Shown: piece after piece, positions 1 through 64,000 of the stretch | Layout of the letters: every line of letters starts with the position of its first letter | Position numbering within the stretch: the stretch's first letter is position 1 | DNA from: Promethearchaeota archaeon Loki_b32 | GTDB taxonomy: Archaea; Asgardarchaeota; Lokiarchaeia; Sigyniarchaeales; SOKP01 | NCBI GenBank assembly: GCA_005223125.1 | Contig: NJBH01000002.1 | Span: 96,001-160,000 of the forward strand | Direction: 5' to 3' | Length of the DNA: 64,000 bases | Notes under the pieces: generated by a model | The model's database searches: none | What the model was told of the DNA's origin: nothing | Seen by the model: the letters and a program-made list of their open reading frames with translations, nothing else | Made by a program: the position numbers and the translations under genes

Positions 1-2
1 CA

Positions 3-1106
3 TATGAAATTTTCAAAATAGAACCGATTTTAGAATTTGTAGAAACCCCTGCTTCTCAATATATGACTGGAACTACCTTTATTTCTGTATTAATAACGGG
101 ATATGGAGGAAAACCATTAGAAAATTTTGAGATAATATTTGAGGTACTAAATTCTAATGGTATCACTATTTATGAGGCCTCTTCAATATCTAATGAGGAA
201 GGTATCGCAACTGTAACAATACAGTTTGAAAGTACGGGAGAAAGATATTCGATTCAGGCAGAATTTGCTGAATCAGGATTTTATGCAAGTGTCGCAATCG
301 TTTCTGGATATATCCGAGTAGTGAATGAATTTATTCTATTTATGGATGAATTCCTAAACGTTTTACCATACATAATTATAGGTGCTCTTGCAATTGCTTC
401 ATATGTCACTGTGAGAAAAGTTAAACATGGAAAACAAAGGAAATTCTGGGCAAGTGAAGCAAAGATTTTAGATGATTTGGTAAAAATCGCTCATTTTATG
501 ATTATCCATAAAGACGTGGGTGTCTCGATATATAATAAGCAAATCTCACTTGAAGGTATTGATTCAGATCTTATCTCTGGGTTCCTCCAAGCAATTTCAC
601 ATTTTAGGAGTGAGATTAAAAAAGACTCCACTGCTGCTGAAGGGAAAGGATTTGAAATGGATTACGGAGACTTTAAAATTGTTATTACCGATGGAAACTA
701 TGTTAGAGTTGCCTTAATTTTGGATGGAACACCCTCTGAAAAACTAAAAGAAAATCAGTGGTTATTCACAGAAGATTTTGAGAGAAGATATGGTAAGTTA
801 TTAAAGGATTTTATAGGTGATATTACACCTTTTAGAGAAGCAGATGATTTAATTGAAAAACGTTTCAATATTTCTCTAATTTATCCTCTCCAATTAGGAA
901 AACACTATGGCGTTATTAAATTAAAAGGATTAGAAAAAGCTCTAATAGAAGTTGGAGAACAGATCCAGAAAGAACGGAAATTTTTCTTTATTTCTAGCCT
1001 TTTAAACTTTGCATTAGCCGGAAGAAAAGCATCTAGGGACGAAATAATAAGTGCTATAATTGACTTAAAAAGAAAAGGATTGATAATTCCCGCAAAAGTA
1101 GAATAA
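3..1106 (+). CDS. Membrane-anchored protein (5' partial): extracellular Ig-like part, TM helix, cytoplasmic longin-like domain and C-terminal winged helix
   Basis: Frame is open from base 3. TM segment VLPYIIIGALAIASYVTV. Longin-like pattern FMIIHKDVGVSIY...DSDLISGFLQAISHF, typical of Lokiarchaeia. Confidence 0.65.
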   Translation, partial: YEIFKIEPILEFVETPASQYMTGTTFISVLITGYGGKPLENFEIIFEVLNSNGITIYEASSISNEEGIATVTIQFESTGERYSIQAEFAESGFYASVAIVSGYIRVVNEFILFMDEFLNVLPYIIIGALAIASYVTVRKVKHGKQRKFWASEAKILDDLVKIAHFMIIHKDVGVSIYNKQISLEGIDSDLISGFLQAISHFRSEIKKDSTAAEGKGFEMDYGDFKIVITDGNYVRVALILDGTPSEKLKENQWLFTEDFERRYGKLLKDFIGDITPFREADDLIEKRFNISLIYPLQLGKHYGVIKLKGLEKALIEVGEQIQKERKFFFISSLLNFALAGRKASRDEIISAIIDLKRKGLIIPAKVE

Positions 1107-1221
1107 ATATAAAAAAATAAATTAACTTTTTTTTTTCTTTAGATTATACATATATAATTTATATTTAATTGGATAAAGGGAATTTAATATTAAAGAAAAA
1201 GACGTTGATACTACCCTCAAT

Positions 1222-2484
1222 TTGATTTTAAGATTTAAACAAAGAGAAACTAGCACTTTATCAGTTGAATTACGTAAAAATATCAATATAATTCATTATT
1301 ACAATGAAATTATTCGCTTTTGGAATAAGTTGAATTTCATTATTATGAATACTTTCAAAGCCTCTAACTCTCTTGAAAAAGAGATACAGCCTCAATATTT
1401 CTATGCTACTTATAGATTATTATGGGAGCATGCTTCTGAGAAACAAATTCTTAATGAGTTACCAAATTTCGAGAAAGGATTCATAAAAAAAGTTAGAACA
1501 TTTTCTTGGGATAAAGCTCTTGCTCATAAAAATGAGAAAGAAAAACTTAGTATTTCAGCGGCAATCCCTAGTTTCATGATTGATCGTCTCATTCCAGTTA
1601 TGAGTAAAGATTTTATCAGAAGTAATGTTAAATTTATGAATAGATTAGAAGAAAGAACTGAAATCACTTTAAGGATTAATAATCTTAATGGAAAAATAAA
1701 TTCTCAAGAATTGTTAAAACAAGTCGTGGACACATTCAAAAAAAATAAAGTTCATTACCATAAAGATCATGAAATTCCCGAACTTTTTTGGATCCCCCTC
1801 TCACAAAAGAACAAAGTTATTAGAAATACGGCTTATCAAGATGGCAATCTTATTTTTCAAGATAAAGCTTCTGTCGCTGTAATTCACACTTTAGCCCCTA
1901 ATCCTGAAGATAAAATTTGCGATATGTGTGCTGCTCCAGGAATTAAAACTAGTCTAATTTCTCAATATATGAATAATAAAGGTCATATTATAGCAGGTGA
2001 ATTTCTCACTGAAAGAGTGAAAGTGATGAGATCTTTGTTTAATCAATTAAATGTTTTAAATTCTCACATCCTAAATACAGACAGTATTATTCTTCCCATT
2101 CGATTTCAAAATTATTTTGATAGCGTGTTGCTAGATGCTCCATGTACGGGATCTGGAACATTTTTGGCAAATCCAGAACTAAAATGGCGTCAAAATGAAA
2201 AATTTTTACATCAAAATGTTTTTTTACAGAAAAAATTATTTGAAAGTGCTCTAAAAATATTAAAACCAGGGGGAATTTTAGTCTATTCGACATGTAGTCT
2301 TTATCCAGAAGAAGGAGAATATCAAATTTTAGATTTTATGGATCGACTAGAACCTTTAGATATACCAAAGTGGTTCTCTCCAAGTTATAGAATTGATAAT
2401 AAAACTATTCAGGGAACTGGTAGGTTATTTCCTTCTGTTCATCATACTCAAGGATTTTTTATAGGAAAATTCAAAAAAAAGTGA
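1222..2484 (+). CDS. RsmB/NOP2-family RNA m5C methyltransferase
   Basis: Motifs FQDKAS, DMCAAPGIKT, LLDAPCTGSG, VYSTCSL, GFFI. Confidence 0.93.
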   Translation: MILRFKQRETSTLSVELRKNINIIHYYNEIIRFWNKLNFIIMNTFKASNSLEKEIQPQYFYATYRLLWEHASEKQILNELPNFEKGFIKKVRTFSWDKALAHKNEKEKLSISAAIPSFMIDRLIPVMSKDFIRSNVKFMNRLEERTEITLRINNLNGKINSQELLKQVVDTFKKNKVHYHKDHEIPELFWIPLSQKNKVIRNTAYQDGNLIFQDKASVAVIHTLAPNPEDKICDMCAAPGIKTSLISQYMNNKGHIIAGEFLTERVKVMRSLFNQLNVLNSHILNTDSIILPIRFQNYFDSVLLDAPCTGSGTFLANPELKWRQNEKFLHQNVFLQKKLFESALKILKPGGILVYSTCSLYPEEGEYQILDFMDRLEPLDIPKWFSPSYRIDNKTIQGTGRLFPSVHHTQGFFIGKFKKK

Positions 2485-3308
2485 TAATTACACTCAATAT
2501 GTCAAAAAGAAAATTTTGGACGGTAGGTCAGATTGACGCCACCGGTGTACGAGGTCCACATGAGAAGGAACTCGAAGATATTAGTATGGCGAAATATCCG
2601 CTTTTTATTAACTTAGATAAGAAAGTATTAGAAGATATTGTTGATAAGGAATTAGGGGGTAAAATTGAAAATATCGGTTTTAGCGAAGATTGGGCAATTA
2701 ATATTGAAATGTTTCCAGAAGTAAACATTCATATGGCTTATTCATATTTTGGAGATGAGTTTGGGGATGATATTGAAGCTGAATTCAAGTTTTATTTTTC
2801 AGGAAAGCGAGTTTGCTGGGTTCCTGGAGAAGATAGTGCTACATTTATTGATATTGTTATGGGTCTCATCGAAAGAAAACTAAGAGCTCAAGAACCTTTT
2901 GAAATGAATTATAACATAAAAACAGATTTAATGGAAACAGTCTTAATCCAAAGAAGTGAACCATTTAAACTTCTAAAAGAAGGTGATAAACACGATTTAG
3001 CTACTTTTATGGGGGCAAAAGTCTGGAAAACAGAGAATGGATGGCGAATAAAAAAAGAATTTTTCACAGAAATTTTTATTGAAATTATATGGAATAAAAA
3101 TGAATTAGACATTAAATTCTCAGGTGAAAATTTATCTAAAAATATAGATAGTTATCATGTGGAATTTTTAGGTATTTTCATGCTCAATCACATTCTTAGA
3201 TTTATAACTGTAAATAACTTTGATAAAGATCTACCTGATATATGCTATATAATGTTCTCACGCTATTATACCAAAAATATTGGAAACTGGGACCATAGGG
3301 TAAGATAA
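2481..3308 (+). CDS. Conserved hypothetical protein, possibly DUF3786-like with an internal duplication
   Basis: 275-aa ORF overlapping the previous stop. Pattern FPEVNIHM..GDEFG..AEFKFYFSG..ED is echoed in the C-terminal half. Confidence 0.5.
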   Translation: MIITLNMSKRKFWTVGQIDATGVRGPHEKELEDISMAKYPLFINLDKKVLEDIVDKELGGKIENIGFSEDWAINIEMFPEVNIHMAYSYFGDEFGDDIEAEFKFYFSGKRVCWVPGEDSATFIDIVMGLIERKLRAQEPFEMNYNIKTDLMETVLIQRSEPFKLLKEGDKHDLATFMGAKVWKTENGWRIKKEFFTEIFIEIIWNKNELDIKFSGENLSKNIDSYHVEFLGIFMLNHILRFITVNNFDKDLPDICYIMFSRYYTKNIGNWDHRVR

Positions 3309-3339
3309 AATTAAAAAGAAAAATAATAAAAAAATTGTG

Positions 3340-3900
3340 TTAAATTGCTGTCCATAGAATTGATCTTCCCTTTTTTTCAGCACGTTTAATTTTCTTTGAA
3401 TTTTCGAGATCTGACATTATTTTCCAAATTTGCGAATTACTTAATTTGAAGTATCTTCTCAATTCTGGAGTGGTCATTTTTGTACCATTCAATAAATTTG
3501 GGATCAATCTTTTAATTTCATCGATGGTATTCTCATCAGAATCTTCATCTTTTTCATTTTCTTCAACGTTTGTTTTCATTTCTGTAATGATTTTGGAAGC
3601 AATTTTGTTTAACTGCTTTATATTATTATCAATAAGATTTTTGGGTCTCATAAAAAGACAGCAAAGTTCTAAATCCCTTGGAAATGCCACAATATAAAAT
3701 TTATCATATAAAATGGCTCTAGGTTTTTTAACTGATTCGTTTCCGCCGCGAAAAGCTAAATAAAAATTCATCGCAAAGTCATTTAAATTCACGCTATTTT
3801 TGATATCATCAAATTCCTTTTTCCACTTAATAAATGGACCATCGATCATATCAAATCCAATTAAGGCAGCTCCAAAAATTTCATTTTCAGTAAAATTCAA
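3340..3900 (-). CDS. uDENN/longin-like domain + winged-helix protein, putative GTPase regulator
   Basis: N-terminal IGFDMIDGPFI (FDxxxGP motif). C-terminal wHTH TTPELRRYFKLSNSQIWKIMSDLENSKKIKR. Overlaps the GTPase gene by 4 bp. Confidence 0.55.
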   Translation of the reverse strand: MNFTENEIFGAALIGFDMIDGPFIKWKKEFDDIKNSVNLNDFAMNFYLAFRGGNESVKKPRAILYDKFYIVAFPRDLELCCLFMRPKNLIDNNIKQLNKIASKIITEMKTNVEENEKDEDSDENTIDEIKRLIPNLLNGTKMTTPELRRYFKLSNSQIWKIMSDLENSKKIKRAEKKGRSILWTAI

Positions 3901-4424
3901 TTCTTCAACCTCCTCCTTATAACTATTTTATTTAATTCTTTTTTAATAATACTCAATAATTTCATTCGTTCTGAAGGGTTTATAGCACTTAGTCCGTAAG
4001 TTTTAATGTGTAGTATATCTTCAACTCTTTTATGATCCATCCGCCCATCACTTTTTACTAAATCCTGTTTATTTGCAATCGCAATTATAGGACACGCTTT
4101 TCCTACAAAATGACAAGCGTAATTAATGAGATCTCTTGAACTTAATACATTTCTAGGTGTTGAGTCAGTAACAACAAATATAATATCAGATCCTAATAAA
4201 TAATCCTTGGAATAGGTTTTTAAGTAGGTACTTTGGCCTCCTAAATCCCACACTCTCAAAATATAATCATCAAACTTAACTGTTTTAAGATCTAAGCCAT
4301 GAGTGGGAAAATACAATTGATTTATTTCATTTTCAGATAAGAGTTTCGCTAATGTTGTTTTACCTGTTGCGGGGTAACCTATTAATGTGATTTTAACTAA
4401 TTTATCTATTTCAGAACTCAACAT
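3897..4424 (-). CDS. Small GTPase (Arf/Ras-like)
   Basis: G1 GYPATGKTT, G2 PTHG, G3 WDLGGQ, G4 NKQD, G5 SAI. Confidence 0.92.
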   Translation of the reverse strand: MLSSEIDKLVKITLIGYPATGKTTLAKLLSENEINQLYFPTHGLDLKTVKFDDYILRVWDLGGQSTYLKTYSKDYLLGSDIIFVVTDSTPRNVLSSRDLINYACHFVGKACPIIAIANKQDLVKSDGRMDHKRVEDILHIKTYGLSAINPSERMKLLSIIKKELNKIVIRRRLKN

Positions 4425-4563
4425 TTCAATTCATCAATCAATCGATGATTCTTTAAGAAAATTGAAATGAAAAAGAATATGAATCTGCGAAATATCCAGA
4501 TAATACAAGAAGAAATTTAGAAGTAAGTTATAAAAAAATTTTAAAATTTTAGATAAAAACTGG

Positions 4564-5289
4564 TTATTTACTTCTTAAAAGGCACTTTTTCATCCACTTT
4601 GGCAATAAGAATCCTCCATACCAACAAATAGCGCTTATTATTAAAATTATTCTAGTTATTATTATCGTTACTTCATTTAGAGTTATCGCTGAGTCTAATA
4701 ATGCCCCAACAGCAAAAGCAATATAAGCGATTATTAATAGTTTCCCTTTGAGTTTTACTTCTGGATCTTTGGATTTTAATGAAAGATTAGCAAATAAAAA
4801 GCCTGTAACTACAACTATTAGTAGAAATGATATTAGAAATATCATAATGAACGAATTATACCTGACATCAACAGGAGGATTTAGTTCTCCTATTATATTT
4901 GGATCTATAAAAAGAAATGAAAAGAAAAGAATCTCAAAGATTAATCCATATAGAGCAAATACCAAAAGTATTAGTTTACGTTTTTCAGTATACAAAAATT
5001 CTGTAAAGGCTAATAACCAAAGAGTTATTGCAAAAGGTACCAGAATATTTCCTATCATAAAATATGCCTCTGGTGTAATTCCAACACCGTTAGACAATGC
5101 TACAAGAAAAGATAGGCTGGAACTCCACCATGGACAACTGATAAGTATCCATGTTGCTCCAACCATTAAATAAATCCTTTCTTTGTATTTAAAGTATCTT
5201 GAGAGAATTATAAAACCTACTAATAGAGAGATCGCCACAAAAATGAGAGAACATACTCCATTTACAGTATCTAAAAGACTTAATGACAT
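4564..5289 (-). CDS. Multi-pass (about 7 TM) membrane protein
   Basis: Alternating hydrophobic segments across 241 aa. Confidence 0.75.
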   Translation of the reverse strand: MSLSLLDTVNGVCSLIFVAISLLVGFIILSRYFKYKERIYLMVGATWILISCPWWSSSLSFLVALSNGVGITPEAYFMIGNILVPFAITLWLLAFTEFLYTEKRKLILLVFALYGLIFEILFFSFLFIDPNIIGELNPPVDVRYNSFIMIFLISFLLIVVVTGFLFANLSLKSKDPEVKLKGKLLIIAYIAFAVGALLDSAITLNEVTIIITRIILIISAICWYGGFLLPKWMKKCLLRSK

Positions 5290-5386
5290 AATACAAACTT
5301 GAATTCATTTTATTGTTATAAATATAAATTAAGAGGTTGGATTATATAAATTTTGAAACTTTTTGAGTGAATTCAAACTAAAAATT

Positions 5387-7276
5387 CTAGATATTATATA
5401 AAAAGATTAATAGAATCAATGAAAAGAAAGTTGGACCAATCAAACTTATTGTTAATAAACTTTGAGATACTTTTAGACATTCTTTAAGGGTATCAATAAT
5501 AGTATTGAAATACTGTGGGTCACCCCAAACTTTAACTTGTTCATATGAGTCCTTGTATAAAAACTCAACGGGTTCTAAATCTTTTTCAGCTTTTTCAATT
5601 AGGATTTTTAATTTTTCAAGTATTATATCAATTTTAATTTTATCACCAATTGGGGAGTATCCTCTGCTAGAAAACTGTCTAGCAACTGTATGTGAATCAG
5701 AGGTAGTAATCTCACCTTTTTCAATTCCCTGATTTTGTAGCATATTCAATATAAAAGATCTTATTTCTAAAAATGCATTATTTCCATCGAAATGAATTAA
5801 CACGGTTTTTTGGTTATTAAATGTATTTTTAAATAAATGAACAACAATCCCTCCAAAACCTATTCCATCGTTTTCTGAAAATTCTTTCATTGGATCTTTT
5901 GCTACGCCATACATTAAAGTTGTTTTTTCAGTAAGCCCTGGTTTATTCTTTTTAATGAACTTCTCAGCTACATCTATTAAATCATTAGCTTCAATAGAAT
6001 TTTTTTCTATTAATATTTCATCACCAATTATTGAGTTATGAGAATCAATAACTATAACATCTTTAAATCCTTCTTTCTTTGCTATTTTGAGTATATCATT
6101 GCCTACTTCAACTTGAATATCATCAGAAGGTAAAGGATGCCTTGTTAAAAAGAGAAGTGGTGTTTGGTTAACAACCATTCCGATAAGTTTAGCCGAATTA
6201 GATATTTTTCTTGAAAAATCAATAACTTCTGAATTCCATTCTAAGGAGCTATTGCCAGCAACATCTTCTATATCTTGTTTAATTCGGGTGAGTACCTTGT
6301 CAACATCAAACTGGGATGTTAAATTTTGTGCATGTGTATTAGTTGTGTGATATACTGTTGTACCTTTTATGTCTGAAAATGCTTTATATATATGTTCAGG
6401 TAAATCAGAAGACCCACAAGTCTTAAAAGGTCCAAAATGAACGTTAGGAATCATGAATAGCCCCTTTAACCTTTTTGTTTCCTTACTACGAATTATTAAA
6501 TATTGAATTTTAACTTCAGATTTTATTCCAACTCTATCAAAGTAGCTTTCTATTAAATCATCATTCCCATCTGTTAACATAGAAAGAACAAACGCTCTAA
6601 TGAATGGATATCCCCCCATTCCTATTGCTTCCTGAAAAATATTACTTACTCGGAATAATCCTCTCCTGTACGGAATTGCGAATAATAGAGCACAAACTAC
6701 AAAGAAAATTAGAGCTTTCACAAAAAAATACATATCAAAAAATTGAAACGTGTAAAGGCTATAAAGAATTATTGTTGCTATGGGTTGAACTAACGATAGG
6801 ATTAAATAACCTGGACGTCCAGAGGTAGTAAATGAAAAATATAAAACAAAAGCTACAATAAATGCGAGAATAGTTCCTAATATCAGAAAAACTTCCTGTA
6901 ATTTAATATCATCTAAAAGAATGGCGACTATTTGACCAAAAATAAATGTAACCTGTATAATTGCACTAATAAATGCATTCAATTGAATTGACCACCCAGT
7001 TGGAGGTGCTCTTAAAATTGGGACTCTCTTTGAATAAAGCAAAATAGAAAATAAAGTGCCGAAACTAGAAGATACTAAAAATAGAAATATAAAACGAAAA
7101 AAATGAAAAAAATCAAAATATCTTCTTAGCAAGAAATAATTTAATAAAGATGATAGCAAACCTAAGATAATAGGAGTGCTTAAAAATATAGAATATGCTA
7201 ACTTTTTTGACGAAAATAATTCCATATATGAGATTATTCCCGGAATTTGGCGGCTTGTTTTTTTTCTTATGATCAT
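5387..7276 (-). CDS. DUF2070-family membrane protein
   Basis: N-terminal TM block, then HFGPF..GSSDLP, VIDSHN, DGNN and TSDSH motifs. Confidence 0.85.
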   Translation of the reverse strand: MIIRKKTSRQIPGIISYMELFSSKKLAYSIFLSTPIILGLLSSLLNYFLLRRYFDFFHFFRFIFLFLVSSSFGTLFSILLYSKRVPILRAPPTGWSIQLNAFISAIIQVTFIFGQIVAILLDDIKLQEVFLILGTILAFIVAFVLYFSFTTSGRPGYLILSLVQPIATIILYSLYTFQFFDMYFFVKALIFFVVCALLFAIPYRRGLFRVSNIFQEAIGMGGYPFIRAFVLSMLTDGNDDLIESYFDRVGIKSEVKIQYLIIRSKETKRLKGLFMIPNVHFGPFKTCGSSDLPEHIYKAFSDIKGTTVYHTTNTHAQNLTSQFDVDKVLTRIKQDIEDVAGNSSLEWNSEVIDFSRKISNSAKLIGMVVNQTPLLFLTRHPLPSDDIQVEVGNDILKIAKKEGFKDVIVIDSHNSIIGDEILIEKNSIEANDLIDVAEKFIKKNKPGLTEKTTLMYGVAKDPMKEFSENDGIGFGGIVVHLFKNTFNNQKTVLIHFDGNNAFLEIRSFILNMLQNQGIEKGEITTSDSHTVARQFSSRGYSPIGDKIKIDIILEKLKILIEKAEKDLEPVEFLYKDSYEQVKVWGDPQYFNTIIDTLKECLKVSQSLLTISLIGPTFFSLILLIFLYNI

Positions 7277-7418
7277 TTATGATTGAATTGAATTTATTAA
7301 AAATGATTATACTTAATTGAAAAAATAACTTCTATAGTTATGAATAAATTCATATAATTATATCTTTATGTAAAAGACCATAATAAAATATAAAATAAAA
7401 CATTTTTTTATAAAGAAT

Positions 7419-8507
7419 ATGGAAAATAATTCACAAAGATTAGTTCATCTCGCAAATAAGAACTTCAGTGAAGTTCTTAAAGATGGATTTAAGCTTTTCA
7501 TCCAAAATTATAAAACACTAATTTTACCCTTAGCTTTTTTTCAAGTTATTTTAATTATTTTAAATGTTTTTTTGTTAACTGATTTGAATTGGTTTATTGA
7601 TTCTTTAGGAATAACACTTGCAGATACAATGGAAAGCCTTGTTGAATCAACCTCTCTTACTCCAGACGAATTTCAAACACTAATGCGCTACACATTTTTG
7701 AATTTTGCCTCTCTCTTTTTACAAAATTTAATAGGAGCAATAATTATTACAATTGCGATGTGTTCAGTTGGTAATTACGTTTTTAGGAAGTATATGAATG
7801 AGGATGTTAGGTTTGTGGATTCATTTAAATCTGCTTTTAATAAAAAGATATTTTTCGCAATTTTAATATTGGGAATTTGTTTACCTGTAAGCTTTATAAT
7901 ATATATTCCAGCGATATTTATTTTTGGATTTTTTATTTTTTTGGTGTTCACTTATAATATGGAAGTGAAAAAAAATCCCATATCAGAAGCTCGTGCAATT
8001 GCTAAAGGTAATTTCTGGAAAATTATTGGAGTTTTTATTATCAATATACTCATCATTTTAACAGTTAGCCAAATATTTACTTCTATAATAGACTTTTTTC
8101 TAATAAATGATTCAACAATCCCGATTATAAATAGTTGGTATGATCCTGCAACAAGAAATTTTGGAATGTTAATACTATATAATATCTTTTATAATATTGT
8201 TGATATAATTCTTGCTCCATTATTTGTATGTTTATTAACTGCATTATTTTCATCTTTGAAAGCTAAGAAAGATTTAGGCTTTCAATATCAACAAGATTAT
8301 CAGCCTTCAAGAGACATGTATCAAGAATCATATAAATATCTTAGACCAGAACCCTATATTGTTCCCGAGACCGAAGAATCTACAACACTCCCTCAGATAA
8401 GAGTGGAAGGCAGGTTTTATTGCCCATTTTGTGGAACCCTAATTCAAACTCCAAAGAAATTCTGTCCTAATTGTGGAGAGAACCTCAAAGATATTATTGG
8501 TAATTAA
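7419..8507 (+). CDS. Membrane protein with C-terminal double zinc ribbon
   Basis: Several TM helices; tail FYCPFCG...FCPNCG. Confidence 0.8.
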   Translation: MENNSQRLVHLANKNFSEVLKDGFKLFIQNYKTLILPLAFFQVILIILNVFLLTDLNWFIDSLGITLADTMESLVESTSLTPDEFQTLMRYTFLNFASLFLQNLIGAIIITIAMCSVGNYVFRKYMNEDVRFVDSFKSAFNKKIFFAILILGICLPVSFIIYIPAIFIFGFFIFLVFTYNMEVKKNPISEARAIAKGNFWKIIGVFIINILIILTVSQIFTSIIDFFLINDSTIPIINSWYDPATRNFGMLILYNIFYNIVDIILAPLFVCLLTALFSSLKAKKDLGFQYQQDYQPSRDMYQESYKYLRPEPYIVPETEESTTLPQIRVEGRFYCPFCGTLIQTPKKFCPNCGENLKDIIGN

Positions 8508-8525
8508 AAGAAAGAAATAACAAAA

Positions 8526-9314
8526 ATGTATATAAATATTGAGAAAAAGTTTGATTTAGAAAAGGAAAATATAAAAAATCCGATTTTATTGATAGGATGG
8601 CCAGGGATAGCATTAGTTGCTAAATTAGCAATTACATCAATACAAGAATCATTAAACGCTAAAGAATTTATGAATATTCAATACTTTGATTTCCCTGCGA
8701 AAGCAGTTGTCGAGAATGGAACTCTAGAAATCCCTAATGCAACTGTATTTTATAAAGCTGCTGAAAAAGATGATGGTAATGATTTTTTTATTCTTACCGG
8801 CACTTACCAACCCCAAACACCTGAGGGTGTTTTTGAATTTTCTAAAGCTTTTTGTGAAGAGATACATAATATAACTGGAGGAGTAAAAATGTATGTAAGC
8901 ACCGGTGCTATGATTTCAGATATCGTCCATGATGCACCTTCAGTATATGTTTGTGGAACTGACGAAGATTTAGTTCAGACATTTTTAAAACTAGAAAATA
9001 CTAAACTATATGAGGGAGGATATATCTCTGGAGCAAATGGTATCTTACCCGCATGGGCAGGATCGAAAGGTTATGCCCCGGGAGTTTGTCTTTTAGCAGA
9101 AACTCTTCCTTTACCAATGATGACATTAGATCCGCGTTCTTCAAAAGCCCTTGTTTCTATATTAAAGGAGTATTTTTCTCTAGAAATGGATTTTAGTAAA
9201 TTAAATGAAAAAATAAAGGAAATGGAAGCCATTTTTGAATCATTTAAGAAACAAGCAGATCAATTTATGAAACCCCCTCGAGAAGATAGAGGTCCAGATT
9301 CTTATTTCCGCTAA
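8526..9314 (+). CDS. PAC2-family proteasome assembly chaperone
   Basis: Motifs LLIGWPGIALVAKLA, ISGANGIL, CLLAET, DPRSSKAL. Confidence 0.88.
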   Translation: MYINIEKKFDLEKENIKNPILLIGWPGIALVAKLAITSIQESLNAKEFMNIQYFDFPAKAVVENGTLEIPNATVFYKAAEKDDGNDFFILTGTYQPQTPEGVFEFSKAFCEEIHNITGGVKMYVSTGAMISDIVHDAPSVYVCGTDEDLVQTFLKLENTKLYEGGYISGANGILPAWAGSKGYAPGVCLLAETLPLPMMTLDPRSSKALVSILKEYFSLEMDFSKLNEKIKEMEAIFESFKKQADQFMKPPREDRGPDSYFR

Positions 9315-9405
9315 AGGTTTGTTAGCCTATTCTAAATTAAAAATAGTTTATAAAAAAAGGAAAATGTAACTTTATTTAATACTAAATTCGTATAATTGAC
9401 CCATA

Positions 9406-10395
9406 TTGCAAGATATAAGTATCATCGAACGTAATAGGAAAATCAAAGATAAAATTTCTAGTAGATTAGATGGAATTAATGAACAATCCCGTAATTATAT
9501 AGAGGATATTATTACTCTGATTAATAGAGAGGTTGGGGTTAATAAAGTCTTATCTATTTTATTATTTGGGAGCCAAAGAGATAAAAATAATGAAGACATC
9601 TCTATTTTGTCTGATTGTGACTTACTGATAATTTTTAAGGATAGAGTTTCAAATCGTCACATTAAGGAAATTGAGAAGTATTTTATTTCATTAGAAATTA
9701 AGCATAAATTCAGAGAATTTAGTGATCATCTCTCTAAAAAAATCTTAGGTGTAATAAACCAAACTACTGGCATATTTATGAGTCATTTTCTAACTAAAAA
9801 GAGATATTGGAATGAAATTATCTTTCATAAAATATTTCGGGTGAATAAAGTTTTTTCATCAGTTTTTGCCCCTCGTAAAATTGTGCTTGGTAATATTCTT
9901 CTTAATAGTTCTATCCTCTATGGAGATGATTTAAGAGAGGAAATTAGGCCTAAAATTCAAATTACAATGCAAGAAATGTTTAGAAGTACTGTTATGAATC
10001 TTATGATCTCTCTTTTCTCTATTGCCATATCATTCCTTAAAAATTTAAATCCAACCAAATATCAATTAGAAGCAATAAAATGGTCTTTAAAAGCATCGAA
10101 TTATTATTGTTTTCGGGATTCAGAAAATCTAAATAATATTACTCAACGGTTTATTTCATTTGAAGGAAATAGATCGCAACCGAAGGCTACTAGATTTTTT
10201 TCTGAGTATCTTCAGTTAAGAAATTCACCACGTAATAATATGGGTTTTATGATTCGATGTCCAATAAGAATAATAAAAATTCATACGAAAGCTATCTTGT
10301 ATAAAAAATTGATTAAAAGAAAACAAAATTTAAGAATTCCTTATAGACCAAAGGAACCAATTATCCCAGATCGTACTTTTCCCTTAAGATTTTAA
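9406..10395 (+). CDS. Pol-beta-like nucleotidyltransferase domain protein
   Basis: LLFGS...SDCDLLIIF (GS..DxD signature). Confidence 0.75.
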   Translation: MQDISIIERNRKIKDKISSRLDGINEQSRNYIEDIITLINREVGVNKVLSILLFGSQRDKNNEDISILSDCDLLIIFKDRVSNRHIKEIEKYFISLEIKHKFREFSDHLSKKILGVINQTTGIFMSHFLTKKRYWNEIIFHKIFRVNKVFSSVFAPRKIVLGNILLNSSILYGDDLREEIRPKIQITMQEMFRSTVMNLMISLFSIAISFLKNLNPTKYQLEAIKWSLKASNYYCFRDSENLNNITQRFISFEGNRSQPKATRFFSEYLQLRNSPRNNMGFMIRCPIRIIKIHTKAILYKKLIKRKQNLRIPYRPKEPIIPDRTFPLRF

Positions 10396-10557
10396 TCAAG
10401 GAATTACATATTTGAAAACAAAAATGTCTTATAAAAAAATTTAAAAATAAAATAAAAATATAAATATTTTTTAAATTATTTAGAATTGTGTTGGTAAAGA
10501 AATTTTTATTACAAAAGCTTATTAAAATAATAAGAATTTAATAAAGAGGAGAAAAAT

Positions 10558-11106
10558 ATGGCAGAAGAAGTTGATATTCGCGAATTGTTTTTTGATATAT
10601 TAGATATTGTAAAATTTGAGCTCAAATTCTATAGATATAAGGAATCTCCGATGTTTGAACGCATTGTAAAAACTCGGGTATTTCAACAAAAGCTTCAAAA
10701 ATTGAAAGATTTTATCAACACTTATTTTGATATTATGTATAAAGATGAAGATAGTCCAATTAACCAAGTTGCTCTTCACACTCAACTTGATAATATAGCT
10801 CGCCTAACTAATTATTATGATGATTTATCCGACTTTTATACAGATCATACTAAAATTATGATTACAAGGGAAAAATTACAAGGGTTAATTGACTATTCAC
10901 ACGTCGAGATACTATTCTTGGTGTTCACTAATATCCTCGATTGGGAGCATTACAAGGCCAGTTTATTATTTCCCACTGATAAGGCTAAAGAAAAACTACT
11001 GAAAGAATTCCTCGCCAAACTGGCTAGCTCCGATATTAAAGACGTAGACGATATTGTTGACTTAGAACAAGCTATTGATGACTTTGTTCAGAGTATCGAA
11101 GCTTAG
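10558..11106 (+). CDS. Hypothetical protein
   Basis: 182-aa ORF preceded by a GAGGAG ribosome-binding-like site. Confidence 0.75.
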   Translation: MAEEVDIRELFFDILDIVKFELKFYRYKESPMFERIVKTRVFQQKLQKLKDFINTYFDIMYKDEDSPINQVALHTQLDNIARLTNYYDDLSDFYTDHTKIMITREKLQGLIDYSHVEILFLVFTNILDWEHYKASLLFPTDKAKEKLLKEFLAKLASSDIKDVDDIVDLEQAIDDFVQSIEA

Positions 11107-11246
11107 TTTTCAAGTAAATCTTTCTTATTTTTATTTAACACTTATTTTTAATCCATAAAAGGAATATTTATATTAAAGCTGGCTTGTTCTTTTCATGAGA
11201 AATTACAAATTTATAATTATAAACATAAATTTTATGTTCAAAATAC

Positions 11247-11525
11247 ATGACGATAAAAGTAAAATTATATGGAGATTTAGTTGAAAAAGCACCTCAACTT
11301 AGTAATAACTTTGGTATTCCAAGTAATTTAATTATCGAAACCGATGGGATAAAAACTGTACAGGATATTTTAAACAGATGCTTTATAACAACGGAATAAA
11401 TCAGTCATATCTTTGTAAATGGTAAATACTCCGGACTAGGAAAAGAAGTTAAAAATGGAGATCGCGTTGGAATATTTCCTAAGAGGATGGGATTAATATT
11501 TGTAGAAATTGAATCGCCTTTTTAG
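11247..11525 (+). pseudogene. MoaD/ThiS (ubiquitin-like beta-grasp) gene with an in-frame TAA
   Basis: Manual translation MTIKVKLYGDL...TVQDILNRCFITTE*ISHIFVNGK...VKNGDRVGIFPKRMGL. TAA at 11397-11399 (codon 51). Absent from the ORF track. Confidence 0.8.
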
Positions 11526-11666
11526 AAATATTGACCAGTAAATACCTTTTTTCCTATGAGAAAATCGACAATAAATACAATTAAATATGTAATTCATTAT
11601 GTGTTTGCTTAAGCAGTGTAGAAATAAAAAAAAATAAGGTAAAATTAAGGGATATTATTTTTTAAA

Positions 11667-11933
11667 ATGGCCGATTGCTTCGACAAAATCTTGGAAATAT
11701 GTGAGAATAGTGAGATAAAGAGATACAAGGCTCTAATTAAATTGATGCAGGATCTCGATAAAGAAATATCAAATGCAATACGAGTCAGAAATTGTTTGAT
11801 TTTATTAGTTAATCTATGCTTTAATCCTGATTCACCGGATTATGCCTATAATAAAGGTAAATCATCAGAATCTCTTTCAGCAGAAGAAAGAGTTGAAATG
11901 CTCGAATTATTAAAATGTGAATTTAATAACTAG
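11667..11933 (+). CDS. Small hypothetical protein
   Basis: 88-aa ORF with a plausible start and protein-like composition. Confidence 0.65.
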   Translation: MADCFDKILEICENSEIKRYKALIKLMQDLDKEISNAIRVRNCLILLVNLCFNPDSPDYAYNKGKSSESLSAEERVEMLELLKCEFNN

Positions 11934-11941
11934 TTCTAATA

Positions 11942-14215
11942 TTAAAAAACTTTAAAATCGGTTTCTTTCCACCTTTCATATAGGTTGAAGATATCTTCAA
12001 TTTTTCCCAAAGTCTCTATGAGTACTTTTTGAGTTTTTTTATCATCTTGAAATGTATCGACAATTACATCGTAAATTTCTACATCAAATTCTTGAGCAAG
12101 ATCAGAAATTTTTCTTAAATCTTCTATTTGAATACCTTCTTCCTTTAAATGATTGAAAGCATTTTCTACTACTTTTCTTAATTTGATAGTAGCATTTAAT
12201 GAGTTAGAACATTTATCAAATAGTTCTTGTTCTTTATCGCGTACAATTGACTCCTCTTCTGATAAATCAGGCTTCTCTTCGACAATTTCTAGTCTTTCAT
12301 TTAATAAATATTTCACACGTTCGTAGATTTTAATGGCTTCATCAATTTTACCTAAGCTTTTTATCAAATGATTAGTGCTATTAAGTCTAGCTTCAAGAAT
12401 TTTTAAGTAGGCATCTTCATAATAGGTTTGAATTTCACCGAAGGTACTTTTTTCATATTCGCTGATTCTATAGTAGATCTGTCCCAATTCATTCTTTAAC
12501 TGATTTATTTCCTGAGCAGTTAAATTTTCGTTATTTAGCTGTTTATAAATCTGGTTGGTTTCTTGTCTAATTAATAAAATTCTTAAATACATTATATGGG
12601 CTTTTTTTTCTATATTAGTAATACTCCGAGATACACCCTCTCGCTCACAGAATTTAAAAATCTTTAATGAATCATTAATCAATTTATTGAATTTCTTTTG
12701 ATCCTTTCGAATATAATATTTTGAGTCTTGAAATTTTTGAATAGCTCTATCCATTTGAATTTCTAATTCAAATATATAATCAATTAAACTAATCTGTTTT
12801 CGTTCTGATAAAATTCTCGATTTATAAGTCATATCCTTTTCTACATTTCTACTAGCTAAGAACCATAATAATGCCGCAGGAAGCCAAAAAAATATTGAAA
12901 AAAATATCATGTTAAAAATGCTTCCAAGTAAAGTGATAAGAGTAAAGGATATTAACAATGTTACACCCTTACTTATTTGTTCCGATAGTTTGAAAAAGGA
13001 AGCAGCAGTTCCTTTATGTTCTGGCATATTAACATCAATCATCACGGCATTCCGATTAGCTACAGGGCCAGCTCCCAGCATTGAAGCCATTAACGCAAAA
13101 ATAAAGAAAACAATATATGTAGGATATGCTACAAATATTTGACCAATAGTACGTATAATATATGAAAAAAGGTCTTCTGTAGGAATTGGGCTTGGATAAT
13201 CAATATCTAATATAGTAAGATTAATTGGTCTTAATGAAAGAAGTAATATGATAGCAAAAGGTATTGAAAAAATCAGGCATATAGTCGCCAATCTAGCTCT
13301 ATTTTTTTTATTGCGTCTAAATAATATATCTCCTAAACGGGCAAAAATCGCATTTCCAAGAAGATACCCCACTCCAACCATACCTGCAAATATCGTAGAA
13401 GTTTGCAATCTAATTTCTGCAGGAATCTGATGAAAGTATTGGAGGGTTAACATTGAAGTTGTAAAATAAACTAAAACTGTACCTGGTATAATAGAAAAAA
13501 AACCCTGAACAATTAAATATAGATTTGTCTTTTTCCTTATTATTCCTCCTAAATCTTTTTTAGAAATTCGATAACTGTATTCCAAATCTAATTCGATTAA
13601 TTCTAAAAGTTCATCTTCACCTGCGCCACGCTGAGGAATTTTAACAAAAAACAGAATGAAAATTACTATAATACTTATCCCAGACAAGAGAAGAAACGGA
13701 AACCTCCATGTGAATATAGGTCCAAGAAAAGATGACATTCCTTGACCTACTCCATTGGATATGGAACTTAAAATTGCTAAAGTTCCAAACCAACCAGATC
13801 TTTCTTCAGCGGGGATCGCATCTGAAATTACTGAATATCCAACTGGTAATACACATCCTAAACCAGCTCCGCTTGATACTCTTGAAATTACTAACATAAA
13901 GTATGTTGAAGAAAAAGCAGTTAAAAGCATTCCTAAAGTCCATGAGAATGCTCCTATTATGAGTACTTTCCCTCGATCAACGCGATCTGCCCAATAACCC
14001 CATAATAAAGCAAAAACGGCGCTAATTAGTACAAAAAAAGCATCTGGAATTGCAATTAATGCTTCAGGGATATTAAACTCTTGCTGTATCGCCGCATAAC
14101 TAGGAATGAGCATATTAGCACATGCAGTCGATACAAAAAGTAATAGCATGACTAATATAATTGGTGCCAGATCTTTGAATTTCACCGTAGTTAGTTGAAA
14201 GCGTCCAATAAGCAA
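11942..14215 (-). CDS. MFS transporter with a large C-terminal soluble helical domain
   Basis: MFS motif A GYWADRVDRGK, 12-TM pattern, then about 290 hydrophilic residues. Confidence 0.88.
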   Translation of the reverse strand: MLIGRFQLTTVKFKDLAPIILVMLLLFVSTACANMLIPSYAAIQQEFNIPEALIAIPDAFFVLISAVFALLWGYWADRVDRGKVLIIGAFSWTLGMLLTAFSSTYFMLVISRVSSGAGLGCVLPVGYSVISDAIPAEERSGWFGTLAILSSISNGVGQGMSSFLGPIFTWRFPFLLLSGISIIVIFILFFVKIPQRGAGEDELLELIELDLEYSYRISKKDLGGIIRKKTNLYLIVQGFFSIIPGTVLVYFTTSMLTLQYFHQIPAEIRLQTSTIFAGMVGVGYLLGNAIFARLGDILFRRNKKNRARLATICLIFSIPFAIILLLSLRPINLTILDIDYPSPIPTEDLFSYIIRTIGQIFVAYPTYIVFFIFALMASMLGAGPVANRNAVMIDVNMPEHKGTAASFFKLSEQISKGVTLLISFTLITLLGSIFNMIFFSIFFWLPAALLWFLASRNVEKDMTYKSRILSERKQISLIDYIFELEIQMDRAIQKFQDSKYYIRKDQKKFNKLINDSLKIFKFCEREGVSRSITNIEKKAHIMYLRILLIRQETNQIYKQLNNENLTAQEINQLKNELGQIYYRISEYEKSTFGEIQTYYEDAYLKILEARLNSTNHLIKSLGKIDEAIKIYERVKYLLNERLEIVEEKPDLSEEESIVRDKEQELFDKCSNSLNATIKLRKVVENAFNHLKEEGIQIEDLRKISDLAQEFDVEIYDVIVDTFQDDKKTQKVLIETLGKIEDIFNLYERWKETDFKVF

Positions 14216-14275
14216 CTACCATTTGAATGTAATTATAATAAATAGCATTTGAGTCTTAAAAAAATTTACAATGAT

Positions 14276-14983
14276 TTATTTCAATGACAAGTAATAATCC
14301 AGTGTCGCGTCAACATGGATTTGTAAAGTATCAAATAATTTAATTTTAGTATCATTTTGATTTAAAATTAACGGTAGCTCAGTGCATCCTAAAATAACTC
14401 CATCTACTTCATAATTATTTATAATTTGAAGTAAGTTTTTCTTAGATTCTTGCTTAAAAAAACCAATTACTAGTTCATCAAAAATGATTTTATCTATAAT
14501 ATCTTGTTCTTCATTGGAAGGAGTTATAGCCTCTATACCTTGTTCTTTGCAATGTTCTTGATAAAAAGTAGATTGCATTGTGAATTTTATACCTAAAAGT
14601 AATAATTTTTTCATTTTTTCTTGTTGTGCTTTCTCTGCTGTGGCTTTTACAATACTTAAAATTGGAACTTTTGCTAATTTATCCAGATCTTCATATACGG
14701 CATGTGGTGAGTTTGCTGCCATTACAATAAATGATACTCCCCCATTTTCTAAAGATTTTATACCACTCATTAAATATTCTATATACTTTGCTTTATTATT
14801 TCCGAGTTCATAATCAGTAAGTTTCTGAAAATTCAAACTAAAAATTAATAACTCGGGATAATTATAATCATTAAACTTCTCATAATACTTCTCGAGTATT
14901 AAATCATAATATTTAATAGTTGATTCATAGGACATCCCTCCTAAAATGCCAATCCTATTCACTTTTTTTAAACCTCCTATCAA
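14276..14983 (-). CDS. Aspartate/glutamate racemase family protein
   Basis: IGILGGMSYEST, AANSPH, VILGCTELP. Confidence 0.92.
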   Translation of the reverse strand: MIGGLKKVNRIGILGGMSYESTIKYYDLILEKYYEKFNDYNYPELLIFSLNFQKLTDYELGNNKAKYIEYLMSGIKSLENGGVSFIVMAANSPHAVYEDLDKLAKVPILSIVKATAEKAQQEKMKKLLLLGIKFTMQSTFYQEHCKEQGIEAITPSNEEQDIIDKIIFDELVIGFFKQESKKNLLQIINNYEVDGVILGCTELPLILNQNDTKIKLFDTLQIHVDATLDYYLSLK

Positions 14984-14998
14984 GTTTAAAGTCGATAA

Positions 14999-15547
14999 CT
15001 AATAATAAATTCTATCTGTAAAAACTTTTCCTTTCTCTGAAATCTCTATTCCTTCCATTTCTAATAGGGCACGTTTCATTTTAATACCACCTTGATATCC
15101 TCCGAGATTACCATCTGTTTTGATTGCCCGATGACAAGGAATAATAATGGGAAATGGATTTTTGGCCAAGCAGTTTCCAACTACTCTCGCTCCATTATTT
15201 ACCCCTATTTGATTTGCAATTCTTTTGTAGGTACTTACCCACCCTCTTGGTACCCGAAATTCTGCCAAGAGTACCTTTTCTTGAATTTCAGAACATTTTG
15301 TAAAATCAACTAATTCCAATTCAAAATCTACCTCTTCGCCTTTTAAAAATCCTTGGATTTTCTCACAAAGCGCTGTAATTAAATGAGATGTTCCTAATTC
15401 AATTCTTTTGAAAGATCCTTGAGCTTTCTCTTCTGATTTTTGCTCAGGATCGCTAAGAAATATACGTTGTAGTTTTAAATCAGAACTCGTCTCCTTCCAT
15501 ACAATAGTGAACGTATCAAATGGAGAAGAAAAAGTACTATACTCCAT
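14999..15547 (-). CDS. ogt: Methylated-DNA-protein-cysteine methyltransferase
   Basis: ARVVG..LAKNPFPIIIPCHRAI active-site motif. Confidence 0.95.
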   Translation of the reverse strand: MEYSTFSSPFDTFTIVWKETSSDLKLQRIFLSDPEQKSEEKAQGSFKRIELGTSHLITALCEKIQGFLKGEEVDFELELVDFTKCSEIQEKVLLAEFRVPRGWVSTYKRIANQIGVNNGARVVGNCLAKNPFPIIIPCHRAIKTDGNLGGYQGGIKMKRALLEMEGIEISEKGKVFTDRIYY

Positions 15548-15596
15548 GCTTTATAACCATAATCAATAAAATTTAAAATTTTTTTATAAAATTTAT

Positions 15597-15618
15597 TCGT
15601 GAAATCATCGTTTCACGA
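15597..15618. promoter_or_regulatory. Perfect 8-6-8 inverted repeat (operator or recombinase core site)
   Basis: TCGTGAAA-TCATCG-TTTCACGA, about 50 bp upstream of ogt at the island's left edge. Confidence 0.4.
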
Positions 15619-15679
15619 TCTTTTATAATATATTAATCTCAATATCATTCTAATAATATTAGAGAGATATATTCGAGAA

Positions 15680-16051
15680 TTAATCAATTTCATAAACTTT
15701 TCCTGATTTGATTAACTTACATAAAAATGGGATATCATTATCCGGATTTCCTGTCATCTTACTTGAGATTGCTTTTAACTTTTTTCTCGGATGAAAATGG
15801 TGAGGCCGTGTGATAACATCCCATTTATCATCATAGTTATCATATCGACAACGATCTAATTCAAATTTCGAAAAAATAATGCTATAACTATATTCTCCAT
15901 AATTGTTATATCTAATAAATATTTGGACGTTATCCCTCAGTATAACATGAATTCTTGCTAGTTTGGGTTCAAAATTAATAGTTTTTAAGAGAATAGATAA
16001 GTGTTGATGAAGGAGTAATTTTGCTTTATCTAGTAGCTTTAAGCCTAGCAT
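15680..16051 (-). CDS. DUF6516/TumE-like putative toxin
   Basis: YSYS...RYDN......TRPHHFH motif, directly downstream of a small partner gene. Confidence 0.7.
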   Translation of the reverse strand: MLGLKLLDKAKLLLHQHLSILLKTINFEPKLARIHVILRDNVQIFIRYNNYGEYSYSIIFSKFELDRCRYDNYDDKWDVITRPHHFHPRKKLKAISSKMTGNPDNDIPFLCKLIKSGKVYEID

Positions 16052-16067
16052 TAAAGATCATTTAAAT

Positions 16068-16310
16068 TTATTGATCATTCCATTCTTTTTTCAATAAAAA
16101 TAATTCTTCTCTTTGATCTAACAAATGTCTTAAAGTGATAGCATCGTCTTCTGCTTCCTCAATAGTTCCATCTTTTGCATCTTTAAGGAATTTAGAAGGC
16201 TCTTCATAATCCCATTTACTTAATATTTTATCAATTTCCTCATATAAGAACTTTAGTTTCAAATCTACTAACTCTTCTAATAATTCCTTTTCTACACGAA
16301 TACTAGTCAT
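16068..16310 (-). CDS. Putative antitoxin partner of the DUF6516-like gene
   Basis: 80-aa acidic helical protein (FLKDAKDGTIEEAEDD) 16 bp upstream of the toxin gene. Confidence 0.6.
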   Translation of the reverse strand: MTSIRVEKELLEELVDLKLKFLYEEIDKILSKWDYEEPSKFLKDAKDGTIEEAEDDAITLRHLLDQREELFLLKKEWNDQ

Positions 16311-16396
16311 TTGCTCAACACCATCCTCTAGAAAACCTACTAAATATAAAAATCTTTATTTTTTATTGAAATTTGCTTGTCTTTAAATTTTTTCTG

Positions 16397-16513
16397 CTAC
16401 ACATATATGACCTCTTCAAGGATATATTGTTTCAATTCCTCTTTTAAGCTAGATTTTGATACTATATCAACTTTTTTAGTTTTTTTGAGAATCTCTTCTT
16501 TATAATTTACCAT
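16397..16513 (-). pseudogene. Internally deleted minimal nucleotidyltransferase (MNT antitoxin) remnant
   Basis: MVNYKEEILKK-TKKVDIVSKSSLKEELKQYILEEVIYV*: MNT-like N- and C-termini without the GS..DxD core. Confidence 0.6.
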
Positions 16514-16649
16514 TTTTCTGACATTTTTTATACGATATTTTAATCTGGAGATATATTTTTTGGATGAAATGAAATTGGATTTTAGGAGAGTTAAGCTAAA
16601 TTGGATAAAAGGCGATTAATATATCTGATGTAAAAGATAAATGTCGAAA

Positions 16650-16796
16650 TTATTCCTCAATGATAAAATCAGGCTGATAAATCTCATCATCTTCACTATC
16701 ATCTGGATCTTTCATGAATTTTAATAGGGCTTCAACAATTTTGTCTGGTCTCTTACCCTTTCCTGCTAACGCTTCAACTTTTTTACGATTCTTTAA
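16650..16796 (-). pseudogene. 3' fragment of an unknown gene
   Basis: Open frame LKNRKKVEALAGKGKRPDKIVEALLKFMKDPDDSEDDEIYQPDFIIEE* with no 5' start, abutting the integrase fragment. Confidence 0.5.
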
Positions 16797-17160
16797 TTAC
16801 ATCCCAAAAAGCTTGGTCAAGTTTTTAGAGATTTTTCTTGAAGAAAGAAAATTAAAGAATGTAAAGACTAAAGCTTTATTTCTTTTCACACATTTAAAAA
16901 GATACAATGAAAGAGTGTTTAACGTATATTTAAAGAAAGTATTGAATGATTTGATTATTGAAAAAAATATCACCTGTCACACATTTAGAAGAACTTTAAA
17001 TACACTTAGAAAAGTTATGGGATGCCCTAATGAAGACCGAAAAATACTATTGAACCATAAAGTTCAAGATGTGAATGTAGAATCCTATGTAAAGATGAAT
17101 TATAAACAATATATCGAACTATATGATAAATGGTATCCTTATTATGAAGTAGTTCTTTAA
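16714..17160 (+). pseudogene. Tyrosine recombinase/integrase, C-terminal fragment
   Basis: TCHTFRRT (HxxR), LLNH and ESY (catalytic Tyr) present. First catalytic Arg and N-terminal domain are missing; integrase-like sequence starts near 16797. Confidence 0.85.
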
Positions 17161-17243
17161 ATTTTTCTTCATAAAAAGTCAATTTAATAAAAAAACCACA
17201 TAAAATGCTAAAAAACTCATACGATTAATCCTAATTTTACCAA

Positions 17244-17429
17244 TTACTTATTAATATTTTCTTTCAATTCTAATTTTACTTTTCTTATTCTTTTATTGGT
17301 TTCAAAAAGAGTTTTTTCATAATTTTCATAAGATTTAATTAATGTTTTAATCAAATCTTCTCTATCTTTGTTAGTTAATTCCAAATTTTCATTTTTTCTT
17401 AATTTCTTAAAATTAAATGAATCACTCAT
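17244..17429 (-). CDS. Small coiled-coil hypothetical protein (mobile-element remnant)
   Basis: 61 aa; ATGA-coupled to an upstream 38-codon ORF (17426-17542, MEIKNKINNVLKSY...). Confidence 0.5.
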   Translation of the reverse strand: MSDSFNFKKLRKNENLELTNKDREDLIKTLIKSYENYEKTLFETNKRIRKVKLELKENINK

Positions 17430-17780
17430 ATGAAAGGTTTCTCACCATTATTATTGTTTGAATTTTTATTATTTGTAAAAACCTCTTTGAGAGCTCGAGA
17501 GTAAGATTTAAGCACATTATTTATTTTATTCTTTATCTCCATTTTTATTTTAATAATAATTAACCTTTCTTAATTAAAAGACCTTTGTATTAATGTATTA
17601 TGCGTATCAAATGTTTCAATTGAAACTTTTTACAGAATATTTAATTAAAACTTATAGATATAAATTATCTTAATTTATGATAAATTATCATATGATATAT
17701 AAATAAATTATAATTATAATTTACTTTTTCTTAGGTTTAAATTATAATAATCTTAGAAAAGTGCGTAATCAAATCAAAAT

Positions 17781-17847
17781 ATAGTTATATTTTATGCAAA
17801 AAATGACTATATTTTAGTTCAAATATGACTATATCTTACATAGTTAT
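17781..17847. repeat. Imperfect direct repeats at 22-bp spacing next to an AT-rich tract
   Basis: ATAGTTATATTTTA at 17781, ATGACTATATTTTA at 17803, ATGACTATATCTTA at 17825. Confidence 0.45.
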
Positions 17848-17891
17848 TAAAATAATTTCAAAAGTATATTACAATATTTTTAATATTTAAA

Positions 17892-18464
17892 ATGATTTTT
17901 CTATGTGATATAAAATTGAAAAATTATAGAAATCTAGAGCTTAACCTTGAATTATTCCAAAAAGAATTTAGGAAAAGAAATAATACTTATGAGAGGATTG
18001 TTGAATGGAAGAAGATTGCTGAAGAAGAATCAAATGAAATAAAGAAATTCATTTTTAGATGGATATCATTCAATGGATTATATACAGCATCATATGCAAT
18101 GGATCATAGTCAAGAAGAAGCTGAGAGAGAAAATGAAATCAGATTAATTGAATCATTTTGTTATAAATTTATATTGACTAATAAAAATCTTGCGTCTAAA
18201 ATTTATTCTAAAGAGTTGAAAGAAGTATTCGAAAATAATATCAAAGAAAAATCTAGGAGCATGGGGAGATATTTAGAACATCTAAAATGTAACGAAAGTG
18301 TAGAAGTAAAAGCCAAGAATATGATATTGATTGCTTATAAAATTAGATGCAGGCTTTTTCACGGGGAAAAGAATCCTCTCTTAGAGGTAAATCAAGCAGT
18401 AATTAAAGCAGCAAATCAAGTTATTGCTCCGATATTGAATCATATTGCTAAAGAGAACAAGTAA
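17892..18464 (+). CDS. HEPN-domain putative RNase (ApeA-like)
   Basis: FRWISFNGLY and YKIRCRLFHG (Rx4H). Confidence 0.75.
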   Translation: MIFLCDIKLKNYRNLELNLELFQKEFRKRNNTYERIVEWKKIAEEESNEIKKFIFRWISFNGLYTASYAMDHSQEEAERENEIRLIESFCYKFILTNKNLASKIYSKELKEVFENNIKEKSRSMGRYLEHLKCNESVEVKAKNMILIAYKIRCRLFHGEKNPLLEVNQAVIKAANQVIAPILNHIAKENK

Positions 18465-19161
18465 TTTATTCTTCATTATTAAAGAAATTTTTAAAAGTTC
18501 TTTTACGTTTTAATTCTTCACGTTCTTTCTCAAAATTTGAACTTTATCACTATAAATTTGATTTATATTAAGCAATTTATAAATCATGTCTATATTTTAA
18601 AATAATTTATTATAAAATATTACTAATTATAAAACTAAATTATAAATGAGAGATGTAAATCTTTTTTTACATGTCTTTGATTAATTTTAGACATCAGATT
18701 ATAATTTAGGTAATAATACCTATTATCTTCTTTTACTACATTAATTTTTTTATTTTATTACCAAAAATAGTGATAATATAATATGTAGATAATACTCCAA
18801 AAAGCATATACAAAGTATATACAATTAATTATTCTATCATCTATAGGTATCTTAGAAAACAAAAATAGTAATTTAAAAAAGGATTAAAAAAAGAAAACAT
18901 CCGAAAAAGCTGAAGAATTATTTACTAACTTAAAGCACGATTATGTGATTCCGCAATTTCTAAACTGTTCCCAATTAATTGAATTATAAAAACTTTGAGT
19001 AGGTATATAAAACCCCATAATATCAACTTTACTTGGATATTTAACATGTTTATTTATCCAATATAATCCATTATATACATTTTTTTATAGACTTACAAAT
19101 CTTCCCAATAAATGATAATAAAAATCCATGATTATAGTGGAATTATATAATACTATTTATT

Positions 19162-19509
19162 TCATTTATCTTTGTTTTTAGTTAAACAGGCAAACAAATA
19201 AAGGAATTTTTCAGATGTAGGAACTACGTTAATATTTTTATCTTTTACTAATCCCTTAGCATATTCAAAATCCTTCTCTTTAACGACTAAGGTAGGATTT
19301 TCACACAGACCAATATCTTTGGCTTCTTCTAATTTGTCCATTGAATATGTAATTCTGCTTTTAGTGAATTCAACTTCTGCGCATGTGTTTTCCAATTCAT
19401 TTTGGCAGTCCAATCTTCTATTACTTTCTAAGACTTTCTCCGTTTTATTTTTGGAGCCACACCCACAGGCAATACTTTTCCAGACTTTATGTTCAGGACC
19501 TTCAGGCAT
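19162..19509 (-). CDS. Small Cys-rich PD-(D/E)XK-like nuclease
   Basis: GPEHKVWK...RRLDC.....CAEVE pattern. Confidence 0.5.
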   Translation of the reverse strand: MPEGPEHKVWKSIACGCGSKNKTEKVLESNRRLDCQNELENTCAEVEFTKSRITYSMDKLEEAKDIGLCENPTLVVKEKDFEYAKGLVKDKNINVVPTSEKFLYLFACLTKNKDK

Positions 19510-19765
19510 TAATCATCATAAATTATACTCTTTTTCTAATATAAATAATTTCTGTTATCATTTGTTATTCTTCCTTTTATAAAATTTCTATTATAATATC
19601 AAAATTAAGTCTAAACCAAAATTATGCAGAATACGAAATAAGTTAAAATCTATTTGGTCACCTTTTTTGTTAGTGCAAAATAAAAGATCTTGAAAATCTA
19701 TCTCTGAAGTCTAAAATCATTAATTTACATACACATTTTTAATTTTAAAATTCAATAGTAACTAT

Positions 19766-20899
19766 ATGAAAAAGATAGAGAACCTAATAAAGACAATTCA
19801 AAACCATATTGAACAAAAATCATTTAGTAAAGAAATAAGACAACAGATTTTAAAAGAATCCAATGATATCGTTGAAGAAATATATCAAAATTTATTCACA
19901 AAGAAAGAAATTCTATTAAATGATTTGAATTTTCTTAATCTTAACGAATATAAAATATTTGATTTAGATGGCAATTTTGTTAATGATTATTCCCGAGATT
20001 TTTATCATTTCAAATGTTTTTTAAACGCATTACTATATGATTACGAACTCAAAGTTTTTATTGAAAATTATAAAAATTCAAAATTAATCGATTCAACTCT
20101 TTTAAAATGTTATGAAGCAATAATAAGGTTATTTAACTGCTATTTTTATTTTTGGAGTTGCGAAAGACATTATGTACATAGAAGTGAAATCGAAAAAATA
20201 TTAACATTATTAGAAAATTATGAAGTTCTATTAATCAAAGAATTTGATGTTAAATTCACAGTTAATAAAAAAACAAGATATAATTTAGAAGATAAACCAG
20301 ATGAATATCTTATCAGTTTTGATGAACTTCAAATAGCTATTCATATGAGTGGTGATATTGCAGGTCATATATATACAGGATTATATGACCATACCCCTAT
20401 ATTTGAGTTTTTAAAGTCTATTAAAAAGGAATTAAATATAGGACTTACTCAATTTATTCAAGAGCTCTTTTGGAGACCATCAAAGGATAAAAGTGATACA
20501 TCATTGTTTTCAGAGTTAAGTCACTCTGATCTTCTTGATTTAATTGTTAGAAAGCTTCGAAATCTAAATTTAAAAAACATTCATAATTTTCGTGATGAGG
20601 CTAGTACTGACTTAATCTTAAATGAAAAAGGATATAAAATTGGAATTCAAGTAGAAGTAAATAATGATATTAAAGAAACCACAAAAAAACATACATTTAC
20701 TAAATCAATCAAATCTCAGATTCAAGACGCTCGAAGAATTCCTGGATTGGATAAATATATTATTCTTTTATGTATCGATTTAAATATAAAAAGTTATAAT
20801 ACCAAATTGCGAATAACCTTTTCCCAACTTGAACAGATGAATGATAATTTCTTTACATACATTACTCCTGAAAATTTAGTTGAATTTTTTTCTGATTAA
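19766..20899 (+). CDS. Hypothetical protein with C-terminal restriction-endonuclease-like domain
   Basis: DEASTDLIL..GYKIGIQVE (QxK-type motif with K replaced by E). Confidence 0.55.
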   Translation: MKKIENLIKTIQNHIEQKSFSKEIRQQILKESNDIVEEIYQNLFTKKEILLNDLNFLNLNEYKIFDLDGNFVNDYSRDFYHFKCFLNALLYDYELKVFIENYKNSKLIDSTLLKCYEAIIRLFNCYFYFWSCERHYVHRSEIEKILTLLENYEVLLIKEFDVKFTVNKKTRYNLEDKPDEYLISFDELQIAIHMSGDIAGHIYTGLYDHTPIFEFLKSIKKELNIGLTQFIQELFWRPSKDKSDTSLFSELSHSDLLDLIVRKLRNLNLKNIHNFRDEASTDLILNEKGYKIGIQVEVNNDIKETTKKHTFTKSIKSQIQDARRIPGLDKYIILLCIDLNIKSYNTKLRITFSQLEQMNDNFFTYITPENLVEFFSD

Positions 20900-20944
20900 A
20901 TCTCACTTCCATTTTGATATATCAGATTTGTCTCGCAGGAGTTT

Positions 20945-21652
20945 TTAATAGCAATTTGAAAATATTAAATCCATCTGCATATCTATGTAATTTTCATTCT
21001 GATATTCACACGCACTACAAATTAAGTGAGTTATAGTACTTAAATAATTTATAATATCCTCTAATTCATCTGAATATTTTACTTGATTAAAACTAGAAAC
21101 ATTTAGAAGGAGTTCTTCATATTTGCTTTGTGAAAATGAAGACTTCTGTTTTAATAATTGATTATGGATTGCCATATATTTCATTAACTCCAAATTTTTA
21201 TCAGATGGCTTCAAAATAAATATTGATTCTATTTGCATCCAAATATGAAATGCTAGCTCTTCTAATATCGATGAAAATGCATATCTTTGCTGAACTGCTT
21301 TTAAAAAGAACTCTCGATATAATGGATAAAGATCATCAATTCTACTGACTTTAAAATTTACTATATTATTAATTAAATGGTCTAAAATCCCGAGGATGTT
21401 ATCGTCAATTCCCTCTATAACTGGAGGACTTGAAAGAATGAGGCAACCCGTTTTTTTAGTCAAATGAACATGACCTAACTCATGAATTATATCATAATCT
21501 TTACCTGATTCATTGAGAATTAAAATATACGTCTCTTGTGCCTGATCAAACTTAATACTAGTCTTAGAAGAAGACATAATCAGATTAATATTTACATTAT
21601 TTATGGATAATAAGTCTTTGTAATTATTTACTTTTTGAATCCATTTTTCCAT
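20945..21652 (-). CDS. HEXXH zinc metallopeptidase-like protein
   Basis: DIIHELGHVHL; last gene of the long minus-strand cluster. Confidence 0.65.
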   Translation of the reverse strand: MEKWIQKVNNYKDLLSINNVNINLIMSSSKTSIKFDQAQETYILILNESGKDYDIIHELGHVHLTKKTGCLILSSPPVIEGIDDNILGILDHLINNIVNFKVSRIDDLYPLYREFFLKAVQQRYAFSSILEELAFHIWMQIESIFILKPSDKNLELMKYMAIHNQLLKQKSSFSQSKYEELLLNVSSFNQVKYSDELEDIINYLSTITHLICSACEYQNENYIDMQMDLIFSNCY

Positions 21653-21662
21653 AAATATAACC

Positions 21663-22586
21663 TCAAAGTTTATAAAAAATGATATTCTCTCCTTTAAATG
21701 CTATACCCAGACCAGAATTTAGATCTCGAATTCTATATTCTAAATTGTTTTTATCGAAAATAATCTGTTCAAGTTTAAATTTTAATGAATTTTGCACTAT
21801 CTTATATATTTTTTTTATTTTTGACTTAATAGCGGTTTCTCCTTTAATAATCTCTTTTTCTACCCGTTTTAGATTCTTAATTAAAATATTACAATAATTT
21901 TTATCTACTATATTATATTGCGTAATCACCATTCCACCTCCAGGACAAAAATAAGTAGTTCCATCATCCATAACGATGGGAGTATTTGTCCCCCCATTTC
22001 TCCATAATTCTCTATCACTGTCAGAGGTTTTTTCACATGAATTCATTCTAATTTTAAATCGTGCAATTAAACTTGGCCAATTTCTGTGAACAATATTTAT
22101 TATTTCCTTGTTTGTCCAATCTTTATGAGTTAAAATCTGTATAAAATAAAAATGATTCTCGTCGAACATTGCAAACAGTATTTCATTTTGACCCTTTGAA
22201 AGTCTTTTAAGACCTTTAAATCCTCCAAGATGTAAATGATATGTTCCCCATTCATTAAGTGTCACATCTGGAAAATCTAATTTCTTTAATTTTCTACTTA
22301 AAAAAGGAGTAAGGTCTTCTCCTTTTATAATTCTATTCTCTAAGTCTTTAAGATTATTTTCAAGTCCTTTTGGACAATTAAATTCTTTTGATTTTAAAAT
22401 AGTTCTAGGTTTAGACTCAATTAAACTCCGATTTAAGTTCATATAAAGAAGGCATAGTTCATCAACATTATCCAAGTTCTTAATTTTCTGCTCATATTTC
22501 ATTTCCTTAAGTCGTTTGCTATTTTCTCTTATCATAGCTTTTAAAATTTCTTTAAAATCCTTAAGTAAATTAATTTCTATCATCAT
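21663..22586 (-). CDS. Conserved hypothetical protein (possible nuclease/toxin)
   Basis: GEDLTPFLSR...LNEWGTYHLHL...ILFA..YFIQILTH..W..HRNWP conserved-looking block. Confidence 0.6.
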   Translation of the reverse strand: MMIEINLLKDFKEILKAMIRENSKRLKEMKYEQKIKNLDNVDELCLLYMNLNRSLIESKPRTILKSKEFNCPKGLENNLKDLENRIIKGEDLTPFLSRKLKKLDFPDVTLNEWGTYHLHLGGFKGLKRLSKGQNEILFAMFDENHFYFIQILTHKDWTNKEIINIVHRNWPSLIARFKIRMNSCEKTSDSDRELWRNGGTNTPIVMDDGTTYFCPGGGMVITQYNIVDKNYCNILIKNLKRVEKEIIKGETAIKSKIKKIYKIVQNSLKFKLEQIIFDKNNLEYRIRDLNSGLGIAFKGENIIFYKL

Positions 22587-22609
22587 TAAATCATTGCATT
22601 AAAAAATTT

Positions 22610-24028
22610 TTATAACTTTTCTAATTTCAAGCATTTCGAAGCCATGATCCCAATTAAACGAGTCAATTCTAATTCAAATCCTCTTGAAATATCTTCACAT
22701 CTACTGAGACAATGTCCTGTCTCATGAATTAAGGTCCCAAAATAATGCTCTAATTTTCGTAAAGTACTTCTTTTTATAATTATTGTTCCAGTAGATTCTT
22801 CCCAAAGTCCATCAACTTCTCTGAATGTATAAGGATCTTTTCTCATTGTCTCGGAAATCTTTATTTTTCTTACTCTTCTTGGTTTTCCACCAATAAGCTC
22901 GAAAATTTTATCTGTTAAATTATAGATTTTCTTTTCTGATTCATTTAACTCTTCATGATCTATGAACTTAAATTCAAAACTTTCATGATCTTCAATGATA
23001 AATTGATCGATATCTCTGATAACATTACCTGAAATATCTTTTAAATCATGAATTTTTTCTCTTAAGCTATCTGGGATTGTAACTATATTCATTCCTCTAG
23101 ATTTGGCATCATCTATCAGATGAAAAGAATTTTGGATTTCAGAAGAAGTAACAAAAATTGCATTTAATTTTGAGCTAAGAATGCTTACTGCATGCTTTTG
23201 AACATCAATCCAACTTAATTCGTCATGATTTGTCCCTTGCTCAATCTTTTGTAAGTCTTCCATTAGCATTTTTGCAATATTTTCACCCTTGCAAGATAAT
23301 AGTATTTTCATAATTCTATCCCGGTATGCATTTCTCCCTACATTAGTTCTCTCTCTGTTTAATGCTTTTCTTATTTGTTTTGTTAAAGATGTAATGTTAT
23401 AACTAAATAGAAAGTATTCCTCTTCTGCCACTTTAACTCCATTTATATAGATAAATGCTTTTTCTTTAGTATTTTTATAGACATCTCCATAATCCGTTGA
23501 TTCAACTAATTTTTCCCCTGAAAACCTTAAAAATAATGCTTTTGCATTTTCTATACTCTCCACAGTAATATCTCCTAATAGAACATCGGTACCGATTAAA
23601 TCTGGGTCTGATGGGTGCAAGATCACTGCATGTAAGGTGTCTATATCTTCGAATCCATGCTTTTCGGATGTTTCTATCGTGATATCTCCAAATTTTGATT
23701 TGAGTAAAACATATACGCCATTTCTATCAAAAGTTGCTAATGCGTCTTTTAGACCTATTCCAAATTTTCCAATTAAATTTGGGTTCTCTAATTTCTCTTG
23801 ATTTTCATTCTGAGTTAAGTGATCATATTTGAGACCTCTACCGAAATCTCTTATATGCCAAAACCCATCTTCATCTTGAAAGACTTGTATATCTTCTGTC
23901 CCTGTAATCTTCTGTTCATCTATTGCATTAGCGATGACTTCCCTGATACCATGATGAACTTCCCAATCCTCTAAAATCTTTTCTATATTTAAATCAAAAC
24001 TTCTTTTGTCTTTCATAATTCCTTTCAA
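22610..24028 (-). CDS. GHKL (HATPase) ATPase, MPN635-like, with C-terminal HEXXH
   Basis: IREVIANAIDE, IRDFGRG, IGKFGIGLKDA, GT; C-terminal LIHETGH. Confidence 0.82.
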   Translation of the reverse strand: MKGIMKDKRSFDLNIEKILEDWEVHHGIREVIANAIDEQKITGTEDIQVFQDEDGFWHIRDFGRGLKYDHLTQNENQEKLENPNLIGKFGIGLKDALATFDRNGVYVLLKSKFGDITIETSEKHGFEDIDTLHAVILHPSDPDLIGTDVLLGDITVESIENAKALFLRFSGEKLVESTDYGDVYKNTKEKAFIYINGVKVAEEEYFLFSYNITSLTKQIRKALNRERTNVGRNAYRDRIMKILLSCKGENIAKMLMEDLQKIEQGTNHDELSWIDVQKHAVSILSSKLNAIFVTSSEIQNSFHLIDDAKSRGMNIVTIPDSLREKIHDLKDISGNVIRDIDQFIIEDHESFEFKFIDHEELNESEKKIYNLTDKIFELIGGKPRRVRKIKISETMRKDPYTFREVDGLWEESTGTIIIKRSTLRKLEHYFGTLIHETGHCLSRCEDISRGFELELTRLIGIMASKCLKLEKL

Positions 24029-25464
24029 CCTTCTTTTTCCATTTCTTCTAAATGCTTTTTAATTTCTTCATCCCCTGGACTTAATTCATTTGCTTTTAAA
24101 TAAGCTTTTTTAGCTTTTTCTAGATCTCCATTGTATTCATAAGCAATCCCTAAATTATCCCATATCATTGCATCATCTGAATCTGTCTCTAAAGCTTTCC
24201 TATAATGATCAATTGCATTCTGATATTCATCTATACAAATATAAGCTAAGGCAATATTAACTAAAGCATCAATATCATCTGGAACCTGATCTAAGATATT
24301 TTTATAGATCTTAATAGACTCTTCAAAATTTTTTGTTTCATAGTACGATTCGGCTAGACTGTGAGCATCTTCAATTGTAAATCCATTAGGAGCATATCTT
24401 GCTCCTATTTGATATACACGAATCTCAGTTATTCCGTCCTTAATTTTTGTATAAAATGAGATGGTATCGATTTTTATAATTCGATGATTATAACCAATTA
24501 TCTCGGTCGGGACTCCTTCTGGAGATAGTTTTTCCATATTATATATTGGTTGAGAATCAATATAATGAAAAGTTATATCTTTTCTTGTATCATCCATCGA
24601 AATTCTAAAATTAACATCAAATTTCGTAATTTCATAATCAGAATAATTTAGAAATCCTTGGGGGCTCTGTGTTAGGAGATTTCCAATTAAGTCAGGAGTT
24701 AATTCAGGTAAAGTTTCTCCCTCATCAATTTTAACTTCCCTTCTATAAATAATAGATTTTGTAGGGGGGCGTTTTTCCCTCTCTACTTTAAAATTTTGAG
24801 TATAACTCTCATACTCATCAATATCGGTTTGTTGAGCATTAATTTTATCGTCTAACTCTAAGCTATAGAGTTCCTCAGAAAAACGAGATCTTGCTTCATC
24901 AATCCAATCTTCGTCTGATATTTCTTCTAAATGGAATAGATTAGCCTGTATTTCTCTCAAGATATAAGATTTAATAGCAACGTGAAAATCTGAATATTGA
25001 TCACTATTTCTTAATTCTAAAAAATATTTATATTTCTGCTGACCATTTAAGTTGTCCAGCTTTGGGGATAATTTTACACTAAACGACTTAACGATATCAT
25101 CAAACCAAGATTCGAATTTACTTACTCTATAAATCTTGAGTTCAATTTGATCTTTAGCTTTAGAGAAAAAAGAAGCAATATCCATTCTATGGATGTTTTT
25201 TGATATTTTGAACTCCTTTATTTTATTTGCTTCATTTATAATTGGTGTCTTATATTTAAAACTGAGTGTGAAATCCTTGCGAGTGTTTTTTAGAATCCCC
25301 CGGAAATTTAATGGAAAATTTTTCACTTCATATTTCATAGAAGTAGGCATTGAGTTAATCCCTCCTATAAGACCTCGTTCTTTCAGATATTCAATTATAT
25401 CCTCTATTGTTAATCTAGAAATCTCTTTTACTAACTCTTTATATAATAATTTTTTTACTGTCAA
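24025..25464 (-). CDS. TPR-repeat protein with an uncharacterised N-terminal region
   Basis: Three C-terminal TPRs (ALVNIALAY, IWDNLGIAY...AYLKANELSP); GAGGTG upstream of the TTG start. Confidence 0.82.
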   Translation of the reverse strand: MTVKKLLYKELVKEISRLTIEDIIEYLKERGLIGGINSMPTSMKYEVKNFPLNFRGILKNTRKDFTLSFKYKTPIINEANKIKEFKISKNIHRMDIASFFSKAKDQIELKIYRVSKFESWFDDIVKSFSVKLSPKLDNLNGQQKYKYFLELRNSDQYSDFHVAIKSYILREIQANLFHLEEISDEDWIDEARSRFSEELYSLELDDKINAQQTDIDEYESYTQNFKVEREKRPPTKSIIYRREVKIDEGETLPELTPDLIGNLLTQSPQGFLNYSDYEITKFDVNFRISMDDTRKDITFHYIDSQPIYNMEKLSPEGVPTEIIGYNHRIIKIDTISFYTKIKDGITEIRVYQIGARYAPNGFTIEDAHSLAESYYETKNFEESIKIYKNILDQVPDDIDALVNIALAYICIDEYQNAIDHYRKALETDSDDAMIWDNLGIAYEYNGDLEKAKKAYLKANELSPGDEEIKKHLEEMEKEG

Positions 25465-25473
25465 AATCTCACC

Positions 25474-26958
25474 TCATTTTCTTTTTTCTAAATTAAAATT
25501 ATATTCTAATATCTCATTATACCATTCTAATAAAAATTCTTGCTCAACTCTTCCATTGATTAGAATAAATTGAGCAAAATTATTTAATTCAGAAATCTCT
25601 GATTTAATAAATGCTTGTAAAGAATCGATTTGTCCAAGGGGTATCTCTCGATATGGAATGTGAAATTTTAATGGAATTCTTATTATTTTTATATTTTCAA
25701 ACCCTAATCTAGTGTAAATTTCTCTAAATATATTGCATCCTCCTAGGTCATAATCTAACCATACAAAATATTTAATTTCTGGATTATTTCTAATAATTTT
25801 TTTAAGAATTGACTTCCTAAAATGTCCAGAAATTCCCATTCCTTTAATAAAAATAAGTAATGCGTTATTCTCAGTAGCCCAATTATCTAATACCAGTTGA
25901 GCAAACACCGCGAGATTTTCGATAAGCAAAACTATATCTGCATTCAGCTCAATAGAATTAATATTACTATAAGATAAATTAGAAAATGAAACTGATGGTC
26001 CAGCAATCTTAATAGATTTTCCATTCTGCATTTTTAAAATTAATTCTCCAGAAAATGTAAATGAATCTAATGCCAGTATAAGACCAATATCTTCACAATT
26101 CTTACTCGAAAAGTTCTTTATAATGGAATTAATGTCATTTGAGTATTTATCAAGGACTTTAGAAGGATCTTCATTGAATGAGAGTTCTGATTCCTGAAAT
26201 GCTCTTGCTGATACTTCTCGTAATGTTAAATTGTCTCGATAAATTTGTAACCATGTACACAATCCGTATAAAATAATTAGAAATTTTGGAGGATTGGTTG
26301 CTGAGTTCTGAGGTTTAATTGAGGTTCCGTTATTCTTTATCCATTCAGGATTTCCTTCCTTTAATAATTCTAATTGAACATTTAATAAAGAAAAAATGAT
26401 TTTCTTGTTTGCCTCTAAATCATCTTTATTAAAGATATCTAATGTATTATTAATTTTTTCAATTCCAAGAGCTATTTGCTCTTCTACATTTAAGAATCCA
26501 GTTAATTCTTTCAGCTCTTGTTTTCCATCATCTGTTAAAGAATAATATATTTTTTCATTATTAGATGTTTGAATAACATCAATTCTTTTGAGGATTAACC
26601 CTTTTTGAATAAATCCTTCTGAGATTTCATCAAGATCTTGATTCTTATAATAATTCTTTAATTTCTTTTTCCAAATATTTTCATTGATTTTATCATCCCA
26701 TAGTACTGAGATAATTGATCTGAAGAACGCTAATTCATTTTCTTCGAAATTATAATTTTCAATTGGAATTGTGCAAGTAATTAGTTTTTTTTCTTTTCTA
26801 CGTTTTCCCCAAGTCATTTTATGTAGTGGACATTCTTTAATTTCGAAACTATGAATTACCTGATAAGGCCCCTCAGTTATTTCATATACTTTATTAACCC
26901 ATTCAAATGAATCTGAGGGACATTCGCAAGGTTTTTTCTTAATGCTCTCGGATGGCAT
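25474..26958 (-). CDS. jetD: Wadjet JetD-like Toprim (TopoVI-A-like) nuclease
   Basis: LREVSARAF..DPSKVLD; Toprim LIENLAVF, WLDYDLGG (DxD), VEQE; follows the SMC gene. Confidence 0.82.
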   Translation of the reverse strand: MPSESIKKKPCECPSDSFEWVNKVYEITEGPYQVIHSFEIKECPLHKMTWGKRRKEKKLITCTIPIENYNFEENELAFFRSIISVLWDDKINENIWKKKLKNYYKNQDLDEISEGFIQKGLILKRIDVIQTSNNEKIYYSLTDDGKQELKELTGFLNVEEQIALGIEKINNTLDIFNKDDLEANKKIIFSLLNVQLELLKEGNPEWIKNNGTSIKPQNSATNPPKFLIILYGLCTWLQIYRDNLTLREVSARAFQESELSFNEDPSKVLDKYSNDINSIIKNFSSKNCEDIGLILALDSFTFSGELILKMQNGKSIKIAGPSVSFSNLSYSNINSIELNADIVLLIENLAVFAQLVLDNWATENNALLIFIKGMGISGHFRKSILKKIIRNNPEIKYFVWLDYDLGGCNIFREIYTRLGFENIKIIRIPLKFHIPYREIPLGQIDSLQAFIKSEISELNNFAQFILINGRVEQEFLLEWYNEILEYNFNLEKRK

Positions 26959-29830
26959 CAGTTAAATCTCTTACTCGTTTTATTTCTTTATCAAAATTAA
27001 TTAATGTAATCTGAGATTCTTTATTTTGATTTTTCCAAATTTGAATAATATGGGGAAATATTCTTATATAACCGGGTGTAGGGGTATATGGAGATATGCA
27101 AATTAATTTTTTATTAGGTAAATGTTGCTCGATGACCCTTGCTAGAAGTTCCTTATGGTCATCAGCTATATTTTGATCAAACTCGTCCCATACCGAAAAT
27201 GGTGAAGGAGATTCGGCTAATATTGCGATCTCAAATGCTATAGAAGCTCTAAGTCTTTCACCTTTACTAAAATTCGCATATTCGATAGCATCTAATGACC
27301 CATCAATTGTATTTGAGACATTTATATTTAATTGATAATCTCCCTCAATTTCTGTTGGATTGAACTTTAATTCTCCATCTAAATTAAGCCCTCTCATTAC
27401 TGATCTGTAACGACGACTTACTATATCTTGCCATTTAATAAGCTTGTCTTTTAAATTATCAACAGCAATTAAAAATGTATTTTGGCATTCATTTTTTTCA
27501 TATTCATATTGTTGATTTAATTCTTCCAAAGTTTGAATATCTTTTTTAGAAACTTCATAAATTTTGACAATTGAGGAATCTATATCTTGATACTGATCAA
27601 GGGCTGATCTCGTCTCAATAATTCTTTTTTCTAATGCTTCTAATGTTTCAGAAGGTTTCTTGATTTTGTGTAAAATTGTCTTAGCTTCATTGGTTATCGC
27701 ACGATACTGAAAATTTTCATCAATAATATAGTTATCAACTATTGAAACTGTTTCTTGGTTATCCTCAATATTTTCCAAGAGAGTCCAATTCTCTACTAAA
27801 TTATTAAACGTATTTGCGGTGTTCGTTAAATCTTTTATTAATATAGTTAGTTTATTTATATTTTCATTAATAGAATTTTTTTTTTCTTCCCTAGTTTTTT
27901 TAAATCTTTCATTATCCTCTTTCAGACGCTCTATATTTTGTCTAGGAAATGAGAGTATAGAAATTAACTCATTTAATCTATTAGATAAATCTCCTTTTTT
28001 TTCTATAATTTCATCAATATCTTTCTCTTCTTCTCTCAATGCGAGATATTCTAATTTTTTATTTATTGTTTCTAGATTTTGCTGTCTTTCTGAAATTTCA
28101 GATTTAAAATCTCCCATTTGCTTCTTCAAATTTTCTATAAGCATAAATAATCGATTTTTTTCTTTCTCAGGTGCGCCTTCTCCTATCATGTAGGGGGTAT
28201 TGATAAAATGGAATTTTCTTTGAGAATAAATATTATAGGTGTACCCATCTTGGCAATAAATTCTAGAATAAGGGGCATCTTCTAAAAATAATTCCTTTTC
28301 TTCAAAAGTATTCGCGAAATAAAAATTATGCATCATTAAATTCATTAAATCTTCAATTGTTTCTGAAGGAAGTGATTGGGGGCACACTTCTAACAAGTCT
28401 GACCAATCTCGTAATCCTTTTTTTCCCTTTAATACATAATTTTTTCGAGGACTTAAAATAATTGCATCTGATTTTAAATCTCTATTGATTTTTTCAGCAA
28501 TCCTGCCGTGTTTTTCATCAACAACTATACCTGTTTTATATGAAGCTAAAATATTTTCAATATATTCTTGCCATCTTTCAGTTCCTTGTTTAAAATCCAA
28601 AGTCTCATATAATAATTCAGAGTTGATATCTCTTTGTTTTAAGGCATTTTGAACCTTGAAGATATCAGAAGGAATATCAAATTTCTTTTGTTCTAATTCT
28701 TTTAATTTTTTATTATACTCGCGATATTCTCTTTGGATAATTACCAAGTTTGCCTTTATTTCATCTAACTTTTGTTCTTTTTGCTCTTTTTCTTCTTGAA
28801 TGAATAATTGATCAGATATCTCTGAAAGTTCTATATTAAGATTTTGTAAATATGAGATAACAACTTCGTATTTATCTTTATAATTTCTTATCTCATATTC
28901 CATATCATAGACTTCTTGTTGTACTTTATCCTTCTCTTCTTTTTGGGATTGGAATTTTTCTTCTATATTAGTGATTTTAGTTTTATTGTTTTTTATCTCA
29001 TTTCTTAATCTTTCAATATCTTCCTTTAACTTTTCATTCTCTTCATAAATACTTATAAAATCTTTTTGGTTATCATCAAAACTATTAAATGTAAAATGGA
29101 TTTTTGCTTTAAGTTCCTTTATTTGAAGTTCTGCCAAATACCTCTCAAACTCAACCTTTTTTTGATATCTTTTGTAAGTTGCTTCAATATTTTGGAATTT
29201 TATATAAAACTCCCTTAATTTATCATTTGCTTCATCTAATTTCTTGTCAGCCTCATCAAGCTCATTTCTTGTTATTTTAACCTTTTCTTTATAATCTTCG
29301 ATTCCAATAAATTTTGAAACTGCATTATATCGTTCTTTCGGCGATTTTTGAGTCCATATTGCGGTCTGTTGATCATCAATAAAAATAAGAGGGTCTTTCC
29401 ATTCTCCGAAATTTTTTAACTCTTCTTTAGTAATTTTTTTTTCCTCTCCTTTAATTCTTATATAACGTCTATTCCTCTTTTTCTTACCTTTAAAGGCCTC
29501 AAGACCTATAGTTATTTCTTCGTCAATTGGATAGATATTTAGGGCATCTGGGCCTGTATTTAATACAGCTAATTCAATTTTAGCATGATTCTTATAGACT
29601 TTACTTTTAGTACCCCCTTCTTCAATTTCCTCATAAGTAAAAAATTCATTATCTCGTTCAATTTTTCTTCCTAAAACATACTGTACTGCATTAAGGATGT
29701 GTGACTTACCTGAACCGCTACTTCCAGTAACATAGCAACGATCACTGAGATCTCCGAAGGAAATAATCGTATTTTTATGACTTCCAAAATTTTGTAAAAA
29801 TAATTGTTTTAGTATAGGATAACTACCCAT
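26939..29830 (-). CDS. jetC: Wadjet JetC/MksB-like SMC ATPase
   Basis: Walker A GSSGSGKS, long coiled coils, hinge-like ELLYETL..WQEYIENIL, signature FSKGE, Walker B VWDEFD. Confidence 0.82.
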   Translation of the reverse strand: MGSYPILKQLFLQNFGSHKNTIISFGDLSDRCYVTGSSGSGKSHILNAVQYVLGRKIERDNEFFTYEEIEEGGTKSKVYKNHAKIELAVLNTGPDALNIYPIDEEITIGLEAFKGKKKRNRRYIRIKGEEKKITKEELKNFGEWKDPLIFIDDQQTAIWTQKSPKERYNAVSKFIGIEDYKEKVKITRNELDEADKKLDEANDKLREFYIKFQNIEATYKRYQKKVEFERYLAELQIKELKAKIHFTFNSFDDNQKDFISIYEENEKLKEDIERLRNEIKNNKTKITNIEEKFQSQKEEKDKVQQEVYDMEYEIRNYKDKYEVVISYLQNLNIELSEISDQLFIQEEKEQKEQKLDEIKANLVIIQREYREYNKKLKELEQKKFDIPSDIFKVQNALKQRDINSELLYETLDFKQGTERWQEYIENILASYKTGIVVDEKHGRIAEKINRDLKSDAIILSPRKNYVLKGKKGLRDWSDLLEVCPQSLPSETIEDLMNLMMHNFYFANTFEEKELFLEDAPYSRIYCQDGYTYNIYSQRKFHFINTPYMIGEGAPEKEKNRLFMLIENLKKQMGDFKSEISERQQNLETINKKLEYLALREEEKDIDEIIEKKGDLSNRLNELISILSFPRQNIERLKEDNERFKKTREEKKNSINENINKLTILIKDLTNTANTFNNLVENWTLLENIEDNQETVSIVDNYIIDENFQYRAITNEAKTILHKIKKPSETLEALEKRIIETRSALDQYQDIDSSIVKIYEVSKKDIQTLEELNQQYEYEKNECQNTFLIAVDNLKDKLIKWQDIVSRRYRSVMRGLNLDGELKFNPTEIEGDYQLNINVSNTIDGSLDAIEYANFSKGERLRASIAFEIAILAESPSPFSVWDEFDQNIADDHKELLARVIEQHLPNKKLICISPYTPTPGYIRIFPHIIQIWKNQNKESQITLINFDKEIKRVRDLTDAIREH

Positions 29831-30494
29831 TATTAGGTTCCTCCTCTTTCTTTTGTTGAATTACATCCATCACACTTAATTGTCTAGTGGTTGGTTTAAG
29901 TATTTTCCTCAATTCTAAATAATCTTTAGGCAAATAGGGTTCTAAATTAATATCAGTATATTCTTCATCTATTTCTCTTAATATACGTTTAAGCATTTCT
30001 GGAGAAATACAGGCTTTTAAGACTGTTGTAGGGTGGTATATTATAATATTCTCTCTTTTAATTTCTATTATCCATCGATTGTGTCTTAACTCTCTTAATA
30101 TTCCTCTCAATTCATTCGCACTTATACTGGTTGATTGTAGTTTTTGTTCTAAGAGATCAAAGGTTGGTCCCTGAGAATATTCAAATTCATGAAGAAGAAT
30201 AATACAAACAAGTGCTATTGCCTTATTTGAAATTGCTCGCCTTTTTGATTCATAAGCATCAGGATTTATGATAATAGGAACAATTTTATCTTCAGTCTCG
30301 ACAATTTGAAGAATTCCTTCGAAATATCGATTTGTCGTTATAATAAATTTTTTAATTTCTTCTGTATTGGGGAAATTTAATAATTTTGAACTTATACCTG
30401 GACCTTTAGATGTTCCTTGAAGAATTATAGAAATCTTTCTCAAAGTTTCTTTATCTAATCCCATTTTATCATAATTATATAAATCTTTCTGCAT
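29823..30494 (-). CDS. jetB: Wadjet JetB/MksE-like (KITE, winged helix) protein
   Basis: Size and position; wHTH ELRGILRELRHNRWII...YHPT; overlaps both neighbours. Confidence 0.6.
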   Translation of the reverse strand: MQKDLYNYDKMGLDKETLRKISIILQGTSKGPGISSKLLNFPNTEEIKKFIITTNRYFEGILQIVETEDKIVPIIINPDAYESKRRAISNKAIALVCIILLHEFEYSQGPTFDLLEQKLQSTSISANELRGILRELRHNRWIIEIKRENIIIYHPTTVLKACISPEMLKRILREIDEEYTDINLEPYLPKDYLELRKILKPTTRQLSVMDVIQQKKEEEPNNG

Positions 30495-31858
30495 TAATGT
30501 CCCTCCATTATTTTTTCATCAATTATATTATATTTTCTAGCAGTAAATTTTTCAATATATCTTTTGGAATCATTAATTATACGAAATTTGTTTTCAAGTT
30601 GGATTTTCTGTTCAAGAGATAGAGTATAAAACATTAATAAGTTTTCTAGAAAAGTACGAGGTTTTTTATTCTTTACGATTTGGTAATCTTCCTCTGGATT
30701 AAATTTAATTGCTTTCTTTAACAGTTCTTCCTTTAACGGAATAAGATCTGATTTTTCCACCACATTTTCAATAAAAGATTTTTCCTCCAAAATAGAGCTT
30801 GGAGCTTCGGGTAATTCTTCAAATTCCGTATCTTCTACTTTTCTTAGAACATTGATTAACGCTCTTTTTACATAATAAGAATTGATTTTCATAGGATATT
30901 GTACTGGAATAGCACAAGTATTACAATTAAAAAATATCTCTTGCCAATTTTTATTGGTAAAATTATTGAGAATAAAATCTTGCATTTTAATAAAGGGAGT
31001 CTCTAATAGCCCACCTCTTGATTTTGCCAATTTAAAGTCGTATTTTGCAGAAGCTATATTTAATAATTGAATGACCGCATCAAATATGCTAGTGCTAATT
31101 TGAACATGATGTTGAATAGTCAGACTTGAATTTCCCAATTCATCCTTATTTTGAAATTCTAAAATTTGATCTATTAATTTATGAATTTCACGGATTTTTT
31201 CATCGATATCGGGATCTTCTAAAATAATATTTCCTTCTCGTTTTAAATTTTCTACAAAATCTTTTAATGCATTAATTAATCCATAAATCCAATTCAATTC
31301 TAACCCGTATTGTTCAAAACTTATAAAAGAACGTATCATTTCAACCATAACAAATAAATCCTCGAAAATTCCATAACGCTTCATTGCGATTGTTTCTAAC
31401 TTGAGTTTTTGGTAAGTATGAACGAGAAATTTTCCCATAGAAGTAAGTTTTAATATCTCCCCAATATTTTGAAGAGGGCTTAAAATGGATCTTCCTGTAA
31501 GTTTGGATAAGAGATCTTCAAATTTTTCCCATGAAATAGATTCAAAATCTTTGCAAAAACCTTCGAATATTGAATATTTAGATTGTTCTCCTTCAAAACT
31601 TCTCTTCATTCCAATATAGAATAAAATTTTCATTGCTGTATTTAAATCCTCTTGATTGGAAAATTTCCCCATATTTTTTCCAAAGGATAATAACATTTTA
31701 TCAGCAGCTTTTGATTCATGAGAATCACATGACATAACTTCATCGATACTTATTTTTGGAATAAGTTTCCTTAAACTATCTTGAGTTTCTTTTGAGAGAA
31801 AAAAACTGTTCTTTTTTGATTCAATTTCATTTTGGGTATTTTCTATATTTTCTTTCAT
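30494..31858 (-). CDS. jetA: Wadjet JetA/MksF-like kleisin
   Basis: 454 aa with N-terminal wHTH (LKLTSMG) and helical bundle; first of an A-B-C-D gene order. Confidence 0.6.
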   Translation of the reverse strand: MKENIENTQNEIESKKNSFFLSKETQDSLRKLIPKISIDEVMSCDSHESKAADKMLLSFGKNMGKFSNQEDLNTAMKILFYIGMKRSFEGEQSKYSIFEGFCKDFESISWEKFEDLLSKLTGRSILSPLQNIGEILKLTSMGKFLVHTYQKLKLETIAMKRYGIFEDLFVMVEMIRSFISFEQYGLELNWIYGLINALKDFVENLKREGNIILEDPDIDEKIREIHKLIDQILEFQNKDELGNSSLTIQHHVQISTSIFDAVIQLLNIASAKYDFKLAKSRGGLLETPFIKMQDFILNNFTNKNWQEIFFNCNTCAIPVQYPMKINSYYVKRALINVLRKVEDTEFEELPEAPSSILEEKSFIENVVEKSDLIPLKEELLKKAIKFNPEEDYQIVKNKKPRTFLENLLMFYTLSLEQKIQLENKFRIINDSKRYIEKFTARKYNIIDEKIMEGH

Positions 31859-31910
31859 TTAACTTCTACTTATTCTTTCTTTTAATTAGGTTTGCTAAAT
31901 TAATTTTTTT

Positions 31911-34598
31911 TCAATAGAATTCTTGAACTTTGGACACATTATCAATTATATTTACTTCAAACAATGTATCGGCGATATCTTCTAATTCATTATGATGAGT
32001 AACGACAATTAACTGGGGAATTATATGACTTTCTTTCTTAAAATCTTTCATAGCCTCAACCAATTCTTTTCGCCTTTCTTTGTCTAAATGGGTTGTTGGC
32101 TCATCCATAATAACTGTGGATATTTGACTTGAAAGTAGCCTTGCAATCGCAAGTCGTAATATGATTGCTATAGCAACTTTTTCACCACCACTTACTGAAT
32201 TAATTGAAAGTTTGCCTGTACGCCCAATAATCGTAATATCAAGATCCTCATCAATAGAAATATCTGTAATATTGATATTAAAAGCATCTAAATATTCTTT
32301 TGCGAATTCAGTAATTTTGGGAGCAAATATTTTTCTTATTGCTTTTTGTAATCCGTCTTTAGAAAAGGCAGCTCTAATTTTTAATAAAAATTTGTTAAAA
32401 TTTCGAATTTTGTCAAATTCTTTTAATTTTTCCTTAAATTCTTGAATATTTTGCTCCTTTTCTTTTAATTGAGTTTCTTGGTTTTTTATTTGTTTAATAA
32501 GTAATTTCTTATTACTCTTTTTTGTATTTACGCTATCTTTAATTTCATTATATTCATTCATAGCATTCTCATAGTCTTCTTTCGTATATACTAATTCTTT
32601 TATCTTTTCATTAGTATCTTTTAAATTTTTCTTTAAAATTTCTAATTCTTTATTATTTTTATCCAAATCTTGTTTATATTCTTCTAACTTTTCACTTTTG
32701 ACTATATACCCATCACATTTTTCTTTTATATTTCTAAGATGTTTTAATTCTTTTTCGGGGTCTTTTGGTTTTTCTTTAAAATTCTTAAGAACTGACGTAA
32801 TCGAAGATTCTATTTTATTTAAATCTGATTGTAAAATTTGAAGATGATTTTTTATTTCATTTACATCTCGCTTTTCACTTTTTAAAGCTTCTGCTGCTGC
32901 TTTATATAAAATGAATTTTTTCTTTATTAATTTCATTTGCTTTTTATTATCTTCAACAATTTTTTCCAATTCGGATTTTTCTGATAATTTAATTTGTTCT
33001 TGTTTTACCTTTTCTTCCAAACCACTTATTTTTGACTGTAGATTATTAAGTTTTTTCTCAAGTTCATGATAGCGGTCCAGGTCTAATTTTTTAATTTCTT
33101 CAAGTCTATTCGTTAACTTGGACTCCTCCTCATCTAGTCTTTGTTTTTGTTTGTCATTTTTTTTTAATTGTTCTTTTTTATTGGCACTTTCTTCACTAAA
33201 ATTATTAATTACCTTATTCCGATGATCTTCGGTTAAATCACTTGAACAGACTGGACATTTTGTACTCTCTCCGAGGATCTTTAAATATTCATCAATTTCT
33301 TCAATCCTTCCTTTCATCTTACCTGAAAGATCTATTAAATTTCTAACCTTATTGTTGATATCGTTAACATTTTTTTCTAATTTTTGGATTAATTTCTGTT
33401 TCTCGGAGATATCTACTTTTGGTAAGTATTTTAGAGTATTTTTTTCGATCTTAATTATTTCTTCTTGAAATTCCTTAATATTTTCGTTATAGTTCTTTAT
33501 ATCTGCATTGAATTTTGCTACTTGAATTTCAATTTCATTATATATCTTTAACTCTTTTTGTTCTTCTTCGACTTTCTTTTCAGTTTCTTGGTATTGTATA
33601 TAGAATTCCTTATTTGCCTCTTTTTTATCATGCCATCCCTCTACTCTATCGAGATCATTAGTATTAGTCTTTATATCATTCTCTTTATTTTTTTTTTTAT
33701 TTAATAAATCAATATAGCTCTCATAATGCTCAATATTTTTTATCTGTGGTCGAAGTTTTTTTGCTTCTTCTTTAGCACTTCTGGCTTCATCCACTTGTTT
33801 TGCTAACTTTTCGACCATTTTATTTACCGAAGAGATTTTTTCATTAAGTTCTGTCTGTTCATTGGTCATCTTTTCATTGTCTTCACGCTTTGTTTCCCAT
33901 AACTCTTTTTTCTTTAAGGCTTTTTTTAACGATTCTTCTTCTATTTTTATTTCCTCATCAATCTTTGAGACATTATCTTTGAGTTCTTTAATGCTTAACT
34001 CCAACTTGTCTTTAGCTTCTTGATGATCTTCTAATTTAGCCTGAATTACATCATAATCTTTTAATTTATCTTCAAAGGCATCTATAACAGCTTTCATATT
34101 ATCATAAGCTTTTTTCAACTTATCTATTTCTAATAATTTGGCCATCACTTCTTTTCGTTCTGCAGGTCTTCCATCAATTAAATTCGTAATTTCTCCCTGC
34201 CTAATAAAAATTGAATTGATAATCGCATCTTTATCCATTCCTAAAATTTTAGCAATTTCTTCACTTACCCCAGTCTGTTTTGTTGCTTTTGAGATACCAT
34301 TTTCTCTAATTACTGCATAAGGTCCGCTGTCTGTTTCTCTTCTTCTGACTACTTCATAATCATTTCCATTATGCTCAAAAATTAATTTTACTTCTGCATT
34401 ATTAGTACCTTTTCTGATAAGATCATCAATATTATCCCCTCTAACGTGTTCGCCACAAATTGAATAATAAATCCCATCGATAATTGAGGATTTCCCGGAA
34501 CCATTTTCTCCTCGAAAGACCGAAACCCCTCTTGGAAAATCAAATTTAGTATCTTTATGAGAAATAAAATTCTTTAATTCAATTCTTTTCAATATCAT
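31911..34598 (-). CDS. rad50: Rad50/SbcC ATPase
   Basis: GENGSGKS, IRQGEI, zinc hook CPVC, VSGGE, MDEPT, VVTH. Confidence 0.93.
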   Translation of the reverse strand: MILKRIELKNFISHKDTKFDFPRGVSVFRGENGSGKSSIIDGIYYSICGEHVRGDNIDDLIRKGTNNAEVKLIFEHNGNDYEVVRRRETDSGPYAVIRENGISKATKQTGVSEEIAKILGMDKDAIINSIFIRQGEITNLIDGRPAERKEVMAKLLEIDKLKKAYDNMKAVIDAFEDKLKDYDVIQAKLEDHQEAKDKLELSIKELKDNVSKIDEEIKIEEESLKKALKKKELWETKREDNEKMTNEQTELNEKISSVNKMVEKLAKQVDEARSAKEEAKKLRPQIKNIEHYESYIDLLNKKKNKENDIKTNTNDLDRVEGWHDKKEANKEFYIQYQETEKKVEEEQKELKIYNEIEIQVAKFNADIKNYNENIKEFQEEIIKIEKNTLKYLPKVDISEKQKLIQKLEKNVNDINNKVRNLIDLSGKMKGRIEEIDEYLKILGESTKCPVCSSDLTEDHRNKVINNFSEESANKKEQLKKNDKQKQRLDEEESKLTNRLEEIKKLDLDRYHELEKKLNNLQSKISGLEEKVKQEQIKLSEKSELEKIVEDNKKQMKLIKKKFILYKAAAEALKSEKRDVNEIKNHLQILQSDLNKIESSITSVLKNFKEKPKDPEKELKHLRNIKEKCDGYIVKSEKLEEYKQDLDKNNKELEILKKNLKDTNEKIKELVYTKEDYENAMNEYNEIKDSVNTKKSNKKLLIKQIKNQETQLKEKEQNIQEFKEKLKEFDKIRNFNKFLLKIRAAFSKDGLQKAIRKIFAPKITEFAKEYLDAFNINITDISIDEDLDITIIGRTGKLSINSVSGGEKVAIAIILRLAIARLLSSQISTVIMDEPTTHLDKERRKELVEAMKDFKKESHIIPQLIVVTHHNELEDIADTLFEVNIIDNVSKVQEFY

Positions 34599-35700
34599 CT
34601 TCGATAAATTCCTCCTTAAAATATTTATTCGCTAAATTTATAGCTGAATCTTTATTTCCATTCGAAAGATCATCATAAAGACCTTTTGCAAATTGTCCCA
34701 TATTTTCATTCTCAAAATGCTCCACAAAAATTGCTTGAAGATCATAGTTATCTTTTGAAATTTTAATCTCTTTTGACTTTTTTTCACTAAACCTTATTTT
34801 ATGATATATGACTTTATCCTTCAATAATTTCTCAACGTTCTGCTGAATAAGTGCTCTATCTAAATCCTTTCCGTATATTTTAAGATTAACTACTGGTTTA
34901 TTTTCTTTTTCCAGATATTTTGGCAGGTCATTGACCTCTGATGCTTCTAATTCAAGTCTTAATTGTGGTCGGATATCTAATGGTATGAATTCATATTCAA
35001 TATTCCCATCTTCAATATCTACTATATAAAAACCTTTCCCTTTCTTCTGCCAAGTTGTAACCTCATCTTGCTTTTTAATCTCTGTTGCCCCGCTATATAC
35101 TAAGTAGCCCTCTCCGAATTTTAAGACATTAGTTGCATGAATATGTCCTAATGCATAATAACTTGCTTTTTTTGGTAAATCATCTAAAGTTAATTGATAT
35201 ACTCCCTTAAAAGGTAAATATTTTTTAATTGCTTGGTGAAGAATTAAGACAGAATTTTTAGAATTTTCGGCTATCTTATCAAATTTTTTCAATTCTTTCT
35301 TTAAATGCTCTTTATTCATAGTCCTTAGATTTGATATTCCTGCAAATAGTACATCCTTAATTTTTATTGATTCTAAAGTAAAGCTTTTCCCTAGTATCTG
35401 AATGTTAAATAATTCATGTGGTATTTTAGCTTTTCTTTTAGGTATATCATGTTCTCCTAAGACAGTCAAAAACTTAATTTTACCATTTAATTTATCTATC
35501 CCTTCTTTAAAACTGAGAAGTGCTTTTATAGGAGGATGATAATTATCAAATAGATCACCCGCATGAATTATAACATCCACTCGTTCTTCTAAGCATTTAT
35601 CTATAACTTGATGAAATGCATCATAAAAATCCTGTTCTCGTATATCCAGATTATATTGCTTATATCCTAAGTGGGTGTCTGATACGTGAGCTATTCTCAT
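34579..35700 (-). CDS. mre11: Mre11/SbcD nuclease
   Basis: SDTHLG, AGDLFD, LGEHD, LHQ, ALGHIH phosphoesterase motifs. Confidence 0.93.
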   Translation of the reverse strand: MRIAHVSDTHLGYKQYNLDIREQDFYDAFHQVIDKCLEERVDVIIHAGDLFDNYHPPIKALLSFKEGIDKLNGKIKFLTVLGEHDIPKRKAKIPHELFNIQILGKSFTLESIKIKDVLFAGISNLRTMNKEHLKKELKKFDKIAENSKNSVLILHQAIKKYLPFKGVYQLTLDDLPKKASYYALGHIHATNVLKFGEGYLVYSGATEIKKQDEVTTWQKKGKGFYIVDIEDGNIEYEFIPLDIRPQLRLELEASEVNDLPKYLEKENKPVVNLKIYGKDLDRALIQQNVEKLLKDKVIYHKIRFSEKKSKEIKISKDNYDLQAIFVEHFENENMGQFAKGLYDDLSNGNKDSAINLANKYFKEEFIEDDIEKN

Positions 35701-35706
35701 ACTTTT

Positions 35707-37353
35707 TCACTCCAGCATACCTCTTGTATCTTCTAAATCTTGTCGTAGATCTTCTTCTCTTCGCTGTTCTTCATTATCAACATATTCACGGGCTTCGTTT
35801 AACATACCTAATAGATCTAAATCTGCTCCCCCTTCTTGAGTATTTCGTCTTCTTACTTTAACCATAACGGGGGCTCTTGTCAAATTACCAACAACTACAG
35901 CTTCTCCAATGTTTAATCCCGGTAAATCACTTAACAGATCTTCACTTAATTTTTCAGAACTTCTCTTAATTGCGGTTTGATCTTCTGCATTGGTTATTTT
36001 TAAAATCATTTGGCTATTGCATTGACTTAATGCATCCTGGTCCACTTTATAAGGTCTCTGAGTTATTAATGCCTGAAAGACTCCAAATTTCCTACCCTCA
36101 GCTGCAATTTCTTTTACTATATCTATTGAATATCCACCGCCTCTTCTCCCAGGTTTATTAGGTAAAAAACGATGAGCTTCTTCAATAAATACAAAGACGG
36201 GAAAATGATATTCATCACTTCTTCTTTGATCATATATTTCATTAAGTATTCGTGAAGCTATATAGTCTGCTACATAATCTGGGATTCCAGATAAATCAAT
36301 TACAGAAACATGCTTTGGACGTATAATATCACAGACAGGGGTTGTTGTATCGGCAAAAATTTGTAATCTGTGCATTCTTCTTACATATCTCAATGCATTG
36401 CGGGAATCATTTGTATCTGCATTAGTTAATTCATTAATTAGATCATCTAAATTATAACCCGTAGCAGAATCTAGATTCGCTAAAGCACTTTCTATTGCTG
36501 TTCTAATTCGAGTAAATCTTTCAGGAATACCACAGATATTAAATATTTCAAATGCATCTAAATCAGCAAAACGAATTGAATATTGTTCGATTTCCCTTCC
36601 AACATCAGCATCAGTATATATTCCTGTACTATTAGGTGTCTGAAATACTCCCATTCGATTAATTGTTTCAATTTCATCTTGCCTTCCTTCGTCATTTTGT
36701 TCGCCTTCTTCTAAATTTTCTTCACTTTCTTCTTCTAATTGATTTCCCAATAATACATAATCCGCATGCGGATCAATGATAACAATTGTAGCTCCTTTTT
36801 TGTATAATTCTTCAACAAGAACTCCTCCCAAGTAACTTTTTCCACCTCCAGTCTGAGCCAATATTGAGATATGTCTTTGAAAACCTTTTATAGATATATA
36901 AACAGGTACATCTGAACGTGTAATTAAATGTCCAATATATAATCCTTCTTCTTCGGGATATGAATAAAATTCAGCTAAAAGGTCATTTGAAGCTAAATAA
37001 ACAGGATTACCCGGTTTTATTGCCCTTCTTGGCTGAAAGATATTTCCATTATGTAAATATCCTAGAACTCGTGCTTTAGCAAAGCATCGAGCATCAGCTA
37101 ATCCCGCACTTATAATTTTTTCAGCATCTTCCATTTTCAGATCGGCGACAAGTGCACGAGAATCCGCAAATACTTCAAATATTTGAGCAATAATACTTAC
37201 GTCAGTTTCTCGCATTATTCCTGCAATATTTATTAGTTCTTTCGAATGTATAGCGACATATTCTAATCTATTAATATCTTTATTAGTCGAAAAATAAAAT
37301 TCGGAAGTATTAACTTCTCCAACTATTATTCCTATTTTAGGGATACCTGACAC
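35707..37353 (-). CDS. herA: HerA bipolar DNA helicase/translocase
   Basis: N-terminal HAS barrel, Walker A AQTGGGKS, IIDPHADY, IEEAHRF, EGRKFG, TQRP. Confidence 0.92.
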   Translation of the reverse strand: MSGIPKIGIIVGEVNTSEFYFSTNKDINRLEYVAIHSKELINIAGIMRETDVSIIAQIFEVFADSRALVADLKMEDAEKIISAGLADARCFAKARVLGYLHNGNIFQPRRAIKPGNPVYLASNDLLAEFYSYPEEEGLYIGHLITRSDVPVYISIKGFQRHISILAQTGGGKSYLGGVLVEELYKKGATIVIIDPHADYVLLGNQLEEESEENLEEGEQNDEGRQDEIETINRMGVFQTPNSTGIYTDADVGREIEQYSIRFADLDAFEIFNICGIPERFTRIRTAIESALANLDSATGYNLDDLINELTNADTNDSRNALRYVRRMHRLQIFADTTTPVCDIIRPKHVSVIDLSGIPDYVADYIASRILNEIYDQRRSDEYHFPVFVFIEEAHRFLPNKPGRRGGGYSIDIVKEIAAEGRKFGVFQALITQRPYKVDQDALSQCNSQMILKITNAEDQTAIKRSSEKLSEDLLSDLPGLNIGEAVVVGNLTRAPVMVKVRRRNTQEGGADLDLLGMLNEAREYVDNEEQRREEDLRQDLEDTRGMLE

Positions 37354-38599
37354 GTCTATAACCTCTTGGTGTTGCTTTTTTTCCTATAATTTCTTCAAAT
37401 TTTTTTAAATATAATTCTTTAAAATCTACTCGTGATAATTTTACTTCATTATCCACGGCTGTAAGCCATATATTATAATTTTCCAACCCGCAATATCCCG
37501 CTGAAATTAATTTTAATACTTCATTTAAATCAATGTCTATCAATTTTGGCCATCCAATATCTAATAGTCTTTTATTAATACCAAAATACCATGCAGGTAT
37601 ATCTATTCGCATTGGAGTATCAATTCGAGTTGGTAAAATATGAAATGATATGATTGCTGGAAAGTCCAGCATCTCAAAAATAATTTTTTGAGCGTGCTTA
37701 ATAAAATCTGGATCTTCAGATAACGTTGGGAAATTAGATTCAATAAATTGTCTAAAATTTGTTCTTATTAATTTTTCCGCTCGTCGCCATCTGGTGCTAG
37801 CACCTAATAATAATGGTTTAGTATATCCAGAATCCTTTGCGTTACTAAGAATTAATAAAGAATCGGGTTTCCTTGCGATTAATTCTTCGGTCAACAAGAT
37901 AATATCTTTATCTCTTATTGATTTTGCTAATTTGAATGCATTTTTTGGTCTATCCAACGCTTCTGAAAGAAGTCTTTTTCTCAATTTTTTATCTGAAATT
38001 TTCTCTTTTAAGATCTCCTTTATTAAGAATTCTCTATAAAAAGAGGTTCTACTCTCTTTACTAATCCCTATAAGTAAAATTCCCTTTTCTTTACATAATT
38101 TTAATAATTTTAAATAAATTTCAAAATAATCTAGGATAAATCCCTTATTATTTTCCAGTTTAAGTTCCAATGGTAAGTGAACCATTCTACCATAAAGAGA
38201 ACCATCAATTAATAATATACCTTCAAATTGTTTTTCAATAGCTTGAATTCCTGCTAAATGTTCCGTCCATTCCATTACTCTTCCAATAAAAGTTGATTGA
38301 GTCATAATATTAGAGAAGTCAAAATCCGTAAAAATGGTTCTATACTTATTTTTCTTACCTAATGCTAAAGCACGACAGACAAAAAAGAAGCCTCCATTTG
38401 ATGTTGGACATCTCCCTCGACTACTATCTATTGCTATGACATCTTGTTCAGGGATACAGGAGTCTAATTGATAATTTATCCAATGAGCTTTAAATTTATT
38501 TTCATAAAATTTATTAATTTTTTTGTCCTCAAAATTTTCTAAAATCCTCTTAGATTTAGTATTTAAATCTACGATGAATTCTGTTAGAAATTCTGGCAT
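37337..38599 (-). CDS. nurA: NurA 5'-3' nuclease
   Basis: IAIDSS, LLIDGSL, GISKES, YNIWLTAVDNEVKL; overlaps herA by 17 bp. Confidence 0.88.
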   Translation of the reverse strand: MPEFLTEFIVDLNTKSKRILENFEDKKINKFYENKFKAHWINYQLDSCIPEQDVIAIDSSRGRCPTSNGGFFFVCRALALGKKNKYRTIFTDFDFSNIMTQSTFIGRVMEWTEHLAGIQAIEKQFEGILLIDGSLYGRMVHLPLELKLENNKGFILDYFEIYLKLLKLCKEKGILLIGISKESRTSFYREFLIKEILKEKISDKKLRKRLLSEALDRPKNAFKLAKSIRDKDIILLTEELIARKPDSLLILSNAKDSGYTKPLLLGASTRWRRAEKLIRTNFRQFIESNFPTLSEDPDFIKHAQKIIFEMLDFPAIISFHILPTRIDTPMRIDIPAWYFGINKRLLDIGWPKLIDIDLNEVLKLISAGYCGLENYNIWLTAVDNEVKLSRVDFKELYLKKFEEIIGKKATPRGYRRVRYP

Positions 38600-38791
38600 T
38601 TTATTATTATATTTTACATTTTTTTCAAATTTTTTGTCTTTAATATAAAGAATACAAATTCAATATTATTTAAATCTTAAAGCTTAATCTGTTAACTTTT
38701 CTTTGCCAAAACGGAATTTTTCCTTTTATATTTTTTTGATTAATGCCTCTTAAGGCTTTTTAGATTCAAATGAGCAATGCTTTTCTATTTT

Positions 38792-40270
38792 TTACATATA
38801 ATTGCTATATGCTGTAGGAGGTGTAATATCTCTACCTTTCAATTCTCCCATTATTTTTCCTACTTTTTTTGATACTGAGAGTGTAACGGGCATTCTTTTA
38901 CAAAAATCTGTGCTATTCCAGTCTAATTTTGTTAAATTGATTATATCTCTTGCTAATATTTCAGTATCACTATCACTTTTTTCTACAATTACTTCAATAG
39001 GTTTTGGTATCATACTACCTGGATATGTATCAAGACAAGGAATGTAACCAGTTGTATAAAGATTAAAGACTTTTTTATTATTGGAATTTCTTTCAAATAC
39101 AGAACCACGAGCTATAGGATAATCTGTTGAGGTAATTGCATTAAAATGACAATATTCTTTAATATGAATAAAATCTTGGATTTCAATATTTTTTGTTGAT
39201 TTTAAAAATCCTTCATTTTCTTCCTCAGTATATTCCGATTTTTTATGTACAACAATTCTATTAGGCTTACTATTATGGTGTTGTCTTTTATATAAGTTAA
39301 TAGCTTGGGACAAAATATCTTTTGCTTGTTCTTCTGTAAGATTGGTTCTTCTAATATCTTCTTCATGTTCAACTTTTAATTCTAAACCTCTAGCCACTTG
39401 AGAGTCACCAGTCCTCATATAGACCTGAGCTATAGCAGCTTTAATAACTACACTATCTCTTTTATTAATATCATAGTAAAATGAAATTCCAACATGAACA
39501 GTTTCAGGATTTAAATCAGCTAATTTCCAGGGAATACCTGAAAATTTATAATATTGGGCAACAACATAGTTCCAAGCAATTGAAGCAGGATCTTCCAAAT
39601 TCCCTCCTTTGAATTCCAATGTTTGAGGAAGCATTAATTGTGTTCGCAAATTCAACTCATATCCTAGAACTTTTATATAATTATGGAAATCATAAAATAT
39701 TGGACGTTCACTTTGATCCATTGAAGCTATTCTCTGTAAATCTCGAAAATTCCGATCGCTTAGTCGGATTTTCTTATCTTTTGTAAATGGATCTGAACAA
39801 GCTTCTAGAATTTTTTTAGGAATAGTAATAATAATAACAGGTCTTGGAAGATTTTGCCCACTCAAATCTTTCAGAATCTGCTTTATATGTTCTGAAAATT
39901 CAACAATTCTTTCATTTCGGTTAGCAATATTAAGAATTTTTTCAATATTTTGTGAAGAAATTTCTTGACAATAATTATCATCTTTCTCCATATAAAATCC
40001 TAACGGACCATCTTGATATAATCCTGGAAAATCAAGATTTCTTATATTTGAATTAGGATATGTCACACCTTCTATTGAATATTGTAATAAAGAAAGAAAA
40101 TCAATTGCCGCATTAATTGATTTTTTCGATCCAATTATTCCTATAGGAATTCTTAAATTATTATGTTCCAATCCATTTGGTTTATAATTTAATAATCCTA
40201 CTCTTGGATCAGCACATGTAGTTTTATCTCTGAAAATTAAATCCGGTTCTGGCACTAAAAACGATCTCAT
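38792..40270 (-). CDS. ago: Short prokaryotic Argonaute (MID-PIWI, catalytically inactive)
   Basis: EPDLIF..DPRVGL start; MID DFHNYIK...TQL...AWN..VAQYYK.SGIPW; PIWI VGISF, VVHKKS, LTKLDWN, PVTL; ends YSNYM; DEDX tetrad absent. Confidence 0.93.
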   Translation of the reverse strand: MRSFLVPEPDLIFRDKTTCADPRVGLLNYKPNGLEHNNLRIPIGIIGSKKSINAAIDFLSLLQYSIEGVTYPNSNIRNLDFPGLYQDGPLGFYMEKDDNYCQEISSQNIEKILNIANRNERIVEFSEHIKQILKDLSGQNLPRPVIIITIPKKILEACSDPFTKDKKIRLSDRNFRDLQRIASMDQSERPIFYDFHNYIKVLGYELNLRTQLMLPQTLEFKGGNLEDPASIAWNYVVAQYYKFSGIPWKLADLNPETVHVGISFYYDINKRDSVVIKAAIAQVYMRTGDSQVARGLELKVEHEEDIRRTNLTEEQAKDILSQAINLYKRQHHNSKPNRIVVHKKSEYTEEENEGFLKSTKNIEIQDFIHIKEYCHFNAITSTDYPIARGSVFERNSNNKKVFNLYTTGYIPCLDTYPGSMIPKPIEVIVEKSDSDTEILARDIINLTKLDWNSTDFCKRMPVTLSVSKKVGKIMGELKGRDITPPTAYSNYM

Positions 40271-40285
40271 TTTTTATCTCCTCTT

Positions 40286-41707
40286 TTAATTAAAAAATTT
40301 ATCTATTCTTGTATCATTAACTCCGATTGTTTTAGAGCTCCAATTGACTGTATGCTCCATCAAGGGCTTTATTATAAATTCATTAAACCAGGGATCTTTA
40401 TCTCGGCTAAAATAATCACTAGTTAAGAAATCGCTCCAAAATTCTAACCTAAGTCTCCAACTTGGATTTCTATTCCATTTTGGATTCAAATACTTTTTAT
40501 GTAGATTACTTGAATGGTCTCCTGTTATCGTATTTACACCATTTCTAGTAAAAATAAATCTAGGCCAAATAAATAAACCCATTTTACCATCATATTCATC
40601 TAATCGAATGAAAACAGATTTATGCTCAACATAATACAGTGTTCCATCTGGGCTATAAATTGGTTTAGTTACTGTTTTAATTTTTCTATTGGGTAGATTA
40701 ATTTTAATTGGTTCTACACTGCCCTTTGGTTTATCATCAATAGGTTCGTCATAAGCAAAGAAAAAATCACTCTCCCATCTTCTTAAACCTTTACACCACA
40801 AATATCTTCGTAATGATGTATAAAGTAATTCCCTTTTCCTCTGAATATCAAGCCTATCTGTATCATGGTCATATACTGGTCCTGAAATATGGGGTCTAAG
40901 AACATTCAGATTCTTCTCAAATGACCTTACAACTGGTTCAGGTGCTTCAAATCGTGGAACAACAAATTCAGGTAACCTTTGCTTTTCTTCAGATCTAACT
41001 CTGTCAATTATAGTCTTTTTAAGTTTGAATTTGGATTTAACTTGCCAAAATTTTTGCGGATATTGTAATTCCATAAAATTTAATATAAGATTGTCCTTTT
41101 CTCTCGTTGGATCTCTTCGATTCTTAATTTCTCTTAACAATCTTTTATGCTGTGAATTTAGATTTTTTCTAAAAATATCTTCTCTATCTCTTACTCGTTC
41201 GACTAAACCAAGTAGGGAACAAACCTTTACATCAGTATTTCTAAAAAACTCTAAAATTTCTGATTCATTAGCGGAATTTAACTTTTCTACTTTTTTCTCA
41301 TCAAAATTTAATCCTTCCTTATTATTAAACCAATTTAAAATTTCTTCCTTTTCTGCTTCCCTTGTTAATACTTTTTTAGTCTGATTTTTTTTATTAAATT
41401 TATTCGCAAAAATTACAAATCTAAATCTTCTTTCAGGTCTTAAAATTAACCAATAATAGAAATAGTCAAATATTTCGTGTCTAAGATTTTCAGATTTAGC
41501 AAAAATCGAGACTTGAGTATTTTTAGCTTCTATCCATAAATTTTCTTTCTTATTATCCATGATAATATCAGATAAAGTCCCCTCATTTAAGGAATTCTTA
41601 GTTAAATGATAACCTTGAGTTTGATAATACCTTATAATGTATTTTTTATATAATTCTGAATTATAATTACGAGCTTCTCTCTCTGATTCAAAATCTTCCC
41701 ATGACAT
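40286..41707 (-). CDS. PD-(D/E)XK nuclease-APAZ partner of the short pAgo (SPARDA-like)
   Basis: N-terminal LSDIIM...WIEAKN; C-terminal APAZ-like VEHKSV...IWPRFIFTRNG...RNPSWRLRLEFWSDFL; 15 bp upstream of ago. Confidence 0.8.
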   Translation of the reverse strand: MSWEDFESEREARNYNSELYKKYIIRYYQTQGYHLTKNSLNEGTLSDIIMDNKKENLWIEAKNTQVSIFAKSENLRHEIFDYFYYWLILRPERRFRFVIFANKFNKKNQTKKVLTREAEKEEILNWFNNKEGLNFDEKKVEKLNSANESEILEFFRNTDVKVCSLLGLVERVRDREDIFRKNLNSQHKRLLREIKNRRDPTREKDNLILNFMELQYPQKFWQVKSKFKLKKTIIDRVRSEEKQRLPEFVVPRFEAPEPVVRSFEKNLNVLRPHISGPVYDHDTDRLDIQRKRELLYTSLRRYLWCKGLRRWESDFFFAYDEPIDDKPKGSVEPIKINLPNRKIKTVTKPIYSPDGTLYYVEHKSVFIRLDEYDGKMGLFIWPRFIFTRNGVNTITGDHSSNLHKKYLNPKWNRNPSWRLRLEFWSDFLTSDYFSRDKDPWFNEFIIKPLMEHTVNWSSKTIGVNDTRIDKFFN

Positions 41708-41905
41708 TGTATCTTATTTTTTCATTTTTTTATAAGAATAAATTATACTTCCTTATGTTACTTATGTTGTATATTATATATATAAACTTTATGTCAAATA
41801 TATTATTATAAAAAATTACTAATCTTTGAAAAACTAAATCTTTAAATCTTAGTTTATCGAATTATTATAATGTAGATAATGTTGCTAATTTATTAATAAG
41901 TTAAT

Positions 41906-43033
41906 ATGCCTGAAAAAAATTCGAATTTTCCAAAGATTAGAAATTTAGTTTTGGATGCTGTAAAGGAAGGTATTAATGAGAAAAAGATTTTTTATGATAT
42001 TTCTCCTAATTGGCATCAATATTTTCATTATGAAAGTAATCCTTTAGACTCATTTACTCCACATGAACCTTTTGAAGACCATCTAAATGAATTATTTGTT
42101 AATAGAGAAGCGGAAATTCATTTAATTTCAAATTATTTTGGAAGTATAAAAACTATTCCATATAACATGCATATCGCAATAATAGGTTCTAAAGGAATAG
42201 GTAAGCATACGACCCTAAAAATAATATGTAAAATCATTCAAGAATCGTTTCCAGAAATATCTTTTGAATATTATAACTTAAAAACAGGTAAAGATTTTAA
42301 AAATAATTCAGATTTAGAAGATTTTGAGTTAAATAATTTAGATAAACAAGAGCTAGATATTCGCCTCATCTCTTGTTCTGGTAAAAATAAGTGGTTGGTT
42401 TTAAAGAGAATTAATAACTATAAGAAGAAAAGTAAAATTTTTTTCACTATCTGGCATACTAGGGATTTTCCTATGAATGAAGGTTTAAAAATAAACAAAA
42501 TCATTTATTTTCGAAATTACAATAAAGAAGTTGTTACTAAAATTTTCGAGCGTAGAATTAAAAAGTTCCTAAATGAGAAAAAAGGAAATAAAAGTTACAT
42601 TAATAGTCTTTACAAGAATCTTCTTCCTTCTATTATCAGTGCATTTCAAGGTAATTTAAAACTTAGTTTTCATTTCTTTAAACAAATTCATCAATTAGCA
42701 AAAATGCAGAATTTAGATGAAATTCCACAATCCTTAATAGAGGAGTTAATGAATAATTATCTATTAATAAAAAGCCAAAAGATTACAAATAAAGAAAAAG
42801 AGATAATTAATTATCTTTTAAATGCTCAAAATGTTAAATTCATCACTACCAGCGATTTAAGAGATGATCTTCAATTTGATCGAACAGTAGCATGGAGATA
42901 CTTAGAGAATTTAACTAAAAAAAACATATTAACACGAGTAAAATACGGAAATCCCTCAAGATATAAAATCAATGACATTTTTCTGAGTTTTTATGAAGAT
43001 GAATTAAAAAATAGAATAATATTTAAAGAATGA
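41906..43033 (+). CDS. P-loop ATPase-like + C-terminal HTH protein (Orc1/Cdc6-like architecture)
   Basis: FVNREAEI, GSKGIGKH, FQGNLK; HTH TTSDLRDDLQFDRTVAWRYLENL. Confidence 0.7.
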   Translation: MPEKNSNFPKIRNLVLDAVKEGINEKKIFYDISPNWHQYFHYESNPLDSFTPHEPFEDHLNELFVNREAEIHLISNYFGSIKTIPYNMHIAIIGSKGIGKHTTLKIICKIIQESFPEISFEYYNLKTGKDFKNNSDLEDFELNNLDKQELDIRLISCSGKNKWLVLKRINNYKKKSKIFFTIWHTRDFPMNEGLKINKIIYFRNYNKEVVTKIFERRIKKFLNEKKGNKSYINSLYKNLLPSIISAFQGNLKLSFHFFKQIHQLAKMQNLDEIPQSLIEELMNNYLLIKSQKITNKEKEIINYLLNAQNVKFITTSDLRDDLQFDRTVAWRYLENLTKKNILTRVKYGNPSRYKINDIFLSFYEDELKNRIIFKE

Positions 43034-43046
43034 TAAGTGAAACAAC

Positions 43047-43847
43047 ATGCCATTATTGAGAATCTTTCATGATGTATATACCAAATCTGAAATAAGTCGA
43101 ATAGAAGAAAATATTAAAATTAAAAACGAAAATTTTGCTGAATTTGATGAAGAGAAGAAAATATTAAAACCTGGTTTTCGTAAAAGTAAACAAATCTTCA
43201 AACCTACTTCAAAAGGATATTATCTCACGGAATATTTTGAGATTGATAAAAGGTCAATGCCCTCCTATTATACTGAGATGTATTACTTTAAAAACCTGAC
43301 TGAAAAAATCGAATCAGAAGAAAAATTTTATCCCATCCTTATAAAAATCTTATTCAACAGGAAAAAAAAAGTATTATGTTTATATAGTAAACAAATTTTA
43401 AGAAATGATCTTGTTAATAATTTAGTAATCAAATTAAGGAATAAACACGGTTTAGATTTTAAGACACAACCCCAGAATTATATTTTTAAAGAAGATGAAT
43501 TAGATGACCTTGTTGATGCATTAGATATAAAAGACTACACTGCAATTTCTGTCTGGGATAAAGATAATAGGGCGATCTTAGAGAATCCTCAGAAGATTAC
43601 TGAGACTGAAAAGTTTATATCGTTCTTAAATGATACATATAAGGGTAAGTGGCATTACTTAAAAGTACCTTTTGATGAGCTGAATATCGAACTTAAAATT
43701 AATAATAAGACTCAGAAATACATCACTTTTATCAACGATTTTGTTGATGATATGCATTTAACTAATGCAGTAGATTTTTTAGTTTCGAAGATTTTTGAAG
43801 TTGAGGATTTCAGTGGTTCAAAACAAGTATTTATAAATTCATTTTAA
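43047..43847 (+). CDS. Hypothetical protein, operon partner of the ATPase-HTH gene
   Basis: 266-aa ORF 13 bp downstream; ends in a PIP-box-like QVFINSF. Confidence 0.65.
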   Translation: MPLLRIFHDVYTKSEISRIEENIKIKNENFAEFDEEKKILKPGFRKSKQIFKPTSKGYYLTEYFEIDKRSMPSYYTEMYYFKNLTEKIESEEKFYPILIKILFNRKKKVLCLYSKQILRNDLVNNLVIKLRNKHGLDFKTQPQNYIFKEDELDDLVDALDIKDYTAISVWDKDNRAILENPQKITETEKFISFLNDTYKGKWHYLKVPFDELNIELKINNKTQKYITFINDFVDDMHLTNAVDFLVSKIFEVEDFSGSKQVFINSF

Positions 43848-43948
43848 TGATAATTGAAATTTAATTTATATACATTAAAGAATCTCAGTAAATGGGGATA
43901 TTTTAAAGATGAGATTTCAAATTTTAATTATATATTAAAATAATTGAA

Positions 43949-44584
43949 TTAAATTACTTTTTTATTAAGTTCAATTATTATTTCTTCAATCTTCTCTGTG
44001 TCATTAACAAAATTTTCTTTTTTATCATTCTCATAGATACCATGAATCCCTATTTGATATTTGTTTAGGATAGCAATAAGATCATATTCAGGATTGGTAA
44101 AAAAACATTGAAGGGTGATTAGATCATTTATATCAAAGTAATTTCTTATCATTTTTATTCTTCCTTTAACATAATCTGCCGTTCTATTGAATTCAGGTCT
44201 TCTATTATTCCATTCTCCTTGTTGAAGGATTTCAACTCTCCAAGCATGAGTAATTATTTCACTTCTCTGATTCATTTCATTTAAAAGATTAGAAATATAT
44301 TCTACGATCGTTTTCAAACGCAAGGTTTTATCTCTACTTTTCTTAAAGGAGTTAATATATAGGATAATAAAAGGGCTTATAATAGCAATTATTTGAATTA
44401 ATTCTGAGAACTCAATAAGATTATAACAACTGAATAATATAATTAAACCAAATATAGCTAAACCAATCAAAATGAATCTATAATAAATTTTAAGAATATT
44501 TATTAAATTATAATTCTTTTTTCTATCCTCTTTATGAAGTATTTTTTCTTTGTTATCTGTAGATATTTTGATCACGCCCTCCAA
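43949..44584 (-). CDS. Hypothetical protein with two N-terminal TM helices
   Basis: FILIGLAIFGLIILF and IIAIISPFIILYI. Confidence 0.6.
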   Translation of the reverse strand: MEGVIKISTDNKEKILHKEDRKKNYNLINILKIYYRFILIGLAIFGLIILFSCYNLIEFSELIQIIAIISPFIILYINSFKKSRDKTLRLKTIVEYISNLLNEMNQRSEIITHAWRVEILQQGEWNNRRPEFNRTADYVKGRIKMIRNYFDINDLITLQCFFTNPEYDLIAILNKYQIGIHGIYENDKKENFVNDTEKIEEIIIELNKKVI

Positions 44585-45317
44585 ATATTAATGCGAATAT
44601 TAGTAATTTTATCTCTTTATTGTATATTTTTCCCTAATGTAATATATTTTTTTTGTATTAGCTTATAATACACACAATAGAAATTTATCTTTTTCCCATT
44701 TTCCTCGATATTTTTTATCTCAAGCTGTATTGCCTCTAACTACTAAGGAAAATGCGATACAACACCCTTTATCACCGTGTGTTGTCCTTTGTCTCGCTGG
44801 TGTCTCTTGTTATACCTAATTAAATAGGAAAAAGGCGAAACGGAATAAAAGAACACCTTAAGAAAGTCTTGATCTTCTTATCTTGCATTTTTTCTTCTTT
44901 TGAGCTTCCATGTGCGAGAAACAATTTCATTACAAAACTTTTTAAAAAATGCGAGCATATAATGGTTAGAAAGAAGTGATTTTACTCCAGATATCTTAAC
45001 TGAATATGAATATATGTCGCTTGTAGGCCTATATAAATATAATTACTTCTTTCTAATAAATTTAGCGGTGAATAATCTAATATTTTGATTTTATAAAAAT
45101 AATGCTTCAAAATCTTAATTATGCTATAAAAATAAATAGAATAAGTCACAGTTCATTAGGATTCAGGCTTTAAAATCCTTTGACACTGTTATATTATTTC
45201 TATTTTTTATTTAAATTAGGATAAATTATAATTTTTTAAAATCCTAAAAAATTATGGATTATAAATTTAAAAGTGACAATGTTTTTAAAAATAATAAAAC
45301 CAAATATAGAATGAATA

Positions 45318-46295
45318 ATGCTAGAAGAAGTAAATTCACATCGAAATATAATTGATTACATATTTCTATTACGGATTATGAAGTTCTCAAAATCAGGGCT
45401 TATTAAATTATTTCAAATTCCTACAATGGAGATATCTCGATTAAAATCCTTAAATAAAGAATTTTTAACTAAGATTCTGCTTACTAAAAAGAAATCAAAC
45501 CTAGAATATTTCAACAAAATTTCAAAACTATATGATTTTAATCCTAACGAAGAGGAATACTCTGAATTGGAGAAATTAGTTAAATATTGCATCCAGAAAA
45601 ATATTACAATTGCAACACCTTTCGATAAAAACATTCCTAAATTGCTTCAAATTTTGCAGCCCGGAAAGCGTGATTTAGTATTTATCAAAGGTCAGATTAT
45701 AGATAAAGATTTAAAATCTTACTCTATATGTGGATCTCGAACGCCAACAAAAGAAGCAATTACTAAGACTCGGCAAATCGCGGAATTGCTAGCTAAATAT
45801 AAATTCACGCTTATAAATGGTTTTGCAAAAGGTATAGATATTGAGGCTTTTATCGGAGCTAATGCGCAAAATGGGAGATATATAGGTGTTTTAGCATCCG
45901 GAGTTGAAAATGTTTATCCTAATGAGAATAAACAATATGTACAGTCAGTTATTAAAAATGGTGCCTTAATATCGCAAAATCTTTTATGGAATCGTATTAA
46001 TAAGTTCGCACTACAAATGAGAAACCGATTTTCTGCACAATTATCATTAGGTAGCATCTTCATTGAAGGTAATTATAGATCAGGAACGATATGGCAATAT
46101 AAATTTGCGAAAGAAATTATGCGCCCTGTATTTTATCTGGAGCCAGAGAATTGGAATCACGATAACACACATATTTTAAAGATTGTTAGGGATGGGGGCG
46201 GAATTGAAATAAAAAATGATCTTAGTAATATCAAAAATATAATTGAGATTTTAGAAAAGGAGTATTCTAAGAGAATGGAGAGCTTTAATGACTAA
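45318..46295 (+). CDS. DprA/Smf-like protein
   Basis: SICGSR, NGFAKGID, VLASG, MRNRF, EGNYRSGT. Confidence 0.9.
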   Translation: MLEEVNSHRNIIDYIFLLRIMKFSKSGLIKLFQIPTMEISRLKSLNKEFLTKILLTKKKSNLEYFNKISKLYDFNPNEEEYSELEKLVKYCIQKNITIATPFDKNIPKLLQILQPGKRDLVFIKGQIIDKDLKSYSICGSRTPTKEAITKTRQIAELLAKYKFTLINGFAKGIDIEAFIGANAQNGRYIGVLASGVENVYPNENKQYVQSVIKNGALISQNLLWNRINKFALQMRNRFSAQLSLGSIFIEGNYRSGTIWQYKFAKEIMRPVFYLEPENWNHDNTHILKIVRDGGGIEIKNDLSNIKNIIEILEKEYSKRMESFND

Positions 46296-47010
46296 GAAAA
46301 TAAAGTTTGATTTTGGAATATTTAAATGCAGCGAAATTACATTGAATTCAATTCCGCTTATTAAAGGGAGATTCTCGCTAAATATCAATCCCAATTTTTC
46401 AAAAGAATTTAAGAGACCTTTCTGGTTTTATGATTTAACAAAAAGATTAAAAATTGATGAGGTTATTTCTTTGGGTGCATATTATCCCCAGAGGAATTTT
46501 AATAGTGATTTAGAAGGCACTCCTAATCTAAGATATCCTGCATTTTCAGATATTTTGTTCAATTCTAAGTCAGGACCATTGCATAGAGCTCGGAGCGATT
46601 ATATAATAGAGTCCAGAAAGCAGCAATTAAGAATAATTTCAAATTTTTATGCTAATTATTTGAAAAATGTAATTGGATCATTAAATTATAATGAAATAAT
46701 TCCTGTACCTGCTAAATTAGAGTATTCCTATAATTCAGTTGAAATAATTAGTATGGAATTTAGCAATCTTTTTAATATTCCAATGAATATAAGTAGGATA
46801 GCACGAATAGATGATTATACAAAGGAATACTCGATAATATGTGAAAATGATAATTTAAATCAGAGAAGAATATTATTAATAGATGATATTATTACTGATG
46901 GAGAAACTAAAGAGAAAATATTTTTCAGATTGAATGAAAAGGGTTGCAATAATATAGATATGATAACTCTCGCAAGAACGGATCACAATATCTATGAGTA
47001 TAATGAATAA
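46288..47010 (+). CDS. Phosphoribosyltransferase (ComF-like)
   Basis: IIPVP and LLIDDIITDGET PRPP-binding motif; overlaps the DprA-like gene by 8 bp. Confidence 0.85.
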   Translation: MTKKIKFDFGIFKCSEITLNSIPLIKGRFSLNINPNFSKEFKRPFWFYDLTKRLKIDEVISLGAYYPQRNFNSDLEGTPNLRYPAFSDILFNSKSGPLHRARSDYIIESRKQQLRIISNFYANYLKNVIGSLNYNEIIPVPAKLEYSYNSVEIISMEFSNLFNIPMNISRIARIDDYTKEYSIICENDNLNQRRILLIDDIITDGETKEKIFFRLNEKGCNNIDMITLARTDHNIYEYNE

Positions 47011-47354
47011 AAATCTTATTATATAGACTAATATTAGACTCTTAATTGAAGTTATCGAGCATTTAAATTATTTAAAGCTAAAAACCTTAGTATGCGAGTA
47101 TTTGATGCAAACTTTTAGCATAACTTATCATGAGACGTTAATAAGTATAAAGTTTAGATGTTTTCAGATTTATAATTAACCTTTAACGAAATTTCGAGTC
47201 ATATATCTGATATGAATATTTAAAGAATAATCATCGTTATATAACTAAATTTCAAATGATAATTTTTTAAGCTGATATTTTCATCGGATTGGAGTTAAAA
47301 TTCTTTTAAAAATGCATTATATTAAAGAATTAATAAATAAGATTAATATAATAT

Positions 47355-47873
47355 TTGTTAAAATATTTCAATATGATACTGCAAAGTTCATTTGATTGGA
47401 TTGACATTATTTCCAAAATTATTGGCTCATTTATTGCAACAATTTTTACGATAATAGCTTGGTTCATTCTTGAATTCCTTAAAAAAAGAAAAGAGGGAAA
47501 AAAACTTGAAGAAAAAATCCAAGAGCTTTATAAAATTTTTTTAAGTAAAAGGAAAGAAATTCATACAGCTAAGCAGTTAATTAATCTATTTATATACGGA
47601 ATAGGAATTGAAAATACATCTAAAATCTTCAAAATTTCGCCTATACCTATTAAGAATGGATATTTGTTCGAAGGAAGTCTATATGTTTTGAGTATTTCAT
47701 CAACCACATTATCTAATAAAATATATATACACAAAGGTCATGGGATTGGTGTACCAACATATGATTTTGATAGTCCTAACGAAAATGAAGACGTTTTTAA
47801 TGAGTTTATTGAAGATTTTGAAAGAAATTGTGAAGAAAGTAAAATTAAACTAAGTAAAAATAGAAGTAGCTAA
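47355..47873 (+). CDS. Hypothetical protein with N-terminal TM helix
   Basis: IIGSFIATIFTIIAWFILEF. Confidence 0.6.
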   Translation: MLKYFNMILQSSFDWIDIISKIIGSFIATIFTIIAWFILEFLKKRKEGKKLEEKIQELYKIFLSKRKEIHTAKQLINLFIYGIGIENTSKIFKISPIPIKNGYLFEGSLYVLSISSTTLSNKIYIHKGHGIGVPTYDFDSPNENEDVFNEFIEDFERNCEESKIKLSKNRSS

Positions 47874-47884
47874 TCTGTTTAACT

Positions 47885-48766
47885 ATGTTTAATAAAGAAC
47901 TCAAAGATATCACCGAAGAAGATATTTTAAAAATCGAAAAAGATCCAGTTAATTTTGAATCATTTGAAATTGAATATAAAAAACGATTTGATGGAGAAGC
48001 TGGAGAATTAAGAAGGGATGTTATTCAATTTGCTAATGGAAATGTTGTAGGACGTATAATATATGGAATATCAAATGATCCAATAAATGTTATTGGAATA
48101 GAGAAGAGTGAAATAGATATCTTGAAAAACATTTTAAATGATGTTCTTCCCAGAAAAATAGATCCAATCCTATCTCCATTTCCCCAGTATCAAGCTGTTC
48201 CTTTATCAAATGGAAAATATGTTTTTATAATAGAAATATTTCCAAAAAGCTATGGTGTTTATGGTATAAGAGTCCATGAAGATTTAACTAATAGGAATTA
48301 TAAGAGATATGAATTCTATAATCGAATGGATGGAAGTAAACATCAAATGAATATAGAAGAACTTGTTGAATTAATTGAAAGTAAAAGTAGAGGTAAGAAA
48401 AAACATTTAGAAGTTTCAATCCATGGGTTTTTTCTAATAGGCGGATTTGATGATGTTTTCATCTCAGTTAAAGCTGTAAATAAATCAGAAAGACCAATAG
48501 TTGTGACATCATACGGAATTTCTGTACTTGAGAAGGAAAAAGTTGTATATATCTCACCACTACATCCAGAATTAATGGTTTTAAATACAAAACTACCAAT
48601 AAAGTTAGAAGATGGTGAATCTTGTAATGCATATATTGATAGACCTTCTTTTGAAGAAATAATGAAAAAGGAAGGTTGGAGTTATCCAATACAAGTACAA
48701 GGTGTTTTTACCACTAATGATGGTAAGTATTTTTCAGAGGATATTATTTTAAAAGAAATTAAATAA
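47885..48766 (+). CDS. Schlafen/AlbA_2-domain protein
   Basis: ESFEIEYK, DVIQFANG, IIYGI, YNRMDG. Confidence 0.85.
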   Translation: MFNKELKDITEEDILKIEKDPVNFESFEIEYKKRFDGEAGELRRDVIQFANGNVVGRIIYGISNDPINVIGIEKSEIDILKNILNDVLPRKIDPILSPFPQYQAVPLSNGKYVFIIEIFPKSYGVYGIRVHEDLTNRNYKRYEFYNRMDGSKHQMNIEELVELIESKSRGKKKHLEVSIHGFFLIGGFDDVFISVKAVNKSERPIVVTSYGISVLEKEKVVYISPLHPELMVLNTKLPIKLEDGESCNAYIDRPSFEEIMKKEGWSYPIQVQGVFTTNDGKYFSEDIILKEIK

Positions 48767-49110
48767 TAATTAAGTTAATTGCTATTTTTAATGTATAAAA
48801 TTTATTGGATAATAGCTTGAGCAATCCCATCTTTAAAATTAAGTAGATCCGTTTGCCTCCATTTCTTTGAGTAAGATCTAATTTAGATCGTGCTGAGAAA
48901 TCTTACCTATTGGGTATAATTATCTGATTTCTTGAGAAATAATTTTCATAATTCTTTTCATGCAATCATTTAATTTTTATCTTACAGTTTTATTGAATAT
49001 TTATGAATAAAAGATATTTTAATTTCTTGAGTCCTGAATTATTAATGGAAGAATTAAAAAAACCAAGTTAGACATTAATCTTTTTCTCTTTTCTATGAAA
49101 TAAACTATAC

Positions 49111-49515
49111 TCAAAAGAGCAAGGATAAAGACAAGGAAATTACTGAAACAGCCAATGCACTTACGCTAATAATGAAATTAATTTTACTCTCTCTTAAATT
49201 TAGCATTAAACTTACATAGAGCTCTAAGTTCTTTTGTACTTGATCCTTATTATTCCAAACAGTTGTTCTCCCCTGTGAATCATCTGCATCATCCCCCGAC
49301 AGAATTGTCGATTTTTGCTGAATATTATCTATTAATTTTAAAATATCAATATATCCTTTCTTTAACTTTCTTCATTTTGAAGTATATCCTGATAATAAAC
49401 CTGTGATACTTCTAGAAATTTCTAAATAAGCGTCAGCTAAATTAGAGAGGTTTAATCCACTCATTTCTATATATTCTTTTAAAGTCTTTGAAGGTTGAAC
49501 AAGTTTTAAATCCAT
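49111..49515 (-). pseudogene. Membrane-protein gene with an in-frame TGA
   Basis: 135-codon frame MDLKLVQP...GYTSK*RKLKKG...ISVSALAVSVISLSLSLLF*; TGA at 49372-49374. Confidence 0.6.
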
Positions 49516-49558
49516 ATTAGTCACTTAAGTTATTTTTGTAAAAAGTTTCAGGTATAAT

Positions 49559-49885
49559 TTAATTTTTATGGTTTCTCAATTTTTCTTCCGGAACTTTAAT
49601 TTCTTTCCCTGATAATGTGATAAGATATTCTATCTCACGATCATCACCAATAAAAACCATGAATCCCGCTTTAATAGCAACATCCATATCATCAGTTATA
49701 AATGTGGCATAATCATCTCCTACTCCATTATTATCATTTAATTTAATACCCCATTCCTTCCATTGCCGAAATTGTTTTGTTAATGACTCAAATGTGTCAA
49801 TAAAATCATCTATCGTAGCGGCATGAGAGGTAATCCACTTATTCCTCCATGTTGATATATATTTTTCCAACGTAATTTTCATCAC
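49559..49885 (-). CDS. Hypothetical protein
   Basis: 108-aa ORF (WRNKWIT...GVGDDYATF). Confidence 0.7.
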   Translation of the reverse strand: MMKITLEKYISTWRNKWITSHAATIDDFIDTFESLTKQFRQWKEWGIKLNDNNGVGDDYATFITDDMDVAIKAGFMVFIGDDREIEYLITLSGKEIKVPEEKLRNHKN

Positions 49886-49941
49886 CTTTAGGTTTTCATA
49901 AAATTTTCAATTTCGGACTTAAATTTTTCTTTTTCTTCCAT

Positions 49942-50304
49942 CTATTTCTTAATTTTTTCGATATTTGTATCATATTCTTCAGCTCGTATATCATCAGACA
50001 AATTATTCATATCTATGGAATCAGCTTCTACGATTTTTTCATTATACATCCCCGGAATGCGTTGATAAATCGCTCGTCTACTATACTTTTCTGCTTTTTC
50101 CACAATATCATTTGCTAAATCAAATAAACCATCTGCTATATATTCTTCACAGGGAATTACAACCCGTTCAAAGAGAAGTGTCGCTTGAACCCAGTTTGGA
50201 TCTTGGTATTCATTCATAGGGTCTTCTAAAAGCTCTCTTATCTGGATTTCGATATACTCCTGAATAAAAGCACAGGCATCATACATTCTATCTAATCCCG
50301 CCAT
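49942..50304 (-). CDS. Hypothetical acidic protein
   Basis: 120-aa ORF divergent from the tRNA. Confidence 0.7.
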   Translation of the reverse strand: MAGLDRMYDACAFIQEYIEIQIRELLEDPMNEYQDPNWVQATLLFERVVIPCEEYIADGLFDLANDIVEKAEKYSRRAIYQRIPGMYNEKIVEADSIDMNNLSDDIRAEEYDTNIEKIKK

Positions 50305-50434
50305 AAATTATTATCATCTCATAATTTTTTCAAATGTTTCTATTATAACTTCAATCAAAAGTATATAAAGAAAAAACAAAATCCTCAAATAATAAAATTT
50401 AATTATTTGGGAGTGTTTTTTATTATATAATATT

Positions 50435-50506
50435 GGGCCTATGGATTAGTGGAAGATCGTTCGCTTGGCATGCGAAAGGCCGCGGGTTCAATTCCCGCTA
50501 GGTCCA
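50435..50506 (+). tRNA. tRNA-Ala(GGC)
   Basis: Acceptor GGGCCTA/TAGGTCC-A with G3:U70; anticodon arm TCGC-TTGGCAT-GCGA; T arm GCGGG-TTCAATT-CCCGC; CCA not encoded. Confidence 0.96.
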
Positions 50507-50724
50507 TTTCGGATTCTTATTATTGACAAATATACTCTAAATAAACCAATGAATCTTGTACATTGGTTAAAGTTTAAAAAAAAACCAATAATTTAATTAT
50601 CTAGTCTTAGGGTAAAAAGAAAAAAAGAGAAAAACTTAGAATTTCATCTTATCTTGTTCAATATCAAACATCCAACATTAAACTTCCATCATCAAACTTC
50701 CACCAATAAAAAAAAGGAAAAGAA

Positions 50725-51555
50725 TTAAAGATAATTTCTCTTCCTAGGTAGGCTGAATTGGTAATTATCCAGCATATCATTGAAAAGGTCTTTTCCAAAA
50801 CCCATTTCAAAGCATTCACCATGAATTTCCCTTCCTTCGATGGGACCTCCACTGGTTTTTTTGGCGATTTTATAGTTAAGAGCAAACAATTGTTGGATTT
50901 GTATAAGGAATTCCTTACTCCCACAAGTGATTCTTGAACTCCTAACTTTTCCATCACCGTCATAATAGCCAAGTAAAAATGCTAAATATAGCTCTCGACT
51001 ACTAAGTTTTGGTAATTGAATGGATTTGGATTTTGCTCGCCCAATTATAAACCCATGTTTTTCAAGGTTATTAGTAAATTGGGAATTGAGCAGTCTAATA
51101 CCGACTTTTGTATTGTATCGGTGTTTTTTGTATTTAGGATTGAATCCAATAGCATTAATGAATCGATCTATGAGGATCTCTTCTTTGATGCTAATCTCGA
51201 CTCCAAACCGAATACCATTTTTTTGCATAGACATCCATCCCTCTGCAAATAACCAACCAAGCCAATAAGCTTTTTCTTTGGTGTCAATAACCTTGAAATA
51301 ATCAAGATTAATGTTTGGGTGGAACTTGAAGATATGTTGATATTGTTTTTGAACATTCCCAGGACTCATAATATCACCTCTTTTTTTTAATTTGTATTTA
51401 TAAACCAAGGGAAGAGCCCAACGCCAACCGTGTGAAATAATTGAAGTTAGGGTCTTCCCTTGCTTCAAAATACTTGAGGTGATATTTTGAAGCCACGTAG
51501 AAGATATTACTAAATTTTCTCTTTTTTCTTTTTTAAATCGAGACCTGATAAGCAA
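50725..51555 (-). CDS. Free-standing double-motif LAGLIDADG endonuclease
   Basis: KAYWLGWLFAEG and LAFLLGYYDGDG; start codon uncertain. Confidence 0.88.
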   Translation of the reverse strand: MLIRSRFKKEKRENLVISSTWLQNITSSILKQGKTLTSIISHGWRWALPLVYKYKLKKRGDIMSPGNVQKQYQHIFKFHPNINLDYFKVIDTKEKAYWLGWLFAEGWMSMQKNGIRFGVEISIKEEILIDRFINAIGFNPKYKKHRYNTKVGIRLLNSQFTNNLEKHGFIIGRAKSKSIQLPKLSSRELYLAFLLGYYDGDGKVRSSRITCGSKEFLIQIQQLFALNYKIAKKTSGGPIEGREIHGECFEMGFGKDLFNDMLDNYQFSLPRKRNYL

Positions 51556-51837
51556 ATTTTGTGTAGAATCTATTGTTCTACAACACTTTTCAGGGCTCGC
51601 TCGGAAATTATTATATTGAGGGCTATATATTTGAGAATTGATTTTAACCGATTTTACATGGTGAAAATCATCCTCAAACCGATTGGATATTTCAAAATCT
51701 GCTGAAAGCGTTATTTAAAAACCCTAATTGAATAGTTGTCTCAGATTAATTTTTTCCGAGTTGTAATAAAGTAGAAAGAGGAGTATAAAAACACCACAAA
51801 AACAGAAAATATTATTGTAATAATTTTAATTTAGAAA

Positions 51838-51867
51838 GTGCAGAGGAGGGATTTCCCCTCCGTGCAC
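51838..51867. other. GC-rich hairpin (possible terminator or small repeat element)
   Basis: GTGCA-GA-GGAGGG-ATTTC-CCCTCC-G-TGCAC in AT-rich intergenic DNA. Confidence 0.45.
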
Positions 51868-51963
51868 AATTCTTCCCTTGTTTATAGAAGGTGATATTTA
51901 CGACTCCTATAATATCATTATCAAATGAATATATTTAAACAAAAAAGTTTTTCGGGTCTAGTT

Positions 51964-53586
51964 TTATAAACCCAAAACGTCACACATCCTTTTAGCAGCG
52001 TCATTCTCAGCCAATTTTTTACTTTTTGCTTTTCCTATTATCGTATCATCACGATTTTTGAAAAATCCTTGAAAGTTATTTATATTTGTTCCTGGAACAA
52101 TGCTTAATTCTACTGTATAAGTGGGAGAATGATTTGGACCATCTCTATTTATCACTTTATAAATTGGCAATTTAAAATGGTTTTGTTGACAAAATTCGTG
52201 AAGTAATGATTTAGGATTTTTATCTCTATTATCTTTTTGAGCCAAATTTTTTATTAATTTTTCAAGACGAAAGAAATCCTCATCTCTATTTTGATTAGGA
52301 TTTTCAGTTTCAATTTTTAGAGTTTTAATATTTTCTTTTTTGACTTTAGGAAAAATCAAATCATTTTCTTCAAGTCTTTTTTCAATTTTAGGCGTTTTTT
52401 TTCTCAGCTTAACAAATTTGATTTTATCTTTAAGTTTTTTAAACCATAATGATTTATTCAATAAATTCTTCTTTGATTCAGCTTGATTAAAATCTCCATT
52501 TTCTTCACTTTCACTTTTCTGGAGTATTCTTTTATTATTAGCATTTATTTGGTCAAGGGTTAGCGAATGTCTTTTAATATATGGAATGTACAATAGAAAA
52601 GGTTTTTCAATCGAATTTACACGAATAATACAATAACCCATTTGTAGCATAGATAGGTATTCTTCATGTTCTTCATCAAGATTGAGTAGTTTACGCAATG
52701 TCTCTTTTTGCATATGGTTCTTAAAAGTAATTAACACTCCACAATTCGCTAAAATCTCTTCACTAACATCGGGACGTGTGGCAATAGTAATTAAGCATTC
52801 ACCAGTCCCTCTTAATAAAAGAGCAATATCTTCAATATAAGTCGAGATTTTAGTTTTGTCAGATAGTCCCCTGGGAGCAAAGTATTGAGCATCTTCAATA
52901 ATAGTCATATGTCTTATAGTTGTGTAGTCTTCCGAACCTTTAGATAAATTTTTATCCCATAAGTATTTTAAAATCATGTTTAAAAAGAATATAGCATCTT
53001 CTTTTTCTCCACCAAGGCGAATAATTGAGCTTAAATCAATAAGAATGTCTCTTTCAAATAATTTTTTTACATCTAATTTATTTTTTGTTTCAAAAATCGC
53101 CTTAATAGGACCAACAGAAAATCTTCTTATCCTATTTTTAACACTGATTATTGATTGGTCTAAAAATGGAATATTTCTTTTTTCTTTTTGAAGATATTCT
53201 TCGCATTTTTCGTAGAATCCTTCCCAACTCTGATATTCCTTGCTGCTACAAACTTCAGTTAAAATATCAACTAATACTTTTTGCATTTGAGGTGTAAATT
53301 CTGCGTGTGCTTCCAACATCTGGGCACTTTTAAAAATCGCAAATATTCTCTCTGCATGAACTTCGGGATTACTTCCTTCTGGATTAAAAATATTTATTGA
53401 AAAATTTTCTCCAGGTCTTATGATTAGTAGGTCATTGAGTTTCTCTTGTAAGAAATTGTATTCTCCTTTGAATTCTACAAGCATTATTGGTGTTTTATAA
53501 TGCTTTTTAAAATTCATTAAAAAGAATTGTAAAAAATTACTTTTTCCTGCTCCTGTTGAACCACATACAAACATATGTCGCTCCAA
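51964..53586 (-). CDS. HerA/FtsK-like (DUF87) ATPase fused to a C-terminal dsRNA-binding domain; probably 5'-truncated
   Basis: GSTGAGKS, IIEDAQ, ATRP; dsRBD NPKSLLHEFCQ...GPNHSPTYTV...GKAKSKKLAENDAA. Frame stays open to 53691 with no start codon. Confidence 0.85.
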   Translation of the reverse strand: MERHMFVCGSTGAGKSNFLQFFLMNFKKHYKTPIMLVEFKGEYNFLQEKLNDLLIIRPGENFSINIFNPEGSNPEVHAERIFAIFKSAQMLEAHAEFTPQMQKVLVDILTEVCSSKEYQSWEGFYEKCEEYLQKEKRNIPFLDQSIISVKNRIRRFSVGPIKAIFETKNKLDVKKLFERDILIDLSSIIRLGGEKEDAIFFLNMILKYLWDKNLSKGSEDYTTIRHMTIIEDAQYFAPRGLSDKTKISTYIEDIALLLRGTGECLITIATRPDVSEEILANCGVLITFKNHMQKETLRKLLNLDEEHEEYLSMLQMGYCIIRVNSIEKPFLLYIPYIKRHSLTLDQINANNKRILQKSESEENGDFNQAESKKNLLNKSLWFKKLKDKIKFVKLRKKTPKIEKRLEENDLIFPKVKKENIKTLKIETENPNQNRDEDFFRLEKLIKNLAQKDNRDKNPKSLLHEFCQQNHFKLPIYKVINRDGPNHSPTYTVELSIVPGTNINNFQGFFKNRDDTIIGKAKSKKLAENDAAKRMCDVLGL

Positions 53587-53795
53587 ATCATGAATTGATA
53601 AATAGAACGCATTTTTCTTTTTACCGTCTTTTACAATTTTCCCAAATTTTATATCTCCGTTTTTAGCTTCTGAAACTGCCTCTCTTAAAATTTATAAAAC
53701 GATAATTAGGATTAGCAAAAATCTTATATAGCTGTTTATCATTTAACTATTTAACATTTATACAGACAAAAATCAATAAAATTTATGAAAATAAG

Positions 53796-55511
53796 ATGAA
53801 ATCAAACATTCAAACTAAAAAAATTATAATGATTATAGGAATTTTTTTCGTTTTGTCAACCTTAATTTATTTTAATTCCAATTTCAGTACTGGAAATATC
53901 TATAGAAGAGATGTAAATTTAAAAATCTCACCTATTTCTGAAAAAATTATTATAATCGGTAATTCAGGTTGGGTTGATTTTAGGAGTGATGGAAAATGTA
54001 CTGGTTCAGGTACTTATTCCGATCCATATATCATAGAAGATTTAGTAATCGATGGAGGAGGATCGGGAAATTGCATCTGGATTGAAAATACAGATGTATA
54101 CTTTATAATTGAAAATTGTAATGTTTACAATTCATTAAATTACCCTAGTGCGGGAATCAAATTAAGAAGTGTTAATAACGGACAACTACTTGATAATAAT
54201 TGTTCGTCTAATCATTATGGAATATACATCGCTAATAGTAAGAATATCACTCTATCAGGAAATACGGCTAATGATAACCAGCATATAGGGATATATTTGA
54301 AGAAATGTAATATCACCACTACTTCGGGAAACACAGCCAATTATAATTATTATGCTGGGATAAGCTTATATTTGTGTAATAACATCACTACTTCGGGAAA
54401 TACAGTAAGCAATAGTGAACAATGGGGGATATTTTTCCATTATAGTAATAATAACACCATTTCGGGAAACACAGCCAATTATAATTATTTTGAGGGGATA
54501 TATTTAGAAAATAGCCATAATAACACCATTTCAGGAAACACAGCCAATTATAATTATTACGCTGGGATATATTTAACAAATAGCTATAACAATGCCGTGA
54601 TGGGAAACACTGTTAACAATAATAGTATATATGGTATAGGTTTAGATAATAGTTGCAAAGATAACACGATCTCGGGAAATACTGTAAATAATAATGAGAT
54701 ATCTTTAAATGGTAAGAACCACATTATTTCGAGCAATATTTTAAATAATACTGGATTAAGTGTATTTGGTCCAATTGAAGAACTTTGTTCCTATGATATT
54801 GATGTTACAAATCTTGTGAATGGAAACCCTCTTTATTATTACATCAATGAAATAAATTTAGGACCAAACAATTTTACGAATGCCGGGCAAGTGATATTGG
54901 TTAATTGTAGTAATTCATTAATATCCAACTTAGATATTTCTTATAGTTCTAACGGAATTTCATTATATTACTGTAATCACAATGATATCTTGGAAAACAC
55001 CTTAATTAACAATACTCGGTCAGGTATATGTTTATATTATTGTAACTATAATAATGTCTCGGAAAATACGATAAATAATAATATTTGGGGGGGGATATTT
55101 TTATATTACTGTACCTCTAACGAAATCTCGGGAAATATGGCAATTAACAATGACTATGGGATTTATTTTCAAGATAGTCATTATAACGATATATTGGGAA
55201 ATAATGCAAGTTACAATTTTTATGATGGGATACATCTACTTGATAGTCATAACAACTCCGTTTCGGGGAATACAGCAAATAACAATAAATGCGGAATATA
55301 TTTAGATTCAAGTGATAATAATATCGTTTCAGGAAATACAATATTAGGGAATGATATATGCATTGATGAACAATATTGTGATGGGAATATTTTTGAAAAT
55401 AATGATTGTGGTAAGAAAAAACCAACAATACTAGGATATAGTTTATTCTTTCTACTTGGCACTCTATCCGTTATTTTAATAATTAAGTGTAGAAAAATAA
55501 AGAAATTTTGA
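53796..55511 (+). CDS. Secreted/surface NosD/CASH parallel beta-helix protein
   Basis: N-terminal signal/TM, GSGTYSDPYIIE, many GIYL..S.NNTISGNTAN repeats, C-terminal TM. Confidence 0.9.
   Translation: MKSNIQTKKIIMIIGIFFVLSTLIYFNSNFSTGNIYRRDVNLKISPISEKIIIIGNSGWVDFRSDGKCTGSGTYSDPYIIEDLVIDGGGSGNCIWIENTDVYFIIENCNVYNSLNYPSAGIKLRSVNNGQLLDNNCSSNHYGIYIANSKNITLSGNTANDNQHIGIYLKKCNITTTSGNTANYNYYAGISLYLCNNITTSGNTVSNSEQWGIFFHYSNNNTISGNTANYNYFEGIYLENSHNNTISGNTANYNYYAGIYLTNSYNNAVMGNTVNNNSIYGIGLDNSCKDNTISGNTVNNNEISLNGKNHIISSNILNNTGLSVFGPIEELCSYDIDVTNLVNGNPLYYYINEINLGPNNFTNAGQVILVNCSNSLISNLDISYSSNGISLYYCNHNDILENTLINNTRSGICLYYCNYNNVSENTINNNIWGGIFLYYCTSNEISGNMAINNDYGIYFQDSHYNDILGNNASYNFYDGIHLLDSHNNSVSGNTANNNKCGIYLDSSDNNIVSGNTILGNDICIDEQYCDGNIFENNDCGKKKPTILGYSLFFLLGTLSVILIIKCRKIKKF
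54323..54558 (+). repeat. Near-identical intragenic repeats with 69-bp period
   Basis: TTC(G/A)GGAAACACAGCCAATTATAATTATT at 54323, 54461 and 54530. Confidence 0.8.
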
Positions 55512-55548
55512 AATGCTAAATGTAGGGTGTTATTTTACTTACCTATAT

Positions 55549-56073
55549 TTAAGAAGCATACTTAATCATACGCTGGGTTAATTCTCTGAAAGCTTCTTCA
55601 ACATTTTCACCAGTTTTAGCTGAGGTTTCAATATAAATACTATCTTTACCTTCTGCATATTCTCTTACAACTTTATTATCAATCGAGCGGCTAACATCTT
55701 TTACCAAATCTAACTTATTTCCTATGATAATAAAAGGAATATTTTCATTTAATATTCCAAACATCTCTGAAAGCCATTGTTCAATCTCTTCATATGTATT
55801 GAGTCTTGTAAGGTCAAAAATTATTAGAGCGCCTTGAGTTCCTTCATAGTATTGTTTATGCAAAAATTTAAACTTTTTCTGCCCCGCTACATCCCAAATA
55901 ACCAGTTTAGCAATGTTTTTTGATTCTAAAGTAATTTCTTTAATTAAATAGTTAATACCTATAGTTGTTATATAATCACGAGAGAATTCGTTCTTTACAA
56001 ACCGATATAATATGCTAGTTTTTCCTACAGCAGGAGCGCCTAATAATAGTATCTTAAAACTATATTGCTTCAT
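55549..56073 (-). CDS. Rab-like small GTPase
   Basis: GAPAVGKTS, YITTIG, WDVAGQ, GNKLD, ETSAKTG; no CaaX tail. Confidence 0.93.
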   Translation of the reverse strand: MKQYSFKILLLGAPAVGKTSILYRFVKNEFSRDYITTIGINYLIKEITLESKNIAKLVIWDVAGQKKFKFLHKQYYEGTQGALIIFDLTRLNTYEEIEQWLSEMFGILNENIPFIIIGNKLDLVKDVSRSIDNKVVREYAEGKDSIYIETSAKTGENVEEAFRELTQRMIKYAS

Positions 56074-56416
56074 AAAAATACATTGAAATAAATTCTAATT
56101 GGCAATAAATTTAATATTATCCAATAGTAATAATTATTTTTCATTAAAAAATAAATATTCTTCTTAAGTTAAGCAAAGAGAAAGAGGTTTTACAAGGCTA
56201 GATACGGTTTAACAAGAATTTTGATGAACCTTTTATATCATTTTCTAGAAAACATAAGAAAATTCAAGAAATAATAGTATTTTTGGATTAATTCAAGACC
56301 TATAAATCTATTTTGAGACCTTAAATTAATGATTCGAGAAAAGTAGAATCTATAATTTTTTTAAAAAAGTACTTTTTTAGATTATTAAAACAAAGATTAA
56401 ATAATTACTTTATTTT

Positions 56417-59400
56417 GTGTTGTTTATGAGAAGATCTAGAAACAGAATTTCTTTTTTAATCTTATTAACCATTTTTTTCAGTTATTTTATAATTCCATTC
56501 ATTGGAACACGATTGAATAGTTCCAATCTTAATGATCAAAACATTAATAATGAAATAGATTTAAAATCATTGTCGTCCTCTCTTTCAAGCGGAATTAATT
56601 CAGATAAGAATAATTTAGAAAATTATTCAAGTTATCAGATTTCAAAATATGGAACAACCCTTAATAAATTTCTATCTAATATCACTTTAAACCATGACAG
56701 TAATCAAAAAGAGGTGAAAGTTATTGTTGTATTTGATAAATCCTTATCTAAAAAAGAGCATGTTGTTCTATTAGACTCAATTTTTGATAACTATAATTTG
56801 ATAAGCAACTATGATATAATTCCCGGTGCTTATATAAAACTCAATCCTAATCAACTTATTACAAAAAAAGATGTAATAGATGGTATTATATCAATTACTC
56901 AAATTCATAAATCGAATGTTTATGAGTTACCTTCTGTTTCAGATAATTCGGTACAATTGAGTGCGTTAGATAGTGGCGATTATTCTAACTGGTGGCTTTC
57001 TGCTATTGGTGCTGAAAGTCTCCCTTATGATGGCTCAGGTGTGAAAGTAGCTGTGATTGATACGGGAATTTACCCTCATCCTGATTTAACAATTATTAAT
57101 AACAGTAATTTTGTTGCTGATGAGGAGTTATGGGAATATGATGATAAAACTGGACATGGTACTCATGCTGCTGGAATTATTGGTGGTGATGGTGGTGGCT
57201 CTTCTGGAGAATATCGTGGCGTTGCTTCTGGTGTTTTGTTAATTAATGCAAGAGCAGGTAATGAAAGTGGATTAGATGAAGGAGATATAATAAGAGCGAT
57301 TGAATGGAGCTCTAAACCAACCCATTCGGGTGGTGCAGGAGCAGATATAGTATCCATGAGTTTTGGTGGGGTGTATCCTTATATTTCTGATCTTATTACT
57401 CAAGCAATCACAAACGCAAAAGATAACTTTGGTGTTATTTTTGTTTCATCTGCAGGTAATTCTGGACCGGAGTATTTTACTGGTTCAACTCCCGCTTCTG
57501 GTATTGATGTTATATCTGTAGGTGCTACAGATAGAAACGATAATCTGGCTTCTTTTAGTAGTTGGGGTCCAACTTTTCGGTATTTAGGGTTCCCTGATGT
57601 TGTTGCTCCTGGTATTAATATTATTTCCACAGATGCAAAGGATTCTACATTTTCCAAAGAAGAACGTTATAAAGACAACTATTTGGATTTTACAGATGAT
57701 GCAGATTATATTCCTCTAAGCGGAACGAGTTTTTCCTGTCCTATGGTTGCGGGTGCATTAGCAATTCTATTGGATGCGTATCCCAATATTACACCTGAAA
57801 CTGCTAGAATAGCTTTATTAGAAGGAGCAAGAAAACTTCCTGATGAAAATGAAATCGATATTCTTAAATCTGGAGCAGGGATGATAAATGTAACTGCATC
57901 CTTAGATTATTTAAACAGTATTTCTCCTGACTATAATGATACAGCAAAACTATTCCCTGATGATCTTCCAGTTAAACCTTATGATTTATTACATTTCCCG
58001 GGAGACCATCAAAAATTTAATTTAACTGTAATCTCTGGAGACGCTAATGATTTTGATATTGAAATTCCAACCTATATTCAAGGTGTATCTCTATCTATAG
58101 ATAAGTTAACGATTAATTTCTCTAACTCTGGAATTGATTTTTTAGAAATAGATATTGAAATTCAAAAAGATGCTATTCCAGAGATAAAGACATTTCAAAT
58201 TAACCTTACCATTGGAGTTAAAATTTATGATACTGCTGAGATCACATTAGATATTAGATTACCAGAGTATCGAATATTAATGGAATCTTTCCATGGATTA
58301 AATGATTGGTTTGCCGTCCCAAATTTTGGATACACTTTTTATCAGATGGGGTTTTATGAAGCTATGGCGGATCTTACAGATCTTAATATTTCGATTGACT
58401 ATAGCATGGAATATTGGACACCAGATTATAATAAGGATTTCGACAATTCAATTTTAACAGAAGAAAGATTAGCTCAATATGATATTGTTGTTTTACAAAA
58501 CCCAATCCTTCCCTATAGTCATGTAGAAATTGATAACATAGTAAATTACTATGAAGGTGGCGGTAATCTGTTATTTTTAGGAACTAGGTACCAAGATATG
58601 GTAGTGGAAAATATAAATTATTTATTCACCAGATTGGGAATAGATATTCAAATAAATGAAGAAAATGTAATGAATGATAACTGGCTTGGTATTGGAGCAA
58701 GTATAACTTCTCAAAGTGTATATAATTTTGATAATTCAGCGATTTTTAATGACGTATCCCAATTCTATTGGCTATATGGTAATAGTTTTACTATTTCTAA
58801 TAATGCTGAGTCTATCGCAACCATAGATAATAAAACAGTAGTGGCGCTTTATAATGGAACTGAAAATGGAAAAGGAAACTTTTTAGCTTTCGGAGATTTA
58901 AATTGGATTTACGATAAATATGATTCATCAGCTTATATTGATGACCATTCAAATTTATTAAAAAATATAGTCGACTTTTTATTACCCTCAAATGAAGTAT
59001 CTATCAACATAGAATTAGAAAAAGAAAGCACTTCAAATGGTGAAATTGATATCTCAATTTATTTGAAAAACCAAACCTCTGAGGCTCCAATTACAAATTA
59101 TACTTCTTTAACTTTAACAATTAAGAATGAAACATATCAAGAGTTGATTATATTAAATACAACATTTACAAGTGATGGAATATATTTCAATGAGTCATTT
59201 AATATTCCGTTTCCAAGTAATATACCTTATTCATTAATAGTAAATTTGACAATTGGTTCAATAGAATATAATAAAACCTCGAAAATTCTTTATTATAACA
59301 GTAATGAAATGCCACAAATTAATGATTTATCTGTTAGTGATATACAAATTACAAGAGTAGAATCAACATTATTGATTTCTGAATTAGATGATAACTCATA

Positions 59401-60403
59401 TAATGATTTTGAGGGGCAACTCTCTATTTATTCCTATTCATTTTATAATACTAAAAAATCTGTTAATAAAACTTTAACATTCAGTCATAGTGGTTCCAAT
59501 TATTATACTGCAACTTTCGACGCAGATACAGCTGATCCTTCTGGATATGCTATTCTTTATTTAGTACCGATGAATTCCAATTATACTGCTTCAAATTCAC
59601 CTAGAGCTCTTTTTCTAATTATTAATAATCCCCCCGAAATTATAAAAGAAAGTTCTACATTTGATCATGGTTCTTTTGATAGTACTGAATCTGATGATGG
59701 TTCATATGTTTATTCCGCAACTCAAGGCGATACATTTGATTTTGCAGTAGATGTGGAAGATACGGTAGCATATGAAGACGATAATTCTAATATGAGAGTC
59801 TTTGTAAACTTATTTATATATGTGACAGCAGGCGAAGGAACTATTATCGGTATAATTCCAAACACTTTTGAAGTTGCTGAGTTAAATTATCTTTCAAGCT
59901 CCGATAAATACGAAGGAACTTTTACTATACCAATTACTATGCAATATAGTACCATTGCGGGCATAAAATCTGTATCAACGGCAACTGAATTTGATACTTC
60001 CACCAATACTGGATATTTAGGAGTTCTCATTATTACTGCATATGATAGTGAAGGTGGATCTGATGAATTTACCATTATTTTAATAATTTCTGAACAACCT
60101 ATTGATTTTAGTTTTCTTATTATTATTGTATTGATAGTAATTGGTATCATTGGATTTGCGGGAATGCTTATTTATTTTGTAAAAAGGCAAAAGCGCCCTA
60201 AGATTACTCAATATCCGCCAATGTATCAAGATTATTATTACGAATCCCCAATTGAAAAACCAGAAGAAACTTATTTAATTCCCGATCCTTTATCTCATCT
60301 AGAACAATTTTATTGTCCTTTCTGTGGACAATTAGTAACACAACCAAAGAAATTTTGTCCACATTGTGGGGAATCTCTCACATTTAATGAAACAAATGAA
60401 TAG
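56417..60403 (+). CDS. Membrane-anchored S8 subtilase, site-1-protease-like, with C-terminal zinc ribbon
   Basis: Catalytic VIDTG, GHGTHAAG, SGTSFSCP; C-terminal TM; double CxxC tail. Confidence 0.9.
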   Translation: MLFMRRSRNRISFLILLTIFFSYFIIPFIGTRLNSSNLNDQNINNEIDLKSLSSSLSSGINSDKNNLENYSSYQISKYGTTLNKFLSNITLNHDSNQKEVKVIVVFDKSLSKKEHVVLLDSIFDNYNLISNYDIIPGAYIKLNPNQLITKKDVIDGIISITQIHKSNVYELPSVSDNSVQLSALDSGDYSNWWLSAIGAESLPYDGSGVKVAVIDTGIYPHPDLTIINNSNFVADEELWEYDDKTGHGTHAAGIIGGDGGGSSGEYRGVASGVLLINARAGNESGLDEGDIIRAIEWSSKPTHSGGAGADIVSMSFGGVYPYISDLITQAITNAKDNFGVIFVSSAGNSGPEYFTGSTPASGIDVISVGATDRNDNLASFSSWGPTFRYLGFPDVVAPGINIISTDAKDSTFSKEERYKDNYLDFTDDADYIPLSGTSFSCPMVAGALAILLDAYPNITPETARIALLEGARKLPDENEIDILKSGAGMINVTASLDYLNSISPDYNDTAKLFPDDLPVKPYDLLHFPGDHQKFNLTVISGDANDFDIEIPTYIQGVSLSIDKLTINFSNSGIDFLEIDIEIQKDAIPEIKTFQINLTIGVKIYDTAEITLDIRLPEYRILMESFHGLNDWFAVPNFGYTFYQMGFYEAMADLTDLNISIDYSMEYWTPDYNKDFDNSILTEERLAQYDIVVLQNPILPYSHVEIDNIVNYYEGGGNLLFLGTRYQDMVVENINYLFTRLGIDIQINEENVMNDNWLGIGASITSQSVYNFDNSAIFNDVSQFYWLYGNSFTISNNAESIATIDNKTVVALYNGTENGKGNFLAFGDLNWIYDKYDSSAYIDDHSNLLKNIVDFLLPSNEVSINIELEKESTSNGEIDISIYLKNQTSEAPITNYTSLTLTIKNETYQELIILNTTFTSDGIYFNESFNIPFPSNIPYSLIVNLTIGSIEYNKTSKILYYNSNEMPQINDLSVSDIQITRVESTLLISELDDNSYNDFEGQLSIYSYSFYNTKKSVNKTLTFSHSGSNYYTATFDADTADPSGYAILYLVPMNSNYTASNSPRALFLIINNPPEIIKESSTFDHGSFDSTESDDGSYVYSATQGDTFDFAVDVEDTVAYEDDNSNMRVFVNLFIYVTAGEGTIIGIIPNTFEVAELNYLSSSDKYEGTFTIPITMQYSTIAGIKSVSTATEFDTSTNTGYLGVLIITAYDSEGGSDEFTIILIISEQPIDFSFLIIIVLIVIGIIGFAGMLIYFVKRQKRPKITQYPPMYQDYYYESPIEKPEETYLIPDPLSHLEQFYCPFCGQLVTQPKKFCPHCGESLTFNETNE

Positions 60404-60429
60404 ATTTTTTTTTCAATATTTACTTTTTT

Positions 60430-61146
60430 TTATTTTGGGAGAGTTAACACGTTCCCATCTTCGAGTCCGACGTAGACTTTAGAAGTCATATCTATAAATA
60501 ATCCTGTATCAACAATTCCGGGAATATTTAGAAGCTTTAAGTTAAGTTCTTGTGGTTTTTTAATTTCTCCAAAATCTACATCGATTATAAAATTACCATT
60601 GTCTGTAATTAATGGTCCACTTTTTGACCGAGCCATACGAAGAACTGGATTTCCATCAATTTTTATTAATTTGTTCATTAATGGAAAATAAGCCATTGGA
60701 ATTACTTCAATAGGGATACCTCGTTTCCAATTTGTGCCTAAAATTTTAGAATTCTTTCTGAAATCCACTATTATAATAAGTTCCTTTGAATTTGAAGCGA
60801 TTATCTTCTCCTGTACTAAACAACCACCTCCACCTTTAATTAAGTTAAGATCCTTATCTATCTCGTCTGCCCCATCAATATCAATGTCAATTTCCGAATA
60901 CTGTTCTAAAGATACTAATTCTAATCCATTCTGTATTATTAATTGGTAAGCTTGAAATGAACTTGGGATACATTTTATATTCATTGCCTTTTCTTTGTTG
61001 ATTTCACCTAATCTTTCAACAGCATACACAACAGTCGACCCACTACCAATTCCTACGATCATATTCTTTTTAATATTTTCTTCTACAGCTTTTATAGCAG
61101 CATTCTTTTTTCCTAATTCAATTAGATTTTCAGTCAAGATAATCAC
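60430..61146 (-). CDS. rpiA: Ribose-5-phosphate isomerase A
   Basis: GIGSGST, DGADE, KGGGG..QEKI. Confidence 0.96.
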   Translation of the reverse strand: MIILTENLIELGKKNAAIKAVEENIKKNMIVGIGSGSTVVYAVERLGEINKEKAMNIKCIPSSFQAYQLIIQNGLELVSLEQYSEIDIDIDGADEIDKDLNLIKGGGGCLVQEKIIASNSKELIIIVDFRKNSKILGTNWKRGIPIEVIPMAYFPLMNKLIKIDGNPVLRMARSKSGPLITDNGNFIIDVDFGEIKKPQELNLKLLNIPGIVDTGLFIDMTSKVYVGLEDGNVLTLPK

Positions 61147-61153
61147 ATTTAGT

Positions 61154-61576
61154 CTATTTTTTTAACAGATTTAAAATCCTAATTGCTAAATACGCAGCAT
61201 TTTCGCCTCGATCAATACCAACACTCGCAACAGGAACTCCTGGAGGCATTTGAACTATAGATAATAAGGCATCCAATCCACCTAACTTTGTACTTACAGG
61301 TACTCCTATAACGGGTTTATTTGTTTTTGATGCGATCACACCTGGTAAGGCAGCAGAAAGACCAGCAACGGCAATATATATTAACGAATCACACTTTTTT
61401 AAATATTCATCTAATTGCTCCGGATTTCGATGAGCAGAAATAATTTGAAGATCATATTTTATATTATTTTCCTGTAAAACGCTTTCAGCCTTTTTATAAA
61501 TATCCTCATCTGAGGTACTCCCTGCAATTATGGAGACTAAAGTTTTTTCACTAGTGTCTACGTTTGGTTTAGGCAT
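61154..61576 (-). CDS. purE: AIR carboxylase / N5-CAIR mutase
   Basis: [35 protein letters not shown]. Confidence 0.95.
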
Positions 61577-61782
61577 AATTTATTTAAATCTTCTATGCAT
61601 AAAAATAATTCTAATAGCATCTTAATAGGAATATCAAAATTTTCGAAAAGAATAATATTAACTACGAAAAAACTACTTATTTTTATCAAAAAGTTTAATA
61701 TTATTTTAAACCTTCAACTAGTAAAATTGAATTTTTAATAATCAAAAATTACTCAAATATTTTTATAGTTGGTGAAATTAAA

Positions 61783-63066
61783 TTGGAATTAAAAGAAGTA
61801 TGGATGGTTGATTATGCTCGTACAGCATTTTCTCGTTCTAGACCAAAACAACCGGAAAGAGACGTTTTTGGGGAAATTAGAAGTGATGAACTTCTTGCTA
61901 AATTATTAGTCAAATTCTTTGATCAGAAATTAACAGATAAAGGAATAGAGAAGAAAGATATCGATGAGTTCACTGTGGGTACTGCTATGGGTGTTTACGA
62001 GAATTGGACTTACGGAGGTAGACTTCCATTATTTTTAGCGGAGTTTCCAGTAGAGGTTCCAGCTATGTTTGTTGATAGACAATGCGGTTCAGCAGGTTCT
62101 GGAATGCATGTAGGTATCATGGAAATTATGACTGGTCATAGTAAAACCTGTTTAGCTGGTGGTGTTGAACATATGACTCGTGTTGATATGCAGAATAATC
62201 ACGTACGCCCAAATTTAAAAATGATTAATAAGAAAAGCGAATGGTACAGACCTCAATATGATATGCTAACTACAATTAATATGCTTCAAACAGCCCAAAA
62301 ATTATATGAAGAAGAAATACCTGTTTTTACTAAAGAGGATTTAGACAAATTTGGTGTAAGAGCACATAATTTAACAGTAGAAAGTCAAGAAGCAGGATGG
62401 TTTAAAGGTGAAATTATCCCCATTGAAGGTCACGTTGAGGGAAATGTTGAAGAACCAATGATGGTGGATAAAGATATGGCAGCAAGAAAGTCTACCTTGG
62501 AAAGTGTTTCAGGATTACGTAGATTATCAAAACCATTTTTCTTAAAAAAGAATGGAGGTAGAGCTGGTTATAAAGAAAGAGAAGGAACTGCGGAAGGAGT
62601 TATTACCGCTGGCAATTCTTCTCCTCTAAATGCTGGTGCTACTGTATGTCTTATAATGGAGGCTGAGGAAGCTAAAAAACGAGGAATTGAACCTTTGGCC
62701 AGAATTGTATCGATTGGATGGGCGGGGGTAGATCCTACGGTAATGGGTAGAGGTCCTGTTCCAGCAACAGAAAAAGCATTAAAATATGCGGGATTGACAG
62801 CAGATGATATTGATTATTGGGAAATAAACGAAGCTTTTACAATTGTAGCGTTAAATTGTATGAATCACTTTAATATTCCAGAAGAAAAAGTCAATGTAAT
62901 GGGCGGATCTACAGCAATCGGACATCCATTAGGGGCCACAATGGTTAGATTACCAGGAACTCTTGCTCGTGTCTTAAAAGATAAAAAAGCTAAATATGGT
63001 GTAGCAAATGCCTGTGTTGGTGGCGGTCAAGGTGTTACCACGATAATAGAGAATTTGGATGCCTAA
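61783..63066 (+). CDS. Acetyl-CoA C-acyltransferase (thiolase)
   Basis: DRQCGS, EINEAF, GHPLGATM, CVGGGQG. Confidence 0.95.
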   Translation: MELKEVWMVDYARTAFSRSRPKQPERDVFGEIRSDELLAKLLVKFFDQKLTDKGIEKKDIDEFTVGTAMGVYENWTYGGRLPLFLAEFPVEVPAMFVDRQCGSAGSGMHVGIMEIMTGHSKTCLAGGVEHMTRVDMQNNHVRPNLKMINKKSEWYRPQYDMLTTINMLQTAQKLYEEEIPVFTKEDLDKFGVRAHNLTVESQEAGWFKGEIIPIEGHVEGNVEEPMMVDKDMAARKSTLESVSGLRRLSKPFFLKKNGGRAGYKEREGTAEGVITAGNSSPLNAGATVCLIMEAEEAKKRGIEPLARIVSIGWAGVDPTVMGRGPVPATEKALKYAGLTADDIDYWEINEAFTIVALNCMNHFNIPEEKVNVMGGSTAIGHPLGATMVRLPGTLARVLKDKKAKYGVANACVGGGQGVTTIIENLDA

Positions 63067-63244
63067 ATTCATTAAAATTATAATTTTCTATAATTTTTTG
63101 TTTTTCTTTATTCTATTTTTTATTTTGGCAAGTTTGTTTTTATAATATTAAGACTCTTAAATTCATCTGTTTTCTGCGTAATATTTAAATATTAACTAAT
63201 AACAAATTAACATATAAAAAAAGTAAAATGAATGTGAAATCAAA

Positions 63245-63451
63245 ATGACAGTTTATAAAAGTATTCAGTTAGTTGGTACTAGTGATAAGAATTGGGCAGA
63301 TGCGGTTAGGAATTGTTACGAAGAGGCCAAGAAGTCTTTACGCGGTATTAGAAATATCCAGATCCTCGAATCTGATGTAAAAATAAAGGAAGATATTGAC
63401 AAAATGATATACAGAGTTCGTGTACAAGTAAACTTCCAATTAGAAAGATAA
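63245..63451 (+). CDS. Dodecin (flavin-binding)
   Basis: VYKSIQLVGTS..WADAV..A.KSLRGI...YRVRVQVNF. Confidence 0.9.
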   Translation: MTVYKSIQLVGTSDKNWADAVRNCYEEAKKSLRGIRNIQILESDVKIKEDIDKMIYRVRVQVNFQLER

Positions 63452-63601
63452 AAGTTTAATTTCTTTTTTATTTTTTTTTCTTTTTTAAAATTTAAGACAT
63501 ATAATCTAATACTTTATTGATGAATAAAATAAAGTTAAACCTCAAATTTTAAATATGATGAATTCTATTCAGATTTTAATAATTTCAAGAAAGGGGTAAT
63601 A

Positions 63602-63730
63602 ATGTTTCAGTCAATTGATATCTTAGATATCTTTTCAGATCCAACAGTCATGAGATATATTATCGGGGGTATAATAATATTAGTAGTTGTTATCATCTGC
63701 TATTCTATCCATAGGAAATTAACGTCATAA
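63602..63730 (+). CDS. Small single-pass membrane protein (42 aa, absent from ORF track)
   Basis: MFQSIDILDIFSDPTVMRYIIGVIIILVVVIICYSIHRKLTS* preceded by GGGGT. Confidence 0.55.
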   Translation: MFQSIDILDIFSDPTVMRYIIGGIIILVVVIICYSIHRKLTS

Positions 63731-63739
63731 GAAAAAAAA

Positions 63740-64000
63740 TTATTTTTGTCTTAAATCATCCAATTTTTTTCTGATTTGGGATCGCGCTGTTAATGCATAG
63801 GTAAAATTTGAGTCAATTTCTAAGGCTTTTTCATAGAGATTTAAAGCTTCTTCATATTGTTCCATATCTTCATAAAGTAATCCTAAATTATAGAGACAAT
63901 ATTTATAATCAGGTTTAATTTCTAATGCCTTTTTGAAAGATTTCTTAGCATTTTCCATCTGACCTAAATTGAAATAAGCAATACCTAAATTATAATGTGC
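63740..64000 (-). CDS. TPR protein (5' partial)
   Basis: AHYNLGIAY...KKALEIKPD...YNLGLLY; frame open to the window end. Confidence 0.85.
   Translation of the reverse strand, partial: AHYNLGIAYFNLGQMENAKKSFKKALEIKPDYKYCLYNLGLLYEDMEQYEEALNLYEKALEIDSNFTYALTARSQIRKKLDDLRQK

Follow-up and report, generated by a model that had tools for sequence, protein, structure and literature searches.

The window, a stretch of 64,000 nucleotides from Promethearchaeota archaeon Loki_b32 (genome G000; 4.1 Mb, 30% GC), carries 14 consecutive open reading frames on the minus strand at positions 20945–41707, as an earlier note on this DNA had stated. Below, the other G labels denote genomes and the L labels loci that were compared with it. 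The junction sizes given in that note were also correct: from the nuclease-APAZ gene to the HEXXH gene, neighbouring genes are separated by 15, 192, −17, 6, −20, 52, −1, −8, −20, 9, −4, 23 and 10 bp, every junction being an overlap or a gap of at most 52 bp with the sole exception of ago-nurA (192 bp). Profile searches upheld the main gene labels, while the gene at 21663–22586, previously labelled hypothetical, proved to encode a PD-T4-7 defence protein. The border drawn at 41707 was too narrow, because a divergent pair of genes for an AAA-wHTH protein and a hypothetical protein (41906–43847) is part of the unit. A scan for promoters and terminators, which relied on a sigma-70 consensus unsuited to an archaeal host, gave results at chance level. 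CRISPR-like repeats and att repeats were not found between positions 11 and 56 kb of the window, the tRNA-Ala end has no duplicate, and no att repeat was seen at this tRNA gene. An integrase remnant lies at 16714–17160 of the window, and restriction-modification genes are present near the cluster in addition to PD-T4-7. A search of viral contigs for relatives of the SMC and HerA proteins returned none.

The first two genes form a short Argonaute pair. The gene at 40286–41707 (minus strand) encodes a PD-(D/E)xK nuclease-APAZ protein, the effector of the short Argonaute, which matched the PADLOC model Aga_REase_Archaea (E 7e-25) as well as models of the APAZ region (E 2e-8), and which carries a catalytic motif of D47 followed by E-A-K at residues 60–62. 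Across the 15-bp gap it adjoins the gene for a short prokaryotic Argonaute (pAgo) of the MID-PIWI type (38792–40270, minus strand; PADLOC pAgo_I, E 2e-115). This protein of 492 amino acids can be aligned over its full length to short pAgos, matches the solved ones with E-values of 1e-45 to 1e-34 and is devoid of N and PAZ domains. It also lacks the catalytic tetrad, with GISF and HKK at two of the tetrad positions. NbaSPARDA employs an RNA guide to recognise an ssDNA target and responds with collateral cleavage (bioRxiv 10.1101/2023.06.08.544223), and by analogy we infer that the window pair would combine RNA-guided sensing of ssDNA with collateral cleavage. The pair recurs with 83–85% identity in G032 and L138, where it is followed by unrelated genes on the opposite strand and has no resection neighbours, the G032 contig ending 0.6 kb after the gene.

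The next four genes, all on the minus strand, specify a complete resection operon. NurA (37337–38599) scored above the PF09376 cut-off and has both acidic motifs, HerA (35707–37353) matched DUF87 (E 4e-36) with intact Walker A and EEAH motifs, and the metallophosphoesterase nuclease Mre11 (34579–35700) matched NF041031 (E 2e-73, under the equivalog cut-off) and carries the DxH, GEH and GHxH motifs. Rad50 (31911–34598) scored above the cut-off for Rad50_zn_hook and contains Walker A, CPVC and SGGE. All nuclease and ATPase motifs, together with the Rad50 hook, are therefore intact. This set is accessory, because contig C58 of G000 bears another herA/mre11/rad50 cluster, the Mre11 of which has 71–86% identical versions in 18 of 36 genus genomes. 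The window-type operon was detected in one of 53 other genus genomes, and a search of 36 genus genomes gave no close orthologue of the window NurA, which is 70% identical to the NurA of G220. We therefore do not regard the operon as a vertically inherited core copy, and in view of its rarity and of the second, widely shared cluster we rejected the idea that it is the housekeeping set of repair genes. Relatives of the window operon are scattered, one being located in a MAG labelled Methanomicrobia, and related resection operons without an Argonaute and without Wadjet were found in G056, G277, L047 and L048. Further copies of Mre11 are present in G000, G018, G201 and G218.

The four genes that follow on the same strand have the kleisin-KITE-SMC-Toprim nuclease order of Wadjet (JetABCD), and this order is kept in relatives. 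The kleisin of the JetA/MukF type (30494–31858) and the KITE protein in the JetB position (29823–30494) gave no sequence matches, and were assigned from structural models with pLDDT values of 72 and 79, respectively. Top Foldseek matches were JetA (8q72) and MukF for the kleisin (E about 5e-4), and Nse1/3, ScpB and JetB for the KITE protein, with weak E-values of 1e-3 to 1e-2. The kleisin has 22 relatives among 1.8 billion proteins. The SMC ATPase in the JetC position (26939–29830) scored above the SMC_N cut-off, and a profile search of the PDB favoured canonical Smc and Smc6 over solved JetC, none of which was among the top 60 matches in this search or in those with the single heads. Its N-terminal head scored best with Smc6 (42.8 bits; Rad50, 41) and its C-terminal head with archaeal Smc (36.5 bits; Smc5, 31.5; Smc6, 22.9). 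With the head-only profile scores split between Smc6 and archaeal Smc, a relationship to Smc5/6, as in the SMC5/6-related archaeal SMC (PMC8665677; see also bioRxiv 10.1101/2024.01.07.573240), is possible. The JetD-type Toprim nuclease (25474–26958) reached 24.5 bits with PF09983 against a cut-off of 22. It has an extra N-terminal region containing Cys and His residues, and its E347 and DYDLGG (DxD) at 404 are conserved among Toprim-type relatives. The N-terminal part of JetD is followed by a HEPN-like RxxxxH domain in L057 and L067, and by a kinase in G257. An assignment to Wadjet types I–III was not obtained with PADLOC, which returned no match for JetA or JetB and weak partial matches for JetC. 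The SMC module has the order, fold and catalytic residues of Wadjet, yet it matches none of the described types. It is an accessory system, since G000 has a canonical Smc with ScpB elsewhere, and it is rare, as 400 genomes of the phylum included 5 that carry it. Wadjet cleaves small circular, but not linear, DNA (PMC10586767), and from this known family an ATP-dependent cleavage of small circles may be expected for the window JetABCD.

The last four minus-strand genes are island cargo. They encode a TPR protein matching TPR families (24025–25464), a GHKL ATPase with a C-terminal HEXXH motif (22610–24028; GHKL motifs plus HETGH), the PD-T4-7 protein (21663–22586) and a HEXXH protein that is weakly IrrE/M78-like (20945–21652; HELGH, PF06114 E 0.025). 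The GHKL-HEXXH protein weakly matches sacsin and GyrB, and a 52% identical homologue follows jetD in G038. The PD-T4-7 profile match (PADLOC, E 3e-33) spans residues 6–260, which is most of that protein, and we regard the gene as independent cargo. At the opposite end, on the plus strand, the AAA+/wHTH protein (41906–43033) is weakly Orc1/Cdc6-like (TIGR02928, E 3e-5) and its gene opens the divergent pair that is found at the head of related Argonaute islands. Homologues occur in 6 of 54 genus genomes, and in G220, G018, G201, G038, G218 and L138 such an AAA gene points away from an Argonaute gene or from what remains of one. Its constant partner, the hypothetical protein at 43047–43847 (plus strand), has homologues directly 3′ of the AAA gene in relatives, with 35–87% identity.

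Five genomes (G000, G220, G018, G201 and G038) have an Argonaute gene a short distance upstream of a nurA-herA-mre11-rad50 operon, and this Argonaute is short in G000 and long in the four others. In G220, a member of the same genus, the orthologous operon (HerA 62% identical) stands behind the same divergent AAA/hypothetical pair, with a long pAgo upstream and BREX downstream. A gene for 1388 amino acids separates its pAgo from nurA, and the spacer together with the nurA start is duplicated over 144 bp, which shows that this gene was inserted into a once direct pAgo-nurA junction. The operon of G018 encodes HerA, a Mre11-Rad50 fusion and a NurA for which detection was weak, while G201 has a further operon type that is followed by OLD and UvrD genes. 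In G038, from another family, a gene broken by a gap lies 91 bp upstream of nurA; its N-terminal part has PAZ/Argonaute features and its C-terminal part weakly matches pAgo. This call is based on a weak PADLOC match, Atlas features and motifs, and the C-terminal piece showed no link to the G220 pAgo in pairwise BLAST and no match to Pfam Piwi. The long-pAgo relatives have D, E, D and Q at the presumed tetrad positions, as judged by position only. When 154 genomes of the order were searched blindly, the intact long pAgos found in this clade numbered three, in G220, G018 and G201, and each of them precedes resection genes. Other pAgos (in G044, G020 and on C39 of G220) had no resection neighbours in the surrounding DNA that was examined. 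A gene occupying the Argonaute slot in G022 was considered and rejected, as it matched neither Piwi nor pAgo. Grouping of the Argonaute-linked HerAs in one clade was rejected (p-AU 9e-5), and we therefore conclude that the Argonaute-resection pairing has re-formed. Most simply, the window slot would once have held a long pAgo that was then replaced by a short-pAgo block.

At eight loci a resection operon lies next to the SMC operon, namely the window, G038, G218, G048, L050, L053, L051 (partial) and L078 (divergent). This applies to four of the five SMC-carrying genomes among the 400 searched. SMC loci without an adjacent resection operon, some of them short-flanked, are L073, L076, L081, L082, L062, L064, L057, L067, L079 and G257, and the Toprim type includes at least four SMC loci with no resection operon. 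With 100/100 support, the window SMC falls into one clade with those of L050, L051, L053 and G218, whereas a single clade for the HerAs beside four of its members was rejected (p-AU 3e-146). This pairing, too, has thus been re-formed. In addition, one type of resection operon accompanies two distant SMCs (G218 and G048). None of the three HEPN or kinase variants of JetD lies beside resection genes, compared with 8 of 12 Toprim variants; this difference is weak (p 0.08) and involves few cases, but it would agree with resection being of use only once DNA has been cut. For the co-occurrence of SMC and resection operons, the hypergeometric P was 1.5e-5 with 8 accessory operons in 154 genomes and 0.016 with 40, values on which we place no weight, since they are subject to biased discovery and to the non-independence of kin. 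The pairing counts are small in general, with related genomes not being independent and one module type having been found via SMC loci.

The earlier note had proposed that the three modules constitute one composite system. Pairwise adjacency indeed recurs, as the Argonaute-resection and resection-Wadjet pairings show, but all three modules were found together just in G000 and G038, and the gene trees are incongruent. G038 is also the only place where the whole order is repeated, with the AAA pair, Argonaute, resection genes, jetABCD, and the GHKL and TPR genes. Furthermore, the window is pieced together from blocks that occur separately elsewhere, with sharp ends and 73–91% nucleotide identity. 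Positions 38791–43869 are 84% identical to L138, this block ending at the pAgo stop codon, positions 25479–31874 are 84% identical to L050, and the nurA-herA region is 69–73% identical to G220. In the strain of sequencing run X1 (∼97–99% identity; one study), a contig joins 24063 to 31900 and thereby skips jetABCD and the TPR gene, while the pAgo-nurA junction is kept on one contig. The mosaic blocks, this strain without Wadjet and the short pAgo pair without resection genes contradict a single fixed three-module system. Together, these findings identify the locus as a modular island in which two pairings recur, one that is more than a chance neighbourhood and not one three-part system.

To account for these pairings, we propose that the mobile accessory resection operon serves as a shared processor for exchangeable Argonaute and DNA-cutting systems, a coupling for which the genomic data suggest about an even chance. 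The upstream slot would be held by an Argonaute, long in the relatives and represented by the short pAgo/nuclease-APAZ pair in the window, and the downstream slot by a DNA-cutting system, either the Wadjet-like SMC or, elsewhere, BREX or OLD-UvrD. Judged by the known roles of these families, JetABCD would extrude and cut small circular DNA, Mre11-Rad50 would bind the DNA ends, and HerA-NurA would resect them. HerA-NurA with Mre11-Rad50 makes 3′ ssDNA tails (PMC13748450), and long pAgos such as CbAgo draw DNA guides from RecBCD/AddAB processing (bioRxiv 10.1101/2020.03.01.971358). As the counterpart of bacterial RecBCD/AddAB, the resection machine would destroy invading DNA that has received a first cut, and could yield small DNA guides for long pAgos. 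The analogy with guide feeding by RecBCD, drawn in the earlier note, suits the long pAgos of the relatives better than the short pAgo of the window, the studied relatives of which are RNA-guided; here, resection could do no more than lay bare ssDNA targets. The links would each be optional and pairwise, with no obligate three-step relay. Given that the pairings have re-formed with different partners, the resection machine was probably recruited for immunity. DdmDE exemplifies a helicase motor that was recruited into composite immunity. In a wider and more tentative form, which we regard as possible rather than probable, dedicated mobile resection machines of Lokiarchaeia would take the part of RecBCD/AddAB in archaeal immunity, making Argonaute guides or ssDNA targets and finishing DNA cut by an Asgard-type Wadjet with a Smc/Smc6-like motor and exchangeable effectors, the full chain being present in the window and G038. 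Several observations speak against a role as processor. Defence genes cluster, and homologous flanks such as the AAA pair can place any cassette in the slot; the 192-bp ago-nurA gap could hold a promoter of its own; the short pAgo pair has no resection neighbours at both other loci; and related operons exist without either partner.

These observations lead to the strongest alternative, namely that independent systems share an integration hotspot, with the resection operon, pAgo pair and Wadjet having no functional contact and the flanks and island dynamics explaining their recurrence. The sharp-ended mosaic blocks and the strain without Wadjet would fit this explanation, as would the change of the downstream slot to BREX in G220 and OLD-UvrD in G201, the proximity of PD-T4-7 and restriction-modification genes, and the occurrence of the short pAgo without the operon. 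However, direct same-strand Ago-nurA and rad50-jetA junctions were re-formed with non-orthologous operons, other island genes do not keep such fixed positions, and all three blindly found intact long pAgos precede resection genes, which makes a mere hotspot somewhat unlikely. We consider it distinctly less likely that the spare operon serves the host, either by repairing breaks made by the neighbouring nucleases or by aiding recombination or transfer of the island, as HerA-NurA might do by comparison with Thermus transjugation. The four window proteins do resemble canonical archaeal repair proteins with intact motifs, the Argonaute-linked Mre11 of G220 is the sole one detected by the general model in that genome, the island is highly recombinant and has an integrase remnant, and a HerA-like DNA donor ATPase is reported for Thermus (PMC5365140). 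Yet G000, G018, G201 and G218 have other Mre11 copies, the general model applied to G220 misses divergent Mre11s, and no att repeat marks the tRNA-Ala. Least probable of all is an obligate three-stage relay of JetD cutting, resection and short-pAgo suicide inherited as a single system, since the tight same-strand packing and the gene order shared with G038 of another family are outweighed by the presence of all three modules in just two genomes with different Argonaute classes, by the close strain without Wadjet and by the incongruent trees.

The compact Ago-nurA-herA-mre11-rad50 operons make two questions directly testable: the source of guides for long pAgos in species without RecBCD/AddAB, which has been stated to be unclear (PMC12094033), and the function of Asgard NurA proteins, which are experimentally uncharacterised (PMC13748450). 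The locus also suggests a candidate for plasmid degradation after a Wadjet cut in archaea. Moreover, it reveals a rare Wadjet lineage, with an SMC like canonical Smc/Smc6 and a Toprim, HEPN or kinase effector, which bears on SMC-based immunity in archaeal relatives of eukaryotes.

Each part of the island is of a known kind. In literature searches, mostly at the level of titles and abstracts, no paper was found that combines Wadjet with HerA, NurA and Mre11 or that deals with a pAgo and HerA-NurA; neither pairing was found described there, and the view that no system of this architecture had been reported held within the same limits. As in SPARDA-type systems (bioRxiv 10.1101/2023.06.08.544223), a nuclease-APAZ gene directly precedes an inactive MID-PIWI pAgo, but the window effector is matched by the archaeal REase model, and sequence searches gave no solved relative for it. 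A link of SPARDA-type short pAgos to HerA/NurA or RecBCD is not described, and that paper does not mention RecBCD. The resection operon has the same four genes, intact motifs and zinc hook as the archaeal HerA-NurA-Mre11-Rad50 operon (reviewed in PMC13748450), from which it differs in being accessory, patchy, mobile and placed in a defence context. With Wadjet JetABCD/MksBEFG (reviewed in PMC10586767) the SMC module shares the gene order, the JetA/MukF-like kleisin fold and the Toprim E and DxD residues. In contrast to Wadjet, its SMC scores higher with canonical Smc and Smc6 than with any solved JetC or MukB, its JetD has the extra N-terminal Cys/His region, relatives exchange Toprim for HEPN or kinase, and this type of SMC operon often adjoins a resection operon. 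The HerA/FtsK ‘capture’ systems, represented by BRC (PMC12839542), likewise have a HerA motor recruited to composite immunity, with Orc1/Cdc6-like ATPases nearby, while NurA, Mre11, Argonaute and Wadjet do not feature in the BRC paper. Finally, CbAgo with RecBCD/AddAB and the operonic APACE1 (PMC12094033) also join an Argonaute to DNA-end processing or to a co-encoded nuclease; here, by contrast, the partner is an adjoining accessory archaeal NurA-HerA-Mre11-Rad50 set, and the pAgo of the window is short.

At its low-GC left edge, the island within the window carries a TumE-like toxin gene (15680-16051) and a truncated tyrosine-integrase fragment (16714-17160). The right flank is also low in GC and contains a DprA/SLOG gene overlapping a phosphoribosyltransferase-like gene (45318-47010), a pairing typical of conflict islands. 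Further to the right, a tRNA-Ala(GGC) is followed by a LAGLIDADG-like ORF (50434-51555), and a search for an att duplicate of this tRNA found none. Outside the 14-gene cluster, a probably Hef-like protein combines a HerA-like ATPase with a dsRNA-binding motif at its C-terminus (51964-53586). A protein with parallel beta-helix-like repeats of 23 residues (69 nt; 53796-55511) is of an ordinary surface-protein type.

The second repair cluster of the window's genome (locus L040:2886-11606, contig C58) has the order uvrD, herA, a 331-aa gene that is possibly nurA, mre11 and a short rad50 (687 aa). Of the genus genomes searched, just half yielded a cluster of this type. In the same-genus genome G220, a gene for a 1388-aa protein (L107:7218-11846, contig C30) lies between the long pAgo gene and nurA and is bordered on both sides by a near-perfect 144-bp duplication; the C-terminal part of this protein is similar to an ORF that genome G032 carries close to its short pAgo. 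Genome G018 contains two cassettes in which Mre11 and Rad50 are fused into one protein of ~1200 aa (L131:10077-13682 on contig C64, and L156 on C8).

In one operon type, the rad50-jetA interval holds a conserved 233-249-aa gene in every instance (loci L053:9281-9997, L070:15869-16585, L051:433-1134 and L105:16583-17332). SMC operons lacking the resection operon have genes for CARF/Csa3-like (HFX_2341) regulators nearby, upstream of jetA (L062, L064, L073, L076 and L082), and a related gene precedes the G032 short pAgo pair (L039:10684-11520).

When the profile of the window SMC (26939-29830) was searched, yeast Smc6 was the best-scoring full-length chain, no solved JetC or MukB was among the matches listed, and head-only tests gave a split result. 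In four JetD relatives, the Toprim domain is replaced while the N-terminal region is kept. Two carry a HEPN-like (RxxxxH) domain after this region (L057:5869-7257 and L067:14934-16319) and two a protein-kinase domain (L072:12400-14364 of genome G257, and L079:1517-3241). In G257 the N-terminus is in another frame, and in L079 the gene lies upstream of jetA in divergent orientation. We read the family as a Wadjet-like SMC system with probably exchangeable effectors, in this respect resembling Lamassu.

Follow-up and report, generated by a model that had tools for sequence, protein, structure and literature searches.

Gene pair at the locus

The window (the whole 64,000-nt stretch of DNA analysed here) carries two co-oriented ORFs on the minus strand. 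The first encodes a nuclease-APAZ protein (P0002, hereafter the partner) and the second an Argonaute (P0001, hereafter Ago). As shown in Table 1, the two genes lie close together: the spacer is 15 nt and reads AAAGAGGAGATAAAAA up to the ATG. The initial annotation had reported these two ORFs with their coordinates and sizes and a GAGGAG between them; re-reading gave an exact match, and neither the 473-aa partner ORF nor the 492-aa Ago ORF contains an internal stop. TATA-like runs were seen in the intergenic region upstream of the partner gene.

Table 1. Features of the gene pair in the window
Feature	Position	Strand	Basis
Effector gene, PD-(D/E)xK nuclease-APAZ protein, 473 aa (P0002)	40286..41707	-	ORF; PADLOC; AF2 model
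Short pAgo gene, MID-PIWI only, 492 aa (P0001)	38792..40270	-	PADLOC pAgo_I; PDB matches; tree
GAGGAG, resembling a ribosome-binding site, 7 nt ahead of the Ago start codon	40278..40283	-	read directly
Presumed promoter: intergenic region, 198 bp, AT-rich, common to the divergent gene at 41906	41708..41905	.	sequence read
Nuclease domain (partner residues 1-200), alpha-beta-beta-beta-alpha-beta core and helical bundle	41108..41707	-	AF2 model; Foldseek; VIA-align
Catalytic motif D47 ... E60-x-K62	41522..41569	-	conservation, 51 homologues
APAZ region (partner residues ~201-473), C-terminal tail included	40289..41107	-	family profile vs PDB; Foldseek
C-terminal tail NDTRIDKFFN, low pLDDT	40289..40318	-	AF2 model; family tail comparison
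MID 5'-end binding pocket H196, K200, Q211 (HK type)	39638..39685	-	54-sequence alignment
GISF (Ago residues 261-264); Ser263 in place of the first PIWI catalytic Asp	39479..39490	-	alignment, SPARDA Ago and 53 short pAgos
HKKS (Ago residues 342-345); PIWI catalytic Asp position occupied by Lys343	39236..39247	-	alignment

When the 4.13-Mb assembly (95.5% complete) was searched with the Piwi Pfam family, the only Argonaute found was that of the pair itself. The Ago of a genome from the same phylum (L006) matches, residue for residue, a protein that NCBI lists as "Promethearchaeota archaeon", and the labels on close homologues are Promethearchaeota, Lokiarchaeota, Thorarchaeota, Heimdallarchaeota and Helarchaeota. 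The Asgard host that had been proposed from the sequence is therefore correct at the phylum level.

The Argonaute consists of MID and PIWI domains

Ago possesses MID and PIWI domains without N or PAZ, and it aligns end to end with short pAgo chains of ~470-507 aa. The PADLOC model pAgo_I matched Ago residues 3-492 at 1.6e-115 (model positions 3-455 of 455), and the Class II model pAgo_II reached only ~2e-3 on the same protein. The best PDB matches were SPARDA Ago chains (9qbp_B at 1.1e-45, 9qbl_B and 9jsb_A). Next came the SPARHA Ago chain 9om4_B (1.9e-44), the SPARTA Agos (1e-40 to 1e-35) and finally 8in8_C (2.5e-20), which we take to be a chain of a SIR2-type system. All 10 PDB sequence matches are short pAgos.

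In the alignment of 54 short-pAgo sequences, K200 and Q211 are invariant (54/54); 42 sequences have H at position 196 and 10 have R. The FHNYIK motif that had been read as an HK-type pocket is present (H196...K200), and it is conserved beyond what chance strings would give. The C-terminal Y-M is also kept. The would-be PIWI catalytic positions are S in 44/54 and K in 49/54, and an Asp occurs at either column in none of the 54 sequences. The SPARDA Ago reads GIGF opposite GISF of the window and shows the same substitution pattern. The proposal of a dead PIWI domain with GISF and HKKS was therefore borne out.

A phylogeny had been suggested as a check of the Ago type. In a midpoint-rooted tree from a "quick" search, built without S1 (SIR2) and long-B references, Ago was placed in an archaea-dominated clade (SH-aLRT 98) beside a bacterial clade of DREN and SMEK systems. 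In this tree, Ago groups with DREN-, SMEK- and HNH-associated Agos. The Agos from haloarchaeal plasmids belong to the same archaeal clade, and the TIR-associated Agos stand apart from it in a long-branched clade of their own. Taken together, the PDB matches, PADLOC and the tree indicate that Ago is a true short pAgo. A truncated long-B pAgo (AfAgo-like) was considered and rejected, because no long pAgo was found among the PDB matches at E<=0.01 and the partner has a nuclease and an APAZ.

The N-terminal domain of the partner folds as a PD-(D/E)xK nuclease

The AF2 model of the nuclease domain (pLDDT 87.6, pTM 0.79) contains, in order, H9-29, E34-38, E48-51 (D47), E56-66 (E60 and K62), H74-88 and E96-104. 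The Asp lies on strand 2 and the (D/E)xK on strand 3, as is characteristic of the PD-(D/E)xK superfamily. The D...EAK motif pointed out earlier is present as D47...E60-A-K62: in 51 homologues of the partner, D47 and K62 never vary, and E60 is at least 90% conserved. E11 and E18 in the first helix are also conserved in at least 90% of them.

A structural search with the partner N-terminus, which had been proposed as a further check, returned this nuclease fold. Foldseek gave LmuA as the top match (1.8e-4, prob 1.0) together with a HerA-DUF assembly and Cap4. VIA-align gave Avs3 (Z 8.8), AF1548 (8.1), Cap4 (7.8), NucS (7.7) and FokI (7.5), and nearly all matches at Z>=5, and the whole top 16, are restriction-endonuclease-fold enzymes. 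These matches are middling (Z 7-9, 8-15% identity), and VIA-align values below Z 8 can be generic. The N-terminal nucleases of Cap4 (CBASS), LmuA (Lamassu) and Avs3, of DUF4297 type, are the best structural matches and align over residues 1-183 with the helical part included; the alignment spans 152-158 residues for Avs3 and both Cap4 entries and 140 residues for LmuA, and the Z values of 7.1-8.8 fall in a range that is possibly generic. They share 8-15% identity with the window nuclease, without a Pfam or NCBIfam sequence match. Moreover, these effectors are coupled to SAVED, SMC-like or STAND sensors, whereas the window nuclease is coupled to APAZ-Ago.

No Pfam family was found in the partner or in 50 homologues, no NCBIfam family was found in the partner, and a single-sequence PDB search with the partner was empty. 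DUF4365 in particular was absent from P0002 and the 50 homologues by Pfam. Three assignments of the nuclease domain were rejected. For DREN/DUF4365, hhalign against a DUF4365-APAZ protein covered only columns 209-459, which is the APAZ part. For SMEK, hhalign aligned the APAZ half only. For HNH, no sequence relation was detected. Neither Foldseek nor VIA-align returned a DREN-APAZ chain for the N-domain model. The PADLOC model Aga_REase_Archaea (PDLC02417) matched the partner at 6.6e-25 and Aga_REase-PNTD1-PNTD2 at 2.4e-8. The nuclease is assigned to the archaeal "REase" family with a Cap4/LmuA/Mrr-like fold. Thus, the label "SPARDA-like" holds for the architecture but not for the effector, whose nuclease domain is not DREN/DUF4365 by Pfam and hhalign. 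With no detectable sequence relation to DREN, SMEK or HNH, the domain could differ from them in its substrate, its use of metal and the geometry of its assembly.

This difference in nuclease family from DREN might suggest an enzyme that cuts only guide-bound DNA or a specific structure, so that the invader is cleared and the host survives. The fold neighbours indeed include the specific enzymes NucS/EndoMS, FokI, Hjc and BspD6I. However, the best fold neighbours, Cap4, LmuA and Avs3, are non-specific defence DNases, and no DNA-recognition domain is visible in the AF2 models besides the nuclease and APAZ. Furthermore, the characterised short-pAgo systems all use collateral or abortive effectors (PMC9097488 and the bioRxiv mechanism papers cited below). 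We consider a targeted, non-collateral nuclease very unlikely.

APAZ region and C-terminal tail

The AF2 model of the whole partner has a pLDDT of 87.6. When the family profile was compared with the PDB, positions ~201-431 matched the SPARHA HNH-APAZ chain 9om4_A (1.3e-22) and the SPARDA DREN-APAZ chains 9jsb_D (2.1e-19) and 9qbp_A (5.4e-19); the SPARHA and SPARDA APAZ chains as a whole lie between 1e-22 and 1e-17. In sequence, the APAZ is detected by the family profile only. The top Foldseek matches are APAZ chains of SPARDA, SPARHA and SPARTA (E 1e-13 to 1e-9), with rmsd 3.4-4.2 over ~275 columns. The APAZ that the initial annotation had placed in the partner is thus matched by both profile and structure, and the C-terminal half of the partner is a true APAZ.

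The tail of the family shows a recurrent motif. Q-x-x-[LIMV]-x-x-[FYW], which fits the archaeal PIP consensus, occurs in the last 25 residues of 29/93 family members, compared with 11/1639 internal windows (0.7%). The enrichment could mean that the tail is a PCNA-interacting (PIP-like) peptide which tethers the same complex to the replication clamp; surveillance or cutting at replicating DNA would then replace or supplement autoinhibition by the tail. The window tail, which ends I-D-K-F-F-N, is compatible with this idea, and HrAgo2, another Asgard short-Ago operon, encodes PCNA (PMC11217426). However, the Gln is missing from the window's own tail, the motif is missing from both haloarchaeal members examined, and bacterial DREN-APAZ tails have a similar acidic L-F-[DE]-[FY] in organisms without PCNA. 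In addition, the acidic tail of SPARDA plugs the nucleic-acid groove and is thereby autoinhibitory, a role that is established for the SPARTA tail too (mechanisms of these relatives: bioRxiv 10.1101/2023.06.08.544223 and 10.1101/2025.04.08.647717). We regard the clamp tether as unlikely. The joint reading, in which a Cap4/LmuA-type effector is wired to an archaeal short pAgo and a Q-x-x-L-x-x-F tail docks the complex on PCNA, is quite unlikely; as part of it, the effector wiring would be new for Argonautes. If the joint reading were true, it would link Argonaute surveillance to DNA under replication, in the lineage nearest to eukaryotes.

The pair is strictly linked and occurs in unrelated gene contexts

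In a scan of the phylum, an APAZ gene was found in 22/400 genomes at 23 places, and a short Ago lies directly downstream at 23/23. An HNH-APAZ pair was found in an Asgard genome of the same family (L015). A related-locus search of genome contigs with a single protein gave no relatives.

A NurA-HerA-Mre11-Rad50 end-resection operon begins 192 bp downstream of the pair on the same strand, and the pair could be coupled to it, for example for guide generation or for processing of cut DNA. Three genomes carry pairs that are 82-85% identical to that of the window. In one of them (L039), there is no resection gene within 9.9 kb downstream of Ago; the downstream sequence of the other two extends only 2.6 kb and <1 kb. 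Two further pairs, more distant ones, have tRNA-synthetase, ScpB and PFL genes as neighbours, and the same pair was found in unrelated gene contexts across other genomes. Thus, the nurA-herA-mre11-rad50 operon is not conserved as a neighbour. Furthermore, published analyses recognise no specific partner of short pAgos other than the APAZ protein (PMC9097488). Coupling to the resection operon, which this synteny comparison of related pairs speaks against, is extremely improbable.

Comparison with known systems

The nearest counterparts in architecture are encoded on plasmids of cultured haloarchaea. The pairs of Haloarcula marismortui ATCC 43049 (pNG600) and Halomarina sp. BCD28 have the same gene order as the window pair and similar sizes (partner 462-474 aa, Ago ~472 aa). 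Against the family profile, the Halomarina and H. marismortui partners gave hhalign values of 2.2e-43 and 1.2e-36, respectively, over 408-428 columns with the nuclease domain included. However, identity to the window is only 18-21% for the partner and 28-36% for Ago. The Aga_REase_Archaea model matches the H. marismortui partner over its full length (3.4e-171), whereas its match to the window partner is chiefly in the nuclease half. The two haloarchaeal tails examined are without the Q-x-x-L-x-x-F motif. In the literature, we found no experimental study of a window-type or haloarchaeal plasmid pair; "Mrr-APAZ" was not found as a term in the literature examined, and for pAgo with APAZ in haloarchaea only active long pAgos turned up.

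SPARDA (Novosphingopyxis, Xanthobacter and Enhydrobacter) provides the closest solved Ago (1e-45) and a close APAZ (~1e-19; Foldseek 1e-13). As in the window, the PIWI is dead and a PD-(D/E)xK effector lies N-terminal to APAZ. The SPARDA logic of autoinhibition by the tail and assembly-driven DNase activity is probably common to the window system. In contrast, the SPARDA effector is DREN/DUF4365, which the window nuclease domain is not; the MID pocket is of RK type in DREN/SMEK Agos and of HK type in the window; and the SPARDA Ago is bacterial whereas the window Ago is archaeal in the tree. SPARHA (HNH-APAZ, Acidithiobacillus caldus) gives the best APAZ sequence match (1.3e-22) and an Ago match of 1.9e-44, but its effector is an HNH nuclease and that of the window is PD-(D/E)xK. 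SPARTA (TIR-APAZ) and SPARSA (SIR2-APAZ) have the short pAgo and APAZ architecture of the window, but their effectors are NADases.

Because the same pair is present on these haloarchaeal plasmids and has its own PADLOC model, the novelty that had been claimed for the locus was overstated. In addition, short Asgard Agos are already included in 2024 surveys (PMC11217426 and PMC11291487). Neither APAZ nor S2B appears in the PMC11217426 supplements.

Proposed function

We propose that the locus is a self-contained two-gene short-pAgo defence module of S2B type, in which a dead Ago is the sensor and a nuclease-APAZ protein is the effector (probability about 0.75). Its most likely function would be that of an RNA-guided, DNA-triggered nuclease in abortive defence. 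SPARDA, SPARHA and SPARTA served as the models for the heterodimer, the types of guide and target, activation by assembly, collateral cleavage and the abortive outcome. By analogy with them, the dead MID-PIWI Ago and the nuclease-APAZ protein would form a heterodimer in which APAZ stands in for the absent N-terminal lobe. The MID pocket (H196/K200/Q211 and the C-terminal Y-M) would hold a small guide, most likely an RNA drawn from abundant transcripts, by its 5' phosphate. When the guide pairs with complementary ssDNA of an invader, the C-terminal tail of APAZ would leave the nucleic-acid groove. The pairing would cause oligomerisation, and the N-terminal PD-(D/E)xK domains (D47/E60/K62) could then meet and become an active, non-specific DNase. 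Oligomerisation is also what activates the defence effectors Cap4, LmuA and Avs3. Degradation of DNA would eliminate the plasmid or virus, and the cell would die or become dormant.

The module appears to be of a known anti-plasmid/anti-virus kind, and its effector family has already been catalogued, from plasmids of haloarchaea. The short systems that have been studied, SPARTA, SPARSA, SPARDA and SPARHA, are all bacterial, the Sulfolobus SiAgo system works with other partners and, to our knowledge, a nuclease-APAZ short-pAgo system from archaea still awaits characterisation. The pair raises the question of whether autoinhibition by the tail and filament-driven activation reach a third nuclease type and the archaea. 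The eukaryotic Argonautes have their Asgard relatives among the long forms, and the window pair is a typical, horizontally mobile defence module; therefore, it bears only indirectly on eukaryogenesis. REase-APAZ proteins are common not only in Asgard archaea but also in other anaerobic archaea and on plasmids of haloarchaea.

P0001 and P0002 as members of an archaeal short-pAgo branch

P0002, the nuclease-APAZ partner, and P0001, the short pAgo, are encoded on the same strand in this order with a gap of 15 nt. The 198-bp AT-rich intergenic stretch 5' of P0002 is common to a divergent gene. All motifs quoted in the initial annotation were found at their positions. Its observation is confirmed, and its interpretation is supported wherever it can be checked by computation. 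The pair adds an Asgard member to an archaeal short-pAgo branch that is already known and catalogued but experimentally uncharacterised.

Positions of the P0002-P0001 pair and adjacent features in the window
Feature	Position	Strand	Remark
P0001 ORF, 492 aa	38792-40270	-	ORF read from sequence
P0002 ORF, 473 aa	40286-41707	-	ORF read from sequence
C-terminal tail of P0002, NDTRIDKFFN	40289-40318	-	sequence read
GAGGAG in P0002-P0001 spacer	7 nt 5' of P0001 ATG	-	sequence read
Complete nurA-herA-mre11-rad50 operon	31911-38599	-	starts 192 bp downstream of P0001
Divergent two-gene unit beside P0002, 375 aa + 266 aa	41906-43847	+	without Pfam family

P0001 matched the PADLOC short-pAgo model pAgo_I over its full length (1.6e-115), whereas the Class II pAgo models gave about 2e-3 at best. 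The score against Pfam Piwi was 28.8 bits (cut-off, 28.9). All ten PDB matches were short pAgos. The Agos of SPARDA (9qbp_B, 1.1e-45; 9qbl_B; 9jsb_A) and SPARHA (9om4_B, 1.9e-44), whose partners are DREN-APAZ and HNH-APAZ proteins, came first, and those of SPARTA (TIR-APAZ) followed at 1e-40 to 1e-35. The weakest match was 8in8_C (2.5e-20), which we take to be a SIR2-type system. In an alignment of 54 short pAgos including P0001, K200 and Q211 are invariant, position 196 is H in 42 and R in 10 sequences (DREN and SMEK Agos are among the latter), and the C-terminal Y-M is retained. The catalytic Asp columns are occupied by S263 (GISF) and K343 (HKKS) in P0001, and none of the 54 Agos has Asp there. 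Since the MID pocket residues are kept and the catalytic Asp residues are missing, P0001 is predicted to be a guide-binding, cleavage-dead MID-PIWI protein; the HK-type pocket and dead PIWI noticed earlier are thus borne out.

A tree of the 54 Agos was inferred with IQ-TREE (LG+C20+F+G4, quick search, midpoint root; S1 and long-B references left out). TIR-associated Agos split off on a long branch (SH-aLRT 100), and bacterial DREN and SMEK Agos formed a single clade (SH-aLRT 98). P0001 fell into a clade of 40 archaeal and metagenomic sequences (SH-aLRT 98), which contains haloarchaeal REase Agos, an Asgard HNH-associated Ago, Methanofastidiosia, ANME-1 and Bathyarchaeota. Its closest relatives formed a subclade of 17 rows (SH-aLRT 100), where the taxon-labelled rows, a minority, are all Asgard.

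Domains of P0002

P0002 had no family match in Pfam or NCBIfam, and 50 homologues had no Pfam family. The full HMMER scan (1.8 billion cluster representatives) gave 123 related clusters, mostly of about 470 aa. In an alignment of 51 family members, every sequence has D47 and K62, and at least 90% keep each of E60, E11 and E18; this is the E...D...ExK signature of PD-(D/E)xK nucleases. In the model of residues 1-200 alone (pLDDT 87.6, pTM 0.79), a helical bundle follows a classical alpha-beta-beta-beta-alpha-beta core, with D47 at strand 2 and E60 and K62 on strand 3. This half was matched best in Foldseek by LmuA, the nuclease of Lamassu (1.8e-4), by a HerA-associated nuclease assembly (9c1m) and by Cap4. 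An exhaustive VIA-align search returned Avs3 (Z 8.8), AF1548 (8.1), Cap4 (7.8), NucS (7.7) and FokI (7.5); the top 16 matches all, and those with Z of at least 5 nearly all, have the restriction-endonuclease fold. The nuclease motif originally proposed for the partner therefore agrees with both conservation and modelled fold.

The family profile aligned at positions ~201-431 with the APAZ halves of HNH-APAZ (9om4_A, 1.3e-22) and DREN-APAZ (9jsb_D, 2.1e-19; 9qbp_A, 5.4e-19). The top Foldseek matches of the AlphaFold2 model of P0002 (pLDDT 87.6) were the APAZ chains of SPARDA, SPARHA and SPARTA (E 1e-13 to 1e-9; rmsd 3.4-4.2 Å over ~275 columns). Profile and model thus agree on the APAZ assignment made before. 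When profiles were compared, bacterial SMEK-APAZ and DUF4365-APAZ proteins aligned with the APAZ half only, and we rejected DREN or SMEK as the identity of the nuclease half. Lacking the DREN domain, the pair is not SPARDA; the label "SPARDA-like" holds for its logic but not for its nuclease.

By homology to SPARDA, SPARHA and SPARTA (bioRxiv 10.1101/2023.06.08.544223, 10.1101/2025.04.08.647717), we infer that P0001 and P0002 would form a heterodimer, which would load 5'-phosphorylated small RNAs and recognise complementary ssDNA. Once bound, the target would push the APAZ C-terminal tail aside and trigger oligomerisation, and the assembled P0002 nuclease domains may then become an active, non-specific DNase. 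Assembly also switches on the activity of the fold neighbours Cap4, LmuA and Avs3.

The family tail could bind PCNA, or it could be an autoinhibitory element like that of SPARDA and SPARTA. Q-x-x-[LIMV]-x-x-[FYW], which resembles the archaeal PIP box, was found in 29 of 93 family members within the final 25 residues as compared with 0.7% of internal windows, and it sits in an acidic tail at the extreme C-terminus. P0002 itself has IDKFF, without the Gln. However, bacterial DREN-APAZ tails carry a comparable acidic L-F-[DE]-[FY] element, the motif is missing from both haloarchaeal partner tails examined, and the SPARDA tail is already known as an autoinhibitory plug. Therefore, we consider PCNA binding improbable.

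Catalogued relatives

The closest cultured relatives of P0001 found by tblastn against plasmids (28-36% identity) are on haloarchaeal plasmids of Halomarina, Halorubrum, Natrinema and Haloarcula marismortui (pNG600). In both Halomarina and H. marismortui, a "hypothetical protein" of 462-474 aa overlaps the Ago start, and the P0002 family profile aligned with both domains of these partners (2.2e-43 and 1.2e-36, respectively). The PADLOC model Aga_REase_Archaea matched the H. marismortui partner over its entire length (3.4e-171) and P0002 at 6.6e-25. On Halorubrum lacusprofundi pHLAC01, the short pAgo (95898-97322) has no ORF of at least 150 aa in the ~1.9 kb upstream, where the partner is expected; this may be a loss or an annotation gap. 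That Ago adjoins a site-specific integrase, with a DUF499 protein and a DNA methyltransferase downstream.

The nuclease-APAZ and short pAgo combination was recognised by Makarova et al. 2009 (PMC2743648), and short pAgos were reported from archaea besides bacteria by Ryazansky et al. 2018 (PMC6299218). Bastiaanssen et al. 2024 described 138 Asgard Argonautes in 15 clades, short ones included (PMC11217426), and Leão et al. 2024 recovered both long and short archaeal forms (PMC11291487). Our literature search found no experimental work on P0002-type effectors.

Neighbouring genes and distribution

Three genomes carry pairs 82-85% identical to P0001/P0002. The resection genes were not found in 9.9 kb downstream of the Ago in one of them; in the other two, the sequence on that side extends for only 2.6 kb and <1 kb. 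More distant pairs stand among tRNA-synthetase, ScpB and PFL genes. The nurA-herA-mre11-rad50 operon was thus rejected as a conserved neighbour. The divergent unit recurs by the pair in one of the three close relatives (L040:5742-7680, 81-87% identity) and not beside it in the other two. Because neighbours are not conserved, the pair is a self-contained, mobile two-gene unit, in agreement with the APAZ protein being the sole specific associate of short pAgos (Koopal et al. 2022, PMC9097488).

APAZ matches were found in 22 of 400 genomes of the phylum (6 of 90 high-quality genomes; 16 of 85 genera). Within the genus, just 2 of the 53 other genomes had one; therefore, the distribution is patchy. 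A short Ago directly follows the APAZ match at every locus, and P0001 is the sole Piwi match in its genome (4.13 Mb, 95.5% complete). NCBI labels of close homologues include Promethearchaeota, Lokiarchaeota, Thorarchaeota, Heimdallarchaeota and Helarchaeota, and the Ago of one same-phylum genome is identical to a protein labelled Promethearchaeota. For near-identical or close homologues (P0259, P0008/P0024), the names (Thorarchaeota, Lokiarchaeota or Promethearchaeota) point to different classes, and they are no guide to the class of the window's organism.

Within the phylum, the partner types include REase, HNH and effector-APAZ-Ago fusions. One genome of the window's own family encodes an HNH-APAZ protein (Pfam HNH 3.5e-4, just below cut-off) upstream of a short pAgo, a putative SPARHA-like system in an Asgard genome. 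Six genomes of family f31 have one ORF joining an effector region, APAZ and short-pAgo MID-PIWI (~860 to >940 aa, interrupted by contig ends). The N-terminus of the sole fusion scanned (L019) matched Pfam Schlafen/AlbA_2 (9.4e-07). These fusions appear distinct from the SLFN-GHKL "extra-long" pAgos, for which one Heimdallarchaeota example is listed (bioRxiv 10.64898/2026.05.29.728809). At one further locus (L013/L024), the REase-APAZ partner before an intact Ago is split into ORFs of 227 and 161 aa, which the profile matches twice, at positions 6-222 and 231-470; this copy is probably frameshifted or decaying.
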